Assembly (NCBI GenBank): GCA_031417915.1
Contig: JANOWN010000028.1
Coordinates: 26,936-90,935 of the forward strand
Origin: Methylotenera sp.
GTDB lineage: Bacteria; Pseudomonadota; Gammaproteobacteria; Burkholderiales; Methylophilaceae
DNA: 64,000 nt
Direction: 5' to 3'
Positions 1-64,000 of this stretch are shown piece after piece (within the stretch, counting starts at the first letter, position 1; every line of letters begins with the position of its first letter). The notes beneath the pieces were generated by a model. That model made no database searches and was not told where the DNA came from. It saw nothing but the letters and a program-made list of their open reading frames with translations. The translations under genes and the position numbers were made by a program.

Positions 1-597
1 GCCACTTTTTTTATTTCCGCTCACCATTTGCGTGATTTGCCACCTGCTTCGGGCATAGAAGTCGCCTTTGCAGGTCGTTCTAACGCAGGAAAATCTAGCG
101 CACTGAACACGCTGGCCAACCACAACCGCCTCGCTTATGTCAGCAAGCAGCCGGGCCGCACGCAGCTGATTAACTTCTTCACGCTTGGAAATGATAGGCA
201 TTTGGTTGATTTGCCTGGCTATGGTTATGCAAAAGTACCCGAAAGCATGCGCGCGCACTGGCAAAGTGTATTGGCGCGCTATTTAAGCGAGCGTACCAGT
301 TTAGGCGGTTTGGTATTGGTGATGGATAGCCGCCATCCGCTGCAACCGCTGGATAAACAAATGCTGGATTGGTTTTGCCCAAGCGGCAAACCAGTGCATG
401 TGTTGTTAACCAAATCAGATAAATTATCGCGTGGCGAAGCGGGTTTAACCCTCGCAAAAGTGCGTAAAGAGTTGCTGGCAGCTTGGGGCGAAAGCTGTAC
501 TGTGCAACTGTTTTCTAGCTCAAAAAAATTGGGTGTGGAAGAGGCGGAGAAAATTATTGGTGCGTGGTTGTTTAAAGGTGAAGACACAAATGCATAA
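1..597 (+). CDS. engB: Ribosome biogenesis GTP-binding protein YihA/YsxC (EngB); 5' end lies outside the window
   Basis: G1 GRSNAGKS, G3 DLPGYG and G4 TKSDK motifs; frame is open from base 1. Confidence 0.95.
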
Positions 598-599
598 AC

Positions 600-716
600 C
601 GTCATTCTGGCTTAGGCCAGAATCTAGGCCAAATGGCATTGACGAATAGTTGTTTGTTGAAATATAGCTAAGCTAGTATTCATGCTGTCTGGACTCTGGC
701 CTAAGCCAGAATGACG
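600..716. repeat. Inverted pair of CGTC-tagged palindromic REP-like units (600-627 and 689-716)
   Basis: CGTCATTCTGGCTTAGGCCAGAATCTAG and its near-exact reverse complement; each unit has an internal hairpin ATTCTGGC-TTAG-GCCAGAAT; lies between convergent engB and trmB. Confidence 0.9.
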
Positions 717-720
717 AGCG

Positions 721-1443
721 TTAATTACGAGTAAAAACCAAATCCCATACACCGTGGCCTAATTTAATACCGCGATTCTCAAATTTCGTTAAAGGCCTAT
801 AAACAGGTTTTTCAGCATAATCTTCTGCGCTATTTTTTAATTGCGGCTCAGCATTTAAAACCTCTAAAACCCACTCCGCGTATTCCTGCCAATCGGTCGC
901 CACGTGAATATAAGCGCCAGTTTTAAGCTTGCTACACAGTAATTTTACAAACTCGGCTTGAATTAATCTGCGTTTATGGTGGCGCTTTTTATGCCATGGG
1001 TCAGGGAAGAAAATATGCACGCCGTCCAAGCTCGCATCCGCAATCATATTCTGCAAAACTTCCACCACATCGTGCTGAATAATGCGAATATTAGTGAGTG
1101 CTTGCTCCTCGATTAACTTAAGCAGCGCGCCAACGCCTGGCGTGTGCACCTCGGCCGCGAGGAAATCACAATCGGGCAAAGTTTGCGCAATTTTGGCAGT
1201 GGTTTCACCCATGCCAAAGCCAATTTCGAGTATTTTTTTACTGTCATTTCTACCAAAAAGTGCGTTTATATCGATGCTCCGCAAGCCATATTCTACGCCA
1301 TACTGTGGCCATTGCGTTTCTAATGCGCGCTCTTGGCCTTTGGTGACGCGGCCTTGGCGCAACACAAAACTGCGAATGCGACGGTGCATATGTTCATTTT
1401 GTAAATCTTCTTGTAAATCTTCAGGATGTTGGTTTTCTGTCAT
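721..1443 (-). CDS. trmB: tRNA (guanine-N7)-methyltransferase
   Basis: [37 protein letters not shown] and RPLTKFE motifs; start at 1443 preferred over 1452. Confidence 0.97.
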
Positions 1444-1450
1444 GGCTGGC

Positions 1451-1456
1451 ATTATA
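1451..1456 (-). promoter_or_regulatory. Putative sigma70 -10 box of trmB (leaderless geometry)
   Basis: Perfect TATAAT 7 nt upstream of ATG 1443; no Shine-Dalgarno. Confidence 0.5.
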
Positions 1457-1474
1457 ACTGAAGCCTTTTAAAAG

Positions 1475-1548
1475 CTGGATTCTTCGCTACGCTCAGAATG
1501 AGATTGCTATGCTAACTTTCGTCATTCTGAGCGTAGCGAAGAATCCAG
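1475..1548. repeat. Inverted pair of CGTC-tagged REP-like units (1475-1501 and 1520-1548)
   Basis: CTGGATTCTTCGCTACGCTCAGAATGA ... CGTCATTCTGAGCGTAGCGAAGAATCCAG. Confidence 0.9.
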
Positions 1549-1557
1549 TTTTTGTAT

Positions 1558-2718
1558 TTATAAAGTATGCGATTTATCGCCACTTTTAAAACCAATCAAT
1601 GGCTCATCAAAGTTTTTACTAAACGCAATTACCTTAAACAACTCGCCCATTTCAGCTGGCGAAAGTAGTTTTTGCGCGGCGGCGGCCAGTGGCATATAAA
1701 CGGCTACATCATTTGGTGAAGTTTGACTTAAAACATCTAAAATGCCGCAATTAATTAAAAATTGTGCTTGGTTAACATGGCCTGCAATCCTTATTCCATG
1801 CGCCTGCGCCGCGTATGCAATTTGGCTAAAATCTATATGCGCAGTAATATCTTGCACGCCAATATTGATGAGCGGATTATCATGCGCGTAATGCTGATAA
1901 TGGCACATCAGCGTGCCTTGGTTACGTTGTGGATGGTAGTATTCGCGCGCTGAAAAACCATAATCGATGAGCAAAATAGCGCCGCTTTCTAAACATTCAG
2001 CCAGGCTAGCAACCAATGCTGATGCGGCTGGGCAGACTTCGGTTAAATAATCTAAAGACAAATTGCTTGGCAAATTTTCTACCAAATTAGGCGCGCTTAA
2101 CGGTGCATCTTGCCAAATAAATTCTGCTTTTTTATTTTCTGCCAAACTCACACCGCGCTCGCGCCACCCTTGGGCTGTTTTGTGCAAAATATGCACGGGA
2201 AGCGCGTCTAAAACTTCGTTGGCTAAAATCAAGCCGTTGAATTTTTTTGGCAGCGTTTCTAGCCAAATCAGCTTTTCAAATAATTCTTTTGGTAGTTTCT
2301 TTTCACAGGCTTCACGCTGAATATGGCGTAAGTAATCACTCACTTCCAGAATTAAATATTGCTTGGGCTGCTGATCAAGTTGTTGTAATTCCAGCAATAA
2401 ATCTGCCGCTAATTTGCCTGTTCCCGCCCCCAGCTCCAAAATACAGGCATCGCTATAAGCCAATATCTGCGCGGCTTGCGGAGCCATTGTTTTTGCAAAT
2501 AAAGGCGAAATTTCAGGCGCAGTGACAAAATCGCCTCCCTGCCCAAACTTTTTCGCACCACCACTGTAATAGCCCAATCTTGGCGTGTACAAAGCCATGT
2601 GCATAAAGGTCGCAAAATCTATCCAATCATTATTATTTTCAATTTTTTGTTGAATTAAATTAGTTAATTGCTGGCTAAGCACTTGCGATTCTGGGCTTGA
2701 AATAGGTAATGAGGCCAT
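1558..2718 (-). CDS. SAM-dependent methyltransferase, MidA/NDUFAF7 family
   Basis: GDFVTAPEISPLF, LELGAGTG, ANEVLDALP, IDYG and QDITAHIDF motifs. Confidence 0.92.
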   Translation of the reverse strand: MASLPISSPESQVLSQQLTNLIQQKIENNNDWIDFATFMHMALYTPRLGYYSGGAKKFGQGGDFVTAPEISPLFAKTMAPQAAQILAYSDACILELGAGTGKLAADLLLELQQLDQQPKQYLILEVSDYLRHIQREACEKKLPKELFEKLIWLETLPKKFNGLILANEVLDALPVHILHKTAQGWRERGVSLAENKKAEFIWQDAPLSAPNLVENLPSNLSLDYLTEVCPAASALVASLAECLESGAILLIDYGFSAREYYHPQRNQGTLMCHYQHYAHDNPLINIGVQDITAHIDFSQIAYAAQAHGIRIAGHVNQAQFLINCGILDVLSQTSPNDVAVYMPLAAAAQKLLSPAEMGELFKVIAFSKNFDEPLIGFKSGDKSHTL

Positions 2719-2756
2719 AAGCCATTATAATATTTTGCAATCAAAGAGAGTAAAAA

Positions 2757-3509
2757 TTGAATTCAACATCAAACAACAAAGTGATATTAATTACCGGCGG
2801 CGCCAAGCGCGTAGGCGCGGCGATTTGTCGCGAGCTGCATGCTAACGGCGCTAATTTAATGATTCACTACAAAACCAGCATTAACGAGGCGCGCGCCTTG
2901 CAGGCCGAGCTTAATTTGCAACGCGCCAATAGCGTGGCGATTATTCAGGGCGATTTGCTCAATATCGCCGTTTTACCTAGTTTGGTGCATGAAACCGTGA
3001 ATCAGTTTGGCCGTTTAGACGCGCTGATAAACAACGCTTCGACTTATTACCCCACCGAAATTGGCGCAATTTCAGAGGAAAATTGGCAAGATTTGATGGG
3101 CAGCAACCTGAAAGCGCCCATGTTTCTGGCGCAAGCAGCGGCGGCAGAATTACGCAAAAATCATGGCTGCATTGTGAATATTACAGATATGCATATTGAA
3201 CGCCCGAAGAAAAGTTATGTGGTGTATAGCGTGGCAAAAGCGGGATTAGTGACGCTGACAAAATCGCTGGCGCAAGAGCTTTCGCCCGAAGTACGCGTCA
3301 ATGCGGTTGCGCCAGGCCCCGTGCAATGGCCAGAAAACAACCCGCAATTTGATGAGGTATATCGTCAGCGCGTCATCTCGCAAACCCTGCTAAAACGCGT
3401 CGGCGAAGCCACGGATATTGCAAAAGCAGTGAACTTTTTGGTAGCCGATGCGCCTTTTATAACTGGCCATGTTCTGGTGGTGGATGGCGGGCGGAGTTTG
3501 AACTTATAA
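2757..3509 (+). CDS. folM: Pteridine reductase (SDR family)
   Basis: ITGGAKRVG, LINNAS, NITD, YSVAKAG and VNAVAPG; conserved divergent pairing with a MidA-family gene. Confidence 0.88.
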   Translation: MNSTSNNKVILITGGAKRVGAAICRELHANGANLMIHYKTSINEARALQAELNLQRANSVAIIQGDLLNIAVLPSLVHETVNQFGRLDALINNASTYYPTEIGAISEENWQDLMGSNLKAPMFLAQAAAAELRKNHGCIVNITDMHIERPKKSYVVYSVAKAGLVTLTKSLAQELSPEVRVNAVAPGPVQWPENNPQFDEVYRQRVISQTLLKRVGEATDIAKAVNFLVADAPFITGHVLVVDGGRSLNL

Positions 3510-3520
3510 TCAAGGCAAAC

Positions 3521-4228
3521 TCAGTCAACCAACCGCGCTAACTCTCGCAATTTAGCTTCAAGCAGGGGCAAACGAGCCTGGCTTGCTGCATCGCCTGGTA
3601 AATACGCAGGTATTACAGATAAAAATTCATCATTCGCCAGCAAACCATTCAATTTTTCTGCAATATATTCTTGTAAAACTCTTGGTGTCATTTTAATTTC
3701 AACAATAATAGAAGGCCTGCCATCAATCACTGTAATAATATCTTCCATATCGTGGCTCAGCAGCATGCCACCTTTGCCGCGACCTGCAAAAGCCTCAAAT
3801 TTAGTAGCAATAAACACCGGTGCTGAGATTAAGCGAATACTAGTTTCATCATCCAATTTAAAACGTATGGCGTGCTCAATTGCCAGCGGATACCATTTAT
3901 TTGCAAAACCCAATATCTTTTCGTCGGTTGGCATTACATCCACTGCCACGCCTTGATAACGCCAACGGCAAATCGGTGCATCGGCAGCCATCTCTTGTGT
4001 AAATCCCTTTGCGCGCAATTGCTTTTCTAACGCATGATAATCTTGGGTGCTTAACACGTTGGCCACAATATCAACATCATCGGTTGGGCGAATCACCTGC
4101 GCACGCTCAATGGTTACCAGCAAGCCTGCCGCGCAACCGCCCACAAACACCACCTGCTCACACAAACCGCCAAGTGCTTTTGCAATCAGCAGCAATATGG
4201 CACGATTCGGGTCGCTCACCATGATCAT
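3521..4228 (-). CDS. AbiEii/AbiGii-like nucleotidyltransferase (putative type IV toxin)
   Basis: Pol-beta superfamily NTase motifs VFVGGCAAG, RPTDDVDI, KFEAF and HDMEDI; overlaps the upstream HTH gene by 4 nt. Confidence 0.65.
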   Translation of the reverse strand: MIMVSDPNRAILLLIAKALGGLCEQVVFVGGCAAGLLVTIERAQVIRPTDDVDIVANVLSTQDYHALEKQLRAKGFTQEMAADAPICRWRYQGVAVDVMPTDEKILGFANKWYPLAIEHAIRFKLDDETSIRLISAPVFIATKFEAFAGRGKGGMLLSHDMEDIITVIDGRPSIIVEIKMTPRVLQEYIAEKLNGLLANDEFLSVIPAYLPGDAASQARLPLLEAKLRELARLVD

Positions 4229-4797
4229 TGCAAACGCTCATTTAACAGCTGTATGGCTAACTCTCTCTCACGCGCCTGCCCCATACGCAAAGCGTCAAAC
4301 AAGGCGAGTAACTCATACAATGGGGGAAACGCCTTGGCGGCCAATGGCAGCTTTTCATATAAAGGCATTAACGCCTGACCACGCTGATTACCTTCTGGGT
4401 GCGGCCAAACTGGCGGCATTTCTTGTGAGAACAGTACCTTATCACTTAACGGTGGCACGCCGTAAGCGGTGGCAAAGCCGATAGTCACTTCACCGCGCAC
4501 AGCAGGGTAGCAGTAAGCTGCACCATACATCACAAACTCCCGAATTGCTTGCATGACTGGGCGAAACTCATTGCCTGCATCTACCAACAAGCGTGCAGCA
4601 ATTAAGCGCTGCACAGAGGCATGTACTTCAAACTGAGAAAGCATCATTAGTTTAGCCAATGCAGCATAAGAGTATCGCGACTCTCTGCGTATAATGACCA
4701 ACATAAACAATACTGCCAAATCTAAAGGCTTTAACCCCCATTGGCGGTTGCTTGCGCGACGCATGGACGCTGATTTTTGATTGTCTGAAAAATACAT
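4225..4797 (-). CDS. Winged-helix-like protein, putative cognate antitoxin/regulator (AbiEi-like role)
   Basis: N-terminal HTH-like SYAALAKLMMLSQFEVHASVQRL; C-terminal VWP-x-G-x2-RG and LYELLALFDALR-G-ARER pattern; operonic with the NTase. Confidence 0.55.
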   Translation of the reverse strand: MYFSDNQKSASMRRASNRQWGLKPLDLAVLFMLVIIRRESRYSYAALAKLMMLSQFEVHASVQRLIAARLLVDAGNEFRPVMQAIREFVMYGAAYCYPAVRGEVTIGFATAYGVPPLSDKVLFSQEMPPVWPHPEGNQRGQALMPLYEKLPLAAKAFPPLYELLALFDALRMGQARERELAIQLLNERLQ

Positions 4798-4809
4798 ATA
4801 CTACACCTT

Positions 4810-4963
4810 ATATGCTATATGCATACAGCATATAGTAGTCATACAAATAAAGTCAATAGTTTAATTAGCTAATAAATAAGCAATATGTGCTCATTTACGA
4901 CGACATTCGCTATTTTAGAAGTACGAATAGTCAACTTCATATGTTATATGCATACAGCATATA
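4810..4963. promoter_or_regulatory. Two 25-bp palindromic operator-like direct repeats (4810-4834 and 4939-4963)
   Basis: ATATGCTATATGCATACAGCATATA vs ATATGTTATATGCATACAGCATATA (1 mismatch), each nearly self-complementary; upstream of the HTH/NTase operon. Confidence 0.75.
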
Positions 4964-4970
4964 ACATTGC

Positions 4971-5270
4971 TTAACGATAATCATCGTCCCGCTGATGCCT
5001 TACCGCTAAAATCGTGACGATATTTTCTTCTTCTATCTCAAACAATGCCACATAGCCGTTTGCGCCAAAGCTAATAACTAGCTCGCGCAAAAAGGGCGTG
5101 TCTGCTTTGGCTTTTCTGCAAGTAAACGGGAATGTATTAAGTAGCTCAATGGCTTTATTGATGGTTTCTAGCGCGTGGTTTGCGGCTTGCACATCTTGCA
5201 CAAGCAAAAAAGTATAAATCCGTTTAATGTCATCGCGTGCTGTTTTGGTAAAGCGTATTCGGTAGCTCAA
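4971..5270 (-). CDS. Type II toxin, RelE/ParE family
   Basis: 99 aa; RIRFTKTARDDIKRI N-terminus, LRELVI-FG-GYVALF, ILAVRHQR C-terminus. Confidence 0.85.
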   Translation of the reverse strand: MSYRIRFTKTARDDIKRIYTFLLVQDVQAANHALETINKAIELLNTFPFTCRKAKADTPFLRELVISFGANGYVALFEIEEENIVTILAVRHQRDDDYR

Positions 5271-5281
5271 AATACTTAACT

Positions 5282-5542
5282 TTATTCAGCAGCTTTGTTA
5301 AGCATTTCGCCCAATTCAGCCATTACACTTTCTGCCGAATAATATTCTTGGTTAGCCTTTGCTTCATCACGCGATTTGATTCCACGGGCTATAAACGCTT
5401 GGTTATGTAGGCGCCGCTCTATATTTGTTCGTAATGATTCCTCCACAAAGCTAGATAACGTTTCGCCGCTAGCAAGCACACTTTGTAAGGCTTCTCTCAA
5501 TTTAGGCTCTACGCGCAATGCGGGTATTGTGGCAGTTTTCAT
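5282..5542 (-). CDS. Type II antitoxin, ribbon-helix-helix (YlcI/YnfO-like)
   Basis: MKTATIPALRVEPKLR N-terminus; 86 aa; directly upstream of the RelE/ParE toxin; AGGAG RBS. Confidence 0.75.
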   Translation of the reverse strand: MKTATIPALRVEPKLREALQSVLASGETLSSFVEESLRTNIERRLHNQAFIARGIKSRDEAKANQEYYSAESVMAELGEMLNKAAE

Positions 5543-5555
5543 ACGTAACTCCTAT

Positions 5556-5577
5556 TTGTAATTCATTTGCATTACAA
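5556..5577. promoter_or_regulatory. Inverted-repeat operator of the type II TA promoter
   Basis: TTGTAAT-N8-ATTACAA just upstream of the antitoxin RBS. Confidence 0.6.
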
Positions 5578-5610
5578 TATCACACTTTTAAAATAACTCA
5601 GCTATTCTCG

Positions 5611-5616
5611 TATAAT
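5611..5616 (+). promoter_or_regulatory. Putative sigma70 -10 box of ttcA (leaderless geometry)
   Basis: Perfect TATAAT 7 nt before in-frame ATG 5624; TTAAAA 17 nt upstream. Confidence 0.5.
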
Positions 5617-5623
5617 GCTAAGC

Positions 5624-6526
5624 ATGATTAAACATTTACCCGATAACCATTCCAACAATTTTATCAAGTTAAGAAAAAGCCTAATCTCGTCCACTGGTAA
5701 AGCTATTGGCGATTACAACATGATTGAGGATGGCGACACCGTGCTGGTGTGCATGAGCGGTGGCAAAGATAGTTACACCATGCTGATGATGTTGCTAGCT
5801 TTGCAAGAGCGCGCGCCGATTGACTTTAAACTTATCGCCATGAATTTAGACCAGAAGCAGCCGAATTTTCCTGAACATATTTTGCCTGAGTATTTTAAAA
5901 GTTTGGGCGTGGATTACCGCATTGTGGAAGCCGATACTTATTCGATTGTAAAAGAGAAAATACCTGAAGGCGCGACCACTTGCAGCCTGTGTAGTCGCTT
6001 ACGGCGCGGCATTATTTACACCACGGCAAAACAGCTAGGAGCCAATAAAATAGCGCTTGGGCACCATAGAGATGACATTGTAGAAACGCTGTTTTTGAAT
6101 ATGTTTTTTGGCGCAAAATTAAAAGCTATGCCGCCAAAATTGGCGACGAATGATAAACAAAATATCGTCATCCGTCCGTTGGCGTATTGCAGCGAGAAAG
6201 ACATTGCCAGCTACGCGCGGCAAATGGCGTTCCCCATCATTCCCTGCGATTTATGCGGCTCGCAGCCAAACTTGCAGCGCCAAAACGTCAAAGCGATGTT
6301 ACAAAAATGGGAGCTTGAGCAACCAGGCCGCGTGAATAATATCTTCCGCGCCATTGGCAATGTCGAGCCTTCACACTTGGCTGATTTTGATTTATATGAC
6401 TTTAAAAGTTTAAGCCAGGCCAAAGCTGAAGACGAAGATCCGCTATTTGGGGATATTGCCAATGATGGTGCGGCATTGAGCATAGCCAGCAATGATGGAA
6501 AGCGCATAGAATTTATCCGCAATTGA
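5624..6526 (+). CDS. ttcA: tRNA 2-thiocytidine biosynthesis protein
   Basis: PP-loop [22 protein letters not shown] and PCDLCGSQ motifs. Confidence 0.96.
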
Positions 6527-6629
6527 TCATCAAACACGATATTTATTCAAAGGCTTATTGTCTTATCACCAATTAGCTTGCTATTATCTAGCCAATTCCA
6601 AATGAGTTGCACTTAAATTCAAGGTTTAA

Positions 6630-9206
6630 ATGTCCAAATTACTGATTGTAGAATCGCCTTCTAAAGCCAAAACGCTTAAAAAATATCTCGGCAATGATTT
6701 CGAAGTATTGGCTTCGTACGGCCATGTGCGTGATTTAATCCCCAAAAATGGCGCGGTTGACCCCGCCAACAGTTTCGCCATGAAATATGAGGTGATTGAC
6801 CGCAACGCCAAGCACATGGATGCGATTACCAAGGCAGTAAAAGTGGCTGATAGCATTTACCTCGCAACCGACCCTGACCGTGAAGGCGAAGCGATTTCGT
6901 GGCATATTGCCGAGATTTTGGCCGAGAAAAAATTACTCAAAAATAAATTACTCAAACGCGTAGAGTTCAACGAAATTACGCAAACAGCGGTAAAAAACGC
7001 CATAGATAACCCGCGTGATATTGCCATGAACTTAGTCAATGCCCAGCAAGCGCGCCGTGCGCTGGATTATTTAGTTGGTTTTAATTTATCACCATTATTA
7101 TGGAAAAAAATCCGTCGCGGCCTTTCTGCAGGCCGCGTGCAAAGCCCAGCTTTAAGATTAATCGTAGAGCGCGAGTTGGAAATTGAAGCATTTAAGAATC
7201 AAGAATATTGGACGATTCACCTTGATGCGCTAAAACACGCGCACAGTTTTAACGCCAAGCTGATTCAATTTAACGGCGAAAAAGTTGAGCAATTTACGGT
7301 GATTAACCACGACCAACAAGCGGACATTGTGGGCAAATTACTGATTGCCAGCGCTGGCAAAACCACCGTTTCGCGCGTTGAAAAGAAACAGCGCAGCCGC
7401 AGCCCTGCCGCGCCGTTTACTACATCTACCTTGCAACAAGAAGCAGTGCGTAAGCTTGGCTTTACCACTTCGCGCGCCATGCGCGTAGCACAACAACTAT
7501 ACGAGGGCGTAGATGTTGGCTCTGGGACGACTGGTTTAATCACTTATATGCGTACCGATTCGTTTAGCATGGCTACGGAAGCGGTGATGAGCATTCGTGA
7601 TTACGTGAAGAAAAATTTCGAGGCGGATTACTTACCTAAATCGCCGATTATGTACAAAACCAAAGCCAAAAACGCGCAAGAAGCGCATGAGGCGATTCGC
7701 CCAACAAATATAGCGCGCAGCCCAACGGCGATGCGCCAATATTTAAATGACGAGCAATTTAAACTCTACGAAATGATTTGGAAACGAAGCTTGGCTTGCC
7801 AAATGTCGCCCGCCAAATTTGATGCGGTGAGTGTGGATTTAGCCGTTGGCCAAGGATTAAATAGTGAAGCCAATTTGTTCCGCGCCACGGGTCAAACCCT
7901 AGTGTTTCCAGGCTTTATCGCGGTATATATGGAAGGCCGTGATGACGAGGAGGAGGAAGGCGAGTCTAAATTGCCGCACTTAGAAACGGGCGAAATTTTA
8001 ACCGTGGATAAAATCTATGGCGACCAGCATTTTACCGAGCCGCCACCGCGTTATGGCGAGGCCAGTTTGGTGAAAATTTTAGAAGAATACGGCATTGGCC
8101 GCCCTTCTACTTACGCCAGCATTATTAGCACCCTGCAAGATCGTGAATATGTAATCCTCGACAAAAAACGCTTTACACCGACCGATGTGGGCCGTGTGGT
8201 GGCGAAGTTTTTAACCGAACATTTCACCAAGTACGTTGACTATGACTTTACTGCCAACTTGGAAAATGCGCTGGATAACGTGGCCGATGGCTCGCGCGAG
8301 TGGATTCCACTGATGGATGAGTTTTGGCAGGGCTTTAACAGCCAAATTATCAGCAAAGCCGATGTTGACCGCCCAGGCAACGAATTAATTGATGAAGCTT
8401 GCCCAAAATGCGGCAAACCGCTGCAAAAACAATTAAGCAGATATGGCACATTTATTGGCTGTACGGGTTATAACGACGAGCCAAAATGCGATTACAAACG
8501 CAGCATGAATGGCAGCGCGCAAGCGGGTGCTGACCCAGTGACGATTGGTGTGGATGCAGATTCTGGTAAAGAAATTTACTTGATGAACGGGCCGTATGGA
8601 CCGTATTTACAAGTAGGCGTAGTGGTTGAAGGTGAAAAGAAAAAACCAAAACGCGTGAGTATTCCCAAAGAAATTCCACTGGCCGATGTCAATATTGATA
8701 CTGCCATTATGTTGTTATCATTGCCGCGCGATTTAGGCTTGCATCCTGAAACCAACAAAAAAGTCATCGCCAATATTGGCCGTTTTGGGCCTTATGTAAA
8801 TCATGATGCCAAATTTAAATCGATTCCTAAAAGCGAAAGTGTATTTGCAATTGATTTAGCGGGTGCTGTTGCCTTGCTGGCGGCCGCCAATACTAGGCCC
8901 GCGCCAATTGCGGATTTGGGTGCGCATCCTTCTGGTGAAGGTCGCGTAGAGATTTTTGCGGGCCGCTATGGGCCTTATGTGCAGCATGCCAAAATTCGCG
9001 CAACCATACCAAAAAGCATTGAGCCTGAAAGCTTAACAATTGAGGAAGCGCTAGGATTGTTGGCCGAAAAAGCAGCAAAAGATGAGGTTGGCGGCAAAAC
9101 TGGTGGCAAAAAAACATTCGTGAAAAAAGCGGCTGTGAAAAAACCTGTCACTAAAAAAGCAGCGGCTAAAAAGCCTGCTGTGAGAAAAGCAACCAGCAAG
9201 AAATAG
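6630..9206 (+). CDS. topA: DNA topoisomerase I with Zn ribbon, C-terminal repeats and Lys-rich tail
   Basis: IVESPSKAK, ATDPDREGEAI, SAGRVQS, LITYMRTDS and CPKCG motifs. Confidence 0.98.
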   Translation: MSKLLIVESPSKAKTLKKYLGNDFEVLASYGHVRDLIPKNGAVDPANSFAMKYEVIDRNAKHMDAITKAVKVADSIYLATDPDREGEAISWHIAEILAEKKLLKNKLLKRVEFNEITQTAVKNAIDNPRDIAMNLVNAQQARRALDYLVGFNLSPLLWKKIRRGLSAGRVQSPALRLIVERELEIEAFKNQEYWTIHLDALKHAHSFNAKLIQFNGEKVEQFTVINHDQQADIVGKLLIASAGKTTVSRVEKKQRSRSPAAPFTTSTLQQEAVRKLGFTTSRAMRVAQQLYEGVDVGSGTTGLITYMRTDSFSMATEAVMSIRDYVKKNFEADYLPKSPIMYKTKAKNAQEAHEAIRPTNIARSPTAMRQYLNDEQFKLYEMIWKRSLACQMSPAKFDAVSVDLAVGQGLNSEANLFRATGQTLVFPGFIAVYMEGRDDEEEEGESKLPHLETGEILTVDKIYGDQHFTEPPPRYGEASLVKILEEYGIGRPSTYASIISTLQDREYVILDKKRFTPTDVGRVVAKFLTEHFTKYVDYDFTANLENALDNVADGSREWIPLMDEFWQGFNSQIISKADVDRPGNELIDEACPKCGKPLQKQLSRYGTFIGCTGYNDEPKCDYKRSMNGSAQAGADPVTIGVDADSGKEIYLMNGPYGPYLQVGVVVEGEKKKPKRVSIPKEIPLADVNIDTAIMLLSLPRDLGLHPETNKKVIANIGRFGPYVNHDAKFKSIPKSESVFAIDLAGAVALLAAANTRPAPIADLGAHPSGEGRVEIFAGRYGPYVQHAKIRATIPKSIEPESLTIEEALGLLAEKAAKDEVGGKTGGKKTFVKKAAVKKPVTKKAAAKKPAVRKATSKK

Positions 9207-9222
9207 GCTGCTGTCGATTTTA

Positions 9223-9272
9223 GCAATAAAAAAGTAGCACCAAATATTAATTGGGCGCTGCTTTTTTATTGC
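9223..9272. terminator. Bidirectional intrinsic terminator between topA and pbpG
   Basis: GCAATAAAAAAGTAGCACC...GGGCGCTGCTTTTTTATTGC inverted repeat with A/T tracts. Confidence 0.8.
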
Positions 9273-9294
9273 CAAATTATTTAAAATATATTAC

Positions 9295-10326
9295 TTAGGA
9301 AATCTTGCCTGACATAATTACGGGTTGGCTTTGGCCAGTCGCTGTGGTGCTAGGTTCGCTGTTATATTCCACCCATTTTCGAATGCGATTCGCATCACCA
9401 ATACGCGATAATTTTCCGTTAGAATCTAGCAAAACTAAAATCATCGGTTCACCCGCAATAGTCGCCTGCATCACCAAGCAACGCCCTGCCTCATTAATAA
9501 AACCAGTTTTAGACAGGCCAATTTGCCACTCGCCACCGCGTACCAAACCATTGGTATTCACAAAACTCACTGGGTACTCGCGACCTTCAACATAAACTTC
9601 GTGCGATGGGCTAGTAGTAGCTAAGCGAATTTCAGGATACTGATAAGCCGCTTGCACCATTTTAGCCAAATCTTCTGCCGTAGAGACATTTTCACTATCT
9701 AGCCCAGTAGGGTCAGCAAAATGTGTATTTTTTAAACCTAATTCATATGCTTTAAAGTTCATGGCCTTTACAAAAGCAATTCTGCCACCTGGGTAATTAT
9801 GCGCCAACGCAGACGCGGCGCGGTTCTCAGAAGCCATCAAGGCCAGTTGCAACATATCGCTACGGCTCAGTTTAGAACCAACCGACAACCTAGATCTAGT
9901 ACCTTTAAGATAATCAACATCCTCATCCGATACGTAAATTTCGTCATCCAACGATTGTTTCGCATCCAGCATCACCATCGCCGTCATCAGCTTGGTGATG
10001 GAAGCAATTGGCGTAGGCTGATTGGTATTTTTTGCGTAAATGATTTCGCCGCTATTTTGGTTAATAATCAATGCTTTACTGGATGCCAATTGCAAAATTC
10101 CGCTGCCATCGTAATCTTGTCCCAGCATAATTCTTTGTTGATTTGCAATTTGTAACTGACGCGCATGACGGAGCTTAAGGCTAACTTTTTGCCGCTTAGC
10201 CTTGTATTGGCTAGAATATATGCGTTTATGCGATTTTTTTTGTGCAGCCAACAACTCAACTGGCGAAGCAGCCAAAGTCAGCGCAATATAAAATAGCATC
10301 ATTCTTTTAAAAATTAACTTTACCAT
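9295..10326 (-). CDS. pbpG: D-alanyl-D-alanine endopeptidase (PBP7, peptidase S11)
   Basis: SxxK (ASITKL), SxN (SEN) and KTG motifs. Confidence 0.9.
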   Translation of the reverse strand: MVKLIFKRMMLFYIALTLAASPVELLAAQKKSHKRIYSSQYKAKRQKVSLKLRHARQLQIANQQRIMLGQDYDGSGILQLASSKALIINQNSGEIIYAKNTNQPTPIASITKLMTAMVMLDAKQSLDDEIYVSDEDVDYLKGTRSRLSVGSKLSRSDMLQLALMASENRAASALAHNYPGGRIAFVKAMNFKAYELGLKNTHFADPTGLDSENVSTAEDLAKMVQAAYQYPEIRLATTSPSHEVYVEGREYPVSFVNTNGLVRGGEWQIGLSKTGFINEAGRCLVMQATIAGEPMILVLLDSNGKLSRIGDANRIRKWVEYNSEPSTTATGQSQPVIMSGKIS

Positions 10327-10520
10327 TGCTGCATAACCTCGTTAATGTTCGAATTAATATTATACAAATAATAGTTATTTGTCAATAACTTAGCGCCTAT
10401 ATATAAAATAAGTATTAAGATTTATATTTTGTGACATTTTTGATACAAGCACTTATATTCTTACATACGACGTCACTTTATGCGAAAATGTGCCGAACCT
10501 AATTGACCATACTACTTGCT

Positions 10521-10907
10521 ATGAAATTCCCTGAACAATTACTTTATACAGATGAGCATTTATGGGTGCTCCAGGATCCGCATGGATATTGGCTTGCAGG
10601 CATTACCGATTATGCCCAAGATTTGCTTGGTGACATTGTTTTTATCGAGCCACCAAAGCTTGGCGACAAACTAGTGAATGGCAAACCGTGTGGTATTGTG
10701 GAATCGGTGAAAACGGGCTCGGATCTGCATGCGCCTATGAATGGCGTTGTGACGGAAATTAATGAGGATTTATTGAACGCGCCTGAAGGTATTAACGATA
10801 AGCCTTATGCCGCGTGGATATTTAAGTTTAAGACTGATGATGCGCATGAAACAAAGCACTTTTTAAGCGCTACAGCTTACAAAAAACTAGTCGATGACAG
10901 CTTTTAA
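10521..10907 (+). CDS. gcvH: Glycine cleavage H protein / lipoyl carrier (standalone)
   Basis: GITDYAQDLLGDIVFI and VESVK (lipoyl Lys); ATG 10521 preferred over the ORF-finder start. Confidence 0.93.
   Translation: MKFPEQLLYTDEHLWVLQDPHGYWLAGITDYAQDLLGDIVFIEPPKLGDKLVNGKPCGIVESVKTGSDLHAPMNGVVTEINEDLLNAPEGINDKPYAAWIFKFKTDDAHETKHFLSATAYKKLVDDSF
10569..10602 (-). repeat. Intragenic copy of the AATATCCATGC-loop motif in gcvH
   Basis: Reverse complement of 10578-10601 is identical over 24 bp to 43797-43820. Confidence 0.8.
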
Positions 10908-10912
10908 GTAAT

Positions 10913-12148
10913 TTACTTAGGCAACACAAACTTCACTTTAAGCAATAAATCTTGTAGTTCAGACGTTAATTGATTGCGCAAATCGAGCTCTAAGCTTGGC
11001 AGCGATGTGGCCAATATTTGTTGAATATTCTCACGCATCACCTCTTGCACGGCAGGCAAATCGGCGTTAATGGTGGTTAAAAAATCATCGCGCAAATGTA
11101 GGCTTTGAACTGTCATTTCATCCGCAAATTTACCTTTCACATCATCCACCGCAGCCGCATATATGCTAGGGATGGCGTCATTAAAGGTAGTGCCCATTTG
11201 TGACAAAATATCCGCCTGTAGCAAGTTCATTTGCTGCGCCAACTCTTGCTTGGCAGTTTGATTTAATGTCTGATAATTCTCTGCCAGCGCCTCGCTCAAT
11301 TGCGCCTGGTTCTCACTCAGTGCTTGTGCTTGAAACGCCCGCATCTCTTGGCTTAGACTTTCGCCAATTTGGGCTGTAATCGTCTCTTGCTGCTCGGCCA
11401 CTGCGGAGGTATAAATAGACGGCATTGCCTCGTTAAACGTGGCGCGCATTTGTGTCAGCGCTTCGGCCTGCATCGCAGCCAATTGTTGTTGCAGATCAGT
11501 TTTTGCGCTTTGACTGATTGAATGAAAAATAGTATTCAGCTCTTCACCCAAAAGCGCCTGATGATTGCCTAAAGATTGTGCTTGAAAGGTGAGCATTTCT
11601 TGATTTAATTCATGCGCAATGCGTGTGCTGATATCTGTTTTCAGCGCCTCTACATGCGCGCCAATCTCTGCGCTAGCGGCTTGCGCTGAGGTTTGCATCG
11701 CATCAGAAATCGTCGCATCAAATTTCGAAATCGCATCCGTTTGTAAGGCAGAAATACTCTCCGAAAGATTATTTAGCACCAAATCTGCACTGGCTTGATA
11801 CATACGGGGCAAGTCCGTTTTCAGGTCGGCCTTAGTTCTATCGACAAAATCAACCGTTCTAGATTCAATCGCCGCTTGCGTGGTCACTATTTCATCCTGC
11901 AGCGCTTGAATTAAATCTTTTTTAAGCGCGTCACGCACTCTTTCTGTCACCGTCTTGGTAATATCAGCTTCTAATCTAGGCTTGATGTGTGAGGCAATGC
12001 GCGCAATTAATTCTGGCGTAATTAAAGTGGCATCATCCTGCCGAGGTTTTAAGTCAACCCAATCACTAGGCCTATATTCACTAGGTTTTGGCTCGCTGGC
12101 TTTTGGTTGATAAACATCGGTTAATAATGGTATTTTTTTATCTGCCAC
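10913..12148 (-). CDS. Hypothetical helical/coiled-coil protein with an internal 84-aa tandem repeat
   Basis: IPLLTDV N-terminal motif (DUF2486-like position after holC); Q/A/L/E-rich; two QEM...PSIY repeats. Confidence 0.8.
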   Translation of the reverse strand: MADKKIPLLTDVYQPKASEPKPSEYRPSDWVDLKPRQDDATLITPELIARIASHIKPRLEADITKTVTERVRDALKKDLIQALQDEIVTTQAAIESRTVDFVDRTKADLKTDLPRMYQASADLVLNNLSESISALQTDAISKFDATISDAMQTSAQAASAEIGAHVEALKTDISTRIAHELNQEMLTFQAQSLGNHQALLGEELNTIFHSISQSAKTDLQQQLAAMQAEALTQMRATFNEAMPSIYTSAVAEQQETITAQIGESLSQEMRAFQAQALSENQAQLSEALAENYQTLNQTAKQELAQQMNLLQADILSQMGTTFNDAIPSIYAAAVDDVKGKFADEMTVQSLHLRDDFLTTINADLPAVQEVMRENIQQILATSLPSLELDLRNQLTSELQDLLLKVKFVLPK

Positions 12149-12173
12149 AATAATCTCTATTCAAATCAGGTCT

Positions 12174-12617
12174 CTATTCAATCTTATTTTGCGCATGATC
12201 GATGCTCTTAATATCGTAACCTCTATCGCGATAAAACTTAAAGCGCGCGCGCGCCGCTAGCTTGTCCTGCGCATTTTCGCCCACCAGCTCTACCAACTGC
12301 GTAAATCGACTAAAAAAACTAGGTTCATTTGCCGTTAAATTAATCAACATATCATCATGCATTAAATTATTTATTAAATCACTGCCCTGCAAGCCAATAA
12401 CCACGGGGGTTGCAGCGGCATGCAAATGATCTAATTGTACATTAGGCAAAAAACTTTCAGGCTTATTTTGCCACAAACTCGCACTCATATCACTCGCCAT
12501 TTGCTCATCCGCTGCCAAAAGCATGACTTGGCGACGCTTTAATAACGCCGATTGCACCAAACTTGCGATGGCTTGTTGCTTATCCGCTACGTTAAAATAA
12601 AATTCAATGCGCGTCAT
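12174..12617 (-). CDS. holC: DNA polymerase III chi subunit
   Basis: MTRIEFYFN, LW...SFLP, LINL and ARARFKFYRDRGY; follows pepA. Confidence 0.93.
   Translation of the reverse strand: MTRIEFYFNVADKQQAIASLVQSALLKRRQVMLLAADEQMASDMSASLWQNKPESFLPNVQLDHLHAAATPVVIGLQGSDLINNLMHDDMLINLTANEPSFFSRFTQLVELVGENAQDKLAARARFKFYRDRGYDIKSIDHAQNKIE
12383..12421 (+). repeat. Intragenic copy of the AATATCCATGC-loop hairpin in holC
   Basis: TGCCCTGCAAGCC-AATAACCACGG-GGGTTGCAGCGGCAT; both arms retained. Confidence 0.85.
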
Positions 12618-14101
12618 TATTTACTATTGGAGCGATTCACTAAAAATGTGGTCAATAACGGAACAGGTCGTCCCGTCCCGCCTTTTTCTTTGCCACTTTT
12701 CCAAGCTGTACCTGCAATATCCAAATGCGCCCAATCATATTTTTTGGTAAATCGCGACAAAAAACACGCCGCGGTAATACTGCCTCCAGCACGCCCGCCT
12801 ATATTGGCCATATCGGCAAAGTTGCTATCCAGCTGGCTTTGAAATTCTTCCCACAAAGGCATGTGCCAAGCGCGATCATGCGATTTCTCGCCTGCGGCTA
12901 ATAACTCATACGCCAGCGCATCTTTATTGCTAAACAAGCCGCTTGGATGATGCCCAAGCGCGATGACGCACGCGCCTGTCAGCGTAGCGATATCTACCAC
13001 CGCACTCGGCTCAAATCTTTCAGCATAGGTCAGCGCATCGCATAAAATCAAGCGGCCTTCGGCGTCAGTATTTAAAACCTCAATGGTTTGGCCAGACATA
13101 CTCGTTAAAATATCGCCTGGTTTAATCGCGCCCGCATCTGGCATATTCTCGCAAGTGGCGATTAAACCAATCGCATTAATGGCCAAATTCATTTCGCCGA
13201 TCGCCTTGAAAGTGCCTAAAACACTGGCTGCGCCGCACATATCATATTTCATTTCGTCCATGTCGCCGCCAGGTTTTAGCGAAATACCGCCCGTATCGAA
13301 CGTGATGCCTTTGCCCACCAGCACGGTCGGTTTGGCACCTTTTTTGCCTTTTAAATGCTGCAAAATAATAAAGCGTGGTGGTTCCACACTGCCTTGTGCA
13401 ACGCCCAAAAACGAACCCATGCCGAGTTTTTCGATTTCATTTTTCTCTAACACTTCGACCTTAAAGCCGTAAGCTTTAGCGAGTTTTTTAGCTTGTTCGC
13501 CCAAATAAGTTGGCGTGCAAATATTCGGCGGCAAATTGCCTAAGTCTTTGGCTAGGCTTACGCCAGCACTAATCGCCAAGCCATGTTTTACGCCTGCTTC
13601 AGCTTGTGCTGTTTCAGATTTTTCAATACAAATCGCCAATTTAGTTAAGGCTTTTGGCTCGGCCTTTTTAAGTTTTATCGCGTTCACTTGATAAGTCGCA
13701 TCCATCACCACTTCGACCAATTGCGCGACTTTAGTGTGGATATCCGATTTCTTAATGGCAATTTCTGCCAAGCAAAAAATTGCGCTAGCAACACCTTTTG
13801 GCAATGCTTTAACGGCAGCCCGCACCGCTTGGCGATAATTTTTCTCTGTAAATTCTGCTTGCTTGCCCAAGCCCACCAATAAAACACGCGTGGCGGCAAC
13901 GCCCGCCACATTGTGTAGCGCCAAAGTGGCGTTTAGTTTGCCGTCCATATCACCGCTTTTTAATACCGCGCTAATCGCCTTATTAGAGGCGGCATCTAAA
14001 CTTTTTGCAGCATCAGTTGCCTTACTGCCTTCAAATATGCCTACAATCACACAATCGGTGCGTTGTTTTTCAGGATTTCCGTTTATTATGCTAAATTCCA
14101 T
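12617..14101 (-). CDS. pepA: Leucyl aminopeptidase (M17)
   Basis: GKGITFDTGGISLKP, MKYDMCGAA and NTDAEGRL motifs. Confidence 0.97.
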   Translation of the reverse strand: MEFSIINGNPEKQRTDCVIVGIFEGSKATDAAKSLDAASNKAISAVLKSGDMDGKLNATLALHNVAGVAATRVLLVGLGKQAEFTEKNYRQAVRAAVKALPKGVASAIFCLAEIAIKKSDIHTKVAQLVEVVMDATYQVNAIKLKKAEPKALTKLAICIEKSETAQAEAGVKHGLAISAGVSLAKDLGNLPPNICTPTYLGEQAKKLAKAYGFKVEVLEKNEIEKLGMGSFLGVAQGSVEPPRFIILQHLKGKKGAKPTVLVGKGITFDTGGISLKPGGDMDEMKYDMCGAASVLGTFKAIGEMNLAINAIGLIATCENMPDAGAIKPGDILTSMSGQTIEVLNTDAEGRLILCDALTYAERFEPSAVVDIATLTGACVIALGHHPSGLFSNKDALAYELLAAGEKSHDRAWHMPLWEEFQSQLDSNFADMANIGGRAGGSITAACFLSRFTKKYDWAHLDIAGTAWKSGKEKGGTGRPVPLLTTFLVNRSNSK

Positions 14102-14198
14102 TTCAGTCCTTTTAACTTTTTTATCGGGTGATTACTTTAATAACTAATTATCTAGCGTTTTGACTCGAAATCAAAGCGTAAATTGCACAAAATTTAAA

Positions 14199-15314
14199 TT
14201 GAAAATATTCAAAAAATCTTTATCGCATGAGCTTATAAGCACCGCTGGCGCGATGTTCTTGATACTTATCGGCATTGTCATCGCGCAACGCGCGGGCTTT
14301 TTGGTGCAACTCGCCGCAAAAGGCATCTTGCCGAATGACGCCATTAATACTTTGCTTGGGTTTAACATGGTGAAATTTTTGCCGATGATTTTATCTTTAA
14401 GTATTTTTTTGTCGGTTCTACTTACGCTTTCGCGCTGGCACCGCGATTCTGAAATGGTGATTTGGTTTAGCGCCGGACTTGGGCTTAATAGCTGGATACG
14501 CCCTATTTTAACGTTTGCCATACCAGTAGTGGCGATTATTACGCTACTTAGCTTGTGGGTGATGCCTTGGGCCACGCAAAAAGGCCAAGATTACAAAGTA
14601 CAGCTTAAAGCGCGAGATGAGCTGTCATCGATTACCCCAGGCGTATTTAAAGAATCGAACAGTGGCGACCGCGTGTATTTTGTAGAAAGCTTTGATGAGC
14701 TTGGCAATGTGGTTAAAAATATCTTCGTACAATCTAGCCAACACCAAAAAACTGGCGTGGTAGTTGCCAGCATTGGTAGCCGCAAAAAAGAAAAAAATGA
14801 CGATAATTTTCTGGTGCTCGAAAAAGGTCGCCGCTATGAAGGCGAGCCAAACTCCGCTGAGGTTTCCACTACCGAATTTGAGCGTTATGCGATTCGCGTG
14901 CAAACTAAAGAGGCTGCGCCAGAGCCGTATACAAGGCAGGCCATACCCACCAAACAGTTATTGCAAGACACGGATTCTGGCAATAAAGCCGAACTACAAT
15001 GGCGCTTGGCCATACCCATTTCTGCGCTAATATTAGTGCTGCTGGCAATTCCTTTAAGTTTTGTTGATCCGCGTGCTGGGCGCTCGCTCAACGTTATTTT
15101 TGCGATATTCATTTATATCATCTACAGCAATATCTTAAGTATTTTTCAAGCCTGGATCACGCAAGGTAGGCTGAACGCCATGATAGGCTTGTGGCCAGTG
15201 CATTTGTTTTTCTTAGCGCTTACTTTTTACATGTTTTATAGACGCAACCATTTACTGCCCTTACTGCCGAAACTTCCTTTTAGCTTTTCTGGCTTATGGA
15301 AAAAAGCAAAATGA
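14199..15314 (+). CDS. lptF: LPS export ABC permease LptF
   Basis: YjgP/Q family; divergent from pepA; DSEM, GRRYEG and ELQWR motifs; start approximate (TTG). Confidence 0.92.
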   Translation: MKIFKKSLSHELISTAGAMFLILIGIVIAQRAGFLVQLAAKGILPNDAINTLLGFNMVKFLPMILSLSIFLSVLLTLSRWHRDSEMVIWFSAGLGLNSWIRPILTFAIPVVAIITLLSLWVMPWATQKGQDYKVQLKARDELSSITPGVFKESNSGDRVYFVESFDELGNVVKNIFVQSSQHQKTGVVVASIGSRKKEKNDDNFLVLEKGRRYEGEPNSAEVSTTEFERYAIRVQTKEAAPEPYTRQAIPTKQLLQDTDSGNKAELQWRLAIPISALILVLLAIPLSFVDPRAGRSLNVIFAIFIYIIYSNILSIFQAWITQGRLNAMIGLWPVHLFFLALTFYMFYRRNHLLPLLPKLPFSFSGLWKKAK

Positions 15315-16399
15315 AGATTTTTAACCGTTATTTTTGGCAAGAAACCAGCATCAATATTTTGATGATTATGCTGGGCTTACTGGCGATGTTCTCGTTTTTT
15401 GATTTAATTCAAGAGCTCGACAGCCTTGGCCAAGGCAATTATGGCCTCAGCAAAATGTTAGTCTTCGTGCTATTGAGTATTCCTGGCCATATTTATGACG
15501 TGGTGCCTGTGGCGGTGTTGGTGGGCATGATGTATAGCCTGGGAACGCTAGCGCGCAATTCCGAGCTGATTGTGATGCGTGTCAGTGGTTTATCGTTATT
15601 CGATATTGGCTTTATTCTTATCAAAGTTGGTTTGCTATTCACGGTGATTACTTTTTTAGTAGGCGAGCTCATAACACCAATTAGCGAAAAAATGGCGCAG
15701 CGCATGCGTATTAAAGCCACCGATTCCGTCGTCGCGCAAGATTTTAGATCTGGCTTATGGGTAAAAGATGGCAAAAGTTTTGTGAATGTGGAAACGGTGC
15801 TGCCAGACGCGAGTTTATTGAATGTGCATATTTATGAGTTTGATGAAAACTTTAAATTACGTAGCATTAGCATCGCCAAAAAAGGTGATTATGCAGCTGA
15901 GCGTTGGGGCTTAAGCGACGTCACGCAAACCAAATTTAACACCTTTAAAAAAATTGAGGACAATAATATACAAACCCAATTTTTTAACAAAGCCAACTGG
16001 AAATCGCTGATTCGCCCAGAGTTACTTAATGTGCTACTAGTAGCGCCAGAGAAAATGTCAGCCTGGAATTTATACTCATTTATCAATCACTTAGAAACCA
16101 ACAAACAAAAAACTACACGCTATGAAGTTGCGCTTTGGTCGAAAATGATTTATCCCTTGGCGTGCATGGTGATGGTGATTTTGGCGCTACCATTTGGCTT
16201 TTTGCAACAACGTTCTGGCGGCACCAGCGCCAAATTATTTATTGGCGTTTTACTCGGCGTGGCCTACCAAATTATGAACCGCATATTTATCCATTTAGGT
16301 GTACTCAATGATTGGCCGCCTTTAATGAGTGCGATTGCGCCAACCATACTATTTTTAATTGCGGGCTTGAGCCTACTGTTTGTAATCGAGCGCAGATAG
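15311..16399 (+). CDS. lptG: LPS export ABC permease LptG
   Basis: LARNSELIVMRVSG, GLWVKDG and YPL motifs; follows lptF. Confidence 0.93.
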   Translation: MKIFNRYFWQETSINILMIMLGLLAMFSFFDLIQELDSLGQGNYGLSKMLVFVLLSIPGHIYDVVPVAVLVGMMYSLGTLARNSELIVMRVSGLSLFDIGFILIKVGLLFTVITFLVGELITPISEKMAQRMRIKATDSVVAQDFRSGLWVKDGKSFVNVETVLPDASLLNVHIYEFDENFKLRSISIAKKGDYAAERWGLSDVTQTKFNTFKKIEDNNIQTQFFNKANWKSLIRPELLNVLLVAPEKMSAWNLYSFINHLETNKQKTTRYEVALWSKMIYPLACMVMVILALPFGFLQQRSGGTSAKLFIGVLLGVAYQIMNRIFIHLGVLNDWPPLMSAIAPTILFLIAGLSLLFVIERR

Positions 16400-16408
16400 C
16401 CGAACGGG

Positions 16409-16822
16409 CTAAGCTATCTGAATAAAGCGCGTTTTCAGCAATCTGTCGTGTAAAAACAAACCGTCTTTATCTATTAAAATCCAAATAAACCCTGCCCCAC
16501 AAACCAATAGGGACAAGCTTACCAGGGCATATCTAACGAATGCTTGTTGCGTGCTTAACATTGTGTTTTGCTGATTAATGAGCTTGATTTTCCAAGTTTT
16601 GCTGGCTAAAGTTTGTCCAGTTTTACACCAACACCACACAAAATAAACGCCAGTGACTAACCATAAAAAGCCCTGCAAAACATAACGTTTATGGCCGCTT
16701 GTCGCGTCACCAAATAAGCGCACAAAAATCCAAGTGCACAGCATCCATAGCGCTAGCAGCAATAGCAACTCGTAAACGCAAGCGGCAAAAAGTTTAAAGC
16801 GAGTTGCATTTTTAACAATCAT
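16409..16822 (-). CDS. RDD family membrane protein
   Basis: YE-LLL, GQTLASKTWKI and LHDRL motifs. Confidence 0.85.
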   Translation of the reverse strand: MIVKNATRFKLFAACVYELLLLLALWMLCTWIFVRLFGDATSGHKRYVLQGFLWLVTGVYFVWCWCKTGQTLASKTWKIKLINQQNTMLSTQQAFVRYALVSLSLLVCGAGFIWILIDKDGLFLHDRLLKTRFIQIA

Positions 16823-16839
16823 CTATTCATTCTGGGCAT

Positions 16840-16869
16840 AAAAAAGCCCACTATAAAACAGCAGGCTTT
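16840..16869 (-). terminator. Intrinsic terminator after the DUF3106 gene
   Basis: AAAGCCTGCTG-TTTT-ATAGTGGGCTTT followed by a T-tract on the minus strand. Confidence 0.6.
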
Positions 16870-16887
16870 AACTTACTAGGCAAAAGA

Positions 16888-17415
16888 TTATTCCAAATCT
16901 GGCTCGTATTCCCAATCGATTGATTCTTTACGCAATTTTTCGCGCTCGGCTTCAGGTAATTTTTGATGCTCGGACCATTTTTGGCGCACTTCGTCTCTTT
17001 TTTCTGGGCTTAGCGAATAAAAGTGCTGATAACGTTTACGTGCATTTTCGCGCTCATAAGGCGTCATGCGGCTCCAGCTATTCAAGCGTTTTTGCACGCG
17101 CTGTTGTTTTTGCGCATCCATTTTTGGGTAATCTTTGGCAATATCCAACATTTTTTCACGTTGCCAAGGCCTAAGCGTATTCCACTCAGCACCTAATGGT
17201 GTCAAAACTTTACGTTGATCTTCAGTGAGTTGTTGCCAAGTTTGGGAGGACACATCATTGCTAGCGCTATCGTTTAGCGATGATTTAACGCTACCAATGT
17301 CGCCCATAGCCAATTGTGTGTGTGGCGCCAAATTGGCCAGCTCTCTACTATTAGCAAGCTCGCCCGCTTGCAGGCTGCTTGCGACTAAGGCCAACAGGAA
17401 TAAAAATTTATTCAT
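16888..17415 (-). CDS. DUF3106 family periplasmic protein
   Basis: Signal peptide; W-x2-L-T/S-x2-Q/E helical repeats; ECF cluster context. Confidence 0.8.
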   Translation of the reverse strand: MNKFLFLLALVASSLQAGELANSRELANLAPHTQLAMGDIGSVKSSLNDSASNDVSSQTWQQLTEDQRKVLTPLGAEWNTLRPWQREKMLDIAKDYPKMDAQKQQRVQKRLNSWSRMTPYERENARKRYQHFYSLSPEKRDEVRQKWSEHQKLPEAEREKLRKESIDWEYEPDLE

Positions 17416-17443
17416 TGATTATATTAAGTTCAAAAGTATTTAA

Positions 17444-17854
17444 TTATAACTTAGCTTGTGAATGATTGAGAAAAGGTTCAAAACCTCTGTCTACAAAGGC
17501 TTCTGGTGGCAAATCTGCACCCAATAAAAACGCGTCGCTAGATTCTCTGTGATTTAAAGACTGCATGATGACAAAGCCAGCAATAATTGCCACTAGCACT
17601 AAGCCACTGCTTGCAATGCGATGATGATCTGCCCATGCGGAAATGCTCGATAATGTGCCATCGTGATTGACGCTGACGCCAGAAATTTGTTGCGCATGTA
17701 CTTTTACTGCGCGCGCGCGGCCATTTTCAAGCTGCTTGAGCGTGCGCATGCTCAAACGCTTGGCGTGTGCATCTAGCAAGCCAGCAATCTGCTTGGCCTG
17801 CAAATCAATACTCTGTGTATCTATTTCACTTTCTTGTAAATTGTCTATGTTCAT
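17444..17854 (-). CDS. DUF3619 family protein (putative anti-sigma factor)
   Basis: RL-x2-GR-RA, one TM segment, LL-DLPP-AFVD-GF; downstream of an ECF sigma. Confidence 0.8.
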   Translation of the reverse strand: MNIDNLQESEIDTQSIDLQAKQIAGLLDAHAKRLSMRTLKQLENGRARAVKVHAQQISGVSVNHDGTLSSISAWADHHRIASSGLVLVAIIAGFVIMQSLNHRESSDAFLLGADLPPEAFVDRGFEPFLNHSQAKL

Positions 17855-18441
17855 GTCTCTACTCCTAATTGCGCGATTGCTCTACTACCTAAACCTTGCT
17901 TTTCTAATATGGCCGCTAAACTGTGTACAGCGCGCGAACAGTGCGTTTTGACGCTACCTTGCGAGCAGCCCATCATTGCCGCGGTTTCTGCAACATCCAT
18001 GTCCTCCCAATAACGCAATACGAAGGCTTCTCGTTGACGTGCAGGTAGCTTTTCAAGCGCTCTTTCAATGATCCTCATGGTTTGGCTACGCTCAAGCCGA
18101 ATGGCGGGGTTGGTGCCTTCATCTTCCACATCAATCGAGTCCAGCGGATCATGGTCATCTTCGCCATCCTTACCCGCACCAAAGGAAGAAAGCAGCGTTG
18201 TCCACAGGTTGCGCACTTTTTGACGACGCCAAAAATCGCGCATGGTATTTTGCAAAATACGCTGAAACAACATAGGGTACTCAGCAACAGGTTTATCGGC
18301 GTATTTTTCCGCCAGCTTTAACATGGCATCTTGCACAATATCCAGCGCAGCGTGATCATCGCGCACAGCATATACCGTTTGCTTAAACGCGCGCCGCTCT
18401 ACATCCCGCAAAAAATCTGATAGTTCTTGTGAACTTGCCAT
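17851..18441 (-). CDS. ECF RNA polymerase sigma factor
   Basis: DIVQDAMLKL, LPARQREAFVLRYWE and GSVKTHCSRA motifs. Confidence 0.93.
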   Translation of the reverse strand: MASSQELSDFLRDVERRAFKQTVYAVRDDHAALDIVQDAMLKLAEKYADKPVAEYPMLFQRILQNTMRDFWRRQKVRNLWTTLLSSFGAGKDGEDDHDPLDSIDVEDEGTNPAIRLERSQTMRIIERALEKLPARQREAFVLRYWEDMDVAETAAMMGCSQGSVKTHCSRAVHSLAAILEKQGLGSRAIAQLGVET

Positions 18442-18567
18442 GAGATTTGTTATTTAATTGGTAATGCAAGTATAGCAGTTTTAAGCTTTATTCTTAGCCA
18501 GTTTGTAATCGCCTAGCTTTTGGTTACAATCCATATACTTGGTTCAATTTGGAATTGATAAACAACT

Positions 18568-18786
18568 ATGGCGCGCATTCTAATACTCATTATTTTAGTT
18601 TGGATTTTATACCAAATTATTAAGCGACTCATTGCAAACACTAAACCTGAAGCCACTTCTAAGCCAGAAGAAAACTTTGTGCAATGTGCTCGCTGTGGTT
18701 GTCATGTGCCAACAACTGAAAGCCAACTGTTAGATAAAAAAATTATTTGTAATAACCCAGAATGTCAAAACCCTCATGGCGATTGA
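18568..18786 (+). CDS. PP0621 family small membrane protein
   Basis: N-terminal TM; CARCGCHVP...C motif; conserved upstream of pilS. Confidence 0.85.
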   Translation: MARILILIILVWILYQIIKRLIANTKPEATSKPEENFVQCARCGCHVPTTESQLLDKKIICNNPECQNPHGD

Positions 18787-20458
18787 TTTAATTGCCACCT
18801 TAGACAGCAAGATAACTAGCTCACGCTGGCGCAGCCTTAAGCTTTATAACGCTTATCGTATCGTGATTGCGCTGCTATTTTTGGCGATGCAAAACTTACT
18901 AAACAATGACGCTTGGCTTAAAAATGCAAGCGAAGACCTCTTTTCGGTATTAGCGCTTGGCTATTTTGTGTTTAGTATTATTTCGGCCGCTTTTACTTGG
19001 TTCGAAAAACCCAATATCGACATCAATCTGCCGACTCAAATCATCATTGATATTGTGTTTATTGTGCTGATGATGCATGCGCAAGATGGCAGCCAGAGCA
19101 GTATTGGTTTGCTTTTAATTATTGCCATTGCTAGCGCCAGTTTAATTAGCGAAGGCCGCTTAGCCTTATTCTATGCGGCTGTAGCCAGTATCGGTATTTT
19201 GCTTGAGCAATCCTACCGCCTCGCTTTGATCGAAAAATCTGCCAGCAGCTACACGCCGGCCGTTTTACTGTGTTTGGGCTGTTTTGCCACGGCTTGGCTA
19301 GCTTACAGCTTAGCCAAGCGTGCCAAAGAAAGTGAATTATTGGCCTCGCAACGTGGCTTAGATGTACAAAATTTGGCGCAAATTAATGCGCTGATTACCC
19401 ACGAAATGCAAGATGGCGTGCTGGTGGTGGGCGAAGACTTTCGAATCAAACATCACAATATACAGGCAGAAAAATTACTCGGAATCGATAACGCTAATCT
19501 AGATAACACCAACACTGAATCTAAAAATTGGCATGACAAGCCACTTAGCGAAGTTTCTCCTGAAATCACCAACTTGATGCAGCTTTGGCTTGAAGAAACT
19601 GAGCCGTCACACGGTTTTGTATCCACCAATAGTGCAGCGGCAAATTTTTTAAAACTTACCGCGTTATCGCGTGAACTCAGGCTTCGATTTTTGCCTATTT
19701 CAGAAAAACGAACGCCTGATAGCCGTAAACAGGGCGCGGTGATATTTATTTCAGATTGGTCACAAATGCAAACGCAAGCGCACCAAGTAAAACTGGCCGC
19801 GCTGGGTCGATTAACAGCCAATATTGCGCACGAAATTCGCAACCCGCTTAGCGCGATTAGTCACGCTACCCAACTATTGCAAGAAGACGACACCGACCCA
19901 GGCACCAAGCGCATGCTACAAATCATTGGTGACAATGTGCAACGCGTGGATCAAATTATTAAGGATGTGTTAGAGCTGAATCGGCGCGATCGCACCAATC
20001 AAGAAATGTTACATTTAGAAAATTTTATTCAGGATTTCTATACCCAATTTTGCGCGGTAGAAAAAATCCCCGAAACTTGTTTTAAACTCACACTGATCAA
20101 TTCCGATACGCTTATTTCTTTTGACCGCAGGCATTTGAATCAAATTTTGTGGAACCTGTGTAAAAATGGCTGGCGTCACTGTCAAAAATTAGAAAATAGC
20201 CTAGAATTAGCGCTAGCTTTGACTGGAAACACAAAAACCGTGCATATCGAAATTAACGATGATGGTGAGGGCGTGCCTGAAAGCGTGCGCAGCCACTTAT
20301 TTGAGCCTTTTTTTACTACCGAGAAATCTGGCACTGGGCTTGGCCTTTATATTGCGCGCGAATTGGCCGACGCCAATGGCGCAAAATTGCTTTATAAAAC
20401 ACTAGATCTGGAAAAAGAAACTGGCTCACAATTTATCATGCACGTCAAAAGGGCTTAA
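18776..20458 (+). CDS. pilS: Sensor histidine kinase PilS
   Basis: 6 TM segments, LGRLTANIAHEIRNPL, FEPFFTT and GTGLGL motifs. Confidence 0.88.
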   Translation: MAIDLIATLDSKITSSRWRSLKLYNAYRIVIALLFLAMQNLLNNDAWLKNASEDLFSVLALGYFVFSIISAAFTWFEKPNIDINLPTQIIIDIVFIVLMMHAQDGSQSSIGLLLIIAIASASLISEGRLALFYAAVASIGILLEQSYRLALIEKSASSYTPAVLLCLGCFATAWLAYSLAKRAKESELLASQRGLDVQNLAQINALITHEMQDGVLVVGEDFRIKHHNIQAEKLLGIDNANLDNTNTESKNWHDKPLSEVSPEITNLMQLWLEETEPSHGFVSTNSAAANFLKLTALSRELRLRFLPISEKRTPDSRKQGAVIFISDWSQMQTQAHQVKLAALGRLTANIAHEIRNPLSAISHATQLLQEDDTDPGTKRMLQIIGDNVQRVDQIIKDVLELNRRDRTNQEMLHLENFIQDFYTQFCAVEKIPETCFKLTLINSDTLISFDRRHLNQILWNLCKNGWRHCQKLENSLELALALTGNTKTVHIEINDDGEGVPESVRSHLFEPFFTTEKSGTGLGLYIARELADANGAKLLYKTLDLEKETGSQFIMHVKRA

Positions 20459-21864
20459 TGTTAATGGCACAGTTTAATTGCTTGGTAGTGGATGACGAAA
20501 CCGATATTCGTGAGCTAGTGGTATTGACGCTAGAGCGCATGGATATTAGGGCGGACAGTGCAGGCAACGTAGAAGAAGCCAAAGAAATGTTAAGCAAGCG
20601 CAGCTATAATTTGTGCCTCACCGATATGCGTTTGCCCGATGGTTTGGGCTTAGATTTAGTCGAGCATATTTCGGCCAATTACGCTGGCTTACCTGTGGCA
20701 GTTATTACCGCTTACGGCAGCGCTGAGAACGCCGTTTCTGCCTTAAAAGCAGGTGCGTTTGATTATTTAACCAAGCCGATTTCGCTTAAGCAGTTGCGGC
20801 CGTTGGTGGAATCTGCGCTTAAGCTTTCCAGCTCCGACGTGAAAGACACCCAAAATACCATTGATTTAATTGGCAGCTCGCCAGCCATCGATTACGTGCG
20901 CACCATGATAGAAAAGCTGGCGCGTAGCCAAGCGCCCGTTTACATCAGCGGCGAATCTGGCAGTGGTAAAGAACTTGCTGCGCGCCTAATTCACAGCAAC
21001 AGCTCGCGCCGTGATAAAGCTTTCATTGCAGTCAACTGCGGCGCGATACCAGAAAATTTGATGGAAAGTGAATTTTTTGGCTACAAAAAAGGGGCGTTCA
21101 CTGGCGCCGCGCAAGATACCATCGGCTTATTTCAAGCTGCCAATGGCGGAACACTTTTCTTAGACGAAGTCGCTGATTTGCCACTGGCGATGCAGGTCAA
21201 ATTATTGCGCGCGATTCAAGAGAAAAAAGTGCGCACGGTGGGTGGCACGGCGGAAGAAGCGGTGGATGCGCGCATTATTAGCGCGACGCACAAAAACCTG
21301 AGCACCTTAATGGCGCAAGGATTATTTAGGCAAGATTTATACTACCGCCTGAATGTGATTCAACTCAAAATGCCTGCATTAAGAGACAGGCCAGAAGATA
21401 TTCCTGAGCTCACGCAAAAGTTGTTGCAAAAACTCTGTCAGTCACAATCCATTGAGGTGCCCTTGCTGGAAGATAGTGCCAATAAGCTTATTTCTGAGCT
21501 GCATTTTGCTGGCAATGTGCGCGAGCTAGAAAACATGCTGGAACGTGCACTAGCCTTGTGTGATGGCAAAAAAATCGACGCGGATGATTTATTTATGGGC
21601 GAAGAAGTGACAGCCAGCGCACATAAAAATAAAAACGAGGGTGAAGAAAATCACTTTAACCCCAGCAAAACTTTAGAAATCGGTTTGCCAGAATATTTGG
21701 AAGATATCGAAAAGCGTGCGATTTTGAAGGCTCTAGAAAAAGCCAATAACAACAAAACAGCGGCGGCAAAATTGTTGGGCGTAAGTTTTAGAACGCTCAG
21801 ATATCGATTAACTAAGTTGGGTTTAGCTAAAGAAGATGAAGCGGATTTAGAAGAAGAAGACTAA
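20458..21864 (+). CDS. pilR: Sigma54-dependent response regulator PilR
   Basis: Receiver domain, GESGSGKE, GAFTGA, Fis-type HTH. Confidence 0.9.
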   Translation: MLMAQFNCLVVDDETDIRELVVLTLERMDIRADSAGNVEEAKEMLSKRSYNLCLTDMRLPDGLGLDLVEHISANYAGLPVAVITAYGSAENAVSALKAGAFDYLTKPISLKQLRPLVESALKLSSSDVKDTQNTIDLIGSSPAIDYVRTMIEKLARSQAPVYISGESGSGKELAARLIHSNSSRRDKAFIAVNCGAIPENLMESEFFGYKKGAFTGAAQDTIGLFQAANGGTLFLDEVADLPLAMQVKLLRAIQEKKVRTVGGTAEEAVDARIISATHKNLSTLMAQGLFRQDLYYRLNVIQLKMPALRDRPEDIPELTQKLLQKLCQSQSIEVPLLEDSANKLISELHFAGNVRELENMLERALALCDGKKIDADDLFMGEEVTASAHKNKNEGEENHFNPSKTLEIGLPEYLEDIEKRAILKALEKANNNKTAAAKLLGVSFRTLRYRLTKLGLAKEDEADLEEED

Positions 21865-21879
21865 AAATATTAAAAGCAG

Positions 21880-21913
21880 ATGCTCTGCAGACCAATATCC
21901 ATGCGGCCTGCAA
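21880..21913 (+). repeat. Intergenic AATATCCATGC-loop hairpin
   Basis: ATGCTCTGCAGACC-AATATCCATGC-GGCCTGCAAG between convergent genes. Confidence 0.85.
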
Positions 21914-21918
21914 GTCTG

Positions 21919-21941
21919 CACTGGAATGCTTTAGTCCAGTG
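21919..21941. repeat. Companion hairpin (also present degraded at 52385-52409)
   Basis: CACTGGA-N9-TCCAGTG; reverse complement of 21914-21934 matches 52394-52414 at 19/21. Confidence 0.6.
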
Positions 21942-21960
21942 GACTTATTAAAAAGCTAGA

Positions 21961-22962
21961 TTATAATAAAACAATGGCTAAATAAGTCACGTATAAAGCG
22001 CCGTTCACCAACATATGCCACACTTTAATTCCGCCTTTGGCCACTAAATAACGTATCCAAAACGCCGCAATTAAGGTAATTGCGATGCCCCAAACCACCT
22101 CTTTACGCGGCTCCCACGGCGTGAGCATAATACCGATGGCGGGCAGTAATGTGCCTTGAAATACCATGGCGCCGGTAATATTGCCAAACGCCAGCGTATC
22201 TTTGCCTTTGCGAATCCACAAAATACTGTTCACTTTTTCGGGCAATTCTGTGGCGATTGGGATAATCAACAATGATAGCAATAAAGCAGAAATGCCGATA
22301 ATTTGAGCAGCCGCCTCAACGCCGTGAATAAAGCCTTTTGCGCCCGCTACCAGCAAGGCTAAACCCAGAAATAGCTGAATCACAATCACGGCCATATTGT
22401 TTGGCAAACCCAATTTGCACAAAAACATGTCGCTGCCCGCTTCGGTCACGTGACCATCATCCACCAACGCTTTAGATGCGCGCAATGTCATCATCACGTA
22501 AACGAAATAAATCATCACCATGCAAGCGCCAATGCCATAGCGCACTGCAACCAAGGTATGCGGCACAAACATAGCGACGGCAGCGAAAGTAAAAGCAATT
22601 AGAAAAAAGTTAATATCGCGTACTAAACCTGTGCGCTCTGGGCGAAGATGCCCTTGTATGCCACGACGTTTCCATACCGATATCGCCATTAAGCAAATAG
22701 AAAGCGTGGCCAGCATCAAAGGCGCGCCTAATATAGCGCCTACGCCAATCTCTTCGTTGGTCGCCAAATTTTGCGTGCCCGCTAGTAGCGCCAATAATGG
22801 CACCATGGTTTCTGGTAGCGCTGTACCTACAGCTGCAAATAGCGAGCCAGTCACACCTTCTGAAATGCCAAGTTTTTCGCCCAAATGCTCAAGCGCGTTG
22901 GTAAACACCTCCGCTGCAATTAAAATAACCACCAACATCGCCAAAAGCTGCACAAATACCAT
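21961..22962 (-). CDS. Sodium:calcium antiporter (CaCA family)
   Basis: Two alpha-repeats GTALPE and ATELPE, GNITG; start at ATG 22962. Confidence 0.88.
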   Translation of the reverse strand: MVFVQLLAMLVVILIAAEVFTNALEHLGEKLGISEGVTGSLFAAVGTALPETMVPLLALLAGTQNLATNEEIGVGAILGAPLMLATLSICLMAISVWKRRGIQGHLRPERTGLVRDINFFLIAFTFAAVAMFVPHTLVAVRYGIGACMVMIYFVYVMMTLRASKALVDDGHVTEAGSDMFLCKLGLPNNMAVIVIQLFLGLALLVAGAKGFIHGVEAAAQIIGISALLLSLLIIPIATELPEKVNSILWIRKGKDTLAFGNITGAMVFQGTLLPAIGIMLTPWEPRKEVVWGIAITLIAAFWIRYLVAKGGIKVWHMLVNGALYVTYLAIVLL

Positions 22963-23026
22963 GAATTTACCTTTACAATAAACTACTTGAATAAGGTCAA
23001 TTTTAGCCGATAACATCACAACTTGC

Positions 23027-23578
23027 ATGGCAAACCCAAAATTAAAAATTCAGCCATTAAAGTTAAATGCTGCTGGCTATGTGAAATCTGCCAAGCAAAT
23101 TGCCTCACCAAACTTTGATGCAAGACCTGAGAACAAAAAAATTGATTTAATTGTGATTCATAACATCAGCCTGCCACCTAATATCTATGGGGGTGCTGGC
23201 GTAGAGCAATTATTTACCAATCAGCTTAATCCGAGCGAACATCCTTATTATGCGGAGATTCACACCCGCAAAGTCTCGTCGCACTTTTTCATTCGGCGCG
23301 ATGGCGAACTGATACAATTTGTGTCGTGCCTTCAGCGCGCTTGGCATGCGGGCGTTTCTAGTTGGCAAGGCCGTGAACGTTGTAACGATTTCTCAGTCGG
23401 AATAGAGCTGGAAGGCAGTGATTTTGAGGCATTTGAGCCTGCACAGTACAAAACACTTACTTTATTACTAAAAGCTTTAAAAAAGACTTATCCGATTCAA
23501 CATATTGTAGGGCATTCAGACATCGCGCCAGGCCGTAAAACCGACCCTGGCCCTTATTTTGAGTGGGCCAAAATTTAA
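23027..23578 (+). CDS. ampD: 1,6-anhydro-N-acetylmuramyl-L-alanine amidase
   Basis: IVIHNISLPP, RAWHAGVS, CNDFSVGIELEG and HSDIAPGRKTDPG motifs. Confidence 0.96.
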   Translation: MANPKLKIQPLKLNAAGYVKSAKQIASPNFDARPENKKIDLIVIHNISLPPNIYGGAGVEQLFTNQLNPSEHPYYAEIHTRKVSSHFFIRRDGELIQFVSCLQRAWHAGVSSWQGRERCNDFSVGIELEGSDFEAFEPAQYKTLTLLLKALKKTYPIQHIVGHSDIAPGRKTDPGPYFEWAKI

Positions 23579-23595
23579 AGACAGTTATCTAAAAA

Positions 23596-24705
23596 TTGAA
23601 AAAGTTAAACATGCAAAAAATCACTGCTTATTTCTTCATTTGCCTGCTTGCCTTGCTGCTAGCGGCCTGCGGCGCATCTAATGATAAATCCGCAGAAAAA
23701 GATGGCGAGAAAAAAGGTCAAAAACCAACACTGGTCACCGTCACGCAAGTTAAAAACCAAGCCATTGAAACGACTGAAGTGACGATTGGCTCGCTAGAAG
23801 GTTTGATCAACCCAACTGTGGCGGCGGAAGTCGCTGCGCGCGTACTGAAATTTCACGTGACGACGGGCGAGCAAGTGAAGCAAGGCCAATTAATTGCTAC
23901 CCTAGACGCGGCTGATTTTGGTATGCAGCGCAACGAGCAACAAGCAGAAATCGCCCGTATTCAAGCGCAGATTGACAACCAAGCCAAAACTGTTGCACGC
24001 AACCAAACCTTGGTAGATAAACATTTTATTTCGCAAAATGCCGTGGATAACGATATTGCACAACAAAAAGTCTTGCAACAGCAACTTGCAGCCGCGCAAG
24101 CACGCGCTAGCAGCATTAACCACGATAGTAGTAAAACCCGCGTCGTCTCGCCTGTCAGCGGCGTTGTTGAAAAACGTTTGGTGAGCCAAGGCGAATTTGT
24201 GCGCATTGGCGACCCAATCGTACAAATTGTTTCTAAGCAAAAATTACGCGCGCACTTGCCTTTTCCCGAACAAATTGCCGCGCAATTAAAGGCGGGCTTA
24301 AAAGTACGCCTAAGCACGCCAACCAGCGATAAAGCGGTAGAAACCACTATTCACGAGCTTAAACCGATGGTCACAGAAGGCAGCCGCAGCATCGATATCA
24401 TTGCCGATATTGCTGAAGGTGCGCCAGGTTGGCAACCTGGCGCTAGCGTAACTGGCACCGTCATTTTGGGCGAACAAGCCGCTGCCTTGATGATACCCGA
24501 ACAAAGTTTGGTGCTGCGCCCAGCTGGTGAAGTGGTTTATGTGGTACGCGACAACGTGGCTTACCAAGCTGTTGTTAAAACTGGTGCGCGCCAAAATGGT
24601 TTAATTGAACTAATAGAAGGCTTGCAACCAAATGAAATGATTGTGGTGGATGGCGCAGGCTTTTTAACCGACAAAGCGCCAGTTAGCATTCAGCAGGCCA
24701 AATAA
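23596..24705 (+). CDS. RND efflux periplasmic adaptor (MFP), lipoprotein
   Basis: LAAC lipobox, biotinyl-like V-x2-G-x-LIATLD, SPVSG, IPEQSL. Confidence 0.92.
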   Translation: MKKLNMQKITAYFFICLLALLLAACGASNDKSAEKDGEKKGQKPTLVTVTQVKNQAIETTEVTIGSLEGLINPTVAAEVAARVLKFHVTTGEQVKQGQLIATLDAADFGMQRNEQQAEIARIQAQIDNQAKTVARNQTLVDKHFISQNAVDNDIAQQKVLQQQLAAAQARASSINHDSSKTRVVSPVSGVVEKRLVSQGEFVRIGDPIVQIVSKQKLRAHLPFPEQIAAQLKAGLKVRLSTPTSDKAVETTIHELKPMVTEGSRSIDIIADIAEGAPGWQPGASVTGTVILGEQAAALMIPEQSLVLRPAGEVVYVVRDNVAYQAVVKTGARQNGLIELIEGLQPNEMIVVDGAGFLTDKAPVSIQQAK

Positions 24706-27700
24706 TGTCATTACCTGAACTATCGATTAAACGCCATGTACTCGCTTGGATGCTATCTGGCGTCATCATCTTATTTGGCTTAATCGCCTATCAACGCATT
24801 GGCATAGATCGCATTCCATCGATTGATTTTCCCGTCATTATGGTCACCACTACGCTACGCGGCGCTGATCCTGATGTGGTGGACACATCAATCACGAGCG
24901 TTATCGAATCCGCCATCAACACCACACCTGGCATCGATCACATTCAATCCGCCTCTTCGCCCGGCGTTTCTAACGTCACGATTACGTTTGCGCTGGGCAA
25001 GGATATTGATGTGGCCTATAACGAGGTGCAAGCCAAGGTAAATCAAGTGTTGCGCCGCCTGCCGACAGACACCGACCCGCCCACCGTACAAAAAGTAGAT
25101 ACCAACGCATCCCCAGTGATTTGGCTGGCACTAAGCGGCGATCGCACCATTCAGCAACTCAATTTATACGCTAATAACGTACTCAAGAAGAAGTTTGAAA
25201 CGATTCAAGGTGTAGGAGAGGTGCAGCTTGGTGGGAGGCGTGATCGAGTCATTCGCGTCAATGTTTCGCCCGAGCGCATGGCGGCTTACAAGCTCACGGC
25301 AGGCGATTTAATTGCCGCATTCAACCGCGAGCACGTGCAATTACCAGGCGGATTTTTAGTCAGTCAACAAGCCGAACAATTGCTTAAATTAGACCTGGAA
25401 TTTCACAATGTAAAAGATCTTGCCAATTTAGTCGTCGTTACAAAAGCGGGTGCGCCCATCTATTTAAAAGACGTCGCTACCATTGAAGATGGCATCACAG
25501 ACAATCGCCAAGTGGCGCGCTATAACGGCAAACCCACAGTAGGCATTGGCATGGTAAAAATTGCCAATGCCAACACGGTAGAAATTATTAACGAAGTTTT
25601 ACGAAAATTAGAAACGGAAGTGCGCCCCAATTTGCCGCCCGGCATGACGTTAGAAATTTCTACTAATGATTCCACTTTTATCAATCAAATGGTCGCAGGA
25701 TTAAAAGAACATTTGATAGAAGGCACACTGTTTGCCGCGCTTATCGTGCTCATTTTTATGCGCTCTTTTAGCTCAACTTTAATGATTTGCTTAGAAATTC
25801 CAGTTTCGCTGTTAGGCGCCATTGCGGTGATGTATTTTTCTGGCTACACCTTTAACAGCATGACGCTGCTAGCCTTGCTGCTGCTGATTGGTGTGGTGGT
25901 AGATGACGCCATAGTGGTGCGAGAGAGCATTTTGCGCCACATGTCGGGCGAAGTTGGTATTGGGCTAAAAAACCTTAATTTAAATGACAAACACTCTGTC
26001 GCAGCCTATCGCGTCCGCACCACCATTGATGGTAGCAACGAAGTGGTATTCGCGGTGCTGGCTTCATCGCTGTCGCTGGTGTGCATCTTCGCGCCAGTGA
26101 TTTTTATGGATGGCGTCATCGGCATGTTTTTCAAATCCTTCGCCGTGGTCGTCACTTTCGGCGTGCTGGTTTCGCTATTTGTTTCGCTCACACTTACGCC
26201 GATGTTATGTTCGCGTTATTTAAGCGTGACGCATAAAGAAAATGCAATTTACCGCTTTTTTGGTCGTGGTTTAGCCAGCTTAGATAATGTGTACAAAAAA
26301 CTACTGCATTTTTCTCTTACTCACCGTGGTTTAGTATTGCTAATCACCGCCTTATTCGTAGGCTTGAGCGGTTATTACACGCTCAAAAATGTCGATAAAG
26401 ACTTTGTGCCAGAAACCGACGAAGGCAGCTTTACGATTAGCATTAAAACGCCTTTGGGTTCGAGCTTGGAATACACCGATTCGCGCATGAAATTGGTTGA
26501 AGCCATGCTTGCCAGCCACAAGGATGAAGTGGCGAGTTATTATGCCAGCATTGGCGGCGGCTCTCGCGGGCAGGTTAATCAAGGCAATGTTAATGTACGC
26601 TTAAAACCCAAAGCAGATCGCGAAAAAAGCCAACAAACACTCACCAAAGAACTTAGAAAAGAGTTCGAAAGTATTCCTGGCGTGCGCGCTATTCCGTCGC
26701 CCACTTCCATCATTCGCGGCCAACGTTCTGAGAAATTGCAGTTCAACCTGACAGGCGCGAATTTACAAGAGATTGGCCGTATTTCAGCTGAACTGCAACG
26801 CGCCTTAAGCGCTGAAGCCGATATCGGCAAAGTCGATGTCGATGTACAGCTGGATTTACCGCAACTAGACATTAAAATTGACCGCGTGCGTGCAGCGAAT
26901 CTTGGCCTAACGGCAAGTGACATCGCGACGGCGGTCTCGCTGTACGCAGGCGGCATCAATGTGGCCAAATACAACGACAGCACGAGCGATGGCCAACGTT
27001 ACGACATTCGCCTGAAAACCAGCGAGGACGCGCTTAAACACACCGCCGATTTAAAACAAATTTATTTACGCAGCAATAGTGGCGAGCTAATACGGCTAGA
27101 CGCAGTTGCCAGCTTTAAACCCGTGCTGGGCGCTGCCGTGATTGGCCGTTACGATTTGCAATATGCAGTGAATTTTTATGCGAATCCAAATGTGCCGCTG
27201 GGCGAAGCGATAGATTTGGTGAATGAAACCACCGCCAAACTGGTGCCGCCAAGTTACAAAGTGAAGTTTACTGGCCAAGCCGAAGAATTGGGCAAAACCA
27301 TGAAGAATATGACCTTTGTATTTTCACTCGCTTTTGTACTGCTTTACATGGTGCTGGCCAGCCAATTTAACTCATTTATTCAACCATTTATTATCATGCT
27401 AGCACAGCCGCTGGCCATTATCGGCGGGCTTATCGCGCTGTTGCTCACTGGCAATACGCTGAATATTTTCTCCATGATAGGCTTGGTGTTGCTCATCGGC
27501 TTGGTCGCAAAAAACTCAATTCTGCTAGTCGATTTAACTAATCAGCTGCGTGAAAAAGGCGCGAGCATTAACGACGCACTGAGCGAAGCCTGCCCAATAA
27601 GACTGCGCCCTGTATTGATGACTTCACTCACCATTATTTTGGCGCTGCTGCCCGCCGCTATTGGCTTGGGCGCTGGTTCTGAAACCAACAAACCACTCTC

Positions 27701-27827
27701 GGTCGCTATTATCGGCGGCATGATTTCATCAACATTGCTCACCTTGGTGGTCGTACCAGCCGCGTATTCTTTGGTGATGAGCGCACAAGAAAAATTTAAA
27801 GCCCGAAAATTTAAATTTCAAGCTTAA
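24705..27827 (+). CDS. RND efflux permease (AcrB/AcrD/AcrF family)
   Basis: 1040 aa; VVDDAIVV, AKNSILLVD and RLRPVLMTS motifs. Confidence 0.95.
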   Translation: MSLPELSIKRHVLAWMLSGVIILFGLIAYQRIGIDRIPSIDFPVIMVTTTLRGADPDVVDTSITSVIESAINTTPGIDHIQSASSPGVSNVTITFALGKDIDVAYNEVQAKVNQVLRRLPTDTDPPTVQKVDTNASPVIWLALSGDRTIQQLNLYANNVLKKKFETIQGVGEVQLGGRRDRVIRVNVSPERMAAYKLTAGDLIAAFNREHVQLPGGFLVSQQAEQLLKLDLEFHNVKDLANLVVVTKAGAPIYLKDVATIEDGITDNRQVARYNGKPTVGIGMVKIANANTVEIINEVLRKLETEVRPNLPPGMTLEISTNDSTFINQMVAGLKEHLIEGTLFAALIVLIFMRSFSSTLMICLEIPVSLLGAIAVMYFSGYTFNSMTLLALLLLIGVVVDDAIVVRESILRHMSGEVGIGLKNLNLNDKHSVAAYRVRTTIDGSNEVVFAVLASSLSLVCIFAPVIFMDGVIGMFFKSFAVVVTFGVLVSLFVSLTLTPMLCSRYLSVTHKENAIYRFFGRGLASLDNVYKKLLHFSLTHRGLVLLITALFVGLSGYYTLKNVDKDFVPETDEGSFTISIKTPLGSSLEYTDSRMKLVEAMLASHKDEVASYYASIGGGSRGQVNQGNVNVRLKPKADREKSQQTLTKELRKEFESIPGVRAIPSPTSIIRGQRSEKLQFNLTGANLQEIGRISAELQRALSAEADIGKVDVDVQLDLPQLDIKIDRVRAANLGLTASDIATAVSLYAGGINVAKYNDSTSDGQRYDIRLKTSEDALKHTADLKQIYLRSNSGELIRLDAVASFKPVLGAAVIGRYDLQYAVNFYANPNVPLGEAIDLVNETTAKLVPPSYKVKFTGQAEELGKTMKNMTFVFSLAFVLLYMVLASQFNSFIQPFIIMLAQPLAIIGGLIALLLTGNTLNIFSMIGLVLLIGLVAKNSILLVDLTNQLREKGASINDALSEACPIRLRPVLMTSLTIILALLPAAIGLGAGSETNKPLSVAIIGGMISSTLLTLVVVPAAYSLVMSAQEKFKARKFKFQA

Positions 27828-27841
27828 ATATTTGAAAATAA

Positions 27842-27880
27842 ATGCTCTGCGAGACAATATCCATGCGGTCTGCAGGGCAT
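27842..27880 (+). repeat. Intergenic AATATCCATGC-loop hairpin
   Basis: ATGCTCTGCGAGAC-AATATCCATGC-GGTCTGCAGGGCAT between convergent genes. Confidence 0.88.
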
Positions 27881-27883
27881 GTG

Positions 27884-29119
27884 TTATTTGTTTGAAACAA
27901 GTTTTTGCACAACTAAACTGCCTATCATATCGCCTTCCACATTCACCGTGGTGCGTAGCGTATCGAGTAGCCTATCAATCGGCAGCAATATCGCAATCGC
28001 CTCGGCTGGCAAACCAACACTTTGCAGCACCATCACCATGGTGACCATGCCCGCGCTGGGAATGCCTGGCGCGCCAATGGCGGCTATCATCGCCATTAAA
28101 AATACAATGAGTTGCTGCACAAAACTCAGCTCAATGCCGACCAAATTAGCAATAAATAGCGCGGCGGCGGCCTCATAAAGAGCAGTGCCATCCATATTCA
28201 CAGTTGCGCCTAACGGCACGACAAAACCAGCAATTTCCAGTTTGACTTGCAGCGGCCCAGTGGTACAGCACATGGTAATCGGTAGCGTGGCGTTGCTGGA
28301 GCTGGTGGCGAAGGCCGTTACTAGTGCTTCGCGCGCGCCGCGCCAAAACCACAGCGGCGATCTACCTGTAATTAAATACAATAATAAAGGCAAAATGATT
28401 ACGCCGTGAATGAGCGTGGTGCTAACAACCACCGCGACAAATTTAGCCAGCGTGCCTATCATCGCCACATCTTGCGTGGCGACCAGTTTGGCCAGCAGCG
28501 CGGCGATACCAAACGGCGCCAGCACCATAATCCAGCTCACAATGCGCATGGTGATTTCTAGGCCTTCTTGCATCAGCGCGAGAATATTTTTGTAACGCTC
28601 GCCGCCCATCACCAGCGCGATGCCTAAAATAAGCGCGAATATGACCACCGCCAGCACATCGCCTTTTGCCAAAGCGGTGACCGGATTCATAAAAAGGCCG
28701 TGTAAAAATTGCGCAAAAAACTCGGGCAAGGGTAATTGTTGCGCTTTTACTTGCCCCATGGCATCGGCAAACATGTTAATTTGCATGCCTACACCAGGCT
28801 TGAAATATAGGCTGGCAGCCATGCCCAGCGTGATTGCGATGGCCATGGTAAACATAAAAAATACCATGGTAGAAATCCACACGCGGTGCATTTGCTGATG
28901 TTGGCGCAAATTGGCAATGCCGACCGCAATGGAGCAAAACACCAGCGGAATTAAAATCATTTTGAGCAAATCGATAAACAGCGTACCGATTAAGCCAAAC
29001 ACATACAAACTACCTTTTGTGAAGCCATTGTCTGCGCCAAGGCCGTGAAAATACAAACCGACCACCACGCCAAGCACTGCGCCGATTAAAATTTGAACAT
29101 TCAGGCTAGGTAGTTTCAT
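27884..29119 (-). CDS. Dicarboxylate/amino acid:cation symporter (DAACS)
   Basis: AFATSSSNATLP, GATVNMDGTALY and DRLLDTLRT motifs. Confidence 0.93.
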   Translation of the reverse strand: MKLPSLNVQILIGAVLGVVVGLYFHGLGADNGFTKGSLYVFGLIGTLFIDLLKMILIPLVFCSIAVGIANLRQHQQMHRVWISTMVFFMFTMAIAITLGMAASLYFKPGVGMQINMFADAMGQVKAQQLPLPEFFAQFLHGLFMNPVTALAKGDVLAVVIFALILGIALVMGGERYKNILALMQEGLEITMRIVSWIMVLAPFGIAALLAKLVATQDVAMIGTLAKFVAVVVSTTLIHGVIILPLLLYLITGRSPLWFWRGAREALVTAFATSSSNATLPITMCCTTGPLQVKLEIAGFVVPLGATVNMDGTALYEAAAALFIANLVGIELSFVQQLIVFLMAMIAAIGAPGIPSAGMVTMVMVLQSVGLPAEAIAILLPIDRLLDTLRTTVNVEGDMIGSLVVQKLVSNK

Positions 29120-29155
29120 GGTTCAAGACCTTTACTTAAAATATTGCCCGTGTAC

Positions 29156-29240
29156 CGTCATTCTGAGTCCAAGTTTTATTTGGGCGAAGAATCTAGTTTT
29201 TATTTCAAATACTGGATTCTTCGCTACGCTCAGAATGACG
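29156..29240. repeat. Inverted pair of CGTC-tagged REP-like units (29156-29196 and 29212-29240)
   Basis: 29212-29240 is the exact reverse complement of 1520-1548; the left unit has an expanded loop. Confidence 0.9.
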
Positions 29241-29252
29241 ATTGGGGAAATT

Positions 29253-30686
29253 TTACTCTTTGGCAACTTTTGGTTTCACTGTTTTAGGTTTAACCGTTTT
29301 TTCTTTCACAGTTTTAGGATTAACATCAGTCTCTGGTGATTCTCCAGCATCCGCATGGATATTGCCTTCCATGGCAGTTATTTTGGGCTTAATATTTGTT
29401 TTATCTGCTTCTACTTTACGCTCAAACACTGCCGCAAAAAAACCATCGGTACCGTGCAGATGCGGCAATAGTTTTAAATATTTTCCTGTATCCAGCTTGA
29501 TTTGTTGCTGTGCCAATATTTCACTTGCAGGCATCAACCTAAATTCAGGGTTTGCGCTTAAAAACGCTTCGGCAATCGCTTCATTTTCATCTTGCATCAA
29601 GCTACAAGTAGCGTAGATTAAGCGTCCGCCCGCTTTAGTGAGTTTGGCAGCACGCGCTAAAATTGCGGCTTGCTTCACGTTTAATTCGGCAATATCTTTT
29701 TCTTCAAACCGCCATTTTAAGTCAGGATTCCTGCGCAGCGTGCCAAAACCGCTACATGGCGCGTCGACCAACACGCGATCAAACTTGCCGTTTAAGCGTT
29801 TTAATTTTGGGTCAGTTTCACTGCTAATGACTTGCGCATGCAAGTTAGATAAACCCGAGCGTTTTAGACGTTTACCCAAATTCATTAAACGTTTTTCTGA
29901 CACATCAAACGCGTACAAACGGCCAGTGTTCTTCATCAATGCGCCGATTGCCAAGGTTTTTCCGCCCGCGCCTGCGCAAAAATCGGCCACCATTTGCCCA
30001 CGTTTGGGCGCGACTAAATAACTTAAAAGCTGACTGCCTTCATCTTGTACTTCGATTTTTCCTTCAGTAAACAATACATGCTTGCTAATGTTCATGCGCC
30101 CTGGCATGCGAATGCCGATTGGCGAATGCGGCGTAATTTCGATGGTGTTTTCGTTAGAAGTATTTTCTGCCAACATTCTTTTTAGCGTGTCTTCGCGATT
30201 GCCTTTGATGGTGTTGACGCGCAAATCCAAGCTCGCTTGCTCGTGCATGCTGCGGCAAATCGTCAGCGCTTCCGCCTCGCCATATTGCGCTACCAGCTTG
30301 TGCCACAGCCAATCGCGCACATCGGCCTGCACGGCCAAAGGCAGGTTTTCAGTCGATTTAGCTTTAATGGTGTGCGCCCACTCAGTTTGCTGCTCATTGA
30401 GCACCGATTCCATCTCGCGTATGCTTTTGCCCTGCACGCGCAACAACCACGCCAATATGAGCTTACGCGCATCATCTGGGTCATTTTCCTCATTTGCGGT
30501 AACGGTGCTTAAATAACGCAAACGGCGCAACACGCCATAGACGCTCTCGGCCACAAAAGCGCGATCCTTTGTACCTAAATCGCGATTATTGCGAAAAAAG
30601 TCGCTCAATTTTGCATCCGCTGGGCTATTAAAATCGAGTATATTGGCCAGCATCATTGCAGCTTGACGGATTAAATTTGGAGTCAT
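29253..30686 (-). CDS. RsmB/NOP family class I SAM-dependent RNA methyltransferase with Lys-rich C-terminal extension
   Basis: VQDEGSQ, DFCAGAGGKT, DAPCSG, YATCS and TDGFF motifs. Confidence 0.92.
   Translation of the reverse strand: MTPNLIRQAAMMLANILDFNSPADAKLSDFFRNNRDLGTKDRAFVAESVYGVLRRLRYLSTVTANEENDPDDARKLILAWLLRVQGKSIREMESVLNEQQTEWAHTIKAKSTENLPLAVQADVRDWLWHKLVAQYGEAEALTICRSMHEQASLDLRVNTIKGNREDTLKRMLAENTSNENTIEITPHSPIGIRMPGRMNISKHVLFTEGKIEVQDEGSQLLSYLVAPKRGQMVADFCAGAGGKTLAIGALMKNTGRLYAFDVSEKRLMNLGKRLKRSGLSNLHAQVISSETDPKLKRLNGKFDRVLVDAPCSGFGTLRRNPDLKWRFEEKDIAELNVKQAAILARAAKLTKAGGRLIYATCSLMQDENEAIAEAFLSANPEFRLMPASEILAQQQIKLDTGKYLKLLPHLHGTDGFFAAVFERKVEADKTNIKPKITAMEGNIHADAGESPETDVNPKTVKEKTVKPKTVKPKVAKE
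29342..29376 (-). repeat. Intragenic copy of the AATATCCATGC-loop motif in the RsmB-family gene
   Basis: TGCCATGGAAGGC-AATATCCATGC-GGATGCTGGAG; 31/35 identical to the gcvH copy. Confidence 0.75.
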
Positions 30687-30712
30687 TGTTTGTCTTTATT
30701 TAAATTAACTTG

Positions 30713-31810
30713 CTATTCTGGTTGTGTGGGGCGATTTGAATTGATGCGAGTCGCTACCATTTCGACCACATCGCCATTCTTTTCTATTTTACGGATTTTT
30801 ACTGGCACGTACTGATAATCTATCGCTAGCCACAGTTCTGTTTTTTCATCGGAGTCGATGCCGCTATGCACAATACGCATGGTTTTAATCTCTCCAAGCG
30901 AAGAATTTATGTTTTCTTCGCCCTCAAAACTATAATCATAAATTTTTAAACTTTTGCCAGTCGCGATAGGGATTTGCATGGTTTGCAAAGGTGCCACGTG
31001 CATAAATTGATACATAAAACTCAGTAAATCTTGCGCGCCTTCGGGCAATTCTTCAGTTTTAGTACCTTTTGAAGTCTGCATCGTCACTTTTTTATTCGCC
31101 CAATCAAAATTGGCAGTGCGCGTTTTCTCTGTTTTACTACCAAATTGATACAAATAACTGGTAGGCTGCAAACCAGTTTTAACGAGAAAGCCCTCGCTGA
31201 CTTGTAGTAAATCTGGAAATATCAATGCAGCAAAACCTTTGCCTTCTGTGAGCCATTTCAACTGATAATGATTTCCATCGATTAGATTGTAGGTGATTTT
31301 GGCTGTACCGTCTGCGCTGCCGCCAATCTTCGTGCGCACATCAAAATCTGTCTCCACAAACTGGTAAGCATTTTCGTTGATCACCAAGCCAATATCGGCT
31401 GACTGGAGCTCTTGTGGCGGTTCAGACACGCTATTTTCTGGCGGCGACGTGACTACAGGTTCAGGTGTTGGCATTGGCACCGCTTCCTCAACTACAGGCG
31501 CTGGATTCTCAACTTCTTGTATAGGTTCTGGTTCTGGCGCAGGAGGCGCTTCTGGCTTGGCTTCTGCGGGTGGCTCTGGTGCAACTTCCTCTTCTGGTTT
31601 GGGCATTTCTACTGGCTTTACTATTTCTCTCTCAGGAGCTTTAGGCATCTGAATTCTTGCCTCAATCAGGTGCATTTCTTTTTTTAAGTGTGGCAATGTT
31701 AAATCAAGCCCATCCAATAAAAAAATGTGCAGCAACATTGAAACTAACAACGCAACCCCAAGCCGCTTGTGGCTTGGGTCTTGGATCAATTCTGCAATTT
31801 TATTCCACAT
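30713..31810 (-). CDS. DUF3108 domain protein with N-terminal anchor and Pro/Glu-rich linker
   Basis: SMLLH TM; PE-rich spacer; QDLLSFMYQF and LWLA-DY-YVPVKIR motifs. Confidence 0.82.
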   Translation of the reverse strand: MWNKIAELIQDPSHKRLGVALLVSMLLHIFLLDGLDLTLPHLKKEMHLIEARIQMPKAPEREIVKPVEMPKPEEEVAPEPPAEAKPEAPPAPEPEPIQEVENPAPVVEEAVPMPTPEPVVTSPPENSVSEPPQELQSADIGLVINENAYQFVETDFDVRTKIGGSADGTAKITYNLIDGNHYQLKWLTEGKGFAALIFPDLLQVSEGFLVKTGLQPTSYLYQFGSKTEKTRTANFDWANKKVTMQTSKGTKTEELPEGAQDLLSFMYQFMHVAPLQTMQIPIATGKSLKIYDYSFEGEENINSSLGEIKTMRIVHSGIDSDEKTELWLAIDYQYVPVKIRKIEKNGDVVEMVATRINSNRPTQPE

Positions 31811-32504
31811 GAATTTTTGTTAGCGTTTGCTCAAAACTATCGCCATCTTCATCCGTCAGCTTGTAGCGCACTGGTAAATAATACTTATCTTCTGCTAACC
31901 AAAGCTGCTTTTTGTCGTCACCCGCCGCGGCTTCGTTGGAAATATGCAGCGTTTTATAGCTCACTTTAGCTGCATCCAATTTTAGGCCGCGCGCCATCAC
32001 TTTATATTGATAAGTATGCAGCCTTTTACCCGTAGTTATCTTCACATTTACTTCGTCTTTTGTAGGCGGATTAAACATAAACTGATACAAGTAGCTGGCT
32101 AAATCTTGCGTGCCTTTCTCTAAATTTTCGGTTCTATTTTCGCCTTTAACTTGCATATTAAGCGTGCTCTTTGACCAATTAAAATCGGCAATCAAGGTTT
32201 TTTTTTCACTTTTTCCTTGATGCAACTCAAAATGACTTGGTTTTAAACCTTCCTTGGCAACCGCGCCAGTGCTAGTGAGTACACGCTCCCCCATTAGCGC
32301 ATAAACGCCTATACCTCTGGTTACCGATTTAATGCGATATTGCTTACCATTTTGCGTGAAGCTTTCTTTCACTTTAGCAAACAATTTTCCATTGCGCGCT
32401 ACATCGTACTCAAGTTGAATATTTTTTGGGTATGCAAATGCTAGATTTGTGCCTAGAAAAAATAAAACAATCACTTGCGCTGGTTTTAACATGGGCTTTA
32501 ACAT
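31800..32504 (-). CDS. DUF3108 domain protein (secreted)
   Basis: Signal peptide; QDLASYLYQF and LWLA-D-YYLPVR motifs; paralog of the downstream gene. Confidence 0.82.
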   Translation of the reverse strand: MLKPMLKPAQVIVLFFLGTNLAFAYPKNIQLEYDVARNGKLFAKVKESFTQNGKQYRIKSVTRGIGVYALMGERVLTSTGAVAKEGLKPSHFELHQGKSEKKTLIADFNWSKSTLNMQVKGENRTENLEKGTQDLASYLYQFMFNPPTKDEVNVKITTGKRLHTYQYKVMARGLKLDAAKVSYKTLHISNEAAAGDDKKQLWLAEDKYYLPVRYKLTDEDGDSFEQTLTKIHVE

Positions 32505-32559
32505 GCGTTTCTTTCGAGTTTAAAAGCATTTAACGCTTAGCAGCTAAACCAGTTGTCAA

Positions 32560-33633
32560 TTAAACAACAACTGTAGCTGCTTCACCCGCGGCTTGTGTAC
32601 GAATATGGCCAATTTCATACACAGTTTCGCCATTCGCTTCTAGCAATTTTTTAGCTTGTGCCACATGGCTTTTATCTAGCACAATCGCCATGCCGATGCC
32701 GCAGTTAAAGGTTTTATACATCTCGCTGTGGGTAATGTTGCCTTGCGCTTGCAACCATTGAAATAACGGTGGCAACGTCCAACTAGTTTTGCTAATTTCT
32801 GCGGTTAAGCCTGCAGGCAACACACGTGGAATGTTCTCGGTAATACCACCGCCAGTAATATGTGCCATGCCCTTAACTGGTAGCGTATCAATTAGTTTTA
32901 GCAGTGATTTCACATAAATTTTAGTGGGCGCCATCACCACATCTTTAAATTTTCGCCCATGAAAGTTTGATTCAAAATCAATACCAGAATTGGCAATCAA
33001 CTTACGAATCAGCGAATAGCCATTAGAATGCGCGCCGCTAGAAGCTAAGCCTAAAACCACATCGCCAGCCGCAATGCTCAATCCATTAATAATCTTTTCT
33101 TTATCTACACAACCCACCGCAAAGCCTGCTAAATCGTACTCGCCTGCAGGGTACATGCCTGGCATTTCAGCGGTTTCGCCACCTACCAGCGCGCAGCCAG
33201 ATTGTTCGCAACCTTCGGCAATGCCTTTAATCACTTGCGCTGCAGTACCAACCTCCAGCTTGCCACAGGCAAAATAATCTAAGAAGAACAATGGCTCAGC
33301 GCCTTGTACTAAGATGTCATTCACGCTCATCGCGACTAAATCAATGCCCACGGTATCGTGCTTATTGAGCTCAAAGGCCAGTTTTAACTTAGTACCGACG
33401 CCATCGGTACCAGAAACTAACACAGGGTTTTTAAACTTTTTTGGCATTTCAAATAATGAGCCAAATCCGCCAATACCAGCCAACACTTCTGGCCGCATGG
33501 TGCGCTTGGCAAAAGGCTTAATTTGGTCTATTAGTGCATCGCCCGCCTCAATATCAACGCCTGCGTCTTTGTAGCTGATAGAAGTTTTCTTGTCTGCGTC
33601 TTTATTTGTATTTGTACTCAAGCCATATCTCAT
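32560..33633 (-). CDS. purM: Phosphoribosylformylglycinamidine cyclo-ligase
   Basis: [40 protein letters not shown] and TFNCGIG motifs. Confidence 0.98.
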
Positions 33634-33706
33634 TTCAATTTATTGCTGTAAATTCAGTATAATTCATGCATATCTATACTTTCACCAACTGCTATTTTAA
33701 CTCACT

Positions 33707-34819
33707 ATGGCTAATCAACCAAAAAACACTAACAATGCAAAAAATACTAGCTTAGCTAGTTTTATAGCTAATAATCGCTGGCTAATACTCTGCGCTGTTT
33801 TTTTATTTTTACTATACCAATTATTGCCTGTGCTAGCGCCCTTTTTAGTGGCGGCAATTTTGGCTTATATTTGCGACCCTTTAGTGGATAAGCTGAGTGC
33901 TTTGGGCTATAAAAAATATCAATTTGGTCGCACTATTTCTACAGTATTGGTGATGCTGGCGATTTTAGCGGCTATTGTTTTACTTATTTTAATTATATTT
34001 CCGCTGCTGCAAAAGCAATCGCTGCTTATTGTAGAACGTTTACCTAATATTACGGACAACCTACGTGCAACGATTGAGCCATGGCTACAAACTAAATTTG
34101 GCATTAGTTTAAATATTGATAGCGCACACATACAAGAAATTATCAGCAAAAACTGGAAAACTGCTGGCAATTTATTAGGTGATGTTTTACAAACAGCTGG
34201 CACAAATGGCCTTGCGCTCATTGGTGTGGTGGCCAATATTTTATTATTACCCGTGGTGCTATTTTATTTGTTGCGCGATTGGGATACCTTGATCGCTGGC
34301 ATTAGTAAGTTGATTCCACGTGATTTAATTGCAAAAAGCACCGAAATTGCACAAGAAGTTGACCAAATGCTGGCCGAATTTTTACGCGGACAACTTACCG
34401 TCATGGTGCTGATGAGCATTTTTTATTCCGCAGGTTTGTGGCTGGCTGGCCTAGATAACGCGTTACCTATTGGCATTATTGCAGGCCTGCTAAACTTTGT
34501 ACCTTACCTTGGGCCTGCGCTGGGCATGGGCTTGGCGCTGTTAGTGGGCGCATTACAATTTAGTAGTTTTGGGCAAATTATCCCAGTGCTGGTGGTATTT
34601 GGCCTTGGCCAACTAATAGAAAGTAACTACATTACGCCCAAACTGGTGGGTGAACGCATTGGCTTGCACCCTGTAGTCGTTATCTTTGCTTTATTAGCCG
34701 GTGGCCAATTGTTCGGCTTCGCTGGCGTGCTGCTCGCCCTGCCAGTTACCGCAACCATTGCAGTAGCGTTGCAACACACCAAAGATAGCTATTTAGATAG
34801 CGATGCGTATCTTAAATAG
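33707..34819 (+). CDS. AI-2E family transporter (PerM)
   Basis: FYLLRDW, FLRGQL, FVPYLG and PKLVGERIGLHPV motifs; purM/hda context. Confidence 0.92.
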   Translation: MANQPKNTNNAKNTSLASFIANNRWLILCAVFLFLLYQLLPVLAPFLVAAILAYICDPLVDKLSALGYKKYQFGRTISTVLVMLAILAAIVLLILIIFPLLQKQSLLIVERLPNITDNLRATIEPWLQTKFGISLNIDSAHIQEIISKNWKTAGNLLGDVLQTAGTNGLALIGVVANILLLPVVLFYLLRDWDTLIAGISKLIPRDLIAKSTEIAQEVDQMLAEFLRGQLTVMVLMSIFYSAGLWLAGLDNALPIGIIAGLLNFVPYLGPALGMGLALLVGALQFSSFGQIIPVLVVFGLGQLIESNYITPKLVGERIGLHPVVVIFALLAGGQLFGFAGVLLALPVTATIAVALQHTKDSYLDSDAYLK

Positions 34820-34855
34820 CTGGCTAGACTTTAGGTTGGCTAAATAAAAACTAGT

Positions 34856-35458
34856 ATGAAGCAATTACTACTCGACATTAAACCTGCGGCCGCGCCAACA
34901 TTAGATAATTTTATTGTTGGCCGCAACGCAGAAGCATTAGCGAGTTTAAAAGCTGTGATTGCGGGCGAGCAAACAAAATTTGTCTACTTTTGGGGCCAAA
35001 CTGGTAGTGGAAAATCACATTTACTATCGGCCTGCAAGGCAATAGGCATGCGGGTGCATGATAATGTACATTTATTGAATATCGATGCACAAATTGCACT
35101 ATTCAACCAATATAATCAGCTAAAAGAAGTAGATGAAATATTAATTACCGCTGGCTTACACGCGCCTACGCAAATGGGGCTGCGCGATGATTTGGCCACC
35201 CGCTTGGCTTGGGGCTTGGTGTATCAATTGCATCCGCTGAATGACGATGAAAAAGCACAGGCACTAAAACTACATGCGCTTGAGCGTGGCATGAAACTGC
35301 CCGATGAAGTCACCGATTACTGCCTGCGCTACTTGCGCCGCGACTTACCCACTTTAATGGCGACTTTAGATGCATTGGATGAATGGTCATTGACTGAGAA
35401 AAAACCTGTGACTGTACCGATGTTGAAAAAGCTATTGCAGTTGGATTTGGGGATTTAA
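34856..35458 (+). CDS. hda: DnaA regulatory inactivator Hda (short form)
   Basis: QLLLDI clamp-binding motif, GQTGSGKS, DLATRLAWG, RRDLPTL. Confidence 0.9.
   Translation: MKQLLLDIKPAAAPTLDNFIVGRNAEALASLKAVIAGEQTKFVYFWGQTGSGKSHLLSACKAIGMRVHDNVHLLNIDAQIALFNQYNQLKEVDEILITAGLHAPTQMGLRDDLATRLAWGLVYQLHPLNDDEKAQALKLHALERGMKLPDEVTDYCLRYLRRDLPTLMATLDALDEWSLTEKKPVTVPMLKKLLQLDLGI
35029..35058 (+). repeat. Intragenic copy of the AATATCCATGC-loop motif in hda
   Basis: GGCCTGCAAGGC-AATAGGCATGC-GGGTGCA; 3 substitutions and 1 gap vs consensus. Confidence 0.7.
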
Positions 35459-35472
35459 CAAACTAACCCCCC

Positions 35473-36501
35473 ATGGTTGATAAATTTCGTGCAAATAGTC
35501 ATTACGTACCAGAAAATTATTTAAATAACTGGTGTGATTCAAACAATAAATTATTGCGATACTCATTATTAGTGCCGCACGAAAACTATCCTATATGGAA
35601 GTCATCTACACCAAATGGAATTTGCAAACATAGACATCTCTACACAAGTTTAATAGATGGAAAAGAGTCAGATAATATTGAAAGATGGTTTGATGCTCAT
35701 TTTGAAACCCCTGCCGCTGAACCGATAAAAAAAGCTGTTAGAGGAAATAGGCTGTCTCCAAAAGACTGGGAGCTACTAATAAAGTTTTTAGCGGCTCAAG
35801 ATGTTAGAACACCTGCTCGCATGTTTGAAATTATAAAGCGAGGTGAAAAAACGGTACCTGAAATTACCGACAATATTCTTAAAAATATTGTCGAAGAGTT
35901 TCAAGAGTTAAAAGCTTCCGGGAGGCTTCCTAAGTCTGAAAAGCTTGAACACTCCAATCTTTTGCCTATAAAGGTTAAAACAGAATTTGGGCCAAATCAA
36001 GATAATGGAACTCTAAGAGTGGAAACAACTGTTGGGCGCGGTTATTGGTTATACAATATCAAATACTTACTTGAAAATACTATCAAGCATCTACTAAAAC
36101 ACCAATGGACAATTTTACATAGTCCAAAAGAAATTGAATGGTTGACTAGCGACGATCCTGTAATAAAACTAAATTACAATAGCCTTGCAGAATACGATTA
36201 TGGCGGTGGTTGGGGCAGTGTTGGAACAGAAATATTTATGCCTTTATCAACAAAACATTTACTGTATACACGAATAGGAGATAAACGGCTGCCGCGAGGA
36301 ACTACATTAACAAGAGAGCAGGCACTTATATTCCAACGTCTAATAGCGGGGCATGCTCATCGCTGTATATACTCAAAATCTCAAAATGACTTAGTTCTTG
36401 GACTTCGTCCTAGAGTCGTTTGCTTAAAAACATTTAATGACGAACGTGAACAATGGAAACATTGGCATGCTGAAAATATAGCCTCAGAACTAAATCCATA
36501 A
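35473..36501 (+). CDS. DUF4238 domain protein
   Basis: HYVPENYLNNW N-terminus and WLTSDDPV motif; visibly AT-richer than neighbours. Confidence 0.78.
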   Translation: MVDKFRANSHYVPENYLNNWCDSNNKLLRYSLLVPHENYPIWKSSTPNGICKHRHLYTSLIDGKESDNIERWFDAHFETPAAEPIKKAVRGNRLSPKDWELLIKFLAAQDVRTPARMFEIIKRGEKTVPEITDNILKNIVEEFQELKASGRLPKSEKLEHSNLLPIKVKTEFGPNQDNGTLRVETTVGRGYWLYNIKYLLENTIKHLLKHQWTILHSPKEIEWLTSDDPVIKLNYNSLAEYDYGGGWGSVGTEIFMPLSTKHLLYTRIGDKRLPRGTTLTREQALIFQRLIAGHAHRCIYSKSQNDLVLGLRPRVVCLKTFNDEREQWKHWHAENIASELNP

Positions 36502-36541
36502 ACTAAAAATGATAGATAAATACTATCCTAAAGGTTAAAAC

Positions 36542-38176
36542 ATGCTACGTGTAACTGAAATAAAATTACCCTTAATCACTTCTGCCGAAACAGGTCATAC
36601 AGACGCTGAAATTAGAGCGGCTTTGGTTAAAAAGTTAGCCATTAACGCCGCAGATATCGTTAGTTTTTCTATTTTTAAACGCGGCGTAGATGCACGTAAA
36701 TCGCATGCGATTTTATTTGTGTATTCGCTCGACGTGGTGGTGAATGGCGAGGCTAAATTACTGGCTAAGCTTGCTAAAGACCCGCACGTAAAGCCAACGC
36801 CTGATACTGATTACAAATTTGTAGCAAACAATCTTTCATCCGCAAAACCACGTCCTATTATTGTCGGTTTTGGCCCTGCAGGTATTTTTTCTGCTTTAAT
36901 TTTGGCGCAAGCAGGCTTTAAACCGATTGTATTAGAGCGCGGAAAAGCAGTTAGAGATAGAACGAAAGATACGTGGGGCTTCTGGCGCAAAAGTACTTTA
37001 AACCCAGAATCGAACGTGCAGTTTGGTGAAGGTGGCGCAGGCACATTTTCAGATGGTAAGTTGTGGAGCCAAATTAAAGACCCCAAACATTACGGCCGCA
37101 AAGTGTTGCAAGAGTTTGTCGCCGCAGGTGCGCCGCCCGAGATTTTATACGTAAGTCACCCGCATATTGGTACGTTTAGGCTAGTCGGCATGGTAGAAAC
37201 CATGCGTAAAACCATTGAATCACTTGGCGGTGAGATACGTTTTGAATCGCGTGTGGATGATATTGAAATTACAAATGGCCAAGTGCAAGCTGTGATGCTA
37301 GCAACTGGCGAGCGCATTGCAACCAATCACTTAGTGTTAGCGGTTGGCCACAGTGCACGCGATACGTTTGAGATGATTCACCGTAAAAATATTTACATTG
37401 AAGCCAAACCGTTCAGCATTGGTTTTCGCATTGAGCACCCGCAATCATTAATAGACAAAGCGCGCTACGGTAACAGCTATAGTGAAGATATTTTAAGCAA
37501 GCTCGGCTCAGCCGAGTACAAGCTAGTGCATCACGCCAGCAATGGCCGCAGCGTGTATAGTTTTTGCATGTGCCCAGGCGGCACGGTGGTGGCCGCGGCA
37601 TCTGAAGCAGGTCGCGTAGTAACTAACGGCATGAGTCAATACAGCCGCAACGAGCGCAACGCCAATGCAGGCATTGTGGTGGGCATTACGCCCGAGGTGG
37701 ATTACCCTGATAACCCATTAGCGGGCATGCAATTGCAGCGTGATTTAGAAGCTAAAGCCTATGTACTAGGCGGCAGCAATTATGCTGCACCTGCACAATT
37801 AATTGGCGATTTCTTAAACAATACGCCGTCGACCAAATTTGGCGATGTAACACCAAGCTACACGCCTAGCGTGCACCTGACCAATTTAAACGAAGCCTTG
37901 CCAGAGTTTGCTATTAGTGCGATTCGCGAGGCGATACCTGAATTTGCCAAGCAAGTACGCGGTTACGATTTAGCAGATGGCTTGTTAACGGGCGTTGAAA
38001 CGCGCACCTCTGCGCCGATTCGTATAAAACGCGATGACGAAAGCTTGCAAAGCATTAACACCAAAGGTTTGTACCCTTGCGGCGAAGGCGCTGGGTACGC
38101 GGGCGGTATTTTGTCGGCGGGTGTGGACGGGATTAGAATAGCAGAAGCTGTAGCGCTGAGTATTACCAATGATTAA
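36542..38176 (+). CDS. NAD(P)/FAD-dependent oxidoreductase (uncharacterised conserved family)
   Basis: GFGPAG, QFGEGGAGTFSDGK, FCMCPGG, VTNGMS and GEGAGYAGGILSA motifs. Confidence 0.9.
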   Translation: MLRVTEIKLPLITSAETGHTDAEIRAALVKKLAINAADIVSFSIFKRGVDARKSHAILFVYSLDVVVNGEAKLLAKLAKDPHVKPTPDTDYKFVANNLSSAKPRPIIVGFGPAGIFSALILAQAGFKPIVLERGKAVRDRTKDTWGFWRKSTLNPESNVQFGEGGAGTFSDGKLWSQIKDPKHYGRKVLQEFVAAGAPPEILYVSHPHIGTFRLVGMVETMRKTIESLGGEIRFESRVDDIEITNGQVQAVMLATGERIATNHLVLAVGHSARDTFEMIHRKNIYIEAKPFSIGFRIEHPQSLIDKARYGNSYSEDILSKLGSAEYKLVHHASNGRSVYSFCMCPGGTVVAAASEAGRVVTNGMSQYSRNERNANAGIVVGITPEVDYPDNPLAGMQLQRDLEAKAYVLGGSNYAAPAQLIGDFLNNTPSTKFGDVTPSYTPSVHLTNLNEALPEFAISAIREAIPEFAKQVRGYDLADGLLTGVETRTSAPIRIKRDDESLQSINTKGLYPCGEGAGYAGGILSAGVDGIRIAEAVALSITND

Positions 38177-38208
38177 ATAGCACTTGAGATTTTGTTAGGA
38201 ATTTTGAT

Positions 38209-39315
38209 ATGAAAAAAATATTTCAAGACTTTAAAACTATTATGACTTGGCCAATCATTGCACCAGTGGCTGCTTGGTTGATTCTAGCCGGTACGCAAGT
38301 TGGTATTGTTGAAAGCCTAGGTGATGTTTATTTACTGATTATGTCCGTAGGCTTAATTGGTACCGTGCTAGCGGCAGTGCATCATGCAGAAGTAGTGGCG
38401 CACAAATTAGGCGAGCCATTTGGTACTTTGTTACTGGCTGTTGCCATTACTATCATCGAAGTCGCATTGATTTTATCGCTAATGCTTGCTGGTGGATCTG
38501 AAACAGCCGCATTAGCGCGTGATACTGTATTTGCCGCCGTCATGATTATCGTATCTGGCATTGTGGGGCTGTGTTTGTTAATTGGTGGCGTATTACATAA
38601 AGTGCAGGTGTTTAAATTACATGGCGCTAATGCGGCACTGACCACACTCACTGCAATTATGGTACTCACACTGGTGTTGCCAAACTACACCAACACAACG
38701 GCCGGTCCAATTTATAGCACCAGTCAGCTCGCTTTTATCGCAGTGGTTTCACTTGTGCTGTATGGCACCTTTGTATTCGTGCAAATCGTTCGGCACAGAA
38801 ACTATTTTTTAGAGGCAGATGATACGGATATTGCAAAAGCCTATACACCAAGCACCAGTAAAAAAGTGGCTATTTTAAGTACAGTTTTATTGCTTGTTTG
38901 TTTAGTCGCAGTGGTGTTGCTGGCTAAATCACTAGCGCCTAGTATAGAAGCACTCGTCATCTCGATTGGCGCACCACATCAGCTGGTGGGGGTCATTATC
39001 GCGAGTATTGTATTGTTACCAGAAGGCTTGGCTGCAGTGCGCGCAGCACGTAAAAATATGTTTCAAACCAGCTTGAATTTAGCGCTTGGCTCTGCACTTG
39101 CTAGCATTGGGCTGACCATTCCAGCAGTTGCTGTTTTATCATTAATGATGGGTTGGACGCTGGTGCTTGGCATTGATATGAAATCAACCGTGTTGTTGTT
39201 GTTGGCTTTATTCGTTACGTCAATATCGCTTTCAACTGGGCGTACTAACGTGTTGCAAGGCGTCATACTATTAGTGATTTTTGCTGTGTATTTATTTACT
39301 ACGGTGATTCCATAA
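38209..39315 (+). CDS. Calcium:proton antiporter (ChaA-like CaCA)
   Basis: HHAEVVAH-LGEPFGTL, ARDTVFAAVM, LLPE and NLALGSALASIGLT motifs. Confidence 0.88.
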   Translation: MKKIFQDFKTIMTWPIIAPVAAWLILAGTQVGIVESLGDVYLLIMSVGLIGTVLAAVHHAEVVAHKLGEPFGTLLLAVAITIIEVALILSLMLAGGSETAALARDTVFAAVMIIVSGIVGLCLLIGGVLHKVQVFKLHGANAALTTLTAIMVLTLVLPNYTNTTAGPIYSTSQLAFIAVVSLVLYGTFVFVQIVRHRNYFLEADDTDIAKAYTPSTSKKVAILSTVLLLVCLVAVVLLAKSLAPSIEALVISIGAPHQLVGVIIASIVLLPEGLAAVRAARKNMFQTSLNLALGSALASIGLTIPAVAVLSLMMGWTLVLGIDMKSTVLLLLALFVTSISLSTGRTNVLQGVILLVIFAVYLFTTVIP

Positions 39316-39346
39316 TAGATTGAATTAAAAGTAATTAATATACTTG

Positions 39347-39679
39347 CTAGCCTTGTATTACCGCAATATCTTGCGTGGCCGTTGCGCCTACATTATCGTG
39401 CCACGTCACAGATATAGTGTCGCCAACTTTTGCACCTTTTAAATAAAATGTGAGATAAGGATTTTTAGAAATCCCTGTGCCCCACTGCATTTCTAGTACG
39501 GGCTGATTATTTAAAGTCGCGGTGACTAACTGAATAAAATGCGCGGGAATCAGTTGCCCAAAATCATCTTTTTTGCGACCTGTTTCCATCGGGTGGCTGA
39601 TAATCACCTTGACTTCCGTAACACCACCAGAGGTCGTGTCACCTTTTAGCTTCGCGCGCATTTTCATGTTGCTGTCCAT
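39347..39679 (-). CDS. soxZ: Sulfur carrier complex protein SoxZ
   Basis: HPMETG, IPAHFI and WG-GISKNP motifs; ATGA overlap with soxY. Confidence 0.88.
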   Translation of the reverse strand: MDSNMKMRAKLKGDTTSGGVTEVKVIISHPMETGRKKDDFGQLIPAHFIQLVTATLNNQPVLEMQWGTGISKNPYLTFYLKGAKVGDTISVTWHDNVGATATQDIAVIQG

Positions 39680-40137
39680 CACCCACAACCGTTTTCAAGC
39701 ACAACTACATTTTTCGACGCAGTAAAATATTGGTCGCCAGCTTTTACCACTATTTTTATATCCGATGTCTCAGCCATTTTGATGCGTGTGACCAATTGCG
39801 GCAGCGCGCCGTTGCTGAACATAAAATTGCCGATGAGCGCAGTTGGATTTTTCTCAACAAACACGGCAATAGCTTCGGTATTCGGGATGCGGCTGTTAAT
39901 TTCAAGCTGCACAATCGCACCATTTTCAGCTTTATCTGGCGCGATAATTTCAATGTCTTTGCTTAAAATTTCGCCATTTATCTCCAAGCTCTTTTCTGCT
40001 TCCTCCAATTTAATCGCCTCAAAAGCGGCTTTATTCCATGCTGCAGCGATGGCTCTGAGAGGCAATAGCAGAGAGGCTCCCAGGGCTGCTCCTAACACGC
40101 CTAAAAAATCTCTACGTTTTAAATTGATGGGTCGCAT
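39679..40137 (-). CDS. soxY: Sulfur carrier protein SoxY (Tat-exported)
   Basis: RRDFL Tat motif, APDKAENGAIV, EKNP, TRIKMAETS, terminal GCG. Confidence 0.88.
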   Translation of the reverse strand: MRPINLKRRDFLGVLGAALGASLLLPLRAIAAAWNKAAFEAIKLEEAEKSLEINGEILSKDIEIIAPDKAENGAIVQLEINSRIPNTEAIAVFVEKNPTALIGNFMFSNGALPQLVTRIKMAETSDIKIVVKAGDQYFTASKNVVVLENGCG

Positions 40138-41636
40138 TAACTTAATTTTTCTTCCATTAGTTTTTCGTTTTCTTGCAGGCGACGCAGTTCTTTCAAGCGC
40201 GTCTCCACAATCGATTGTTGATAAAAATTACCATCTTTTGCTTTGGCTGCAAATTCCATCTGCTCGATAGCTCTTTTTAAATTATATTGCCGATAATAGG
40301 CTTCGCCTTGCGCTTGGAAACGCAATAAATTTTTGTTTTTTGCCGTATAAGCTTTCGCCAAAAGCGTGTAAAAATAAGCATCGTTAGGGTACAGCGCTTG
40401 TTTATCTTGCACCAATTTGATGGCTTTATCAGGCTGATTGATCGCCAAAAAATGCTCAGAGTAGCCGTATATCAACGAACGATGATTTGGAAACATCGCC
40501 AAACTTTTAGCGTATTGGCTGGCAGCGGCTTGCGGATTATTGCGCGCCACTTCTAGACGCGCAGTTAAATTCTCTATAAACGCATTTTTGGGCGCATTAG
40601 TTTTTAGCCATTTCACTTGATTTTGCGCGCCCACTAAATCGTTCTTACGCAACATCGCCAACGCCAAGCCATAGTGCTCGGCGGTTTCGTCAGCAAAACG
40701 TCTTTCTTTTAGATTATCTTGAAATTGATCTATCGCATCTTGCGCCAAGCCATTGCCCGCGCGCAATTTGGCTTTAACTAAATTAAATTCTAGACTATCG
40801 GCCACTTGCTTATAGGGCATAGTTTCGACGCGATTTGATACATCGGCAATGCGCTCAGCATTGAGCGGGTGCGTGCGCAAAAAACTAGGCGCAGCGCCAT
40901 CGCTAAAGCGCGTTCCGCGTTGTAATGTAGTAAAAAATGCGGGCATGGCACGCACATCAAAGCCCGCGTTATCTAAAATACTTAAACCTACGCGATCAGC
41001 TTCGCGCTCGTGCTCGCGCGTGTAATCTAGCTGGCGCTGCACGCCTGCAGCCGATGCTGCGGTGAGTGCGCCAGTGGCCAGCTCTGGGTTAGCACGCGCC
41101 ACCAGTAAGGCCAATGCGATGCTGCCAATATTTTTAAACATATCGGTTTTTTGCTTTGCTAACATTCTTGCCAAATGGCGCTGCGTCACGTGACCAATTT
41201 CATGCCCAAGCACACTTGCGAGTTCTGATTCGCTATTGTTTGCCAATATCAGCCCTGTGTGCACGCCAATCACGCCGCCTGGCATAGCAAAAGCATTAAT
41301 TGAATTATCGCGCACCACAAAAAAAGTAAATTTTTGCTGCTTATCTGGGCTGGCAGCCGCGAGTTTATTGCCTAGCGCTTGCAAGTAGTCGTTCACTTCA
41401 ACATCTTGCAACACTTCGTCGCTCACCGCCACTTCGCGCATAATTTGGTCACCAATATATTGCTCATCTTGCGGCGTTAGCACAGTTTGCGAAATATCGC
41501 CCAAATCGGGCAGACTAGTGTCTAAATTGGTCGGACTTTCGTAAGGCTTGCCAGTGAATGATGGCTTTGTCGCGTTTTCAGCAAATGCTAAGTTTGCGCT
41601 CAATAAACTGACGAATATGATAGTCTTTAATTTCAT
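40137..41636 (-). CDS. M48 metalloprotease with TPR repeats (BepA/YfgC-like)
   Basis: INAFAMPGG, HEIGH, EREADR and LRTHP motifs; ATG 41636. Confidence 0.92.
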   Translation of the reverse strand: MKLKTIIFVSLLSANLAFAENATKPSFTGKPYESPTNLDTSLPDLGDISQTVLTPQDEQYIGDQIMREVAVSDEVLQDVEVNDYLQALGNKLAAASPDKQQKFTFFVVRDNSINAFAMPGGVIGVHTGLILANNSESELASVLGHEIGHVTQRHLARMLAKQKTDMFKNIGSIALALLVARANPELATGALTAASAAGVQRQLDYTREHEREADRVGLSILDNAGFDVRAMPAFFTTLQRGTRFSDGAAPSFLRTHPLNAERIADVSNRVETMPYKQVADSLEFNLVKAKLRAGNGLAQDAIDQFQDNLKERRFADETAEHYGLALAMLRKNDLVGAQNQVKWLKTNAPKNAFIENLTARLEVARNNPQAAASQYAKSLAMFPNHRSLIYGYSEHFLAINQPDKAIKLVQDKQALYPNDAYFYTLLAKAYTAKNKNLLRFQAQGEAYYRQYNLKRAIEQMEFAAKAKDGNFYQQSIVETRLKELRRLQENEKLMEEKLS

Positions 41637-41698
41637 TATTGTTATGATAATGCCTTTAGGCGGCAAGTTCACGCCGAATGATAAATAGAAAGTAAGCA

Positions 41699-42181
41699 AT
41701 GAGCAAACTCACGCACTTTGATAATAGCGGCCAAGCGTATATGGTAGATGTAGGCGACAAGCTACAGACCAAGCGCAGAGCGGTTGCCAGCGGCATTATT
41801 TCCATGTTGCCAAGTACTTTAAAACTCATTTTGCAAGGTGATGCTAAGAAAGGTGATGTGCTTGGCATCGCGCGTATTGCGGCGATTCAAGCCAGTAAAA
41901 AAACGTCTGATTTAATTCCACTGTGTCATCCCATTGCGTTGACTCATGTTTCCATAACGTTTGAAGTGGATGAAAAGACGACAACCATCACCTGCACGGC
42001 CACCTGCGAAACCACAGGCCAAACCGGGGTTGAGATGGAAGCGCTGACCGCCGTGAATATTGGCTTACTGACGATTTATGATATGTGCAAGGCGGCTGAT
42101 AGAGGCATGATAATGAGCGAAATTAAATTGCTAGAAAAAACTGGTGGAAAGTCTGGCGATTGGGTCGCTGTACAAAAATAA
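41699..42181 (+). CDS. moaC: Cyclic pyranopterin monophosphate synthase
   Basis: [27 protein letters not shown] and KTGGKSG motifs. Confidence 0.97.
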
Positions 42182-42229
42182 AACCACTCGTCGCTGATTG
42201 TTACTATCAGTTAAATTAACGAGTGGTTT
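42181..42229. terminator. Bidirectional terminator-like hairpin after moaC
   Basis: AAACCACTCGT...ACGAGTGGTTT with an inner CTGAT/ATCAG stem. Confidence 0.65.
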
Positions 42230-42293
42230 GTACTAAAAAATCATACTATCAAACTAATAGGCAACTGCTTATTAGCGCATAATACTTACGCAA

Positions 42294-42590
42294 TTAATCG
42301 TCAGTACTAGGTGTAGTACGATCGCGGTTACGACCACTCGTGGGATCATCACAACCGCGACATTGGTGCACGCCGCCATCTTCGCCTCTCACACGAGGGG
42401 CGTCGCCTGTACGATCATTACGGCCTCCGCCGCCAACCCTTACGCGATCACGGCCACTTACATGACCATCGGCATGGTCTGCACCACGCACATGACCAAC
42501 AGGATCATCCGCGCCTTGTCTTGCCATTGCCGGTGTGGAAACAATCGCTACACCAAAAGCCAACATTAAAGCTAAAAGTAATTTATTCAT
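42294..42590 (-). CDS. Small secreted low-complexity Gly/Asp/Arg/His-rich protein
   Basis: Signal peptide ending PAMA; GADD/GADH/GCDD repeats; CRGC. Confidence 0.7.
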   Translation of the reverse strand: MNKLLLALMLAFGVAIVSTPAMARQGADDPVGHVRGADHADGHVSGRDRVRVGGGGRNDRTGDAPRVRGEDGGVHQCRGCDDPTSGRNRDRTTPSTDD

Positions 42591-42621
42591 TTTAAACCCC
42601 TCTACAATTAAGTTAAATTAC

Positions 42622-42676
42622 ATAAAATGGGATATTATCCCTTTTTATGTGTGTATATTAAATGGGAATATATCCC
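42622..42676. promoter_or_regulatory. Two palindromic operator-like boxes in a divergent promoter region
   Basis: AAATGGGATATTATCCC (42625-42641) and AAATGGGAATATATCCC (42660-42676), 35 bp apart. Confidence 0.6.
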
Positions 42677-42742
42677 GTGTCAAGTATTTATTTAAAATAA
42701 TTTATGTTATGATTTATCTCAAGTAAATTTAGAAAGATTTTT

Positions 42743-43525
42743 ATGCGCTATGTAAGTGTTCTTGGTTTTCTTGGTTTAATCTGCCAAACAAGCAATGCGG
42801 CCGAGCTGGCGCAGTCAAACATCCCCGCTGACGGCCGCCTCTCCATGTCAATCGGCGCTGATTATTCTTCTGGTGATTATGGCGCAAGCGAAGATACTGA
42901 CGTATGGGCGATCCCCATGAGCCTAAAATACAGAACTGGCGCTTGGCGTTTGGGGGCTTCTACCTCTTGGTTACGCGTCACAAGCCCCAACAACGTAGAT
43001 GCAGACGGTAACTTTATTGGCAACGGTGGCAAAAAAAATACAAAGACTGGCATGGGCGATCTCCATTTATCGGCCGCTTACACCCTGCTAGATGACCGTG
43101 ATTACCTTGTCGGGCTTGATATCATCGGCAAAGTGAAAATACCTACTGCGGACGAAAATAAATTTTTAGGCACAGGCAAAACCGACTACGGATTAAACCT
43201 TGAAGTTTTTAAAACCATCCATTATTGGACGCCGTATTGGAACGTGGGTTACAAATGGAAAGGCGACCCAAGTGGCATTAATTACAAAAATGTATGGTCC
43301 ACTTCGCTTGGCATTGACTTTCAAGTGAATCGCGACTTGATTGTAGGCGCAGGTTACGATTGGCAGCAAAAAGTCACACAATTTTCACAAAATGCGCAAG
43401 AGGCTTCTGTCTATGCCAACTATCACATTAACAACACTAATAAACTTAATTTTTACTTGCTCACTGGTTATAGCGATGCCAGCCCAGATTGGGGCTCTGG
43501 TTTAGTGTTAGTGCATTATTTCTAA
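42743..43525 (+). CDS. Outer-membrane beta-barrel protein (putative porin/transporter)
   Basis: Signal peptide, amphipathic strands, GMGD and PT-DE-x2-LGTG motifs, terminal Phe. Confidence 0.75.
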   Translation: MRYVSVLGFLGLICQTSNAAELAQSNIPADGRLSMSIGADYSSGDYGASEDTDVWAIPMSLKYRTGAWRLGASTSWLRVTSPNNVDADGNFIGNGGKKNTKTGMGDLHLSAAYTLLDDRDYLVGLDIIGKVKIPTADENKFLGTGKTDYGLNLEVFKTIHYWTPYWNVGYKWKGDPSGINYKNVWSTSLGIDFQVNRDLIVGAGYDWQQKVTQFSQNAQEASVYANYHINNTNKLNFYLLTGYSDASPDWGSGLVLVHYF

Positions 43526-43542
43526 TTCACTTTTAGGAAAAT

Positions 43543-43752
43543 ATGATGATTAAATGTTTACTAATTTGCGCTTTGTGCGCCGCAACATTAACTGCCTGCG
43601 AGCAGCAAAAACAAGCTTCTGCCGAAGTTGGCGCAATACCTAAAACGATTATAGATAAAGCCACCGATGATATTAACGCTGCTGAGGCGCTAGCCGCGGA
43701 GCAAGCAAAAACACTAGAAAGTATAGAAACGCCAGCTGAGGCAGAAAAATAA
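43543..43752 (+). CDS. Small lipoprotein
   Basis: LTAC lipobox; Ala/Glu-rich. Confidence 0.7.
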   Translation: MMIKCLLICALCAATLTACEQQKQASAEVGAIPKTIIDKATDDINAAEALAAEQAKTLESIETPAEAEK

Positions 43753-43793
43753 ATTAATTTAACTATTTATAACAAAAAAACTATCAATAATTG

Positions 43794-43832
43794 ATGGCCT
43801 GCAAGCCAATATCCATGCGGCTCTCAGGGCAT
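43794..43832 (+). repeat. Intergenic AATATCCATGC-loop hairpin
   Basis: ATGGCCTGCAAGCC-AATATCCATGC-GGCTCTCAGGGCAT between convergent genes. Confidence 0.88.
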
Positions 43833-43841
43833 GTTTTTTAG

Positions 43842-44891
43842 TTATTTAGCAGAGTAAGGCAATGCATTTATCTGCGGTTTTTCACCTAACACTAGCGCCG
43901 CAACTAAAGCTGCACTAGCGGGCGCCATGGTTAAGCCGTACCTAAAATGTCCCGTATTTAAATATAAATTTTCGATGCCTGGATGCGCTGAAATAGTTGG
44001 TAAATTATCTGGCGTTCCAGGCCGCAGGCCGCTCCAGTGCTGGATGACAGGTGTATGCTTTAAGCTTGGCATAATCGCTTCCGCCTTAGCTTGCAACTCT
44101 ATCTTCACTTCCTCAGTCGTGCGCGGATCAAAACCCACATCTTCTAACGTGCTGCCTGCCAGCAGGTGACCATCGCGCCGCGGCACAAGGTAAAAGCCAT
44201 TACTATAAACAATATGCTCTAAGCTGTTTTGCGGGATTTGATACAGCAAAATCTGCCCGCGCATAGGCTTGATGTTAAGGTTTGCAGCAGTTTCTTTAAG
44301 CAACTCGAAACTCCAAGCGCCAGAAGTCAAGACAAAAGCATCTGCCCTAAGATCCCCTCCAGTATTGGTTCTCCAGCCATTTATTTTATTAATATTTGCA
44401 AGCGGTTCAAGTTGCGTATGCTCTAATAATGTTACGCCTTGTTGAATTAATGTCTGTCTAAGTGCTTGCAGCAAATGCGGTGGTCGAGCCTGTCCAATTG
44501 TAGGTAAAAACAAACCATTGCTGTTTTTAATCACTGGCAATTGATAGTTTTTGCACCAATTTATCGCGGCTTTTTCGTCAAAAGTTGGCAAAATTTGCAT
44601 GCCACTTTGTGTGTATTCTGGGTCAATTCCCGTTTCATCTAACAAGCGTTGACACAGGGCAGGGTAAAGCTTTGCACCTGCCATGGCGAGCTGATTGACT
44701 GCATCTTTGTATAGCCATGGCAGTAGCGGAAACAAAATGCCAGCGCCCGCCCATGAAGATTCGCCCGAGGTTTGCGCGGCAACCACATTGCGCTCTACCA
44801 ACGTGACGCTACAACCGCGCTCAACCAATTCCAATGCGGTTAAACAGCCCATAATGCCACCGCCAACTACAATGATTTTTTGCGTAGCCAA
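43842..44891 (-). CDS. thiO: FAD-dependent glycine oxidase (ThiO/DadA family)
   Basis: GGGIMG, SWAGAGIL, PMRGQ, WSGLRP and GHFRYG motifs. Confidence 0.8.
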   Translation of the reverse strand: MATQKIIVVGGGIMGCLTALELVERGCSVTLVERNVVAAQTSGESSWAGAGILFPLLPWLYKDAVNQLAMAGAKLYPALCQRLLDETGIDPEYTQSGMQILPTFDEKAAINWCKNYQLPVIKNSNGLFLPTIGQARPPHLLQALRQTLIQQGVTLLEHTQLEPLANINKINGWRTNTGGDLRADAFVLTSGAWSFELLKETAANLNIKPMRGQILLYQIPQNSLEHIVYSNGFYLVPRRDGHLLAGSTLEDVGFDPRTTEEVKIELQAKAEAIMPSLKHTPVIQHWSGLRPGTPDNLPTISAHPGIENLYLNTGHFRYGLTMAPASAALVAALVLGEKPQINALPYSAK

Positions 44892-44895
44892 AACC

Positions 44896-46866
44896 TTATT
44901 TACCAGAAATCAAGTAAATTTCGATCGCAATTAAAGCTTGTGGACTGCCTAGTAGCACCAGCACATCACCCGTAGTAAGCTCTATATCGCCACGCGGGGC
45001 AATGTCTTCTAGCATATTTGGGCGGCGAATTAACTGTACCTCGACTTGATATTTAGCGAAATCGATATGGTCCAAACGCAATTTTCTAGCATATGAATTA
45101 CTATCAATCTCCACCGAATGCAACCTAACTTGCTGTTCATCTGTTACGTTCGCATCGGTAACGCCACGGAAATAGCCTTTAAACATTTTGTAGCGCGCCT
45201 CGCGAAATATGCGAATGCGTTTAACCACGCGATTTAATGGCACACCAAGCAACACCAAGGCATGCGAAGCCAGCATGAGGCTACCTTCCAGCACTTCTGG
45301 CACCACTTCAGTCGCACCCGCCTCACGAAACTCATCCATGTGTGCATCATCATAAGTGCGCACAATGACTGGCAAATCGGGGTAGCTTTCTTGCGCCACA
45401 TGCAACACTTTCATCGAAGCGCGCATATCAGAATAGCTCACAATAAGTGCCTTGGCACGCGCACCTCCTGCGGCTTCCAGCACAATGCGCCGCCCTGCAT
45501 CGCCATACATCACGTGCTGCCCCGCGGTGGCAGCTTCGTGCACACGCGTTGGGTCAATATCCAGCGCAATAAAAGGAATATTTTCTTCTTTTAAAAAACG
45601 CCCTAAATATTGCCCGCTACGGCCATAACCACAAATAATGACATGATCTTTTAAATCTTTGCTCACGCCAACAAGCTCTTCCACCACTTGGCTACTATTG
45701 CGCGAGTAACTTTTCACCAATTTGCGCGCAATACGTCCATTGTATTGAATGATAAACGGCGCGATAACCATAGAAATGAGCGATGCCGCTAACACCAATT
45801 GCAGCTCGTTGCCACCAATTAATTTTTGCTCTAAACCGAGCGCCAAAATTACAAAGCTGAACTCGCCCGCTTGCGCCAAAATAATGCCCGTGCGAATGCC
45901 GACGCCAGTTTCAAAACCAAAAAAGCGTGTTAAAACTGCGATTACAACCGCTTTAAACAAAACAAATCCGACTAATAGAGCGAGCACTAAACCAATATGA
46001 TTTAGCAGGTAATTAAAATCGAGTAGCATGCCAACGCTGATAAAAAACAAGCCGAGCAGAATATCGCGGAAAGACGCAATGTCAGATTCCACTTGGTAAC
46101 GATAGCGCGTTTCGGAAATTAACATGCCCGCGATAAATGCTCCCAGCGCGTAAGACAGCCCAGCCAATTTGGTGGCTGCCGCTAATAATAGCGTGACCAT
46201 GAGCACGTTCATGACAAATAACTCGCGTGAACGCTGCCCCGCCACCAAACTAAACCAATAATTAATAATGGTTTTGCCGAATTTAAATAGCACAAATAGC
46301 AACACCGCGGATTTGACGAACGACAAACCTAGCGTAGTGCCCAAGCTGCCTGAGTGCGCGCCTAGCGCGGGAATCAGCACCAAAATAGGAATCACCGCTA
46401 AATCTTGAAACAACAAAATGCCGATGCTTAAGCGGCCGTGGCGCGAGTTGAGATCGACACGTTCAATTAAAATTTTAGACACAATGGCGGTAGAAGACAT
46501 AGTAAGTGCACCGCCAATTACAAACGCCGTCGGCAAACTTAAACCCGCCAGCCAGCCTAGCAACATGGTCACGCCCAAAGTAATGAGCACTTGCGCGCCA
46601 CCCAAGCCAAATAAAGTTTTACGCATAGCGTAAAGCTTGGGCAAGCTAAATTCTAAGCCAATACTAAACATTAAAAATACAATGCCGAACTCTGCGACGT
46701 GACGCCCAGATTCAGTGCTGGGTAATAAATTTAATGCAAATGGGCCAAATAGTACGCCCACCACGAAATAAGCCAACATGGCCGGCAAACGCATGGCACG
46801 AAATAGCGCAACCGCCAGCACCGAACTGGTTAACAGAAGTAAAACACTGGTTAAGGAGTCAAACAT
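44896..46866 (-). CDS. CPA2 family cation:proton antiporter with TrkA-N and TrkA-C domains
   Basis: FSIGLEFS, LLFQDL, QAGEFSFV and ICGYGRSG motifs. Confidence 0.9.
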   Translation of the reverse strand: MFDSLTSVLLLLTSSVLAVALFRAMRLPAMLAYFVVGVLFGPFALNLLPSTESGRHVAEFGIVFLMFSIGLEFSLPKLYAMRKTLFGLGGAQVLITLGVTMLLGWLAGLSLPTAFVIGGALTMSSTAIVSKILIERVDLNSRHGRLSIGILLFQDLAVIPILVLIPALGAHSGSLGTTLGLSFVKSAVLLFVLFKFGKTIINYWFSLVAGQRSRELFVMNVLMVTLLLAAATKLAGLSYALGAFIAGMLISETRYRYQVESDIASFRDILLGLFFISVGMLLDFNYLLNHIGLVLALLVGFVLFKAVVIAVLTRFFGFETGVGIRTGIILAQAGEFSFVILALGLEQKLIGGNELQLVLAASLISMVIAPFIIQYNGRIARKLVKSYSRNSSQVVEELVGVSKDLKDHVIICGYGRSGQYLGRFLKEENIPFIALDIDPTRVHEAATAGQHVMYGDAGRRIVLEAAGGARAKALIVSYSDMRASMKVLHVAQESYPDLPVIVRTYDDAHMDEFREAGATEVVPEVLEGSLMLASHALVLLGVPLNRVVKRIRIFREARYKMFKGYFRGVTDANVTDEQQVRLHSVEIDSNSYARKLRLDHIDFAKYQVEVQLIRRPNMLEDIAPRGDIELTTGDVLVLLGSPQALIAIEIYLISGK

Positions 46867-47012
46867 TTAGTTCGGTTTTCACTGTTCTCTTATAGAAATA
46901 ATGCTTGTTATTTGTGTGTTTAGGCAAAAATTGTGCCTACTTTTAGTATTTTACCCAAAAATAGACTTTTTTTACTTTATTACTAGTGCATTCCCTTTTA
47001 TACTTGGTGCAT

Positions 47013-48020
47013 ATGTCGCCCACATTACTACAATCAGGTCGCCCACATGCGCCAAAAGCAAGTACGCTAGAACTAGCGCGTAATGTATTGAGCATTGAAG
47101 CGCACGAAATTGAAGCCTTGGCAGCCCGCCTAGACGCCAATTTTGAAGCCGCCGTGCAGCTTATTTTACAGTGCCAAGGCCGCGTTGTGGTGAGCGGCAT
47201 GGGTAAATCTGGCCATGTCGGTGGCAAAATCGCCGCAACACTTGCCAGCACAGGCACACCCGCCTTTTTTATGCACCCCGCCGAGGCCAGCCACGGCGAC
47301 CTTGGCATGATTACCGCAGGCGATGTAGTGATTGCGCTTTCTAACTCTGGCGAGAGCGATGAGCTACTCAATATTGTGCCCACCATTAAACGTCTGGGCG
47401 CAAAAATTATTAGCATTACTGGCGCTAAAAACTCCACTTTGGCCAAAGAATCGCACGTGCATTTAAGCGCTGAAGTATCGCAAGAGGCTTGCCCGTTGGG
47501 TCTATCGCCGACGGCCAGTACAACGGCTGCACTGGCGCTGGGCGATGCACTGGCCGTGTGTGTGTTAGATTTACGTGAATTTTCTGCCGAAGATTTTGCA
47601 CGCTCACATCCTGGCGGCAACATTGGCAGACGCTTGATTGTGCGCGTAAAAGACGTAATGCGCACAGGCAACGCTATCCCTCAAGTGAAAGATGGTGAAC
47701 TATTATCTGTTGCATTAACCGAAATGACTAAAAAAGGCTTAGGCCTGACAGCTATTGTTAATGCGGCTAAGCAGCCCATTGGTATTTTTACCGATGGTGA
47801 TTTACGCCGCACTTTTGCCAAAGGCATTTACACCAACAGCGCCAAAATTGCCGATGTGATGCACGCTAATCCTAGTACGATTAATGCCAATCAACTGGCG
47901 GTTGAGGCGGTTGAGATGATGGAACAGAAAAAAATTAATGGTTTGTTGGTGATTGACGATACCGGCAAGCTAGTGGGCGCATTTAATATGCACGATTTAC
48001 TGAAAGCGAAAATTCTTTAA
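47013..48020 (+). CDS. kdsD: Arabinose-5-phosphate isomerase (SIS plus CBS domains)
   Basis: GMGKSGH, HPAEASHGDLG, PTASTT, HPGG and TDGDLRR motifs. Confidence 0.93.
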   Translation: MSPTLLQSGRPHAPKASTLELARNVLSIEAHEIEALAARLDANFEAAVQLILQCQGRVVVSGMGKSGHVGGKIAATLASTGTPAFFMHPAEASHGDLGMITAGDVVIALSNSGESDELLNIVPTIKRLGAKIISITGAKNSTLAKESHVHLSAEVSQEACPLGLSPTASTTAALALGDALAVCVLDLREFSAEDFARSHPGGNIGRRLIVRVKDVMRTGNAIPQVKDGELLSVALTEMTKKGLGLTAIVNAAKQPIGIFTDGDLRRTFAKGIYTNSAKIADVMHANPSTINANQLAVEAVEMMEQKKINGLLVIDDTGKLVGAFNMHDLLKAKIL

Positions 48021-48568
48021 TGGATACCAATAGCACAACAATTTCTGAAGATGTTTTAGCGCGCGCAAAAAAAATTAAATGTGTGATTTTTGATGTGGAT
48101 GGCGTGATGACCGACGGCGCGCTTGGCATTGGTGACGATGGACAAGAATACAAAAATTTTCATAGCTTAGATGGCCTAGGAATGAAGCTACTTAAGGCTT
48201 CTGGCGTGCACATGGCGATTATTACTGGGCGCACTTCAAATGTGGTCAAAAAACGTGCTGAAACCACGGGTATCGCGCATTTTTATCAAGGTGTAGAAGA
48301 TAAACTGGAAGCTTTTAACGATTTGCTGCAAAAAATGCATTTGCAGGCAGATGAAGTGGCTTTTATGGGCGATGACGTCGTGGATGCACCTGCCATGCGG
48401 CGCTGTGGCCTAGCATTGACGGTGCCTACAGGCCACCGTTTATTAAAACCGCATGCACACTATATTACCGAGGCCAGCGCTGGGCGTGGCGCTGTACGCG
48501 AAATCTGCGAGCTGATTATGCAAGCGCAAGGTACATTTGATGCGCAAATGGCACAATTTTTTAAGTGA
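48020..48568 (+). CDS. kdsC: KDO-8-phosphate phosphatase
   Basis: FDVDGVMTDG, IITGR, MGDDVVD and GRGAVRE motifs. Confidence 0.93.
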   Translation: MDTNSTTISEDVLARAKKIKCVIFDVDGVMTDGALGIGDDGQEYKNFHSLDGLGMKLLKASGVHMAIITGRTSNVVKKRAETTGIAHFYQGVEDKLEAFNDLLQKMHLQADEVAFMGDDVVDAPAMRRCGLALTVPTGHRLLKPHAHYITEASAGRGAVREICELIMQAQGTFDAQMAQFFK

Positions 48569-48594
48569 ACTTATTAAGTGAAACCCAGTGAGCC

Positions 48595-49386
48595 ATGCTA
48601 GCCCGTTCTGCCATATTTTTTCCGCTCGTTTTGGCAATTGCGCTGGCGGTAATTACATTTTGGATTAACTTAACTGTGGAGCAGCAAGGCCCTAAAATTG
48701 ATGGTAGCAATCGGCATGACCCAGATTACACAATGCATAATTTTGTCACCACACAAACCGATGTCACAGGAAAGCTACGCTACGTGTTAGCTGCGGCCGA
48801 GATGGTGCATTATCCAGATGACGACAGCACCGTGCTGCAGCGACCACGTTTTACGCAATACACCACGGATAAGCCTTATACGCAAATTGAGGGCTTGCGT
48901 GCCTATGTTTCTAGCGATGGCGAGGAAGTTGAGCTGGTGGATAACGTCAAAGTGGTGCGTCAAGCGTTTGAAGGTAAAGGTGAAATGCAAGTATTAACAG
49001 AAAAATTACTTATTTTACCCAATAAAGATTTGGTGAAAACCGATAGCCCAGTAGTGATTACACAGGCACCAAAAACGGTGATTCACGCCACTGGCATGGT
49101 ATATGACAAAAAGAATCGGACTATAAAATTGTTAAAAAGAGTAAAAGTGCATTATGAACGACCGACTGGTGTTGCCCCCAAAATCACCAAAACTAAGCCT
49201 ATTGCCACAAAACCTATTGTCACAAAACCTATCGCAAAACCTTTAAGTGCGGTTTCAGCTATTTCTGCCAAAAAAGAAATTGTTGCAAAGCCAAAAACTA
49301 ATGCTGCTATTAAGAAATCATCACCTAAGAAAAAATCGTTAAAAAAACGGAAAACTTTAAAAAAGGCTACACGGAGTAAAAAATGA
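48595..49386 (+). CDS. lptC: LPS export protein LptC with extra Lys-rich tail
   Basis: N-terminal TM, HDPDY, HYPDDD; position between kdsC and lptA. Confidence 0.9.
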   Translation: MLARSAIFFPLVLAIALAVITFWINLTVEQQGPKIDGSNRHDPDYTMHNFVTTQTDVTGKLRYVLAAAEMVHYPDDDSTVLQRPRFTQYTTDKPYTQIEGLRAYVSSDGEEVELVDNVKVVRQAFEGKGEMQVLTEKLLILPNKDLVKTDSPVVITQAPKTVIHATGMVYDKKNRTIKLLKRVKVHYERPTGVAPKITKTKPIATKPIVTKPIAKPLSAVSAISAKKEIVAKPKTNAAIKKSSPKKKSLKKRKTLKKATRSKK

Positions 49387-50012
49387 ATCATCTCATTCGC
49401 CTAAGCTTATTAATTATTGGCTTCTCAATCAGTTTGAATGCGTTTGCTGAAGCGGCCGACCGCGACAAGCCCATTGAGTTGGAAGCCGATACTGTGACCG
49501 TGAACGACGCAAAAAAGACCAGCACTTACTCTGGCACGGTTATTTTAACGCAAGGCACACTCATCATCCGCGCTGACAAACTGATTGTGCGCGAGGATAA
49601 AGAAGGCTTTCAGCACAGCACTTCGACTGGCAACCCGACCACTTTCAAACAAAAACGTGAAGGTAAAAACGAGTACATGGAAGGCAGCGCGCAACGTATT
49701 GAATACGATGGCCGCATGGATAAAGTGCAACTTTATACCAAGGCGTGGGTAAAACGTGGTGAAGATATTGTGCATGGTGATTATATTAGCTACGACGCCA
49801 ATGCCGAATACGCGGAAGTGATTGGTGGCACTAAAACTGACGGTAGCCCTGGTAGCGGCCGCGTAAAAGCCATAATTCAACCCAAAAACAAACCTGCGCA
49901 GCCTAAATCTGAAGTACCCCAATCTAATGCGCCAAGCTCAGCAAGCGCCGCACCTAGCGTTACCAAAAACCTACGATTTAGTAATAAGCTTGAATTGCAA
50001 ACTAACGAATAA
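49383..50012 (+). CDS. lptA: LPS transport periplasmic protein LptA
   Basis: ADRDKPIELEAD OstA domain; GRVKAIIQP. Confidence 0.93.
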   Translation: MNHLIRLSLLIIGFSISLNAFAEAADRDKPIELEADTVTVNDAKKTSTYSGTVILTQGTLIIRADKLIVREDKEGFQHSTSTGNPTTFKQKREGKNEYMEGSAQRIEYDGRMDKVQLYTKAWVKRGEDIVHGDYISYDANAEYAEVIGGTKTDGSPGSGRVKAIIQPKNKPAQPKSEVPQSNAPSSASAAPSVTKNLRFSNKLELQTNE

Positions 50013-50020
50013 TTTAAAAC

Positions 50021-50743
50021 ATGAGCGAACTCGTTGTAGAAAATCTACGTAAATCATACAAAACCCGCACTGTGGTGCAGGACATTTCGCTGCACATCAA
50101 TAGCGGCGAGGTGGTTGGTTTGCTCGGCCCGAATGGCGCTGGCAAAACTACCAGTTTTTATATGATGGTGGGTTTGGTGCCGTTGGATGCAGGGCGCATT
50201 TTACTTGATGGCCGAGATTTAAGCCGCTTGCCCATTCACAGCCGCGCGCGCTTGGGGTTGGCTTATCTGCCACAAGAAGCTTCAGTTTTTCGTAAACTCA
50301 CTGTGAGCGAAAATATACTCGCGGTACTCGAACTGCAAGATTTGAGCGAAGTAGAAATGCATAAGCAGCTAGAATCTTTATTGCAAGAATTGCACATTGT
50401 GCATATTCGCAATAGCGCGGCGGTAAGCCTTTCTGGCGGTGAACGACGCCGTGTAGAAATTGCGCGTTGCTTGGCCACAAACCCCAGTTTTATTTTGCTC
50501 GATGAGCCTTTTGCCGGCATCGACCCGATTGCCGTGTTAGATATTCAAAAAATTATTCGTTTTTTAAGCGCAAAAAATATTGGCGTACTCATCACCGACC
50601 ACAATGTACGCGAAACTTTAGGTATCTGCGATCGCGCCTACATTGTCAATGATGGCAGCGTGTTTGCATCGGGCAAACCTGCAGAAATTGTGAGTGACGA
50701 AGCAGTGCGCGAAGTGTATTTAGGTAAAGATTTCAGGTTGTAA
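50021..50743 (+). CDS. lptB: LPS export ABC ATPase
   Basis: [24 protein letters not shown] and TDHNVRETL motifs. Confidence 0.97.
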
Positions 50744-50748
50744 TTAGC

Positions 50749-52338
50749 ATGAAACAAAATTTACAATTACGCATTTCACAAAACTTAGCGCTCACACCGC
50801 AGTTACAGCAATCTATCCGTTTGTTGCAATTATCATCACTCGAGCTCAACCAAGAACTTGATGTGATTCTGCAAGAAAACCCCTTGCTAGAACTGGTGGA
50901 TGGCGATAATCCTGATGCGGATTTGGACGATGATATTGCGCTTCCAGAACTAGCAAATGATGCAGATAACGACCAAGTTGGCGCTGATGGTGAGTCTTCG
51001 CAAATGGATGGCGAAGATTTTGACGCTTTTAGTAATATTGATTATCAAGCCTTAGATTCCAAAGATAGTACCAACCCAACGCCGTCAACCGAAGAAGCGC
51101 CACAAGAAATCGCTAGTCAACAAGAGGATTTTTCTGCCACAGATTTTGATGAAGATTACGAAGAATACGGTAGCGCCAGCAATTGGGACGAAGGCAGCCG
51201 CCAAAATAATAGTGACGATGATGACGGCGATTACTCGCGCCAAGAAATCATTGCCGAAAGCCTGAGAGACCATTTGCTCAACCAACTCAAGCTGATGCCA
51301 TTTTCTGAACGTGATCAAAACTTAGTATTTTTGCTGATTGACAGTATTAATGAAGATGGTTACTTGGAGGAATCGCTAGAAGAACTAGCAGAATCGCTCC
51401 CTTTGGAGCTTGAAATAGAGCTTGTTGAGCTACAAACTGCCTTAAAACACATTCAAAACCTTGATCCGCCTGGCATTGGCGCGACCAACTTGCAAGAGTG
51501 CATTATGTTGCAACTGAATATATTGCCAAAAGAAACTGAATATTTAAGCGTTGCCAAATGCATTGTCAGCGAACATCTAGCCGTGCTTGCCAACAAAGAT
51601 TTTGCCAAGTTACGTAAGTTGCTGAATTGCGATGAAGCCACTCTAAAAGGCGCGCAAACACTCATTAAGCAACAGAACCCGCGCCCTGGCAGCGATTACG
51701 CGCAACTGAGTAAAGATCACTTTATTCAGCATGAAGTGCTGGTTAAAAAAGTAAAAGGTATTTGGATTGCCACTTTGAACGATGGCGTCGTGCCAAAATT
51801 GCGCATTAATCAGCTTTACGCAGACATTTTGAAGCGCAATCGAGAGAATTCTAACCAATATTTGCAAACGCAAATGCAAGAAGCCAAATGGATGATAAAG
51901 AATATTCAGCAACGCTTTTCGACCATTTTGCGCGTCAGCCAAGCGATTGTGGATAGACAACGTAACTTTTTTGAACATGGCGAAATTGCCATGCGGCCGC
52001 TGGTGTTGCGGGAGATTGCCGAAGAGCTTGAATTACATGAATCCACCATTTCACGTGTTACCACGCACAAATACATGCTCACGCCACGTGGCGTTTTTGA
52101 GCTGAAATACTTTTTTGGAAGCCATGTGGCGACTGATGCAGGCGGTGAATGCTCAGCCACCGCGATTCGCGCGCTGATTAAACAAATGGTGGCAGAAGAA
52201 AACATTAAAAAACCACTTTCTGACAATCAATTTAGCGAGGTTTTAGCCAAACAAGGCATTGTGGTGGCGCGTCGCACTATCGCCAAATATCGCGAATCAT
52301 TAAACATTCCACCGGCCAATTTAAGGAAATCGCTTTAA
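50749..52338 (+). CDS. rpoN: RNA polymerase sigma-54
   Basis: LTPQLQQSIRLLQL, HESTISR and RpoN box ARRTIAKYR. Confidence 0.97.
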   Translation: MKQNLQLRISQNLALTPQLQQSIRLLQLSSLELNQELDVILQENPLLELVDGDNPDADLDDDIALPELANDADNDQVGADGESSQMDGEDFDAFSNIDYQALDSKDSTNPTPSTEEAPQEIASQQEDFSATDFDEDYEEYGSASNWDEGSRQNNSDDDDGDYSRQEIIAESLRDHLLNQLKLMPFSERDQNLVFLLIDSINEDGYLEESLEELAESLPLELEIELVELQTALKHIQNLDPPGIGATNLQECIMLQLNILPKETEYLSVAKCIVSEHLAVLANKDFAKLRKLLNCDEATLKGAQTLIKQQNPRPGSDYAQLSKDHFIQHEVLVKKVKGIWIATLNDGVVPKLRINQLYADILKRNRENSNQYLQTQMQEAKWMIKNIQQRFSTILRVSQAIVDRQRNFFEHGEIAMRPLVLREIAEELELHESTISRVTTHKYMLTPRGVFELKYFFGSHVATDAGGECSATAIRALIKQMVAEENIKKPLSDNQFSEVLAKQGIVVARRTIAKYRESLNIPPANLRKSL

Positions 52339-52352
52339 GCTCAGCAGTCTTT

Positions 52353-52384
52353 AAATATCAAAATAGATAAATATCGAAATAGAT
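52353..52384. repeat. 16-bp tandem duplication
   Basis: AAATATCAAAATAGAT followed by AAATATCGAAATAGAT. Confidence 0.7.
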
Positions 52385-52411
52385 GTCACCGAACTAAAGC
52401 TTTCCAGTGCA

Positions 52412-52447
52412 GGCCTGCGAACCAATATTCATGCGGGTTGCAGGCAT
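52412..52447 (+). repeat. Intergenic AATATCCATGC-loop hairpin
   Basis: GGCCTGCGAACC-AATATTCATGC-GGGTTGCAGGCAT between rpoN and hpf. Confidence 0.85.
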
Positions 52448-52613
52448 GGTGTTTTTAATGATTTAGAAAACATTTAAATAATTTACACAAATAGCCCACT
52501 TGGCTAGTTGCGCGCAATTGCCAAAGGTGTACACTAAAATTGTTTAAAAGGTTTTAGTTGATCAACCGATTTGGGCAAAAAACCTTTTGAACAATTTCAA
52601 TAAGGAGCAAGTC

Positions 52614-52976
52614 ATGAATTTACAATTAACTGGGCACCACTTAGAAATTACTCCTGCCATGCGCGAATATGTGCAAAGCAAACTCGTTAGAATCCGCAAT
52701 CATTTTGATCATGTGATTGACGTGAAAGTTACCATGAGCGTAGAAAAACTCGCCCAAAAGGTAGAGGCTACGTTACACGTGCCAGGCAACGATTTACATG
52801 CCGAGTGCATTGACGAAAATATGTATAGCGCGATTGACATGTTGACGGATAAATTAAACCGCCAAGTGCTAAAACACAAAGAAAAACATGGCAGTCACAA
52901 CAAAACTAATGGTGCTGTGAAACATCAAAGCATAGAGCAGCATCAAAATATCGAGCTAGACCAATCTGTTAATTAA
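52614..52976 (+). CDS. hpf: Ribosome hibernation promoting factor
   Basis: LTGHHLEITPAMREYV and MYSAID-L-DKL-RQ motifs; AAGGAG RBS at 52602-52607. Confidence 0.93.
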   Translation: MNLQLTGHHLEITPAMREYVQSKLVRIRNHFDHVIDVKVTMSVEKLAQKVEATLHVPGNDLHAECIDENMYSAIDMLTDKLNRQVLKHKEKHGSHNKTNGAVKHQSIEQHQNIELDQSVN

Positions 52977-52985
52977 CTCTACTTT

Positions 52986-53951
52986 ATGGCTCAAATTAAT
53001 GTAGCCGAACTATTCAAGGAAACCCGCCTCAAGCTCAAACTCAACTGGGTTGCTGGGCTTGATGGCGGCTCTAACCAACTCAATTCCGAAAACGTCACCA
53101 AGCCTTCATTGGCGCTGATTGGTCACCTTAACTTTGTGCACCCCAACCGTGTGCAAGTGCTAGGCTGTGCCGAGATGGATTATTTACGTAGTTTAAGTAT
53201 CATCGCCATGCAGCAGGCGATTAGTAACTTATATTCGACAGATTTGGCCGCTGTGGTGGTCGCCAATGGCGAAAAGCCGCCTAAAGAATTAATTAACGCC
53301 GCCAACACGCACAACACGCCACTCTTAACATCACCCATGCAAAGCCCACAACTCATGGATTTACTCAGCCATTATTTGAAACAAGCGATGGCAGAAAGCA
53401 TCAGCTTGCATGGCGTTTTTATTGAGGTGCAGGGCTTTGGCGTGCTGATAAAAGGCGATGCCGCCATCGGTAAAAGTGAGCTGGCTTTAGAGTTAATCAC
53501 GCGAGGCCACCGCTTAATTGCCGATGATATTGTAGATTTTTATCGCATCTCGCCTGATCGTGTTGAAGGTCGCTGTCCTGCGCTATTGCAAGATTTTTTA
53601 GAGGTGCGTGGGCTGGGTATTTTGAATATCCGTGCCCTATTTGGCGATAACTCAGTTAAACCAACTAAGCCCTTAGATTTGATTATTCAGCTAGAATTAG
53701 CCAATATGCAAAAGCCGCTAGAGCTTGATAGACTTAACGCCAAAACACAGTATGAACGCGTGCTAGAGGTGGATATTAGTAAAGTGATTATTCCCATCGC
53801 GGCGGGGCGCAATATTTCAGTACTGGTAGAGGTGGCGGTGCGTAACCATATACTATTGCTGCGCGGTATTAATGCCACGCAGCAATTTAGCAAACGGCAA
53901 AAACAAATGATGCAAAAAGAAGTCAAAACTAAAGTTAGTAAGAAAGGTTAA
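52986..53951 (+). CDS. hprK: HPr(Ser) kinase/phosphatase
   Basis: LHGV, GDAAIGKSE, LIADD, EVRGLG and GRN motifs. Confidence 0.95.
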   Translation: MAQINVAELFKETRLKLKLNWVAGLDGGSNQLNSENVTKPSLALIGHLNFVHPNRVQVLGCAEMDYLRSLSIIAMQQAISNLYSTDLAAVVVANGEKPPKELINAANTHNTPLLTSPMQSPQLMDLLSHYLKQAMAESISLHGVFIEVQGFGVLIKGDAAIGKSELALELITRGHRLIADDIVDFYRISPDRVEGRCPALLQDFLEVRGLGILNIRALFGDNSVKPTKPLDLIIQLELANMQKPLELDRLNAKTQYERVLEVDISKVIIPIAAGRNISVLVEVAVRNHILLLRGINATQQFSKRQKQMMQKEVKTKVSKKG

Positions 53952-53954
53952 AAT

Positions 53955-54836
53955 TTGGAGCTGATCATCGTCACTGGCCTTTCTGGCTCTGGTAAAAGTA
54001 TTGCACTGCGCGTGCTGGAAGATAGTGGTTATTACTGTATCGATAATTTGCCTGCCACGCTGTTACCGCAAATTTCACATCATCTAGATGCGACTAATCC
54101 CAAAGAAACTCATATTGGCAAAGTTGCTATTAGTATCGATAGCCGTAGCGCGGCTCTGGAAGCGCTTCCCAATGCCATTGAAATGCTGAAATCTAGCGGC
54201 ATATTGGTTAAGGTATTATTTTTAGAATCTTCTGTCGAAACCTTGGTAAAGCGCTTTTCCGAAACACGGCGCAAACATCCACTCAGCAATGCTGACACCA
54301 CATTGGCCGAAAGCATCTCGTATGAGCGTGAGCTATTGGCGGGCATAACCGACCTTGGCCATCATATTGATACCAGCAATTTAAGCGCCAATACACTGCG
54401 AAATTACATTCTTGATTTTATTTCGCAAGCTGACAATCGCCATGCCAGCAGTGGCCTGGTTTTACTATTTACCTCGTTTGGCTTTAAAAATGGTTTGCCG
54501 CTAGATGCAGATTTTGTGTTTGATGTGCGTAGCTTGTCTAACCCGCATTACGACCCAATATTAAGGCCATTAACAGGCAAAGATTTGGCGGTGCAGACAT
54601 TTTTGGAAAAAGAACCTGAAGTCATTGAAATGCTAGCTGACATCCAGCATTATGTTGAAAAGTGGCTACCCAGCTTTAATGCAGACAATCGTAGCTATCT
54701 CACCGTCGCCATTGGCTGCACGGGGGGCCAACATAGGTCAGTATATTTTGTAGAGCAGCTTTATAGTTATTTTTCGGGTGCGTATTTTAAACAACAAAAA
54801 CAACAAGTGATAATAAGACACCGCGAGCTTAATTGA
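53955..54836 (+). CDS. rapZ: RNase adapter RapZ
   Basis: GLSGSGKS, YYCIDNLP, RRKHPL, SFGFK-G and IGCTGGQHRS motifs. Confidence 0.95.
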   Translation: MELIIVTGLSGSGKSIALRVLEDSGYYCIDNLPATLLPQISHHLDATNPKETHIGKVAISIDSRSAALEALPNAIEMLKSSGILVKVLFLESSVETLVKRFSETRRKHPLSNADTTLAESISYERELLAGITDLGHHIDTSNLSANTLRNYILDFISQADNRHASSGLVLLFTSFGFKNGLPLDADFVFDVRSLSNPHYDPILRPLTGKDLAVQTFLEKEPEVIEMLADIQHYVEKWLPSFNADNRSYLTVAIGCTGGQHRSVYFVEQLYSYFSGAYFKQQKQQVIIRHRELN

Positions 54837-54862
54837 ATGTTTATTGAGAAGGTAAAGGCAAC

Positions 54863-55282
54863 ATGATTGGAATTTTAATTATCGCGCACGGCAGTTTGGG
54901 CGAAAGTCTGATTCACTGCGTCAGCCATGTATTGGGCAAAGCGCCGCCGCAGTTGGCGCATTTTGCAGTGGGCACAGATGACGACCCTACCGATTTATTG
55001 CCGCATGCACAACAAATGGTGAAAAACCTAGATACTGGCGAAGGTGTGCTGATACTGTCTGATATGTATGGCGCTTCACCGTGTAATTTGGTGGTTAAAT
55101 TAATCTCGCCCAACCAAGTAGAAGGCATTGCAGGCGTGAATTTACCTATGTTGGTGCGGGTGCTTAATTACCGCGATAAGCCGATTAAAGCCTGCTTAGA
55201 AAAAGCCATTAGTGGCGGACGTGATGGCGTAGTGCACTTCACCAAGACTGGTTGTGACCATCATGACAAAAAACCTAACTAA
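54863..55282 (+). CDS. PTS EIIA, mannose/fructose-type (ManX-like, regulatory)
   Basis: ILIIAHG, LSDMYGASP and GVNLPML motifs. Confidence 0.9.
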   Translation: MIGILIIAHGSLGESLIHCVSHVLGKAPPQLAHFAVGTDDDPTDLLPHAQQMVKNLDTGEGVLILSDMYGASPCNLVVKLISPNQVEGIAGVNLPMLVRVLNYRDKPIKACLEKAISGGRDGVVHFTKTGCDHHDKKPN

Positions 55283-55302
55283 AGAATAACTTAAAACCAG
55301 CT

Positions 55303-55572
55303 ATGATTAAACAAGACATAGAGATTATCAACAAACTCGGCCTGCACGCACGCGCCAGCAGCAAACTCACGCAAACCGCTAGTCAGTTTTCTAGCGAAAT
55401 TTGGATAGAAAAAAACGGCCGCAAAGTCAACGCTAAAAGCATTATGGGCGTGATGATGCTGGCCGCGGCCATGGGCTCTAACATTACGCTAGAAACCAAT
55501 GGTGCAGACGAACAAGCTGCCATGGACGCGTTAAAAGCGCTGATTAACGATTATTTTGGCGAGGGTGAGTAG
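55303..55572 (+). CDS. ptsH: Phosphocarrier HPr/NPr
   Basis: NKLGLHARAS and NAKSIMG motifs. Confidence 0.93.
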   Translation: MIKQDIEIINKLGLHARASSKLTQTASQFSSEIWIEKNGRKVNAKSIMGVMMLAAAMGSNITLETNGADEQAAMDALKALINDYFGEGE

Positions 55573-57319
55573 CTTGTCTAGTTTTAGTATTCATGGCATT
55601 GGCGTCTCTAGCGGCATTGCCATTGGGCAAGCGCATTTAGTCTCGAACGCGCTGCTAGAAGTAGTGCATTACGTGCTGCCTGAAAATTTAGTTGAGGATG
55701 AAATTAAGCGCTTTAATGACGCCATTACCACCGTTAAAAAAGATTTAGAAGTTATCCGCAGTTCGCTTTCAAAAAGCGCCCCTGCAGAGCTAGCGGCTTT
55801 TATTAGTACGCATTTGAGCATGCTGGCCGACAAATCACTTTCAGAAGTGCCAAAAGAAATCATCCGCAAAGAACATTGCAACGCCGAGTGGGCGATTAAA
55901 CAGCAAATGGATGACATCGTTGAGCAGTTTGAGGCGATTGAAGACGAATACCTGCGCGAGCGTAAGCATGACGTTGTGCAAGTGGTGGAACGTGTAATAA
56001 AGGTGTTGCTGGGTCACCCTAGGCAGGCGCCCAACGTAAACAAAGAAAAGCAGCAGCAAGAAAATGCAATTATTTTAGTGGCGCATGACATCTCACCTGC
56101 CGATGCGATTCAATTTAAACAGCATCATTTTGCTGCTTTTATTACCGATGTTGGCGGCGTGACTTCGCACACAGCAATATTGGCACGTAGCCTGAACATC
56201 CCGTCGATAGTGGCTTTGCAGCGTGCGCGCGATTTAATCAACGATGGTGAATTGATTATTGTCGATGGCAGTTTGGGCGTCGTAATTGTGAATCCGTCCA
56301 AAGAAATTTTGGCCGAGTACAAACTGCGCCAAGATCAATGGTCGCTTGAGCAGCAAAAACTAAAACGCATCAAATCCACCAAAGCCGTCACCATGGATGG
56401 CACAGCCATTGAGCTCTACGCCAATATTGAGGTGCCAGAAGATGTGGACGCGGTTAAAGCCTCTGGCGCGACAGGCATTGGTTTGTATCGCACCGAGTTT
56501 TTGTTTATGAATAAGCGCGAAATGCCTGATGAAGAAGAACAATTTCAAGCTTACAAGCAAGTGGCAGAAGCTATGCATGGCCTGCCCGTCACCATCCGCA
56601 CACTGGATTTGGGTGCCGATAAACAAATGAACCCTGATTCAGTTTCGGATTGTGCAAACCCCGCGCTGGGGCTGCGTGCAGTTCGCTTGTGCTTATCGGA
56701 GCCGCAAATTTTCCATACGCAATTACGTGCTTTGTTACGGGCATCGCATTACGGCAATATTAAAATACTCATTCCCATGCTTTCTACTCTGGCTGAATTA
56801 CGCCAAACCAAATTATTGCTTGAACGCGCGAAATTAAGCTTGCGCAAACAAAATGTGCCGTTTAACGAAAATATCACGCTGGGCGGCATGATAGAAGTGC
56901 CCGCGGCAGCCATTAATGCCGAGGCGTTTGCCAAAGAGTTAGATTTTTTATCTATTGGCACCAACGACTTGATTCAATACACGCTGGCGATTGACCGCAC
57001 CGACGACGCGGTTGCGCACCTGTACAATCCGCTGCACCCATCGGTGCTAAAACTGATTTCGATTACCATTAAAGCGGGTGTGAAATTAGGTAAACCAGTC
57101 GCGGTTTGTGGTGAAATGGCGGGTGATGCGAAACTCACTAAACTATTGATTGGTATGGGTTTACGCCAACTTTCTATGCATCCTTCTAATTTGCTAAGTG
57201 TAAAACAACAGATATTGCATAGCCAAACCGCCAAGTTGATTAGCAATGCGCGTAAAGTGTTAAGCTACACCGATTTAGAAAAAATTGAACCTCTTGTTGC
57301 TAAATTTAATCAACATTAA
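55565..57319 (+). CDS. ptsI: PEP-protein phosphotransferase (Enzyme I)
   Basis: TSHTAILARS, GLYRTE, NPALGLRA, GTNDL-QY and CGEMAGD motifs; GTG start. Confidence 0.95.
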   Translation: MSSLSSFSIHGIGVSSGIAIGQAHLVSNALLEVVHYVLPENLVEDEIKRFNDAITTVKKDLEVIRSSLSKSAPAELAAFISTHLSMLADKSLSEVPKEIIRKEHCNAEWAIKQQMDDIVEQFEAIEDEYLRERKHDVVQVVERVIKVLLGHPRQAPNVNKEKQQQENAIILVAHDISPADAIQFKQHHFAAFITDVGGVTSHTAILARSLNIPSIVALQRARDLINDGELIIVDGSLGVVIVNPSKEILAEYKLRQDQWSLEQQKLKRIKSTKAVTMDGTAIELYANIEVPEDVDAVKASGATGIGLYRTEFLFMNKREMPDEEEQFQAYKQVAEAMHGLPVTIRTLDLGADKQMNPDSVSDCANPALGLRAVRLCLSEPQIFHTQLRALLRASHYGNIKILIPMLSTLAELRQTKLLLERAKLSLRKQNVPFNENITLGGMIEVPAAAINAEAFAKELDFLSIGTNDLIQYTLAIDRTDDAVAHLYNPLHPSVLKLISITIKAGVKLGKPVAVCGEMAGDAKLTKLLIGMGLRQLSMHPSNLLSVKQQILHSQTAKLISNARKVLSYTDLEKIEPLVAKFNQH

Positions 57320-57336
57320 CTAGAAAAGGAATCACC

Positions 57337-57678
57337 ATGTCCACAGAAATAACCGTCCCCAGCAGTGATGATAAAAACATCGCCACCGTCACCCATTTAG
57401 GCGGCACCGTATTTTCATTTATCCCTGGATTATTGGTGTGGATACTGAAAAAAGATGATAGCGCCTACATTGCAGACCAAGCCAAAGAAGCCTTGAATTT
57501 TCAAATTACCGTGCTGATTGCCCAGTTTATTGCGGGCGTGTTGGCCATTATTCTAATTGGATTTTTATTCATGGGCATTATTTGGCTACTCAACGTTGTT
57601 TTTTGCATTATCGCCGCCATCTCTACTAGTAAAGGCGAAACTTATCGCTATCCTTTTTGTTTGCGTTTAATAAATTAG
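57337..57678 (+). CDS. DUF4870 family membrane protein
   Basis: A-x2-HL, QAKEALNFQIT and G-x-YRYP motifs. Confidence 0.85.
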   Translation: MSTEITVPSSDDKNIATVTHLGGTVFSFIPGLLVWILKKDDSAYIADQAKEALNFQITVLIAQFIAGVLAIILIGFLFMGIIWLLNVVFCIIAAISTSKGETYRYPFCLRLIN

Positions 57679-57723
57679 TTGCCCAAGATTAGTTATAAGA
57701 TTAATTAACTAAAGAGAGATTTT

Positions 57724-59751
57724 GTGTCAAATCCATTACTGCATTTTGCTGGCTTACCTAAATTTAATGAGATAAAACCAGAGCATGTTTCACCCGCACT
57801 TGATTTGCTTTTAAGCGAGGGAAGGAAAACAATTGATGTCCTAGCAACCAATAGGGACGCGCCCTCCTGGCAGGGCTTTACGCTTAAATTGGAAGATTTA
57901 GACGAAAAAATATCACGCGCTTGGAGCCAAGTTGGGCATATGAATTCGGTGGTGAATAGCCCAGAATTACGCGAAGCCTATAACGATAATTTAGTAAAAC
58001 TCACCGATTTTTATAGCGATTTGGCGCAGGATGAGCGACTTTACACGAAATATCGTGCCATTAAAAACAGTGCGGAATTTTCAAAATTAAATAGTGCACA
58101 GCAAAAAATTATCAATAACGAAGTGCGTGATTTCAAACTCGGCGGCGCCGAATTGCCAGCAGATAAAAAAGCGCGCTTTAAAGCGATTAGCGAAGAACTT
58201 TCAAAACTTGCCGCTAAATTTGAAGAAAACGTGCTCGATACCACCAATGAATACGCGCTTTACGAGGCAGATGAATCCAAGCTAACTGGTATTCCTGAAG
58301 ACGTTTTGCAAGCTGCAAAAGAAGCCGCAATAGATAATAAAAAAACAGGCTATAAATTTACCCTGCATTTCCCCAGCTATTTACCTGTGCTGCAATACGC
58401 CGATAATCGTGAATTGCGCGAAACGCTTTATCGCGCTTACGCCACGCGCGCTTCGGAGTTCGGCAAACCAGAATTTGATAACACGCCGATTATTACGCAA
58501 CTATTAAAACTGCGCGAAGAAGAAGCAAAACTGCTGGATTTTAACAACTTCGCCGAGCTATCACTCGCCACAAAAATGGCCGACACACCAAAACAAGTAA
58601 TTGAGTTTTTGCAGAATTTAGCCCAAAAAGCTAAACCTTATGCTGCACAAGACAAATTAGAGCTTGAAACTTATGCCAAACAACTTGGCATTGACGATAT
58701 GCAAGCGTGGGACGTGGCTTACGTGAGCGAAAAGCTGCGCGAAGACAAATATGCGTTTTCTGATTTAGAAGTGAAGCAATACTTTCCTGAAGCCAAAGTG
58801 ATGGCGGGTTTGTTTAAAGTAGTAGAAACTATTTTTGGCGTATTCGTAACAAAAACCAGCGCGCCGACTTGGCATAAAGACGCGCATTTTTACGAAATTA
58901 CCGACCATAACAGTAAGCTTATCGGCCAATTTTATTTAGACTTATATGCCCGCAACAACAAGCGCGGCGGTGCTTGGATGGACGAAGCCATTACGCGCCG
59001 CGTGGTGGACAACAAGCTCACCACGCCAGTAGCGTATTTAACCTGCAACTTCAGCGCACCTGTTGGCGATAAACCTGCGCTATTTACGCACGATGAAGTC
59101 ATCACTATGTTCCACGAGTTTGGTCACGGCTTGCACCACATGCTCACAAAAGTAAACGATTACAGCGTTTCTGGCATTAAAGGTGTGGAGTGGGACGCGG
59201 TAGAACTACCCAGCCAGTTTATGGAAAACTTTTGCTGGGAATGGGATGTGCTGCGCCACATGACACAACATGTGGACACCGGCGCGCAATTGCCACGCGA
59301 ACTCTTCGACAAAATGGTCGCCGCCAAAAACTTTCAAGCAGGTATGCAAACCGTGCGCCAAATTGAATTTTCGTTATTCGACATTAAATTACACAGCGAA
59401 TTTAACCCAAATGGCAGTAAGTCCTCTTTAGATTTAATTGAAGAAATCCGTGATTCTGTAGCAGTAGTGCGGCCACCCAAATGGAATCGCTTTCCCAACA
59501 ATTTTAGCCACATTTTCGCTGGTGGCTACGCGGCGGGCTATTACAGCTACAAATGGGCAGAAGTTTTATCAGCCGATGCCTACAGCTTATTTGAAGAAAA
59601 CGGCGTGTTAAGCGCAGAAACTGGCCAAAAATTCTGGAACGAGATTTTAGCGCAAGGCGGCAGCCGCACTGCGATAGAATCGTTTGTCGCCTTCCGTGGT
59701 CGAGAACCCAGCATTGATGCGCTTCTCAGACATAATGGAATGAGCAATTGA
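57724..59751 (+). CDS. prlC: Oligopeptidase A (M3)
   Basis: GGAWM, HEFGH, DAVELPSQFME and YAAGYYSYKWAE motifs. Confidence 0.95.
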   Translation: MSNPLLHFAGLPKFNEIKPEHVSPALDLLLSEGRKTIDVLATNRDAPSWQGFTLKLEDLDEKISRAWSQVGHMNSVVNSPELREAYNDNLVKLTDFYSDLAQDERLYTKYRAIKNSAEFSKLNSAQQKIINNEVRDFKLGGAELPADKKARFKAISEELSKLAAKFEENVLDTTNEYALYEADESKLTGIPEDVLQAAKEAAIDNKKTGYKFTLHFPSYLPVLQYADNRELRETLYRAYATRASEFGKPEFDNTPIITQLLKLREEEAKLLDFNNFAELSLATKMADTPKQVIEFLQNLAQKAKPYAAQDKLELETYAKQLGIDDMQAWDVAYVSEKLREDKYAFSDLEVKQYFPEAKVMAGLFKVVETIFGVFVTKTSAPTWHKDAHFYEITDHNSKLIGQFYLDLYARNNKRGGAWMDEAITRRVVDNKLTTPVAYLTCNFSAPVGDKPALFTHDEVITMFHEFGHGLHHMLTKVNDYSVSGIKGVEWDAVELPSQFMENFCWEWDVLRHMTQHVDTGAQLPRELFDKMVAAKNFQAGMQTVRQIEFSLFDIKLHSEFNPNGSKSSLDLIEEIRDSVAVVRPPKWNRFPNNFSHIFAGGYAAGYYSYKWAEVLSADAYSLFEENGVLSAETGQKFWNEILAQGGSRTAIESFVAFRGREPSIDALLRHNGMSN

Positions 59752-60527
59752 AATTAGCAACATGGAACGTCAACTCTCTTAACGTGCGCTTGCCGCACGT
59801 TTTAGATTGGCTGCGTGACAACCCAATTGACGTGCTGTGCTTGCAAGAAACCAAGCAAGAAGACATTAAGTTTCCGTATGATGATTTGAAAAGTGCGGGT
59901 TACAACGCGATTCACCTTGGTCAAAAAACCTATAACGGCGTGGCGATTTTAAGTAAGCACGACATGACCGATATTGAGCATGGCATTGCCAACTTTGAGG
60001 ACGAACAAAAACGGGTGATTTCGGCTACGATTAACCATAACGGCAATAATCTGCGTGTCATTTGCGTCTACATTGTGAACGGCCAAGCCGTTGATAGCGA
60101 AAAATACGAATACAAAATGCGTTGGCTAAAGGCGCTTATTGATTGGCTTGCAGGTGAACTGAAAAAATACCCTAACTTAGTACTTTTGGGCGATTACAAT
60201 ATTGCGCCAGAAGATCGCGATTGCCACGACCCTGCGGCGTGGATTGGGCAGATTTTAGTTTCGCCACGCGAGCGTGAGATGTTTAAAAAGCTTACCCAGC
60301 TTGGGCTGCACGATAGTTTTAGATTGTTTGAGCAAGCCGATAAACAATTTTCTTGGTGGGATTATCGCATGATGGGGTTTAGGCGTAATTTTGGTATGCG
60401 CATTGACCATATTTTGGTGAGTGATGGCTTAAAAAGTAAGTGTGAAAGCTGCATGATTGATAAAGCGCCACGCAAGTTGGAGCGTCCATCTGACCACACA
60501 CCTGTGGTGTTAACTTTGGCGAATTAA
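59748..60527 (+). CDS. xth: Exodeoxyribonuclease III
   Basis: TWNVNS, LQETK, YNGVAI, GDYN, RIDH and SDH motifs. Confidence 0.95.
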   Translation: MKLATWNVNSLNVRLPHVLDWLRDNPIDVLCLQETKQEDIKFPYDDLKSAGYNAIHLGQKTYNGVAILSKHDMTDIEHGIANFEDEQKRVISATINHNGNNLRVICVYIVNGQAVDSEKYEYKMRWLKALIDWLAGELKKYPNLVLLGDYNIAPEDRDCHDPAAWIGQILVSPREREMFKKLTQLGLHDSFRLFEQADKQFSWWDYRMMGFRRNFGMRIDHILVSDGLKSKCESCMIDKAPRKLERPSDHTPVVLTLAN

Positions 60528-60552
60528 TTTAATTGAAATAAATTGAAAAAAT

Positions 60553-60595
60553 ATGCCCTGGGAGCCAATATCCATGCGGGAGGGGTTGCAGGGCA
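60553..60595 (+). repeat. Intergenic AATATCCATGC-loop hairpin with an insertion in the right arm
   Basis: ATGCCCTGGGAGCC-AATATCCATGC-GGGAGGGGTTGCAGGGCA between convergent genes. Confidence 0.85.
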
Positions 60596-60604
60596 GCTAA
60601 ATAA

Positions 60605-61873
60605 TTAACCTTTTATCTTAATCCCAAGTTGTTTGAGTTTGCGATACAAGTGCGTGCGCTCTAGGCCAGAAATTTCGGCCAGTTTGCTCATGTTACTGCT
60701 AATCACCGCCATGTGATGTTGAAAGTAAAAGCGCTCAAAATCGTCGCGCGCCTCACGCAGTGGCAAGGCTAAATTCACCGGTAGCGATTGCAATTTAGAT
60801 TCTTGACTTTCTGGCGTATCAGAAAATTGTTCCATTACCCGATTCACATCATTTAAGGTAATTTTTTCTTCTAAACTGCTCAGCATTAAGTTTTGTACGA
60901 CGGCTTCCAGCTCAGCCAAATCACCTGGCCAATCGGCATTTCTTAATGCGTTAAGCGCAGCAACATCAAAAATTTTGTAATTGACGGCAGCAGTTTCCAC
61001 CAGCAAATTCGCCATGGCCGTGGCAAGATCTGGAATATCTTCGCGATGATCATTGAGCGCGGGGACTTTTAAGGTGCTGGTTGAAAGTGACTGCAATAGG
61101 ACATGATCAAACTGCTCATTCTCTGCCAGTTGCGGCAAACTGTGATGACTAGCGCAAACCACGCGCACTTGATATTTCTCCGCCTTTGCCAACAACAAAG
61201 TCAAGCCTTTTTGCTCGGTTTTATTCAGCGCTACGACCTCATCAATAAACACAATGCCATCACGCGCCTGCTCCAAAATCTCTAAAGGCGCAGTGGCTAA
61301 TTTTTCGTATTCAGTTAAGCCCAGCCAAGGCGTATCTGCCGCGTGTAAAAAGCGTGCACACAACTCTATGCTGCCGCCTTTTTTGCCAATGAGCAATAAA
61401 GCATTTTTTGTGCGTGAGATTTGCTCTAAGCGCTGTTTTAGCTCATTAATGACCAAGCTTTTACCAAAGCTGGCTAAGTTCATTTCGGTTTTGGGTAGCG
61501 TTTCAGAATGCTTTAACGCGGCTGTCACCGTTTTAAGCAGCTTTTGTAGGGCGATGGGTTTTTCTAAAAAATCAAAAGCGCCAATGCGCGTGGCTTCTAC
61601 TGCGGTATCAATCGTGCCGTGGCCAGACATCATCACCACTGGCATAGTCAGCAGCCCCGCATTGCCCCATTCTTTCAGCAAACTAATGCCATCACAATCT
61701 GGCATCCAAATATCTAGCAATACTAAATCTGGGCGCTGCTTTAAGCGTGCATCGCGCGCCGCTTGGGCGTTTTCTGCAACCGAAACTTGGTGCCCTTCAT
61801 CGAGCAAAATATCGCTTAATAATTCGCGAATCCCAATTTCATCATCCACTACTAAAATATTTCGTGACGCCAT
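60605..61873 (-). CDS. NtrX-like response regulator (receiver, degenerate AAA+, Fis HTH)
   Basis: DIWMPD, SGHG, FLEKP, LREARDDFER and ERTHLYRKL motifs. Confidence 0.85.
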   Translation of the reverse strand: MASRNILVVDDEIGIRELLSDILLDEGHQVSVAENAQAARDARLKQRPDLVLLDIWMPDCDGISLLKEWGNAGLLTMPVVMMSGHGTIDTAVEATRIGAFDFLEKPIALQKLLKTVTAALKHSETLPKTEMNLASFGKSLVINELKQRLEQISRTKNALLLIGKKGGSIELCARFLHAADTPWLGLTEYEKLATAPLEILEQARDGIVFIDEVVALNKTEQKGLTLLLAKAEKYQVRVVCASHHSLPQLAENEQFDHVLLQSLSTSTLKVPALNDHREDIPDLATAMANLLVETAAVNYKIFDVAALNALRNADWPGDLAELEAVVQNLMLSSLEEKITLNDVNRVMEQFSDTPESQESKLQSLPVNLALPLREARDDFERFYFQHHMAVISSNMSKLAEISGLERTHLYRKLKQLGIKIKG

Positions 61874-61887
61874 ATTTACTTCCCTTT

Positions 61888-63999
61888 TTATGCTACTTTT
61901 GCCATTTTTTGCTTCTTTAAAGAGGTTTTTACTTTAATTTCACTCTTTAATTTTGTTTCGCTGGGCTTTGATTCTTTCGCTTTTTCAATGGGCAGCACTA
62001 TAGTAATACAGGCGCCACCTGTTAGGTTGTTTTCTATTTTAATTTGTCCAAAATGTTCTTCAATCATCTTTTTAACAATCGCCAAACCCAAACCCGTGCC
62101 ATGTACTTTGGTGGTGACATAAGGTTCGAAAGCGTGCGAAAGCAAATCCACAGGGAAGCCTTGCCCATTATCTTTCACGATAAGTTTTATAGTGGTTTCA
62201 TTAAATACGGTTTGCACCAAAATCTCCGGTGCTTCCACTTGCTTCAGCGCGTCTTGCGCATTTTGCATTAAATTATGCAGCACTTGCCGCAACATGGTCG
62301 CGTCGCCCTTTATATCTGGCATATTGGGCATTAAGCTGTAGCTAATTTTAACTTGTGCACCGTCTTCACTATTTGCCTCATCTTTGGCGCCTTCATAAAG
62401 CGCCGAAACGTCTTTAATCAGTTTATTAATATTCAACTTACTTAAATTGGCCGAAGGCGCGCGTGCGTATTCGCTAAACTCATTCACCATACTTTTCAAA
62501 GCCGTCACTTGATTCACAATAGTATCAGTGCCGCGCAGCAATACATTGGCATCATCTGCGCTTAATTTTGCGCTGAGCTTATGTTGCAAACGTTCAGCAG
62601 AAAGCTGAATCGGCGTCAGTGGATTTTTAATTTCATGCGCCAGCCGCCGCGCCACCTCGCCCCAAGCCGCGTCACGCTGCGCTTGCGCCATGGTGGTGAC
62701 ATCATCAAACACTACCACAAAGCCGCTGCCTGCGCTGGCTGGCAAACGCGTCGCGCGCACCAATAATAATTGCTTGCCTTGTGGTCGCACAATTTCAAGC
62801 TGTTTGGTCAACTCTTGCTTTTCTTGGCCTTTGGTTTTAGTCAACTCGTAATGCGATTGCAACAATTGTATAAATTCTGTTAAATAAATTTGGTTTTTGG
62901 CTATTTCAGCAAAAGGTATATTCTCAAATGGAACAAGATTCATTTCTAAAATAGTACTTGCCGCCACGTTATAAGTGCGTAACTCGGCTTTTTCATTGAG
63001 TGCCAATACGCCCGAAGACAAATGCGCCAAAATAGTTTCTAAATAACCACGCGCCGCTTCAACGCGCGCTCTGTTCCTATCTGCCGCCTTGGTGGCGTCA
63101 TCCAATTGGCGCGTCATACTGTTAAACGATTTCACCAAAATACCCAGTTCATCTTCGCCGTGTTCGGGCAACATGGTGCTGTAATCGCCGCTGGCAATGG
63201 CGCGCGTGCCTTCTGCCAACACGCTAAGCGGTTGCGTTAATCTGCGGCTGAGTACAAACGCAATAGCCAATGCAGATAACATGGCCAGCATCAATACCAA
63301 GGTCAGCGTGAGCTTAAAATTATCCTTAAGTGAATCGCGGCTGTACGAAAGCTCCTGATAATCGCGATACACGTCTTGCACCGCCTCCGCTGTGTTTGAG
63401 AGCGATTTTGGCACTGGCTGTAACAGCTGCAAAATGCGCGTTTCGCCAGCAAGCTCCTGCACATTCACTGGCGCCAACACGCGTAAATACAGACCTTTAT
63501 TGGGAATCGGCTCAATTTTTCCATACACGCGCGTTTGCGCTTGGCGCAACTGCTGTACGCTGGGCAATTCTGGCAAAAAACTATTCGGATCGCTACTAGA
63601 AATCGAGATAATGCGGCCTTGCGGCGTGAGTAAAACCGCATCTTGAATACCCGACTTTTCGCGTAAATCATTCAGTAAACTATAATGTGTGCGTGATGGT
63701 TGAAAAGCCAAGCTGGTGGCCATGTTCTCAGCTTTTTCTTCAATATCTGTCAGCATAATATCGAGTGCGCGTTGCCCCAAACTCAAACCGCCATCCAACG
63801 CCGATTCTACCTTCACGTTAAACCAAGATTCTATCGAACGCGTGAGAAAATTCACCGAAACCAAATACACAATCAGCCCAGGAATAATCGCCATCAAAGC
63901 AAATGTGCCCAGCAAGCGCAGTGTGAGGCGGCTGCCCATGACGCCGCTTTTAATTTTTTTGTATAAATGCCAAAGTTGAAAGCCAATCAGCACGACAAG
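61888..63999 (-). CDS. NtrY-like sensor kinase (HAMP-PAS-HisKA-HATPase); 5' end lies outside the window
   Basis: SIESWF, HAMP, AWGEVARRLAHEIKNPLTPI and GTGLGL motifs. Confidence 0.9.
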   Translation of the reverse strand, partial: LVVLIGFQLWHLYKKIKSGVMGSRLTLRLLGTFALMAIIPGLIVYLVSVNFLTRSIESWFNVKVESALDGGLSLGQRALDIMLTDIEEKAENMATSLAFQPSRTHYSLLNDLREKSGIQDAVLLTPQGRIISISSSDPNSFLPELPSVQQLRQAQTRVYGKIEPIPNKGLYLRVLAPVNVQELAGETRILQLLQPVPKSLSNTAEAVQDVYRDYQELSYSRDSLKDNFKLTLTLVLMLAMLSALAIAFVLSRRLTQPLSVLAEGTRAIASGDYSTMLPEHGEDELGILVKSFNSMTRQLDDATKAADRNRARVEAARGYLETILAHLSSGVLALNEKAELRTYNVAASTILEMNLVPFENIPFAEIAKNQIYLTEFIQLLQSHYELTKTKGQEKQELTKQLEIVRPQGKQLLLVRATRLPASAGSGFVVVFDDVTTMAQAQRDAAWGEVARRLAHEIKNPLTPIQLSAERLQHKLSAKLSADDANVLLRGTDTIVNQVTALKSMVNEFSEYARAPSANLSKLNINKLIKDVSALYEGAKDEANSEDGAQVKISYSLMPNMPDIKGDATMLRQVLHNLMQNAQDALKQVEAPEILVQTVFNETTIKLIVKDNGQGFPVDLLSHAFEPYVTTKVHGTGLGLAIVKKMIEEHFGQIKIENNLTGGACITIVLPIEKAKESKPSETKLKSEIKVKTSLKKQKMAKVA

Positions 64000-64000
64000 T

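Follow-up and report, generated by a model that had tools for sequence, protein, structure and literature searches.

The genome of this Methylotenera carries a 39-nt word (consensus aTGCCCTGCAAGCC-AATATCCATGC-GGsTTGCAGGGCAt) whose centre is almost invariant, which is conserved as a sequence and not as a hairpin maintained by its structure, and whose copies inside genes arose through base substitution. Using a 39-nt weight matrix we recover around 606 copies in the 2.07-Mb genome, as compared to 2 in a reversed-sequence control, the genome (G000) being a MAG of 92% completeness, a caveat for the absence of a RAYT transposase given below. The word is found on both strands all over the genome, has an asymmetric core of 16–18 nt, and reaches a density of one per 3.4 kb considering all copies and one per 14 kb considering those with the exact loop; the most over-represented 10-mers genome-wide all derive from it, the top one occurring 215 times against about 5.6 expected. 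What is recognised is the sequence, most likely in duplex DNA and by a putative protein. As to its origin, we tentatively favour a word akin to the uptake sequences USS and DUS, possibly spread by biased transfer and recombination, its gene-end copies probably being terminators as well.

Within the window, by which we mean the whole stretch of 64,000 nucleotides that was analysed, the matrix detects 17 copies, and those described individually are collected in Table 1. The original prediction had listed about 11 copies of a hairpin in this stretch. All eleven exist, at or within 10 nt of where they had been placed, but the one at 1777 is weak and the extent of the family, both here and genome-wide, had been underestimated. 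That the loop AATATCCATGC is nearly invariant was borne out, with 7 exact occurrences in the window and 13 with at most one mismatch, where 1.8 would be expected and none of 100 shuffles gave more than 6. As had also been noted, convergent genes flank four of the five intergenic copies, tandem genes flanking the fifth (52410), and others fall inside housekeeping coding sequences, which Pfam assigns to Methyltransf_28, GcvH, HolC, RsmB and Hda. A 12-bit match at 20523 is ordinary conserved coding sequence, present in element-free species too.

Table 1. Word copies and associated hairpin modules in the window, by position.
Feature	Position	Strand	Score (bits)	Details
Weak copy in Methyltransf_28 gene	1777..1815	+	9.6	
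Copy in Methyltransf_28 gene	2448..2486	+	23.0	
Copy in gcvH	10566..10604	-	41.8	exact loop; antisense to gene; encodes VLQDPHGYWLAGI
Copy in holC	12382..12420	+	35.3	loop AATAACCACGG; over conserved TPVVI segment
Intergenic copy	21880..21918	+	45.0	exact loop; spacer between convergent pilR-like (sigma-54 activator) and Na/Ca-exchanger genes
Second hairpin module GCACTGGAATGCTTTAGTCCAGTGGAC	21918..21944	+		joined directly to 21880 copy
Copy in 183-aa gene (23027-23578)	23166..23204	+	24.4	encodes SLPPNIYGGAGV
Intergenic copy	27842..27880	+	48.9	most of 56-nt convergent spacer between 1040-aa transporter and SDF symporter genes
Copy in RsmB-family gene	29339..29377	-	40.7	sense strand; encodes AMEGNIHADAGE
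Copy in hda	35027..35065	+	25.0	encodes SACKAIGMRVH
Weak copy	40050..40088	+	16.2	signal-peptide region of gene 39679-40137
Intergenic copy	43794..43832	+	54.6	best of window; convergent spacer, then T-run
Second hairpin module	about 52384-52410	-		precedes 52410 copy
Intergenic copy	52410..52448	+	42.1	loop AATATTCATGC; tandem spacer
Intergenic copy	60553..60591	+	37.4	convergent spacer; right arm with short insertion (GGGAGGGGTTGCAGGGCA)

The arms had been described as varying while mostly keeping their pairing, a claim that does not survive the comparison of copies. The mutual information between left and right arms is at noise level (≤0.14 bit vs around 0.05 expected, n=128), and the arms of a given copy form 7.96 of 14 Watson-Crick pairs, as compared to 8.17±0.15 when arms are swapped between copies; stem positions 3 and 6 are mismatched in most copies. 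Since there is no covariation between the arms, and since intragenic copies, which are often unable to form the hairpin, need not fold, it is the sequence and not the structure that is conserved. Within the window, the copy in gcvH does not fold as a hairpin, and that at 27842 has an RNA fold of −19.4 kcal/mol (z=−3.1). In respect to structured families of the Rfam type, we found neither compensatory changes nor a match to a curated model, considering the window at the gathering threshold and composite copies at permissive E-values. The argument for a recognition site that was built on compensating arms thus fails for lack of covariation; the general proposal of a recognition sequence that is neither an ordinary terminator nor a REP element nevertheless holds, with no Rfam match and no Y1/RAYT transposase found in the genome.

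These results bear on the view that the word acts at the RNA level, as a hairpin loop bound by an RNA-binding protein or an RNase on mRNA 3' ends or tRNA trailers, which we regard as very improbable. The antisense loop GCAUGGAUAUU does expose a GGA, which CsrA sites have too, AAUAU is similar to a site of RNase E, and copies are placed at gene 3' ends; also, several contigs have the core right behind the CCA of a tRNA, and in this genome a degenerate form of it follows the tRNA-Lys. On the loop-sense strand, G-T wobble pairs are about 1.8 times as frequent as A-C pairs. However, besides the missing compensatory changes, the missing Rfam match and the intragenic copies that often cannot form the hairpin, the strand that would be transcribed is inconsistent, being mostly antisense in tandem spacers (39 antisense vs 22 sense) and mostly sense inside genes (93 sense vs 41 antisense). 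The absence of arm covariation fits the recognition of duplex DNA.

The share of copies within genes is 49–70%, with 423 of the 606 lying in called genes. Real coding sequences contain 423, 222 and 134 matches at ≥8, 20 and 30 bits, whereas shuffling synonymous codons leaves 132, 31 and 4, and shuffling the codon order 15, 0 and 0, which upholds the intragenic excess implied by the original prediction. At the same thresholds, 296, 155 and 89 copies are at least 150 nt away from both gene ends. Intragenic copies are evenly spread along genes, and 76 out of 134 are read in one frame (~ALQANIHAGSGA), an ALQANIHA-like peptide being present in more than 100 genes; no stop codon interrupts the consensus in any of its six frames, and the word is rarest in the most codon-biased genes. 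Matches amount to 292 per Mb, vs 12.5 in the orthologous DNA of element-free relatives, and 160 kb of syntenic DNA from two such relatives contains 2.

The base-substitutional origin of the intragenic copies is evident from alignments, as eight of the nine in the window are colinear with element-free orthologues. The ninth (29339) sits in the C-terminal tail of the RsmB-family protein, which is poorly conserved and differs in length between species. In gcvH the Pfam GCV_H domain spans the copy site without insertion, the gene length is identical in 20 of 23 species (exceptions being G018, G011 and G008), and, when species are compared, its sequence approaches the word in graded steps. The copy in hda is gapless against G021 and G023 (ACKAIGANV and ACKALGAKV), and so is that in the 183-aa gene, whose orthologues have SLPPNQYGGNG at this site. 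In being a palindromic repeat inside essential genes, with all six frames open, the word recalls the Rickettsia palindromic elements (RPE), a selfish DNA of protein-coding genes; these are, however, in-frame insertions of 100–150 bp which add residues, whereas the Methylotenera word rewrote existing codons and added none, and an RPE-like insertion was rejected on account of the colinear alignments.

At gene ends, A-rich and T-rich flanks are seen on the copies. Of the copies with ≥30 bits, 79 lie in convergent, 61 in tandem and 8 in divergent spacers, and a copy is present at 50% of the convergent gene junctions. A T-rich tail is present on only about 30% of the intergenic copies. A simple terminator scan does not call the word sites because the 11-nt loop is outside the classical range (3–8 nt), and their position fits operon ends; judging from this position, the gene-end copies probably also act as transcription terminators. 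Composite forms comprise the second hairpin module, which in the form GCACTGGAATGCTTTAGTCCAGTGGAC constitutes a family of around 20 in the genome, and 55-nt inserts within the right arm. In G013, G012 and G002 the spacer occupied at 21880 likewise contains a copy, the one in G002 being flipped; 18 other species lack it.

Across genomes, the word marks a single sub-clade of the genus, the sister clade having none (17 word-bearing vs 7 word-free species), and species differ in copy number, the range being 3 to 106, with 70 in G013. In no case among 400 genomes sampled across the class is the 15-mer core present more than once; four have single matches, and the three inspected belong to ordinary coding sequence. 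That the element-free clade uses a 'dialect' of its own was also considered and rejected, as no comparable over-represented 10-mer appears in 80 kb each of G021 and G023.

Both the gene-end preference and this distribution are relevant to the proposal that the word is a mobile palindrome, REP/BIME- or MITE-like, which is copied in trans into gene ends as a terminator or mRNA stabiliser and reaches genes by short-patch conversion from the many intergenic copies. The likeness to REP/BIME elements (RIB/RIP; BIME-1, two inverted REPs around an IHF site) lies in several features: an imperfect palindrome of ~35–40 bp at 3' ends, occupying half of the convergent spacers, organized as an arm, a conserved asymmetric centre and an inverted arm, with mosaic composites, a patchy presence, a loop flipped at one orthologous spacer and variable copy numbers. 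However, enterobacterial REPs are extragenic, have a GTAG head and are tied to RAYT, whereas the word is mostly intragenic and substitutional, and Y1_Tnp/RAYT (PF01797) is absent from both the 92% complete MAG and the 70-copy G013, the presence of RAYT being uncorrelated with copy number; the head, from position frequencies, is ATGCCC, and the centre, compared by eye, does not fit the IHF consensus as in BIME-1. Also, the flanks display no target duplication or direct repeat, as MITEs would leave, intragenic copies are colinear with their orthologues and not insertions, and the arms lack the linkage which descent from master copies would create. Conversion by RecA usually needs repeats longer than 39 nt. 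Altogether, we consider this proposal improbable.

The core of the word is found outside Methylotenera, a fact which an uptake signal does not predict. IMG/VR contigs contain the exact 18-mer CCAATATCCATGCGGGTT at 67 or more sites, and over 120 stretches of metagenome DNA with 38–68% GC, unrelated to this genome, have it too. In viral contigs it lies between contig-specific direct and inverted repeats, 70–350 nt past the 3' end of primase-helicase genes with PriCT_2, Toprim_3, DUF5906, VapE or DUF927 domains, while in other contigs it starts exactly at the tRNA 3' CCA, adjoining integrase genes. These are ori-like or att-like places, the former being putative origins; Rfam returned nothing at sixteen such viral loci. 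The same arrangement, with an identical 18-nt core between iterons 3' of primase-helicase genes, is that of P4-like, PICI-like and prophage replicons, and the arms of the Methylotenera word are similar to one such pair of inverted iterons. The iterons of L268 (ACCCTGCAC) and of the Pseudomonas phage PAJU2 (GGCCTGTAAG) resemble the arm CCCTGCAAG. Unlike the word, the replicon sites are single-copy, on mobile DNA and in unrelated, GC-richer hosts.

From these observations, the word could form an array of sites bound by a conserved protein, with a function in replication, recombination or DNA architecture, which mobile replicons use too, the core serving them as ori or att site and the arms acting like inverted iterons, with chromosomal copies being kept by selection (for chromosome organisation, replication restart or as a defence decoy) or spread by the protein itself. 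The viral and metagenomic cores, their location, the iterons resembling the arm and the lack of arm covariation argue for it, yet we consider it doubtful. No homologue of those primase-helicases was found in this genome, DUF5906 helicases are sporadic in word-bearing and word-free clades alike, and the 10-kb neighbourhoods of DUF5906 genes in six Methylotenera genomes contain no core-like site with up to 4 mismatches; on these same grounds a resident primase-helicase replicon was rejected as the source. In addition, selection for binding at individual sites would probably be too weak to have rewritten amino acids in over 100 places, and the core, compared by eye, fits neither the DnaA-box nor the IHF consensus.

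Of the three options originally put forward for a recognition site, an uptake-like sequence is the best fit, considering the substitutional origin, the frame bias, the restriction to one clade and the absence from an O-antigen island that is laterally exchanged. The word is unlikely to act in segregation or in orienting replication, since its strand and the local GC skew are not associated (odds ratio 1.39, p=0.16), whereas genes show the expected bias in the same comparison. An oriented word of the Chi/KOPS type was rejected for the same lack of orientation skew.

If the word is indeed of the uptake type, it would spread by a directional process, a molecular drive, and not by transposition. 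DNA with better matches would be transferred preferentially between cells of the clade and installed by homologous recombination, so that point mutations towards the word would accumulate everywhere, genes included. At gene 3' ends, where coding constraint is absent, the full-length word could be attained, and there the two-fold arms and the A/T runs would probably also provide a bidirectional transcription stop. The directional force, we infer, would be biased DNA uptake or transfer. Drive by accumulation of mutations, which is proposed here, has been shown for the USS of Pasteurellaceae and the DUS of Neisseriaceae. Uptake sequences lie in open reading frames to the extent of 34–65%, with a reading-frame bias and at residues of low conservation, and genes that lack homologues do not contain them (PMC2817400). 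In common with these, the Methylotenera word is hyper-abundant, lineage-specific and present on both strands, has a large intragenic share acquired by substitution, with a reading-frame bias and an imprint on peptides and codons, is possibly rare in laterally acquired genes, and forms inverted repeats at gene ends. The 10 kb around a prophage-type helicase in G013 has zero copies, and the largest word-free stretch is a low-GC O-antigen cluster, which is also the largest atypical region, although around 1.4 gaps of that size are expected by chance. On the other hand, the word is longer (39 nt vs 9–12 nt, or 29–32 nt for the extended USS) and its density 3 to 10 times lower than the roughly one per kb of USS/DUS, and its core is shared with phage-like ori/att regions.

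The link to type IV pili which had been drawn is weak. The genome encodes an uptake machinery, with ComEC and a ComP_DUS-family pilin, but both occur in the element-free clade as well. The pilin shares 76% identity with its counterpart in the element-free G023 and only 54% with that in the element-rich G013. The pilin type does not follow the word, so that no receptor candidate tracks it, and co-variation with a ComP-type receptor was rejected. The pilSR pair originally annotated in the window is supported by Pfam only as a pilR-like sigma-54 activator, and a literature search found no report of natural transformation in Methylotenera. In a combined scenario, which appears rather unlikely, the word would be a new self-DNA tag, evolved independently in the sub-clade, whose core is a satellite or prophage iteron/att site, its reader being a replication, recombination or packaging protein and not a pilin, with the drive operating via a satellite-, phage- or GTA-like route or a competence step after the pilus.

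To our knowledge, genome words of the uptake type have experimental support in no more than two families of bacteria, and there is still debate on which force creates them. If free-living freshwater methylotrophs provided a third case, the drive model could be tested in another system, with the advantages of a much longer word, a word-free sister clade and graded intermediates at orthologous codons. A satellite-, phage- or GTA-like or post-pilus drive, if true, would represent a previously undescribed mechanism that drives a sequence genome-wide, and the shared phage-like core, if functional, would point to a DNA-binding activity common to many Proteobacteria and undescribed by sequence in the searchable literature. 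The word also illustrates how strongly a DNA-level signal can rewrite proteins, could serve in practice to tell native from acquired DNA in these genomes, and matters for annotation in that it is open in six frames and occupies half of the convergent junctions.

Resemblances to other known sequences were also considered. Those of the core to the DnaA box, IHF, dif and T-DNA-border/IncP nick sites are, we presume, all partial, and none is claimed. On the minus strand, TGGATA-N5-TTGCA has the correct −24/−12 spacing of a sigma-54 promoter, a reading dropped since, by visual comparison, the viral core copies do not retain the −12 part. The sequence GCCAATATTGGC was rejected as a separate family, having only 25 sites, mostly ordinary coding sequence, and searching the literature for the sequence of the word returned only primers and chance matches. 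A parallel is HIP1 (GCGATCGC) of cyanobacteria, an over-represented palindromic word in and outside genes subject to DNA-level selection or drive, whose reader had long been unknown and which three recent reports connect with methylation and transformation (PMC5861425, PMC4390886, bioRxiv 10.1101/2024.09.10.611283). HIP1 is an 8-bp perfect palindrome recognised by methyltransferases, whereas the Methylotenera word extends over 39 nt around a non-palindromic centre.

The 11-nt centre AATATCCATGC of the repeat has seven exact occurrences in the window, or 13 if one mismatch is allowed (expected 1.8; maximum of 100 shuffles, 6), and every copy named in the original prediction was recovered, each no more than 10 nt from its predicted place. 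Four of the five intergenic copies do lie between convergent genes, and the intragenic location likewise holds, as the genes concerned contain clear Pfam domains (Methyltransf_28, GCV_H, DNA_pol3_chi, RsmB and Hda). The family is thus confirmed in its existence but not in its size, put at about 11 copies in 64 kb: it is very large, so that only a small part of it had been seen. Indeed, a 39-nt weight matrix built from exact-loop copies of the same genome that was then scanned yields 606 non-overlapping matches at ≥8 bits, 17 of them in the window, versus 2 in the reversed genome. The source genome, a Methylotenera MAG of 2.07 Mb in 66 contigs with 44.9% GC, contains 145 exact loops; its 15 commonest 10-mers all derive from this word, with 215 occurrences of AATATCCATG alone where about 5.6 are expected. 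Alignment of the copies yields the consensus AAAA.A..aTGCCCTGCAAGCC-AATATCCATGC-GGsTTgCAGgGCAt..TTTT.

Conservation is of sequence and not of structure: the arms have two-fold pseudo-symmetry and the centre is asymmetric. The proposal that changes in one arm are compensated in the other fails, as the mutual information between left and right arms is at noise level and partner-swapped arms pair equally well: across the 78 intergenic copies with an exact loop, 7.96 of 14 Watson-Crick pairs form between arms of the same copy, versus a mean of 8.17 ± 0.15 after dealing the right arms among copies. This outcome is unchanged when G-U pairs are allowed and for intragenic copies, the only covariation being between adjacent positions of the same arm. 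In most copies two positions of the stem fail to pair, the predicted folds are modest (−13 to −22 kcal/mol, z −0.7 to −3.1), and for the gcvH and rsmB copies the hairpin is entirely missing from the predicted fold. Rfam has no family that matches the window or the word's composite forms.

We have analyzed the location of the word using crude gene calls from codon log-odds (1981 genes, 91.7% coding), on which the genome-wide intragenic counts rest, the intragenic cases of the window being covered by Pfam and orthologue alignment. Of the 606 matches, 423 are intragenic and evenly spread along gene length, and 296, 155, 89 and 35 (at ≥8, 20, 30 and 40 bits) are separated from either end of the gene by 150 nt or more. 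All six frames of the consensus are open; of the 134 intragenic copies at ≥30 bits, the sense strand carries 93, and a single frame is used by 76, which encode (A/G)LQ(A/T/P)NIHA(G/A)xxA. At ≥8, 14, 20, 30 and 40 bits real coding sequences contain 423, 274, 222, 134 and 58 matches, versus 132, 68, 31, 4 and 0 after a synonymous-codon shuffle that keeps the proteins, and 15, 2, 0, 0 and 0 after a codon-order shuffle. The codon-shuffle comparison proposed with the original prediction thus shows a clear excess (222 versus 31 at ≥20 bits). Syntenic DNA of two element-free relatives (160 kb) holds only 2 matches, both at one conserved LERMDIRAD coding site. The excess over these three controls indicates that amino acid sequences and synonymous codon choice both bear the imprint of the word. 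In gcvH, the conserved H-protein motif AWIFK is encoded by a second loop-like 11-mer, AATATCCACGC, whose counterpart in another species (G004) is the exact AATATCCATGCGG; this shows that pre-existing codon context can seed partial matches.

Judged from alignments, the intragenic copies arose by substitution and not by insertion. Window positions 721-42181 are syntenic with G021 and G023, two complete genomes free of the element; of the nine intragenic copies in that stretch, eight align to the orthologous protein with no insertion the size of the motif, and the ninth lies in the length-variable RsmB tail. The gcvH segment is of equal length in 20 of 23 species (exceptions G018, G011 and G008). 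At this site element-free species have GTGAGCCAATCGCCTACTGGCGAATGG... (VSQSPTGEW) and the source genome GTGCTCCAGGATCCGCATGGATATTGGCTTGCAGGCAT (VLQDPHGYWLAG), with graded intermediates in other species (GATGGCAACTGGCTTGCGGG, GATGGAATATGGCTTACAGGCAT, CATGGAGATTGGCTTGCAGGCAT); here 29 identical bases are common to three species of different sub-branches, in a region that is overall 71-78% identical. A similar pattern is observed in holC, around conserved TPVVI codons. A reading of the Hda copy as the mark of a deletion was rejected, since the short Walker A-B interval is also found in element-free species.

Between genes, convergent spacers hold 79 copies at ≥30 bits, tandem spacers 61 and divergent spacers 8, although just 12% of spacers are of the convergent type. 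A copy is found in 83 of the 166 convergent spacers that are 20 nt or longer, compared with 8.6% of tandem and 5% of divergent ones. A-rich upstream flanks accompany 32% of intergenic and 11% of internal copies, T-rich downstream flanks 30% and 17%, and random positions have 4-5% in either case. The position at gene ends fits a classical terminator, but a simple terminator scan does not reach loops of 11 nt and calls none of these sites; a terminator role is likely a secondary use of these copies, as a candidate only. At the convergent spacer between a pilR-like gene and a Na-Ca exchanger, whose length varies from 13 to 261 nt across species, the word is present in the source genome, G013, G012 and G002, with its centre flipped in the last, and absent in 18 other species, closest relatives included. 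This patchiness indicates that gene-end copies turn over and can flip. In G021 the same spacer has an unrelated hairpin, and the SDF symporter/rsmB tandem spacer of the window carries a different long inverted repeat, also unrelated to the word.

The word is confined to one branch of the genus. Exact 13-mers number 106 in the source genome, 0 to 70 in 24 congeners and 0 or 1 in 16 other families of the order. A tree of five linked proteins places the seven species that have 0-1 copies in a single clade (support 99) and the other seventeen, all of them with copies, in its sister (support 94). In a sample of 400 genomes from across the class, the 15-mer core never occurs more than once per genome; of the four single matches, the three inspected are ordinary coding sequence.

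Several processes might have spread such a word. A REP/RAYT system was rejected: the Y1 transposase (Y1_Tnp) was not found in the source MAG, 92% complete, or in the element-rich G013, and elsewhere its presence is independent of copy number; neither a GTAG head nor a target duplication was found at word copies. A REP-like element combined with gene conversion appears quite unlikely to us. Composite forms do exist, since a second hairpin family, GCACTGGAATGCTTTAGTCCAGTGGC followed by a T-run, directly abuts the word in either relative orientation, and the two make up a BIME-like mosaic. Outside the window, 10 + 5 copies carry a structured insert of some 55 nt in the right arm, which breaks off after GGGTT and resumes with TACAGGGCAT past the insert; nothing in Rfam matches these copies. 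An oriented word of the Chi or KOPS type was also rejected, local GC skew not being associated (OR 1.39, p = 0.16) and genes showing the expected bias. The transcribed strand is inconsistent (39 antisense and 22 sense in tandem spacers, 93 sense and 41 antisense inside genes), which disfavours an RNA-level function, a role we consider highly improbable.

The core of the word recurs outside the genus. An IMG/VR scan for the 15-mer gave more than 120 contigs, near a rough chance value (chance expectations for the collection scans are our own estimates), and at 67 or more sites the core is followed by GTT, for which 1 in 64 is expected. These contigs have 48-65% GC and no similarity to the source genome. 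In many, the 18-mer CCAATATCCATGCGGGTT is flanked by contig-specific direct and inverted repeats (CCGTAAC/GTTACGG, ATCGGAACA, ATACCGCACA, CAGGGGACA, ACCCTGCAC, GGTTAACAG), 70-350 nt past the 3' end of a primase-helicase gene (PriCT_2, Toprim_3, DUF5906, VapE-like or DUF927), in either orientation relative to it and often near a GC-rich alternating purine-pyrimidine tract, GTGTGCGTGCGCGCACACA. This layout is that of a predicted iteron-type origin. In other contigs the start of the core coincides with the 3' CCA of various tRNA genes or fragments, several beside an integrase gene; in the source genome a tRNA-Lys gene reads CCA|ATATCCAAGCGGTTT and then a terminator. Pseudomonas phages PAJU2 and YMC11/02/R656 have a variant hairpin, GAAACCC-AGTAACCATGC-GGGTTTC, between two GGCCTGTAAG repeats; in both, the spacer is unannotated and belongs to the early-left region. 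More than 120 further metagenome stretches (38-68% GC) include Methylotenera-like contigs and iteron and tRNA-CCA contexts, with full arms in a few contigs of 61-62% GC, e.g. GATGCCCTGGAAGCC...GGGTTCCAGGGCATC. On visual comparison, the core bears only a partial resemblance to a DnaA box, the IncP/T-DNA nick region and a sigma-54 promoter. That the word is a protein-binding array, common to mobile-element origins, is in our judgement rather unlikely. A resident replicon as its source is disfavoured, since a homologue of the viral primase-helicase was not found in the 92%-complete MAG, DUF5906 helicases are sporadic in word-bearing and word-free clades, and no core-like site lies within the 10-kb neighbourhoods of DUF5906 genes in six Methylotenera genomes.

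Locations of the sequence features (C, contigs of the source genome; L, loci from IMG/VR or other scans)
Feature	Location	Strand	Detail
Second loop-like 11-mer, gcvH	window 10812-10822	-	
Second hairpin family	window 21918-21944	+	about 20 further copies in genome
Second hairpin family	window ~52384-52410	-	
Long inverted repeat, SDF symporter/rsmB	window 29119-29253		CCGTCATTCTGAGTCCAAG ... GCTACGCTCAGAATGACGA
Type A insert	e.g. C28:6827, C9:6117, C47:43504		TCGCATTCGACTTAGTGCTTTAGCACTTAGCGAGAATGGTGATGCCAAGAACTGG
Type C insert	e.g. C49:35044, C42:12072		TCGCGCATGAATAACCAGCTTTAGCTGGTATATTCTGCGG...
18-mer between iterons	L183, L186, L190, L195, L224, L244, L257, L268, L286 and others		GC-rich phage-like contigs
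Core at tRNA CCA	L245, L255, L256, L327, L388, L399, L419, L441; C51:1130-1205		C51 site: tRNA-Lys
PAJU2 hairpin	L302 3501-3525 (record 30359-30383)		unannotated spacer, early-left region
YMC11/02/R656 hairpin	L303		
ComP_DUS-family pilin gene	C42:61235-61462; L156-L175	-	strand for C42
Largest word-free stretch	C45:17250-44049		26.8 kb, 41.5% GC

The largest word-free stretch of the source genome has a low codon score (about 1.4 gaps of its size are expected by chance) and is an O-antigen-type/polysaccharide cluster (Wzt ABC transporter, DegT aminotransferase, GT1, GT2), probably laterally exchanged DNA. When genes are grouped in quartiles of codon bias, the most biased quartile has the lowest density of the word. 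The substitutional origin, graded intermediates, position independence, frame and codon imprint, restriction to one clade and apparent absence from atypical DNA together speak for a directional process at the level of DNA sequence, and to our knowledge only biased transfer with homologous recombination, as for the uptake sequences USS and DUS, is well documented as such. Repeats and mobile genes may be missing from the MAG, which is 92% complete. We tentatively read the word as USS/DUS-like and driven in this way, an analogy we hold possible; the probability left over by this and the other readings named above falls to explanations outside those considered here. The word resembles USS and DUS in its ORF share, reading-frame bias and placement at poorly conserved residues, and its O-antigen gap and low density in codon-biased genes may also fit the published pattern (PMC2817400). 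In the work of Findlay and Redfield, ORFs contain 65%, 49% and 34.5% of such sequences, and genes that lack homologues contain none (PMC2817400). Uptake-type drive and a protein-binding array may have one common reader. ComEC and a ComP_DUS-family pilin are encoded in word-bearing and word-free clades alike. The pilin was rejected as a word-tracking receptor on its identities: the source-genome protein is closer to its counterpart in element-free G023 (76% identity) than to the one in element-rich G013 (54%). Across the genus this pilin comes in three or more very different types, whose distribution departs from the species tree, and this suggests allele exchange at the locus.

Follow-up and report, generated by a model that had tools for sequence, protein, structure and literature searches.

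Within holC, the gene for the DNA polymerase III chi subunit, a 64,000-nt stretch of Methylotenera DNA (hereafter the window) carries a genuine member of a dispersed repeat family of about 39 nt, which was made in place and left the length of the gene unchanged. This copy (12383..12421, + strand) is typical of a process that runs through the genome and the genus, with no peculiarity of holC, and the force responsible, which has nothing to do with the function of holC, acts at the DNA level. Roughly speaking, the genic copies, about 170 in number, were made as in holC, at sites that already resembled the motif. We are highly confident of the family membership of the site, of its equal-length origin, of the direction of the changes, of the sparing of constrained codons and of the generality across genes and species.

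Our explanation as a whole (in-place overwriting at equal length, a patch mechanism and a bias), to which we assign a probability of about 0.6, is that variants approaching the motif would be supplied partly by single point changes and partly by short patches taken from other family members. These patches would come about when ectopic single strands annealed at microhomology and were incorporated during replication, in a manner like short-patch double illegitimate recombination (hereafter SPDIR). Selection at the protein level would purge damaging variants, and a sequence-specific bias would then fix and maintain the motif, the best candidate being that DNA bearing the motif is preferentially taken up and recombined, as with the DUS/USS uptake sequences. 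Within this explanation we infer the patch mechanism and, still more so, what the bias is.

The repeat family and its range

The genome holding the window (G000) is a 2.07-Mb Methylotenera MAG with 45% GC and 92% completeness. The family consensus, ATGCCCTGCAAGCCAATATCCATGCGGGTTGCAGGGCAT, is built as ATGCCCTGCAAGCC-AATATCCATGC-GGGTTGCAGGGCAT and was derived, together with an HMM, from the 120 copies in which the 17-nt core (AGCCAATATCCATGCGG) has at most one mismatch. Exact matches to this core in the 2.07-Mb genome number 36; with <=1 mismatch there are 120 and with <=3 mismatches 333, about 5 of the last being estimated chance copies, and the family HMM returns 297 copies at E <= 0.01. ORFs of >=150 aa contain 168 of the 333 copies deep in their interior; another 89 can be called intergenic with clarity, and 76 near gene ends are ambiguous. 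Copy density is about 7 per 10 kb in intergenic DNA vs about 1 per 10 kb in genes. A reading made earlier from the letters of the window (the sequence-only reading) had spoken of an intergenic consensus: the consensus repeat is real but that label is wrong, about half of the copies being inside genes.

Overall, the motif occurs about once per 6 kb with a mean spacing of 5.2 kb, only marginally evener than random (CV 0.89 vs 0.98 +/- 0.05). Copies use both strands, and a Chi/KOPS-like polarity was rejected since motif orientation is unlinked to local GC skew. Genic copies show a strong frame bias: in 90/168 the motif strand encodes (D)ALQANIHA(G), and the next most frequent class (35 of 168), to which holC belongs, has ..RMDIGLQ.. 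on the opposite strand.

Roughly one intergenic copy in two has an A-run upstream and a T-run downstream and therefore looks like a bidirectional terminator. Intergenic stems contain 8.49 Watson-Crick pairs vs 8.34 +/- 0.14 when arms are taken from shuffled partners; pairing is thus no better within than between copies, which makes the sequence, rather than the structure, the conserved feature. Both arms are conserved toward the consensus and not toward each other. A structured RNA family was also considered and rejected, given that stems show no covariation beyond the consensus and that an Rfam scan of the window at gathering thresholds matched 0 families.

In addition to holC, the window contains a copy in gcvH (gene 10503-10907, +; copy 10566..10604, −), with 0 core mismatches, no indel and an occurrence common to many species, and another in the C-terminal tail of a 477-aa RsmB-like gene (29339..29377, −; peptide TAMEGNIHADAGE). 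The others are all on the + strand: intergenic copies at 21880..21918 (28.3 bits), 52410..52448 (30.7 bits), 43794..43832 (44.3 bits; exact core, then a T-run) and 60553..60595 (32.8 bits; exact core, with the right arm displaced by a 4-nt insertion), as well as one at a gene end or intergenic at 27842..27880 (37.6 bits).

The family is restricted to one Methylotenera clade. Core counts (<=1 mismatch) are 120 in G000, 165 in SF2_5, 104 in G007, 78 in G013, 75 in OTE_8_57 and 13-50 in other Methylotenera species, an approximately tenfold difference among sister species (16-165). Five other genomes of the same genus (G021, G023, G001, G011 and G019), most of them near-complete, have 0 core copies, as do 16 other families of the order, and a reversed control pattern gave 0 matches in 41 genomes. 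Separately, one conserved protein of the repeat-free G023 natively codes DALQANIHAHYGV (66940-66962), in DNA that matches the consensus at 28/39 and scores 24 bits in a genome otherwise without the family; its orthologue in G000 is a 389-aa ORF (C7:56477). This site may be a chance pre-adapted one or an ancestral seed.

Origin of the holC copy and of copies in other genes

The 147-aa holC product (12174..12617, − strand) was identified by its DNA_pol3_chi domain (Pfam PF04364, 115 bits, residues 1-136) and by homology to E. coli chi structures (PDB 1em8 and 3sxu, E 9e-8). The gene overlaps the stop codon of the upstream pepA (12617..14101) by one base. Its downstream neighbour (10913-12148, −) is a long, repeat-rich ORF of 411 aa, rich in Q, A, E and L, which looks helical and has no Pfam match.

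On the + strand, positions 12383-12421 read TGCCCTGCAAGCCAATAACCACGGGGGTTGCAGCGGCAT, in letter-for-letter agreement with the sequence quoted in the sequence-only reading, and divide into arm, loop and arm as TGCCCTGCAAGCC-AATAACCACGG-GGGTTGCAGCGGCAT. The usual reading of the motif thus lies on the + strand, antisense to holC, and the peptide encoded on the coding strand is HAAATPVVIGLQG. An nhmmer search with the family HMM gives the copy 28.0 bits (E 2.5e-6, with the entire 2.07-Mb genome as search space). We confirm the earlier count of three loop substitutions and one extra base relative to the consensus (T>A, T>C and C>G in the loop, plus an extra C in GCAGCGGCA), an identity of 35/38. The left arm TGCCCTGCAAGCC (12383..12395, +) codes G-L-Q-G on the holC strand and has replaced ancestral H-W-Q-D/E codons. 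In the loop AATAACCACGG (12396..12406, +; consensus AATATCCATGC) all three mismatches fall in conserved P-V-V codons of chi. The extra base belongs to the right arm GGGTTGCAGCGGCAT (12407..12421, +) and is explained by its outer part, GGCAT, which reuses older H-A codons in a register shifted by one base from the consensus. As single-stranded DNA the copy folds into a hairpin whose 12-bp stem has one bulge and one mismatch and whose loop is 11 nt long (dG -11.6 kcal/mol; z = -2.4 vs shuffles), so the arms do pair as had been proposed.

When 28 Methylotenera holC genes are aligned by codon, the motif columns are free of gaps, and the sequence of the E. coli chi structure, PRGGAPVEIAWPQ, aligns gap-free to HAAATPVVIGLQG; neither in these 28 genes nor in E. 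coli chi is there a clean in-frame insertion. The left arm substitutes one for one for the H-W-Q-D/E codons, and the T-P-V-V-I strand, onto which the motif had already been placed by the sequence-only reading as a conserved TPV segment, is present in all orthologues. A 12-nt 'arm insertion' in the holC clade was considered and rejected, as closer relatives show that the indel (GATTTAATAAAT) is a separate event downstream of the motif.

Orthologues in repeat-free genomes differ in these nucleotides: at the holC site, lineages outside the motif-bearing clade, together with the deep nodes, agree with the consensus at 17-23/38 bases (17-21 in species that lack the repeat) and give no HMM hit. The site reaches 31/38 (11-15 bits) in the sister species SF2_5, M. 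oryzisoli and OTE_8_57, and 26-29/38 (about 9-11 bits) in G010, G015, G004 and OTE_58_390. In a holC tree built without the motif columns, with ancestral changes placed by parsimony, consensus identity along the path from root to G000 runs through 18, 21, 23, 21, 19, 19, 31, 34, 34 and 35 of 38, the tree resting on a 440-nt gene and having one weakly supported node (0.34) on this path. Parsimony counts 23 changes toward the consensus, 6 away from it and 6 neutral from the root to G000. Thirteen of the motif changes fall on one branch of 0.046 substitutions per site, vs 1.8 expected (P 6e-8), and 12 of these 13 are consensus-ward; the terminal branch to G000 has 1 change vs 4.9 expected. G004 and OTE_58_390 have the partial motif yet are placed apart from the main motif-bearing clade, for which possible reasons are poor support in the tree (0.34), a gain in parallel or a between-species segment transfer.

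The changes form two clusters, H-W-Q-D/E to G-L-Q-G and the S/K codons before T-P-V-V to A-A, to which synonymous sites are added, while the central T-P-V-V codons are unchanged. The replaced positions are ones at which chi can bear a change. An inserted copy would not give clustered arm changes, an untouched T-P-V-V and a right arm out of step. Gap-free columns, consensus-ward changes and spared T-P-V-V codons thus support the origin by substitution under protein constraint put forward in the sequence-only reading, with the addition that, given 13 changes on one short branch, part of this substitution may have been a copied short patch of equal length. Since the loop was left unconverted, a single patch is insufficient, and two or more patches, or later selection, would be needed. 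Codon-invariant positions at synonymous sites number 5/8 in the motif vs 46/89 in the rest of holC, a comparison of very few codons.

Generality was assessed against G023, a complete genome free of the repeat, by aligning to it the protein stretch that surrounds each genic copy. The alignment is gap-free within the motif +/- 3 aa in 106 of the 151 spanning cases (70%), and at only 5/152 genic sites is the G000 protein longer by at least 9 aa. Amino-acid identity between the two genomes is 46% in motif windows vs 69% in control windows 25 aa away. At genic sites the orthologous DNA of G023 matches the consensus at 15.7/39 positions, to be compared with 25.8/39 for the G000 copies and 9.5 +/- 2.7 for random 39-mers. 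Taken together, the resemblance in G023 and the low identity of the motif windows indicate that copies arise at motif-like, change-tolerant sites. Copies per 10 kb amount to 0.46 in genes without a G023 homologue, 0.43 in the most conserved genes and 1.2-2.05 in moderately conserved core genes, 2.05 being the value at 50-70% identity.

Two genes illustrate the graded nature of the process. In fabD, the segment preceding HSLGEY is GGKQPSIFAG in repeat-free genomes vs GGLQANIHAG in repeat-bearing ones; the motif adjoins the HSLGEY active site, no indel occurs among 16 genomes, and intermediate forms are seen. In gcvH, the left arm of the repeat is native sequence, which the conserved W-L-A-G-I codons spell out in repeat-free genomes too, and the core was completed by a change from P-T-G-E to P-H-G-Y, again with no indel. 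The graded gcvH states found in many species include many single-codon intermediates, which fit point mutation better than one copied patch. Other hosts of copies, besides holC, are mutS, dnaX and a 1,111-aa helicase/nuclease-like ORF, and the ComEC ORF (871 aa) itself carries two (C53:19506-19541 and 21560-21590).

Length is not always preserved. Motif windows are longer in G000 in 21.7% of cases vs 8.6% of control windows (p 1.8e-4), and a tcdA/ThiF-like gene of 283 aa (contig C14 of G000, outside the window) holds two family copies of different histories. Its site 1 is a clean 21-nt insertion, GGCAATATCCATGCGGCTTCT, equal to the motif core, found in G000 alone among 17 genomes and directly preceded by an older, left-arm-like GAT-xxx-CTG-GGA. 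Its site 2 is a variable loop that passes stepwise from EASCEV to LQANIHAGAGD across species. The clean core insertion and the length excess together indicate that templated copying from existing copies does occur, and partial templated insertions make up a minority of the family. The burst in holC may likewise be templated, as in tcdA, but of equal length.

Candidate drivers, rival explanations and related systems

Preferential uptake, proposed here by analogy with DUS/USS, may be the bias that fixes the motif, at odds below even. Uptake-independent self-propagation by conversion is a contender for this role at the same odds, and a selected, putative binding site is unlikely to fill it. G000 has ComEC, DprA and a ComP_DUS-family pilin, but repeat-free relatives have competence genes and ComP_DUS-family pilins just as well, so that these do not discriminate. 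Motif length, low density, the tenfold copy-number spread and the clustered and templated events all count against a classical uptake signal, and any uptake signal known to us is far shorter and less information-rich than a 17-nt core in a 39-nt palindrome.

A repeat that propagates itself, with neither transposase nor uptake specificity, would dispense with such a signal: its copies, perhaps exposed as hairpins in single-stranded DNA, would donate short-patch ectopic conversions, growth would be autocatalytic and likeness among copies would be kept by repeated re-conversion. The 13 clustered changes on one short holC branch, the clean 21-nt core insertion beside an older similarity to the left arm and the excess of partial insertions at motif sites all favor it, as do targets that resembled the motif beforehand, the tenfold spread of copy number in sister species and arms conserved toward the consensus rather than each other. 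Self-propagation alone gives no account of fixed amino-acid-changing copies at about 170 coding sites, and it leaves unexplained both the long conservation of orthologous fabD and gcvH copies across species and the many single-step intermediates; SPDIR-type events are, moreover, rare in the one organism in which they were measured (bioRxiv 10.1101/2023.11.22.568220). We consider it possible but doubtful as a full alternative. Another rival takes the motif to be the binding or structural site of a chromosomal protein (a nucleoid, replication or termination factor), under ordinary selection at some hundreds of positions, with holC as an incidental host. This agrees with conservation in sequence instead of base pairing, with a spacing slightly evener than random and with the persistence of the holC motif once formed (1 change vs 4.9 expected). 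It is nonetheless improbable: a candidate protein was not found, tenfold differences in abundance and absence from relatives of the same genus are odd for a housekeeping function, and we know of no chromosomal site system with 300-400 copies of a 39-nt palindrome.

Rickettsia-type palindromic elements (RPEs) are 100-150 bp long and add a peptide segment by insertion. Insertion of such an element, or of a MITE, in frame into holC would accord with a length of 39 nt, a multiple of three, and with the minority of net insertions in the family. It can hardly be correct for holC, where the motif columns are gap-free in the 28 genus sequences and E. coli chi and the motif overlies a T-P-V-V-I strand found in all orthologues; across the genome, merely 5/152 genic sites are longer than in G023 by at least 9 aa. 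No more credible is a chance resemblance, or a hairpin unrelated to the family and selected for local holC regulation (mRNA stability or attenuation). The moderate stability of -11.6 kcal/mol speaks for it, against a genome-wide E of 2.5e-6, a fold z-score of only -2.4, changes directed to the family consensus and not merely to self-complementarity, and the same process in fabD, gcvH and about 150 other genes.

Our preferred explanation of overwriting in place under a sequence-specific bias finds its closest parallels in the uptake sequences, whose coding-region copies were characterized by their share in ORFs, frame bias, poorly conserved positions and absence from genes without homologues (Findlay & Redfield 2009, PMC2817400). 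Like the DUS of Neisseriaceae and the USS of Pasteurellaceae, the Methylotenera motif is clade-specific, over-represented on both strands and about half genic without indels; it likewise shows reading-frame bias, weakly conserved residues and scarcity in genes without homologues in relatives, and its intergenic copies form terminator-like hairpins. The resemblance suggested by the sequence-only reading therefore fits, as far as sequence statistics go, and in-gene copies written at unchanged protein length are otherwise familiar chiefly from these far shorter sequences. Differences are also clear: the 17-nt core lies in a 39-nt palindrome with a conserved asymmetric loop whereas DUS/USS cores have 9-12 nt, the density is about 1 per 6 kb rather than about 1 per kb, and some copies are clustered bursts or partial templated insertions.

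REP/REPIN elements share with this family an imperfect palindrome of 20-40 nt, hundreds of dispersed copies and an enrichment between genes, often near gene ends, but at least half of the Methylotenera copies are genic with length unchanged. The Y1 transposase PF01797 (RAYT) has no match in the repeat-rich G000, G013, G002 and G009, so a REP/RAYT system is not supported; in other genomes the presence of PF01797 does not track repeat counts. REP/RAYT was accordingly rejected, there being no RAYT gene and copies not being confined to extragenic DNA (168/333 deep in ORFs). With the RPEs the family shares palindromic repeats in protein-coding genes with the frame kept, whereas the holC copy and 70% of the genic copies overwrite codons and add nothing. 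The cyanobacterial HIP1 (GCGATCGC) is a hyper-abundant palindrome, genic and intergenic, kept by selection or bias and not by transposition (PMC5861425). Abundance inside and outside genes is common to both, but HIP1 is an 8-mer tied to DNA methyltransferases, while the Methylotenera motif is five times longer and its conserved centre is non-palindromic.

In SPDIR, ectopic single strands find microhomologies at which they anneal and enter during replication, which leads to clustered substitutions and microindels (bioRxiv 10.1101/2023.11.22.568220), products that the holC burst and the 21-nt tcdA insertion match. It could be a source of motif variants, but it is a rare laboratory mutational mechanism, not known to spread repeat families.

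In the literature searched, Methylophilaceae and Methylotenera were linked neither to uptake sequences nor to this 39-nt repeat, and to our knowledge a long palindromic repeat that colonizes genes by equal-length overwriting has not been described. We tentatively raise two readings, of which one or the other could hold, rather doubtfully. The family might be a transposase-free, insertion-free repeat that overwrites similar stretches by copied patches, housekeeping genes included, with protein-level selection deciding which bases may change. Or it might be a third independent DNA-uptake-signal system, a 39-nt palindromic one, which would be the first outside Neisseriaceae and Pasteurellaceae.

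A motif acting at the DNA level has altered the amino acids of about 170 proteins, among them chi, FabD (near-active-site residues), GcvH, MutS, Ddl and DHFR, and the proteome bears a measurable cost or constraint from it. If biased uptake is the driver, uptake-signal biology would extend to environmental methylotrophs, and the motif added to donor DNA would offer a handle for their genetic tractability. If templated short-patch copying is the driver, this would be a new mode of repeat spread and a natural case of clustered multi-nucleotide mutation. The graded series across Methylotenera species makes an unusually clean system in which to watch a long motif being written into genes.

Arm variants and flanking modules

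A right-arm variant, GGATCCTGGAGCA / GCTGCTGGCGATGC (..AGxGD..), recurs at 29339-29377 (−), at 10566-10604 (−) and in several other G000 copies, and supplants the hairpin-closing arm in many genic copies, which suggests a sub-family or a coding-compatible variant.

Several hairpin copies are also accompanied by other repeated sequences. One of these, CATTCCAGTGCAGGCC, flanks copies on either side and in either orientation (e.g., C40:50544, C47:14215, C51:71787, C15:24112 and C37:32499). Further flanking modules are TTTCGCATTCGACTTAGTGCTTTAGCACT (C65:7057, C5:25515, C8:2789, C34:16028 and C47:43524) and TTTCACGCATGAATAACCAGCTTTAGCTG (C42:12052, C27:12831 and C17:14109). Such flanking modules suggest larger composite repeat units.
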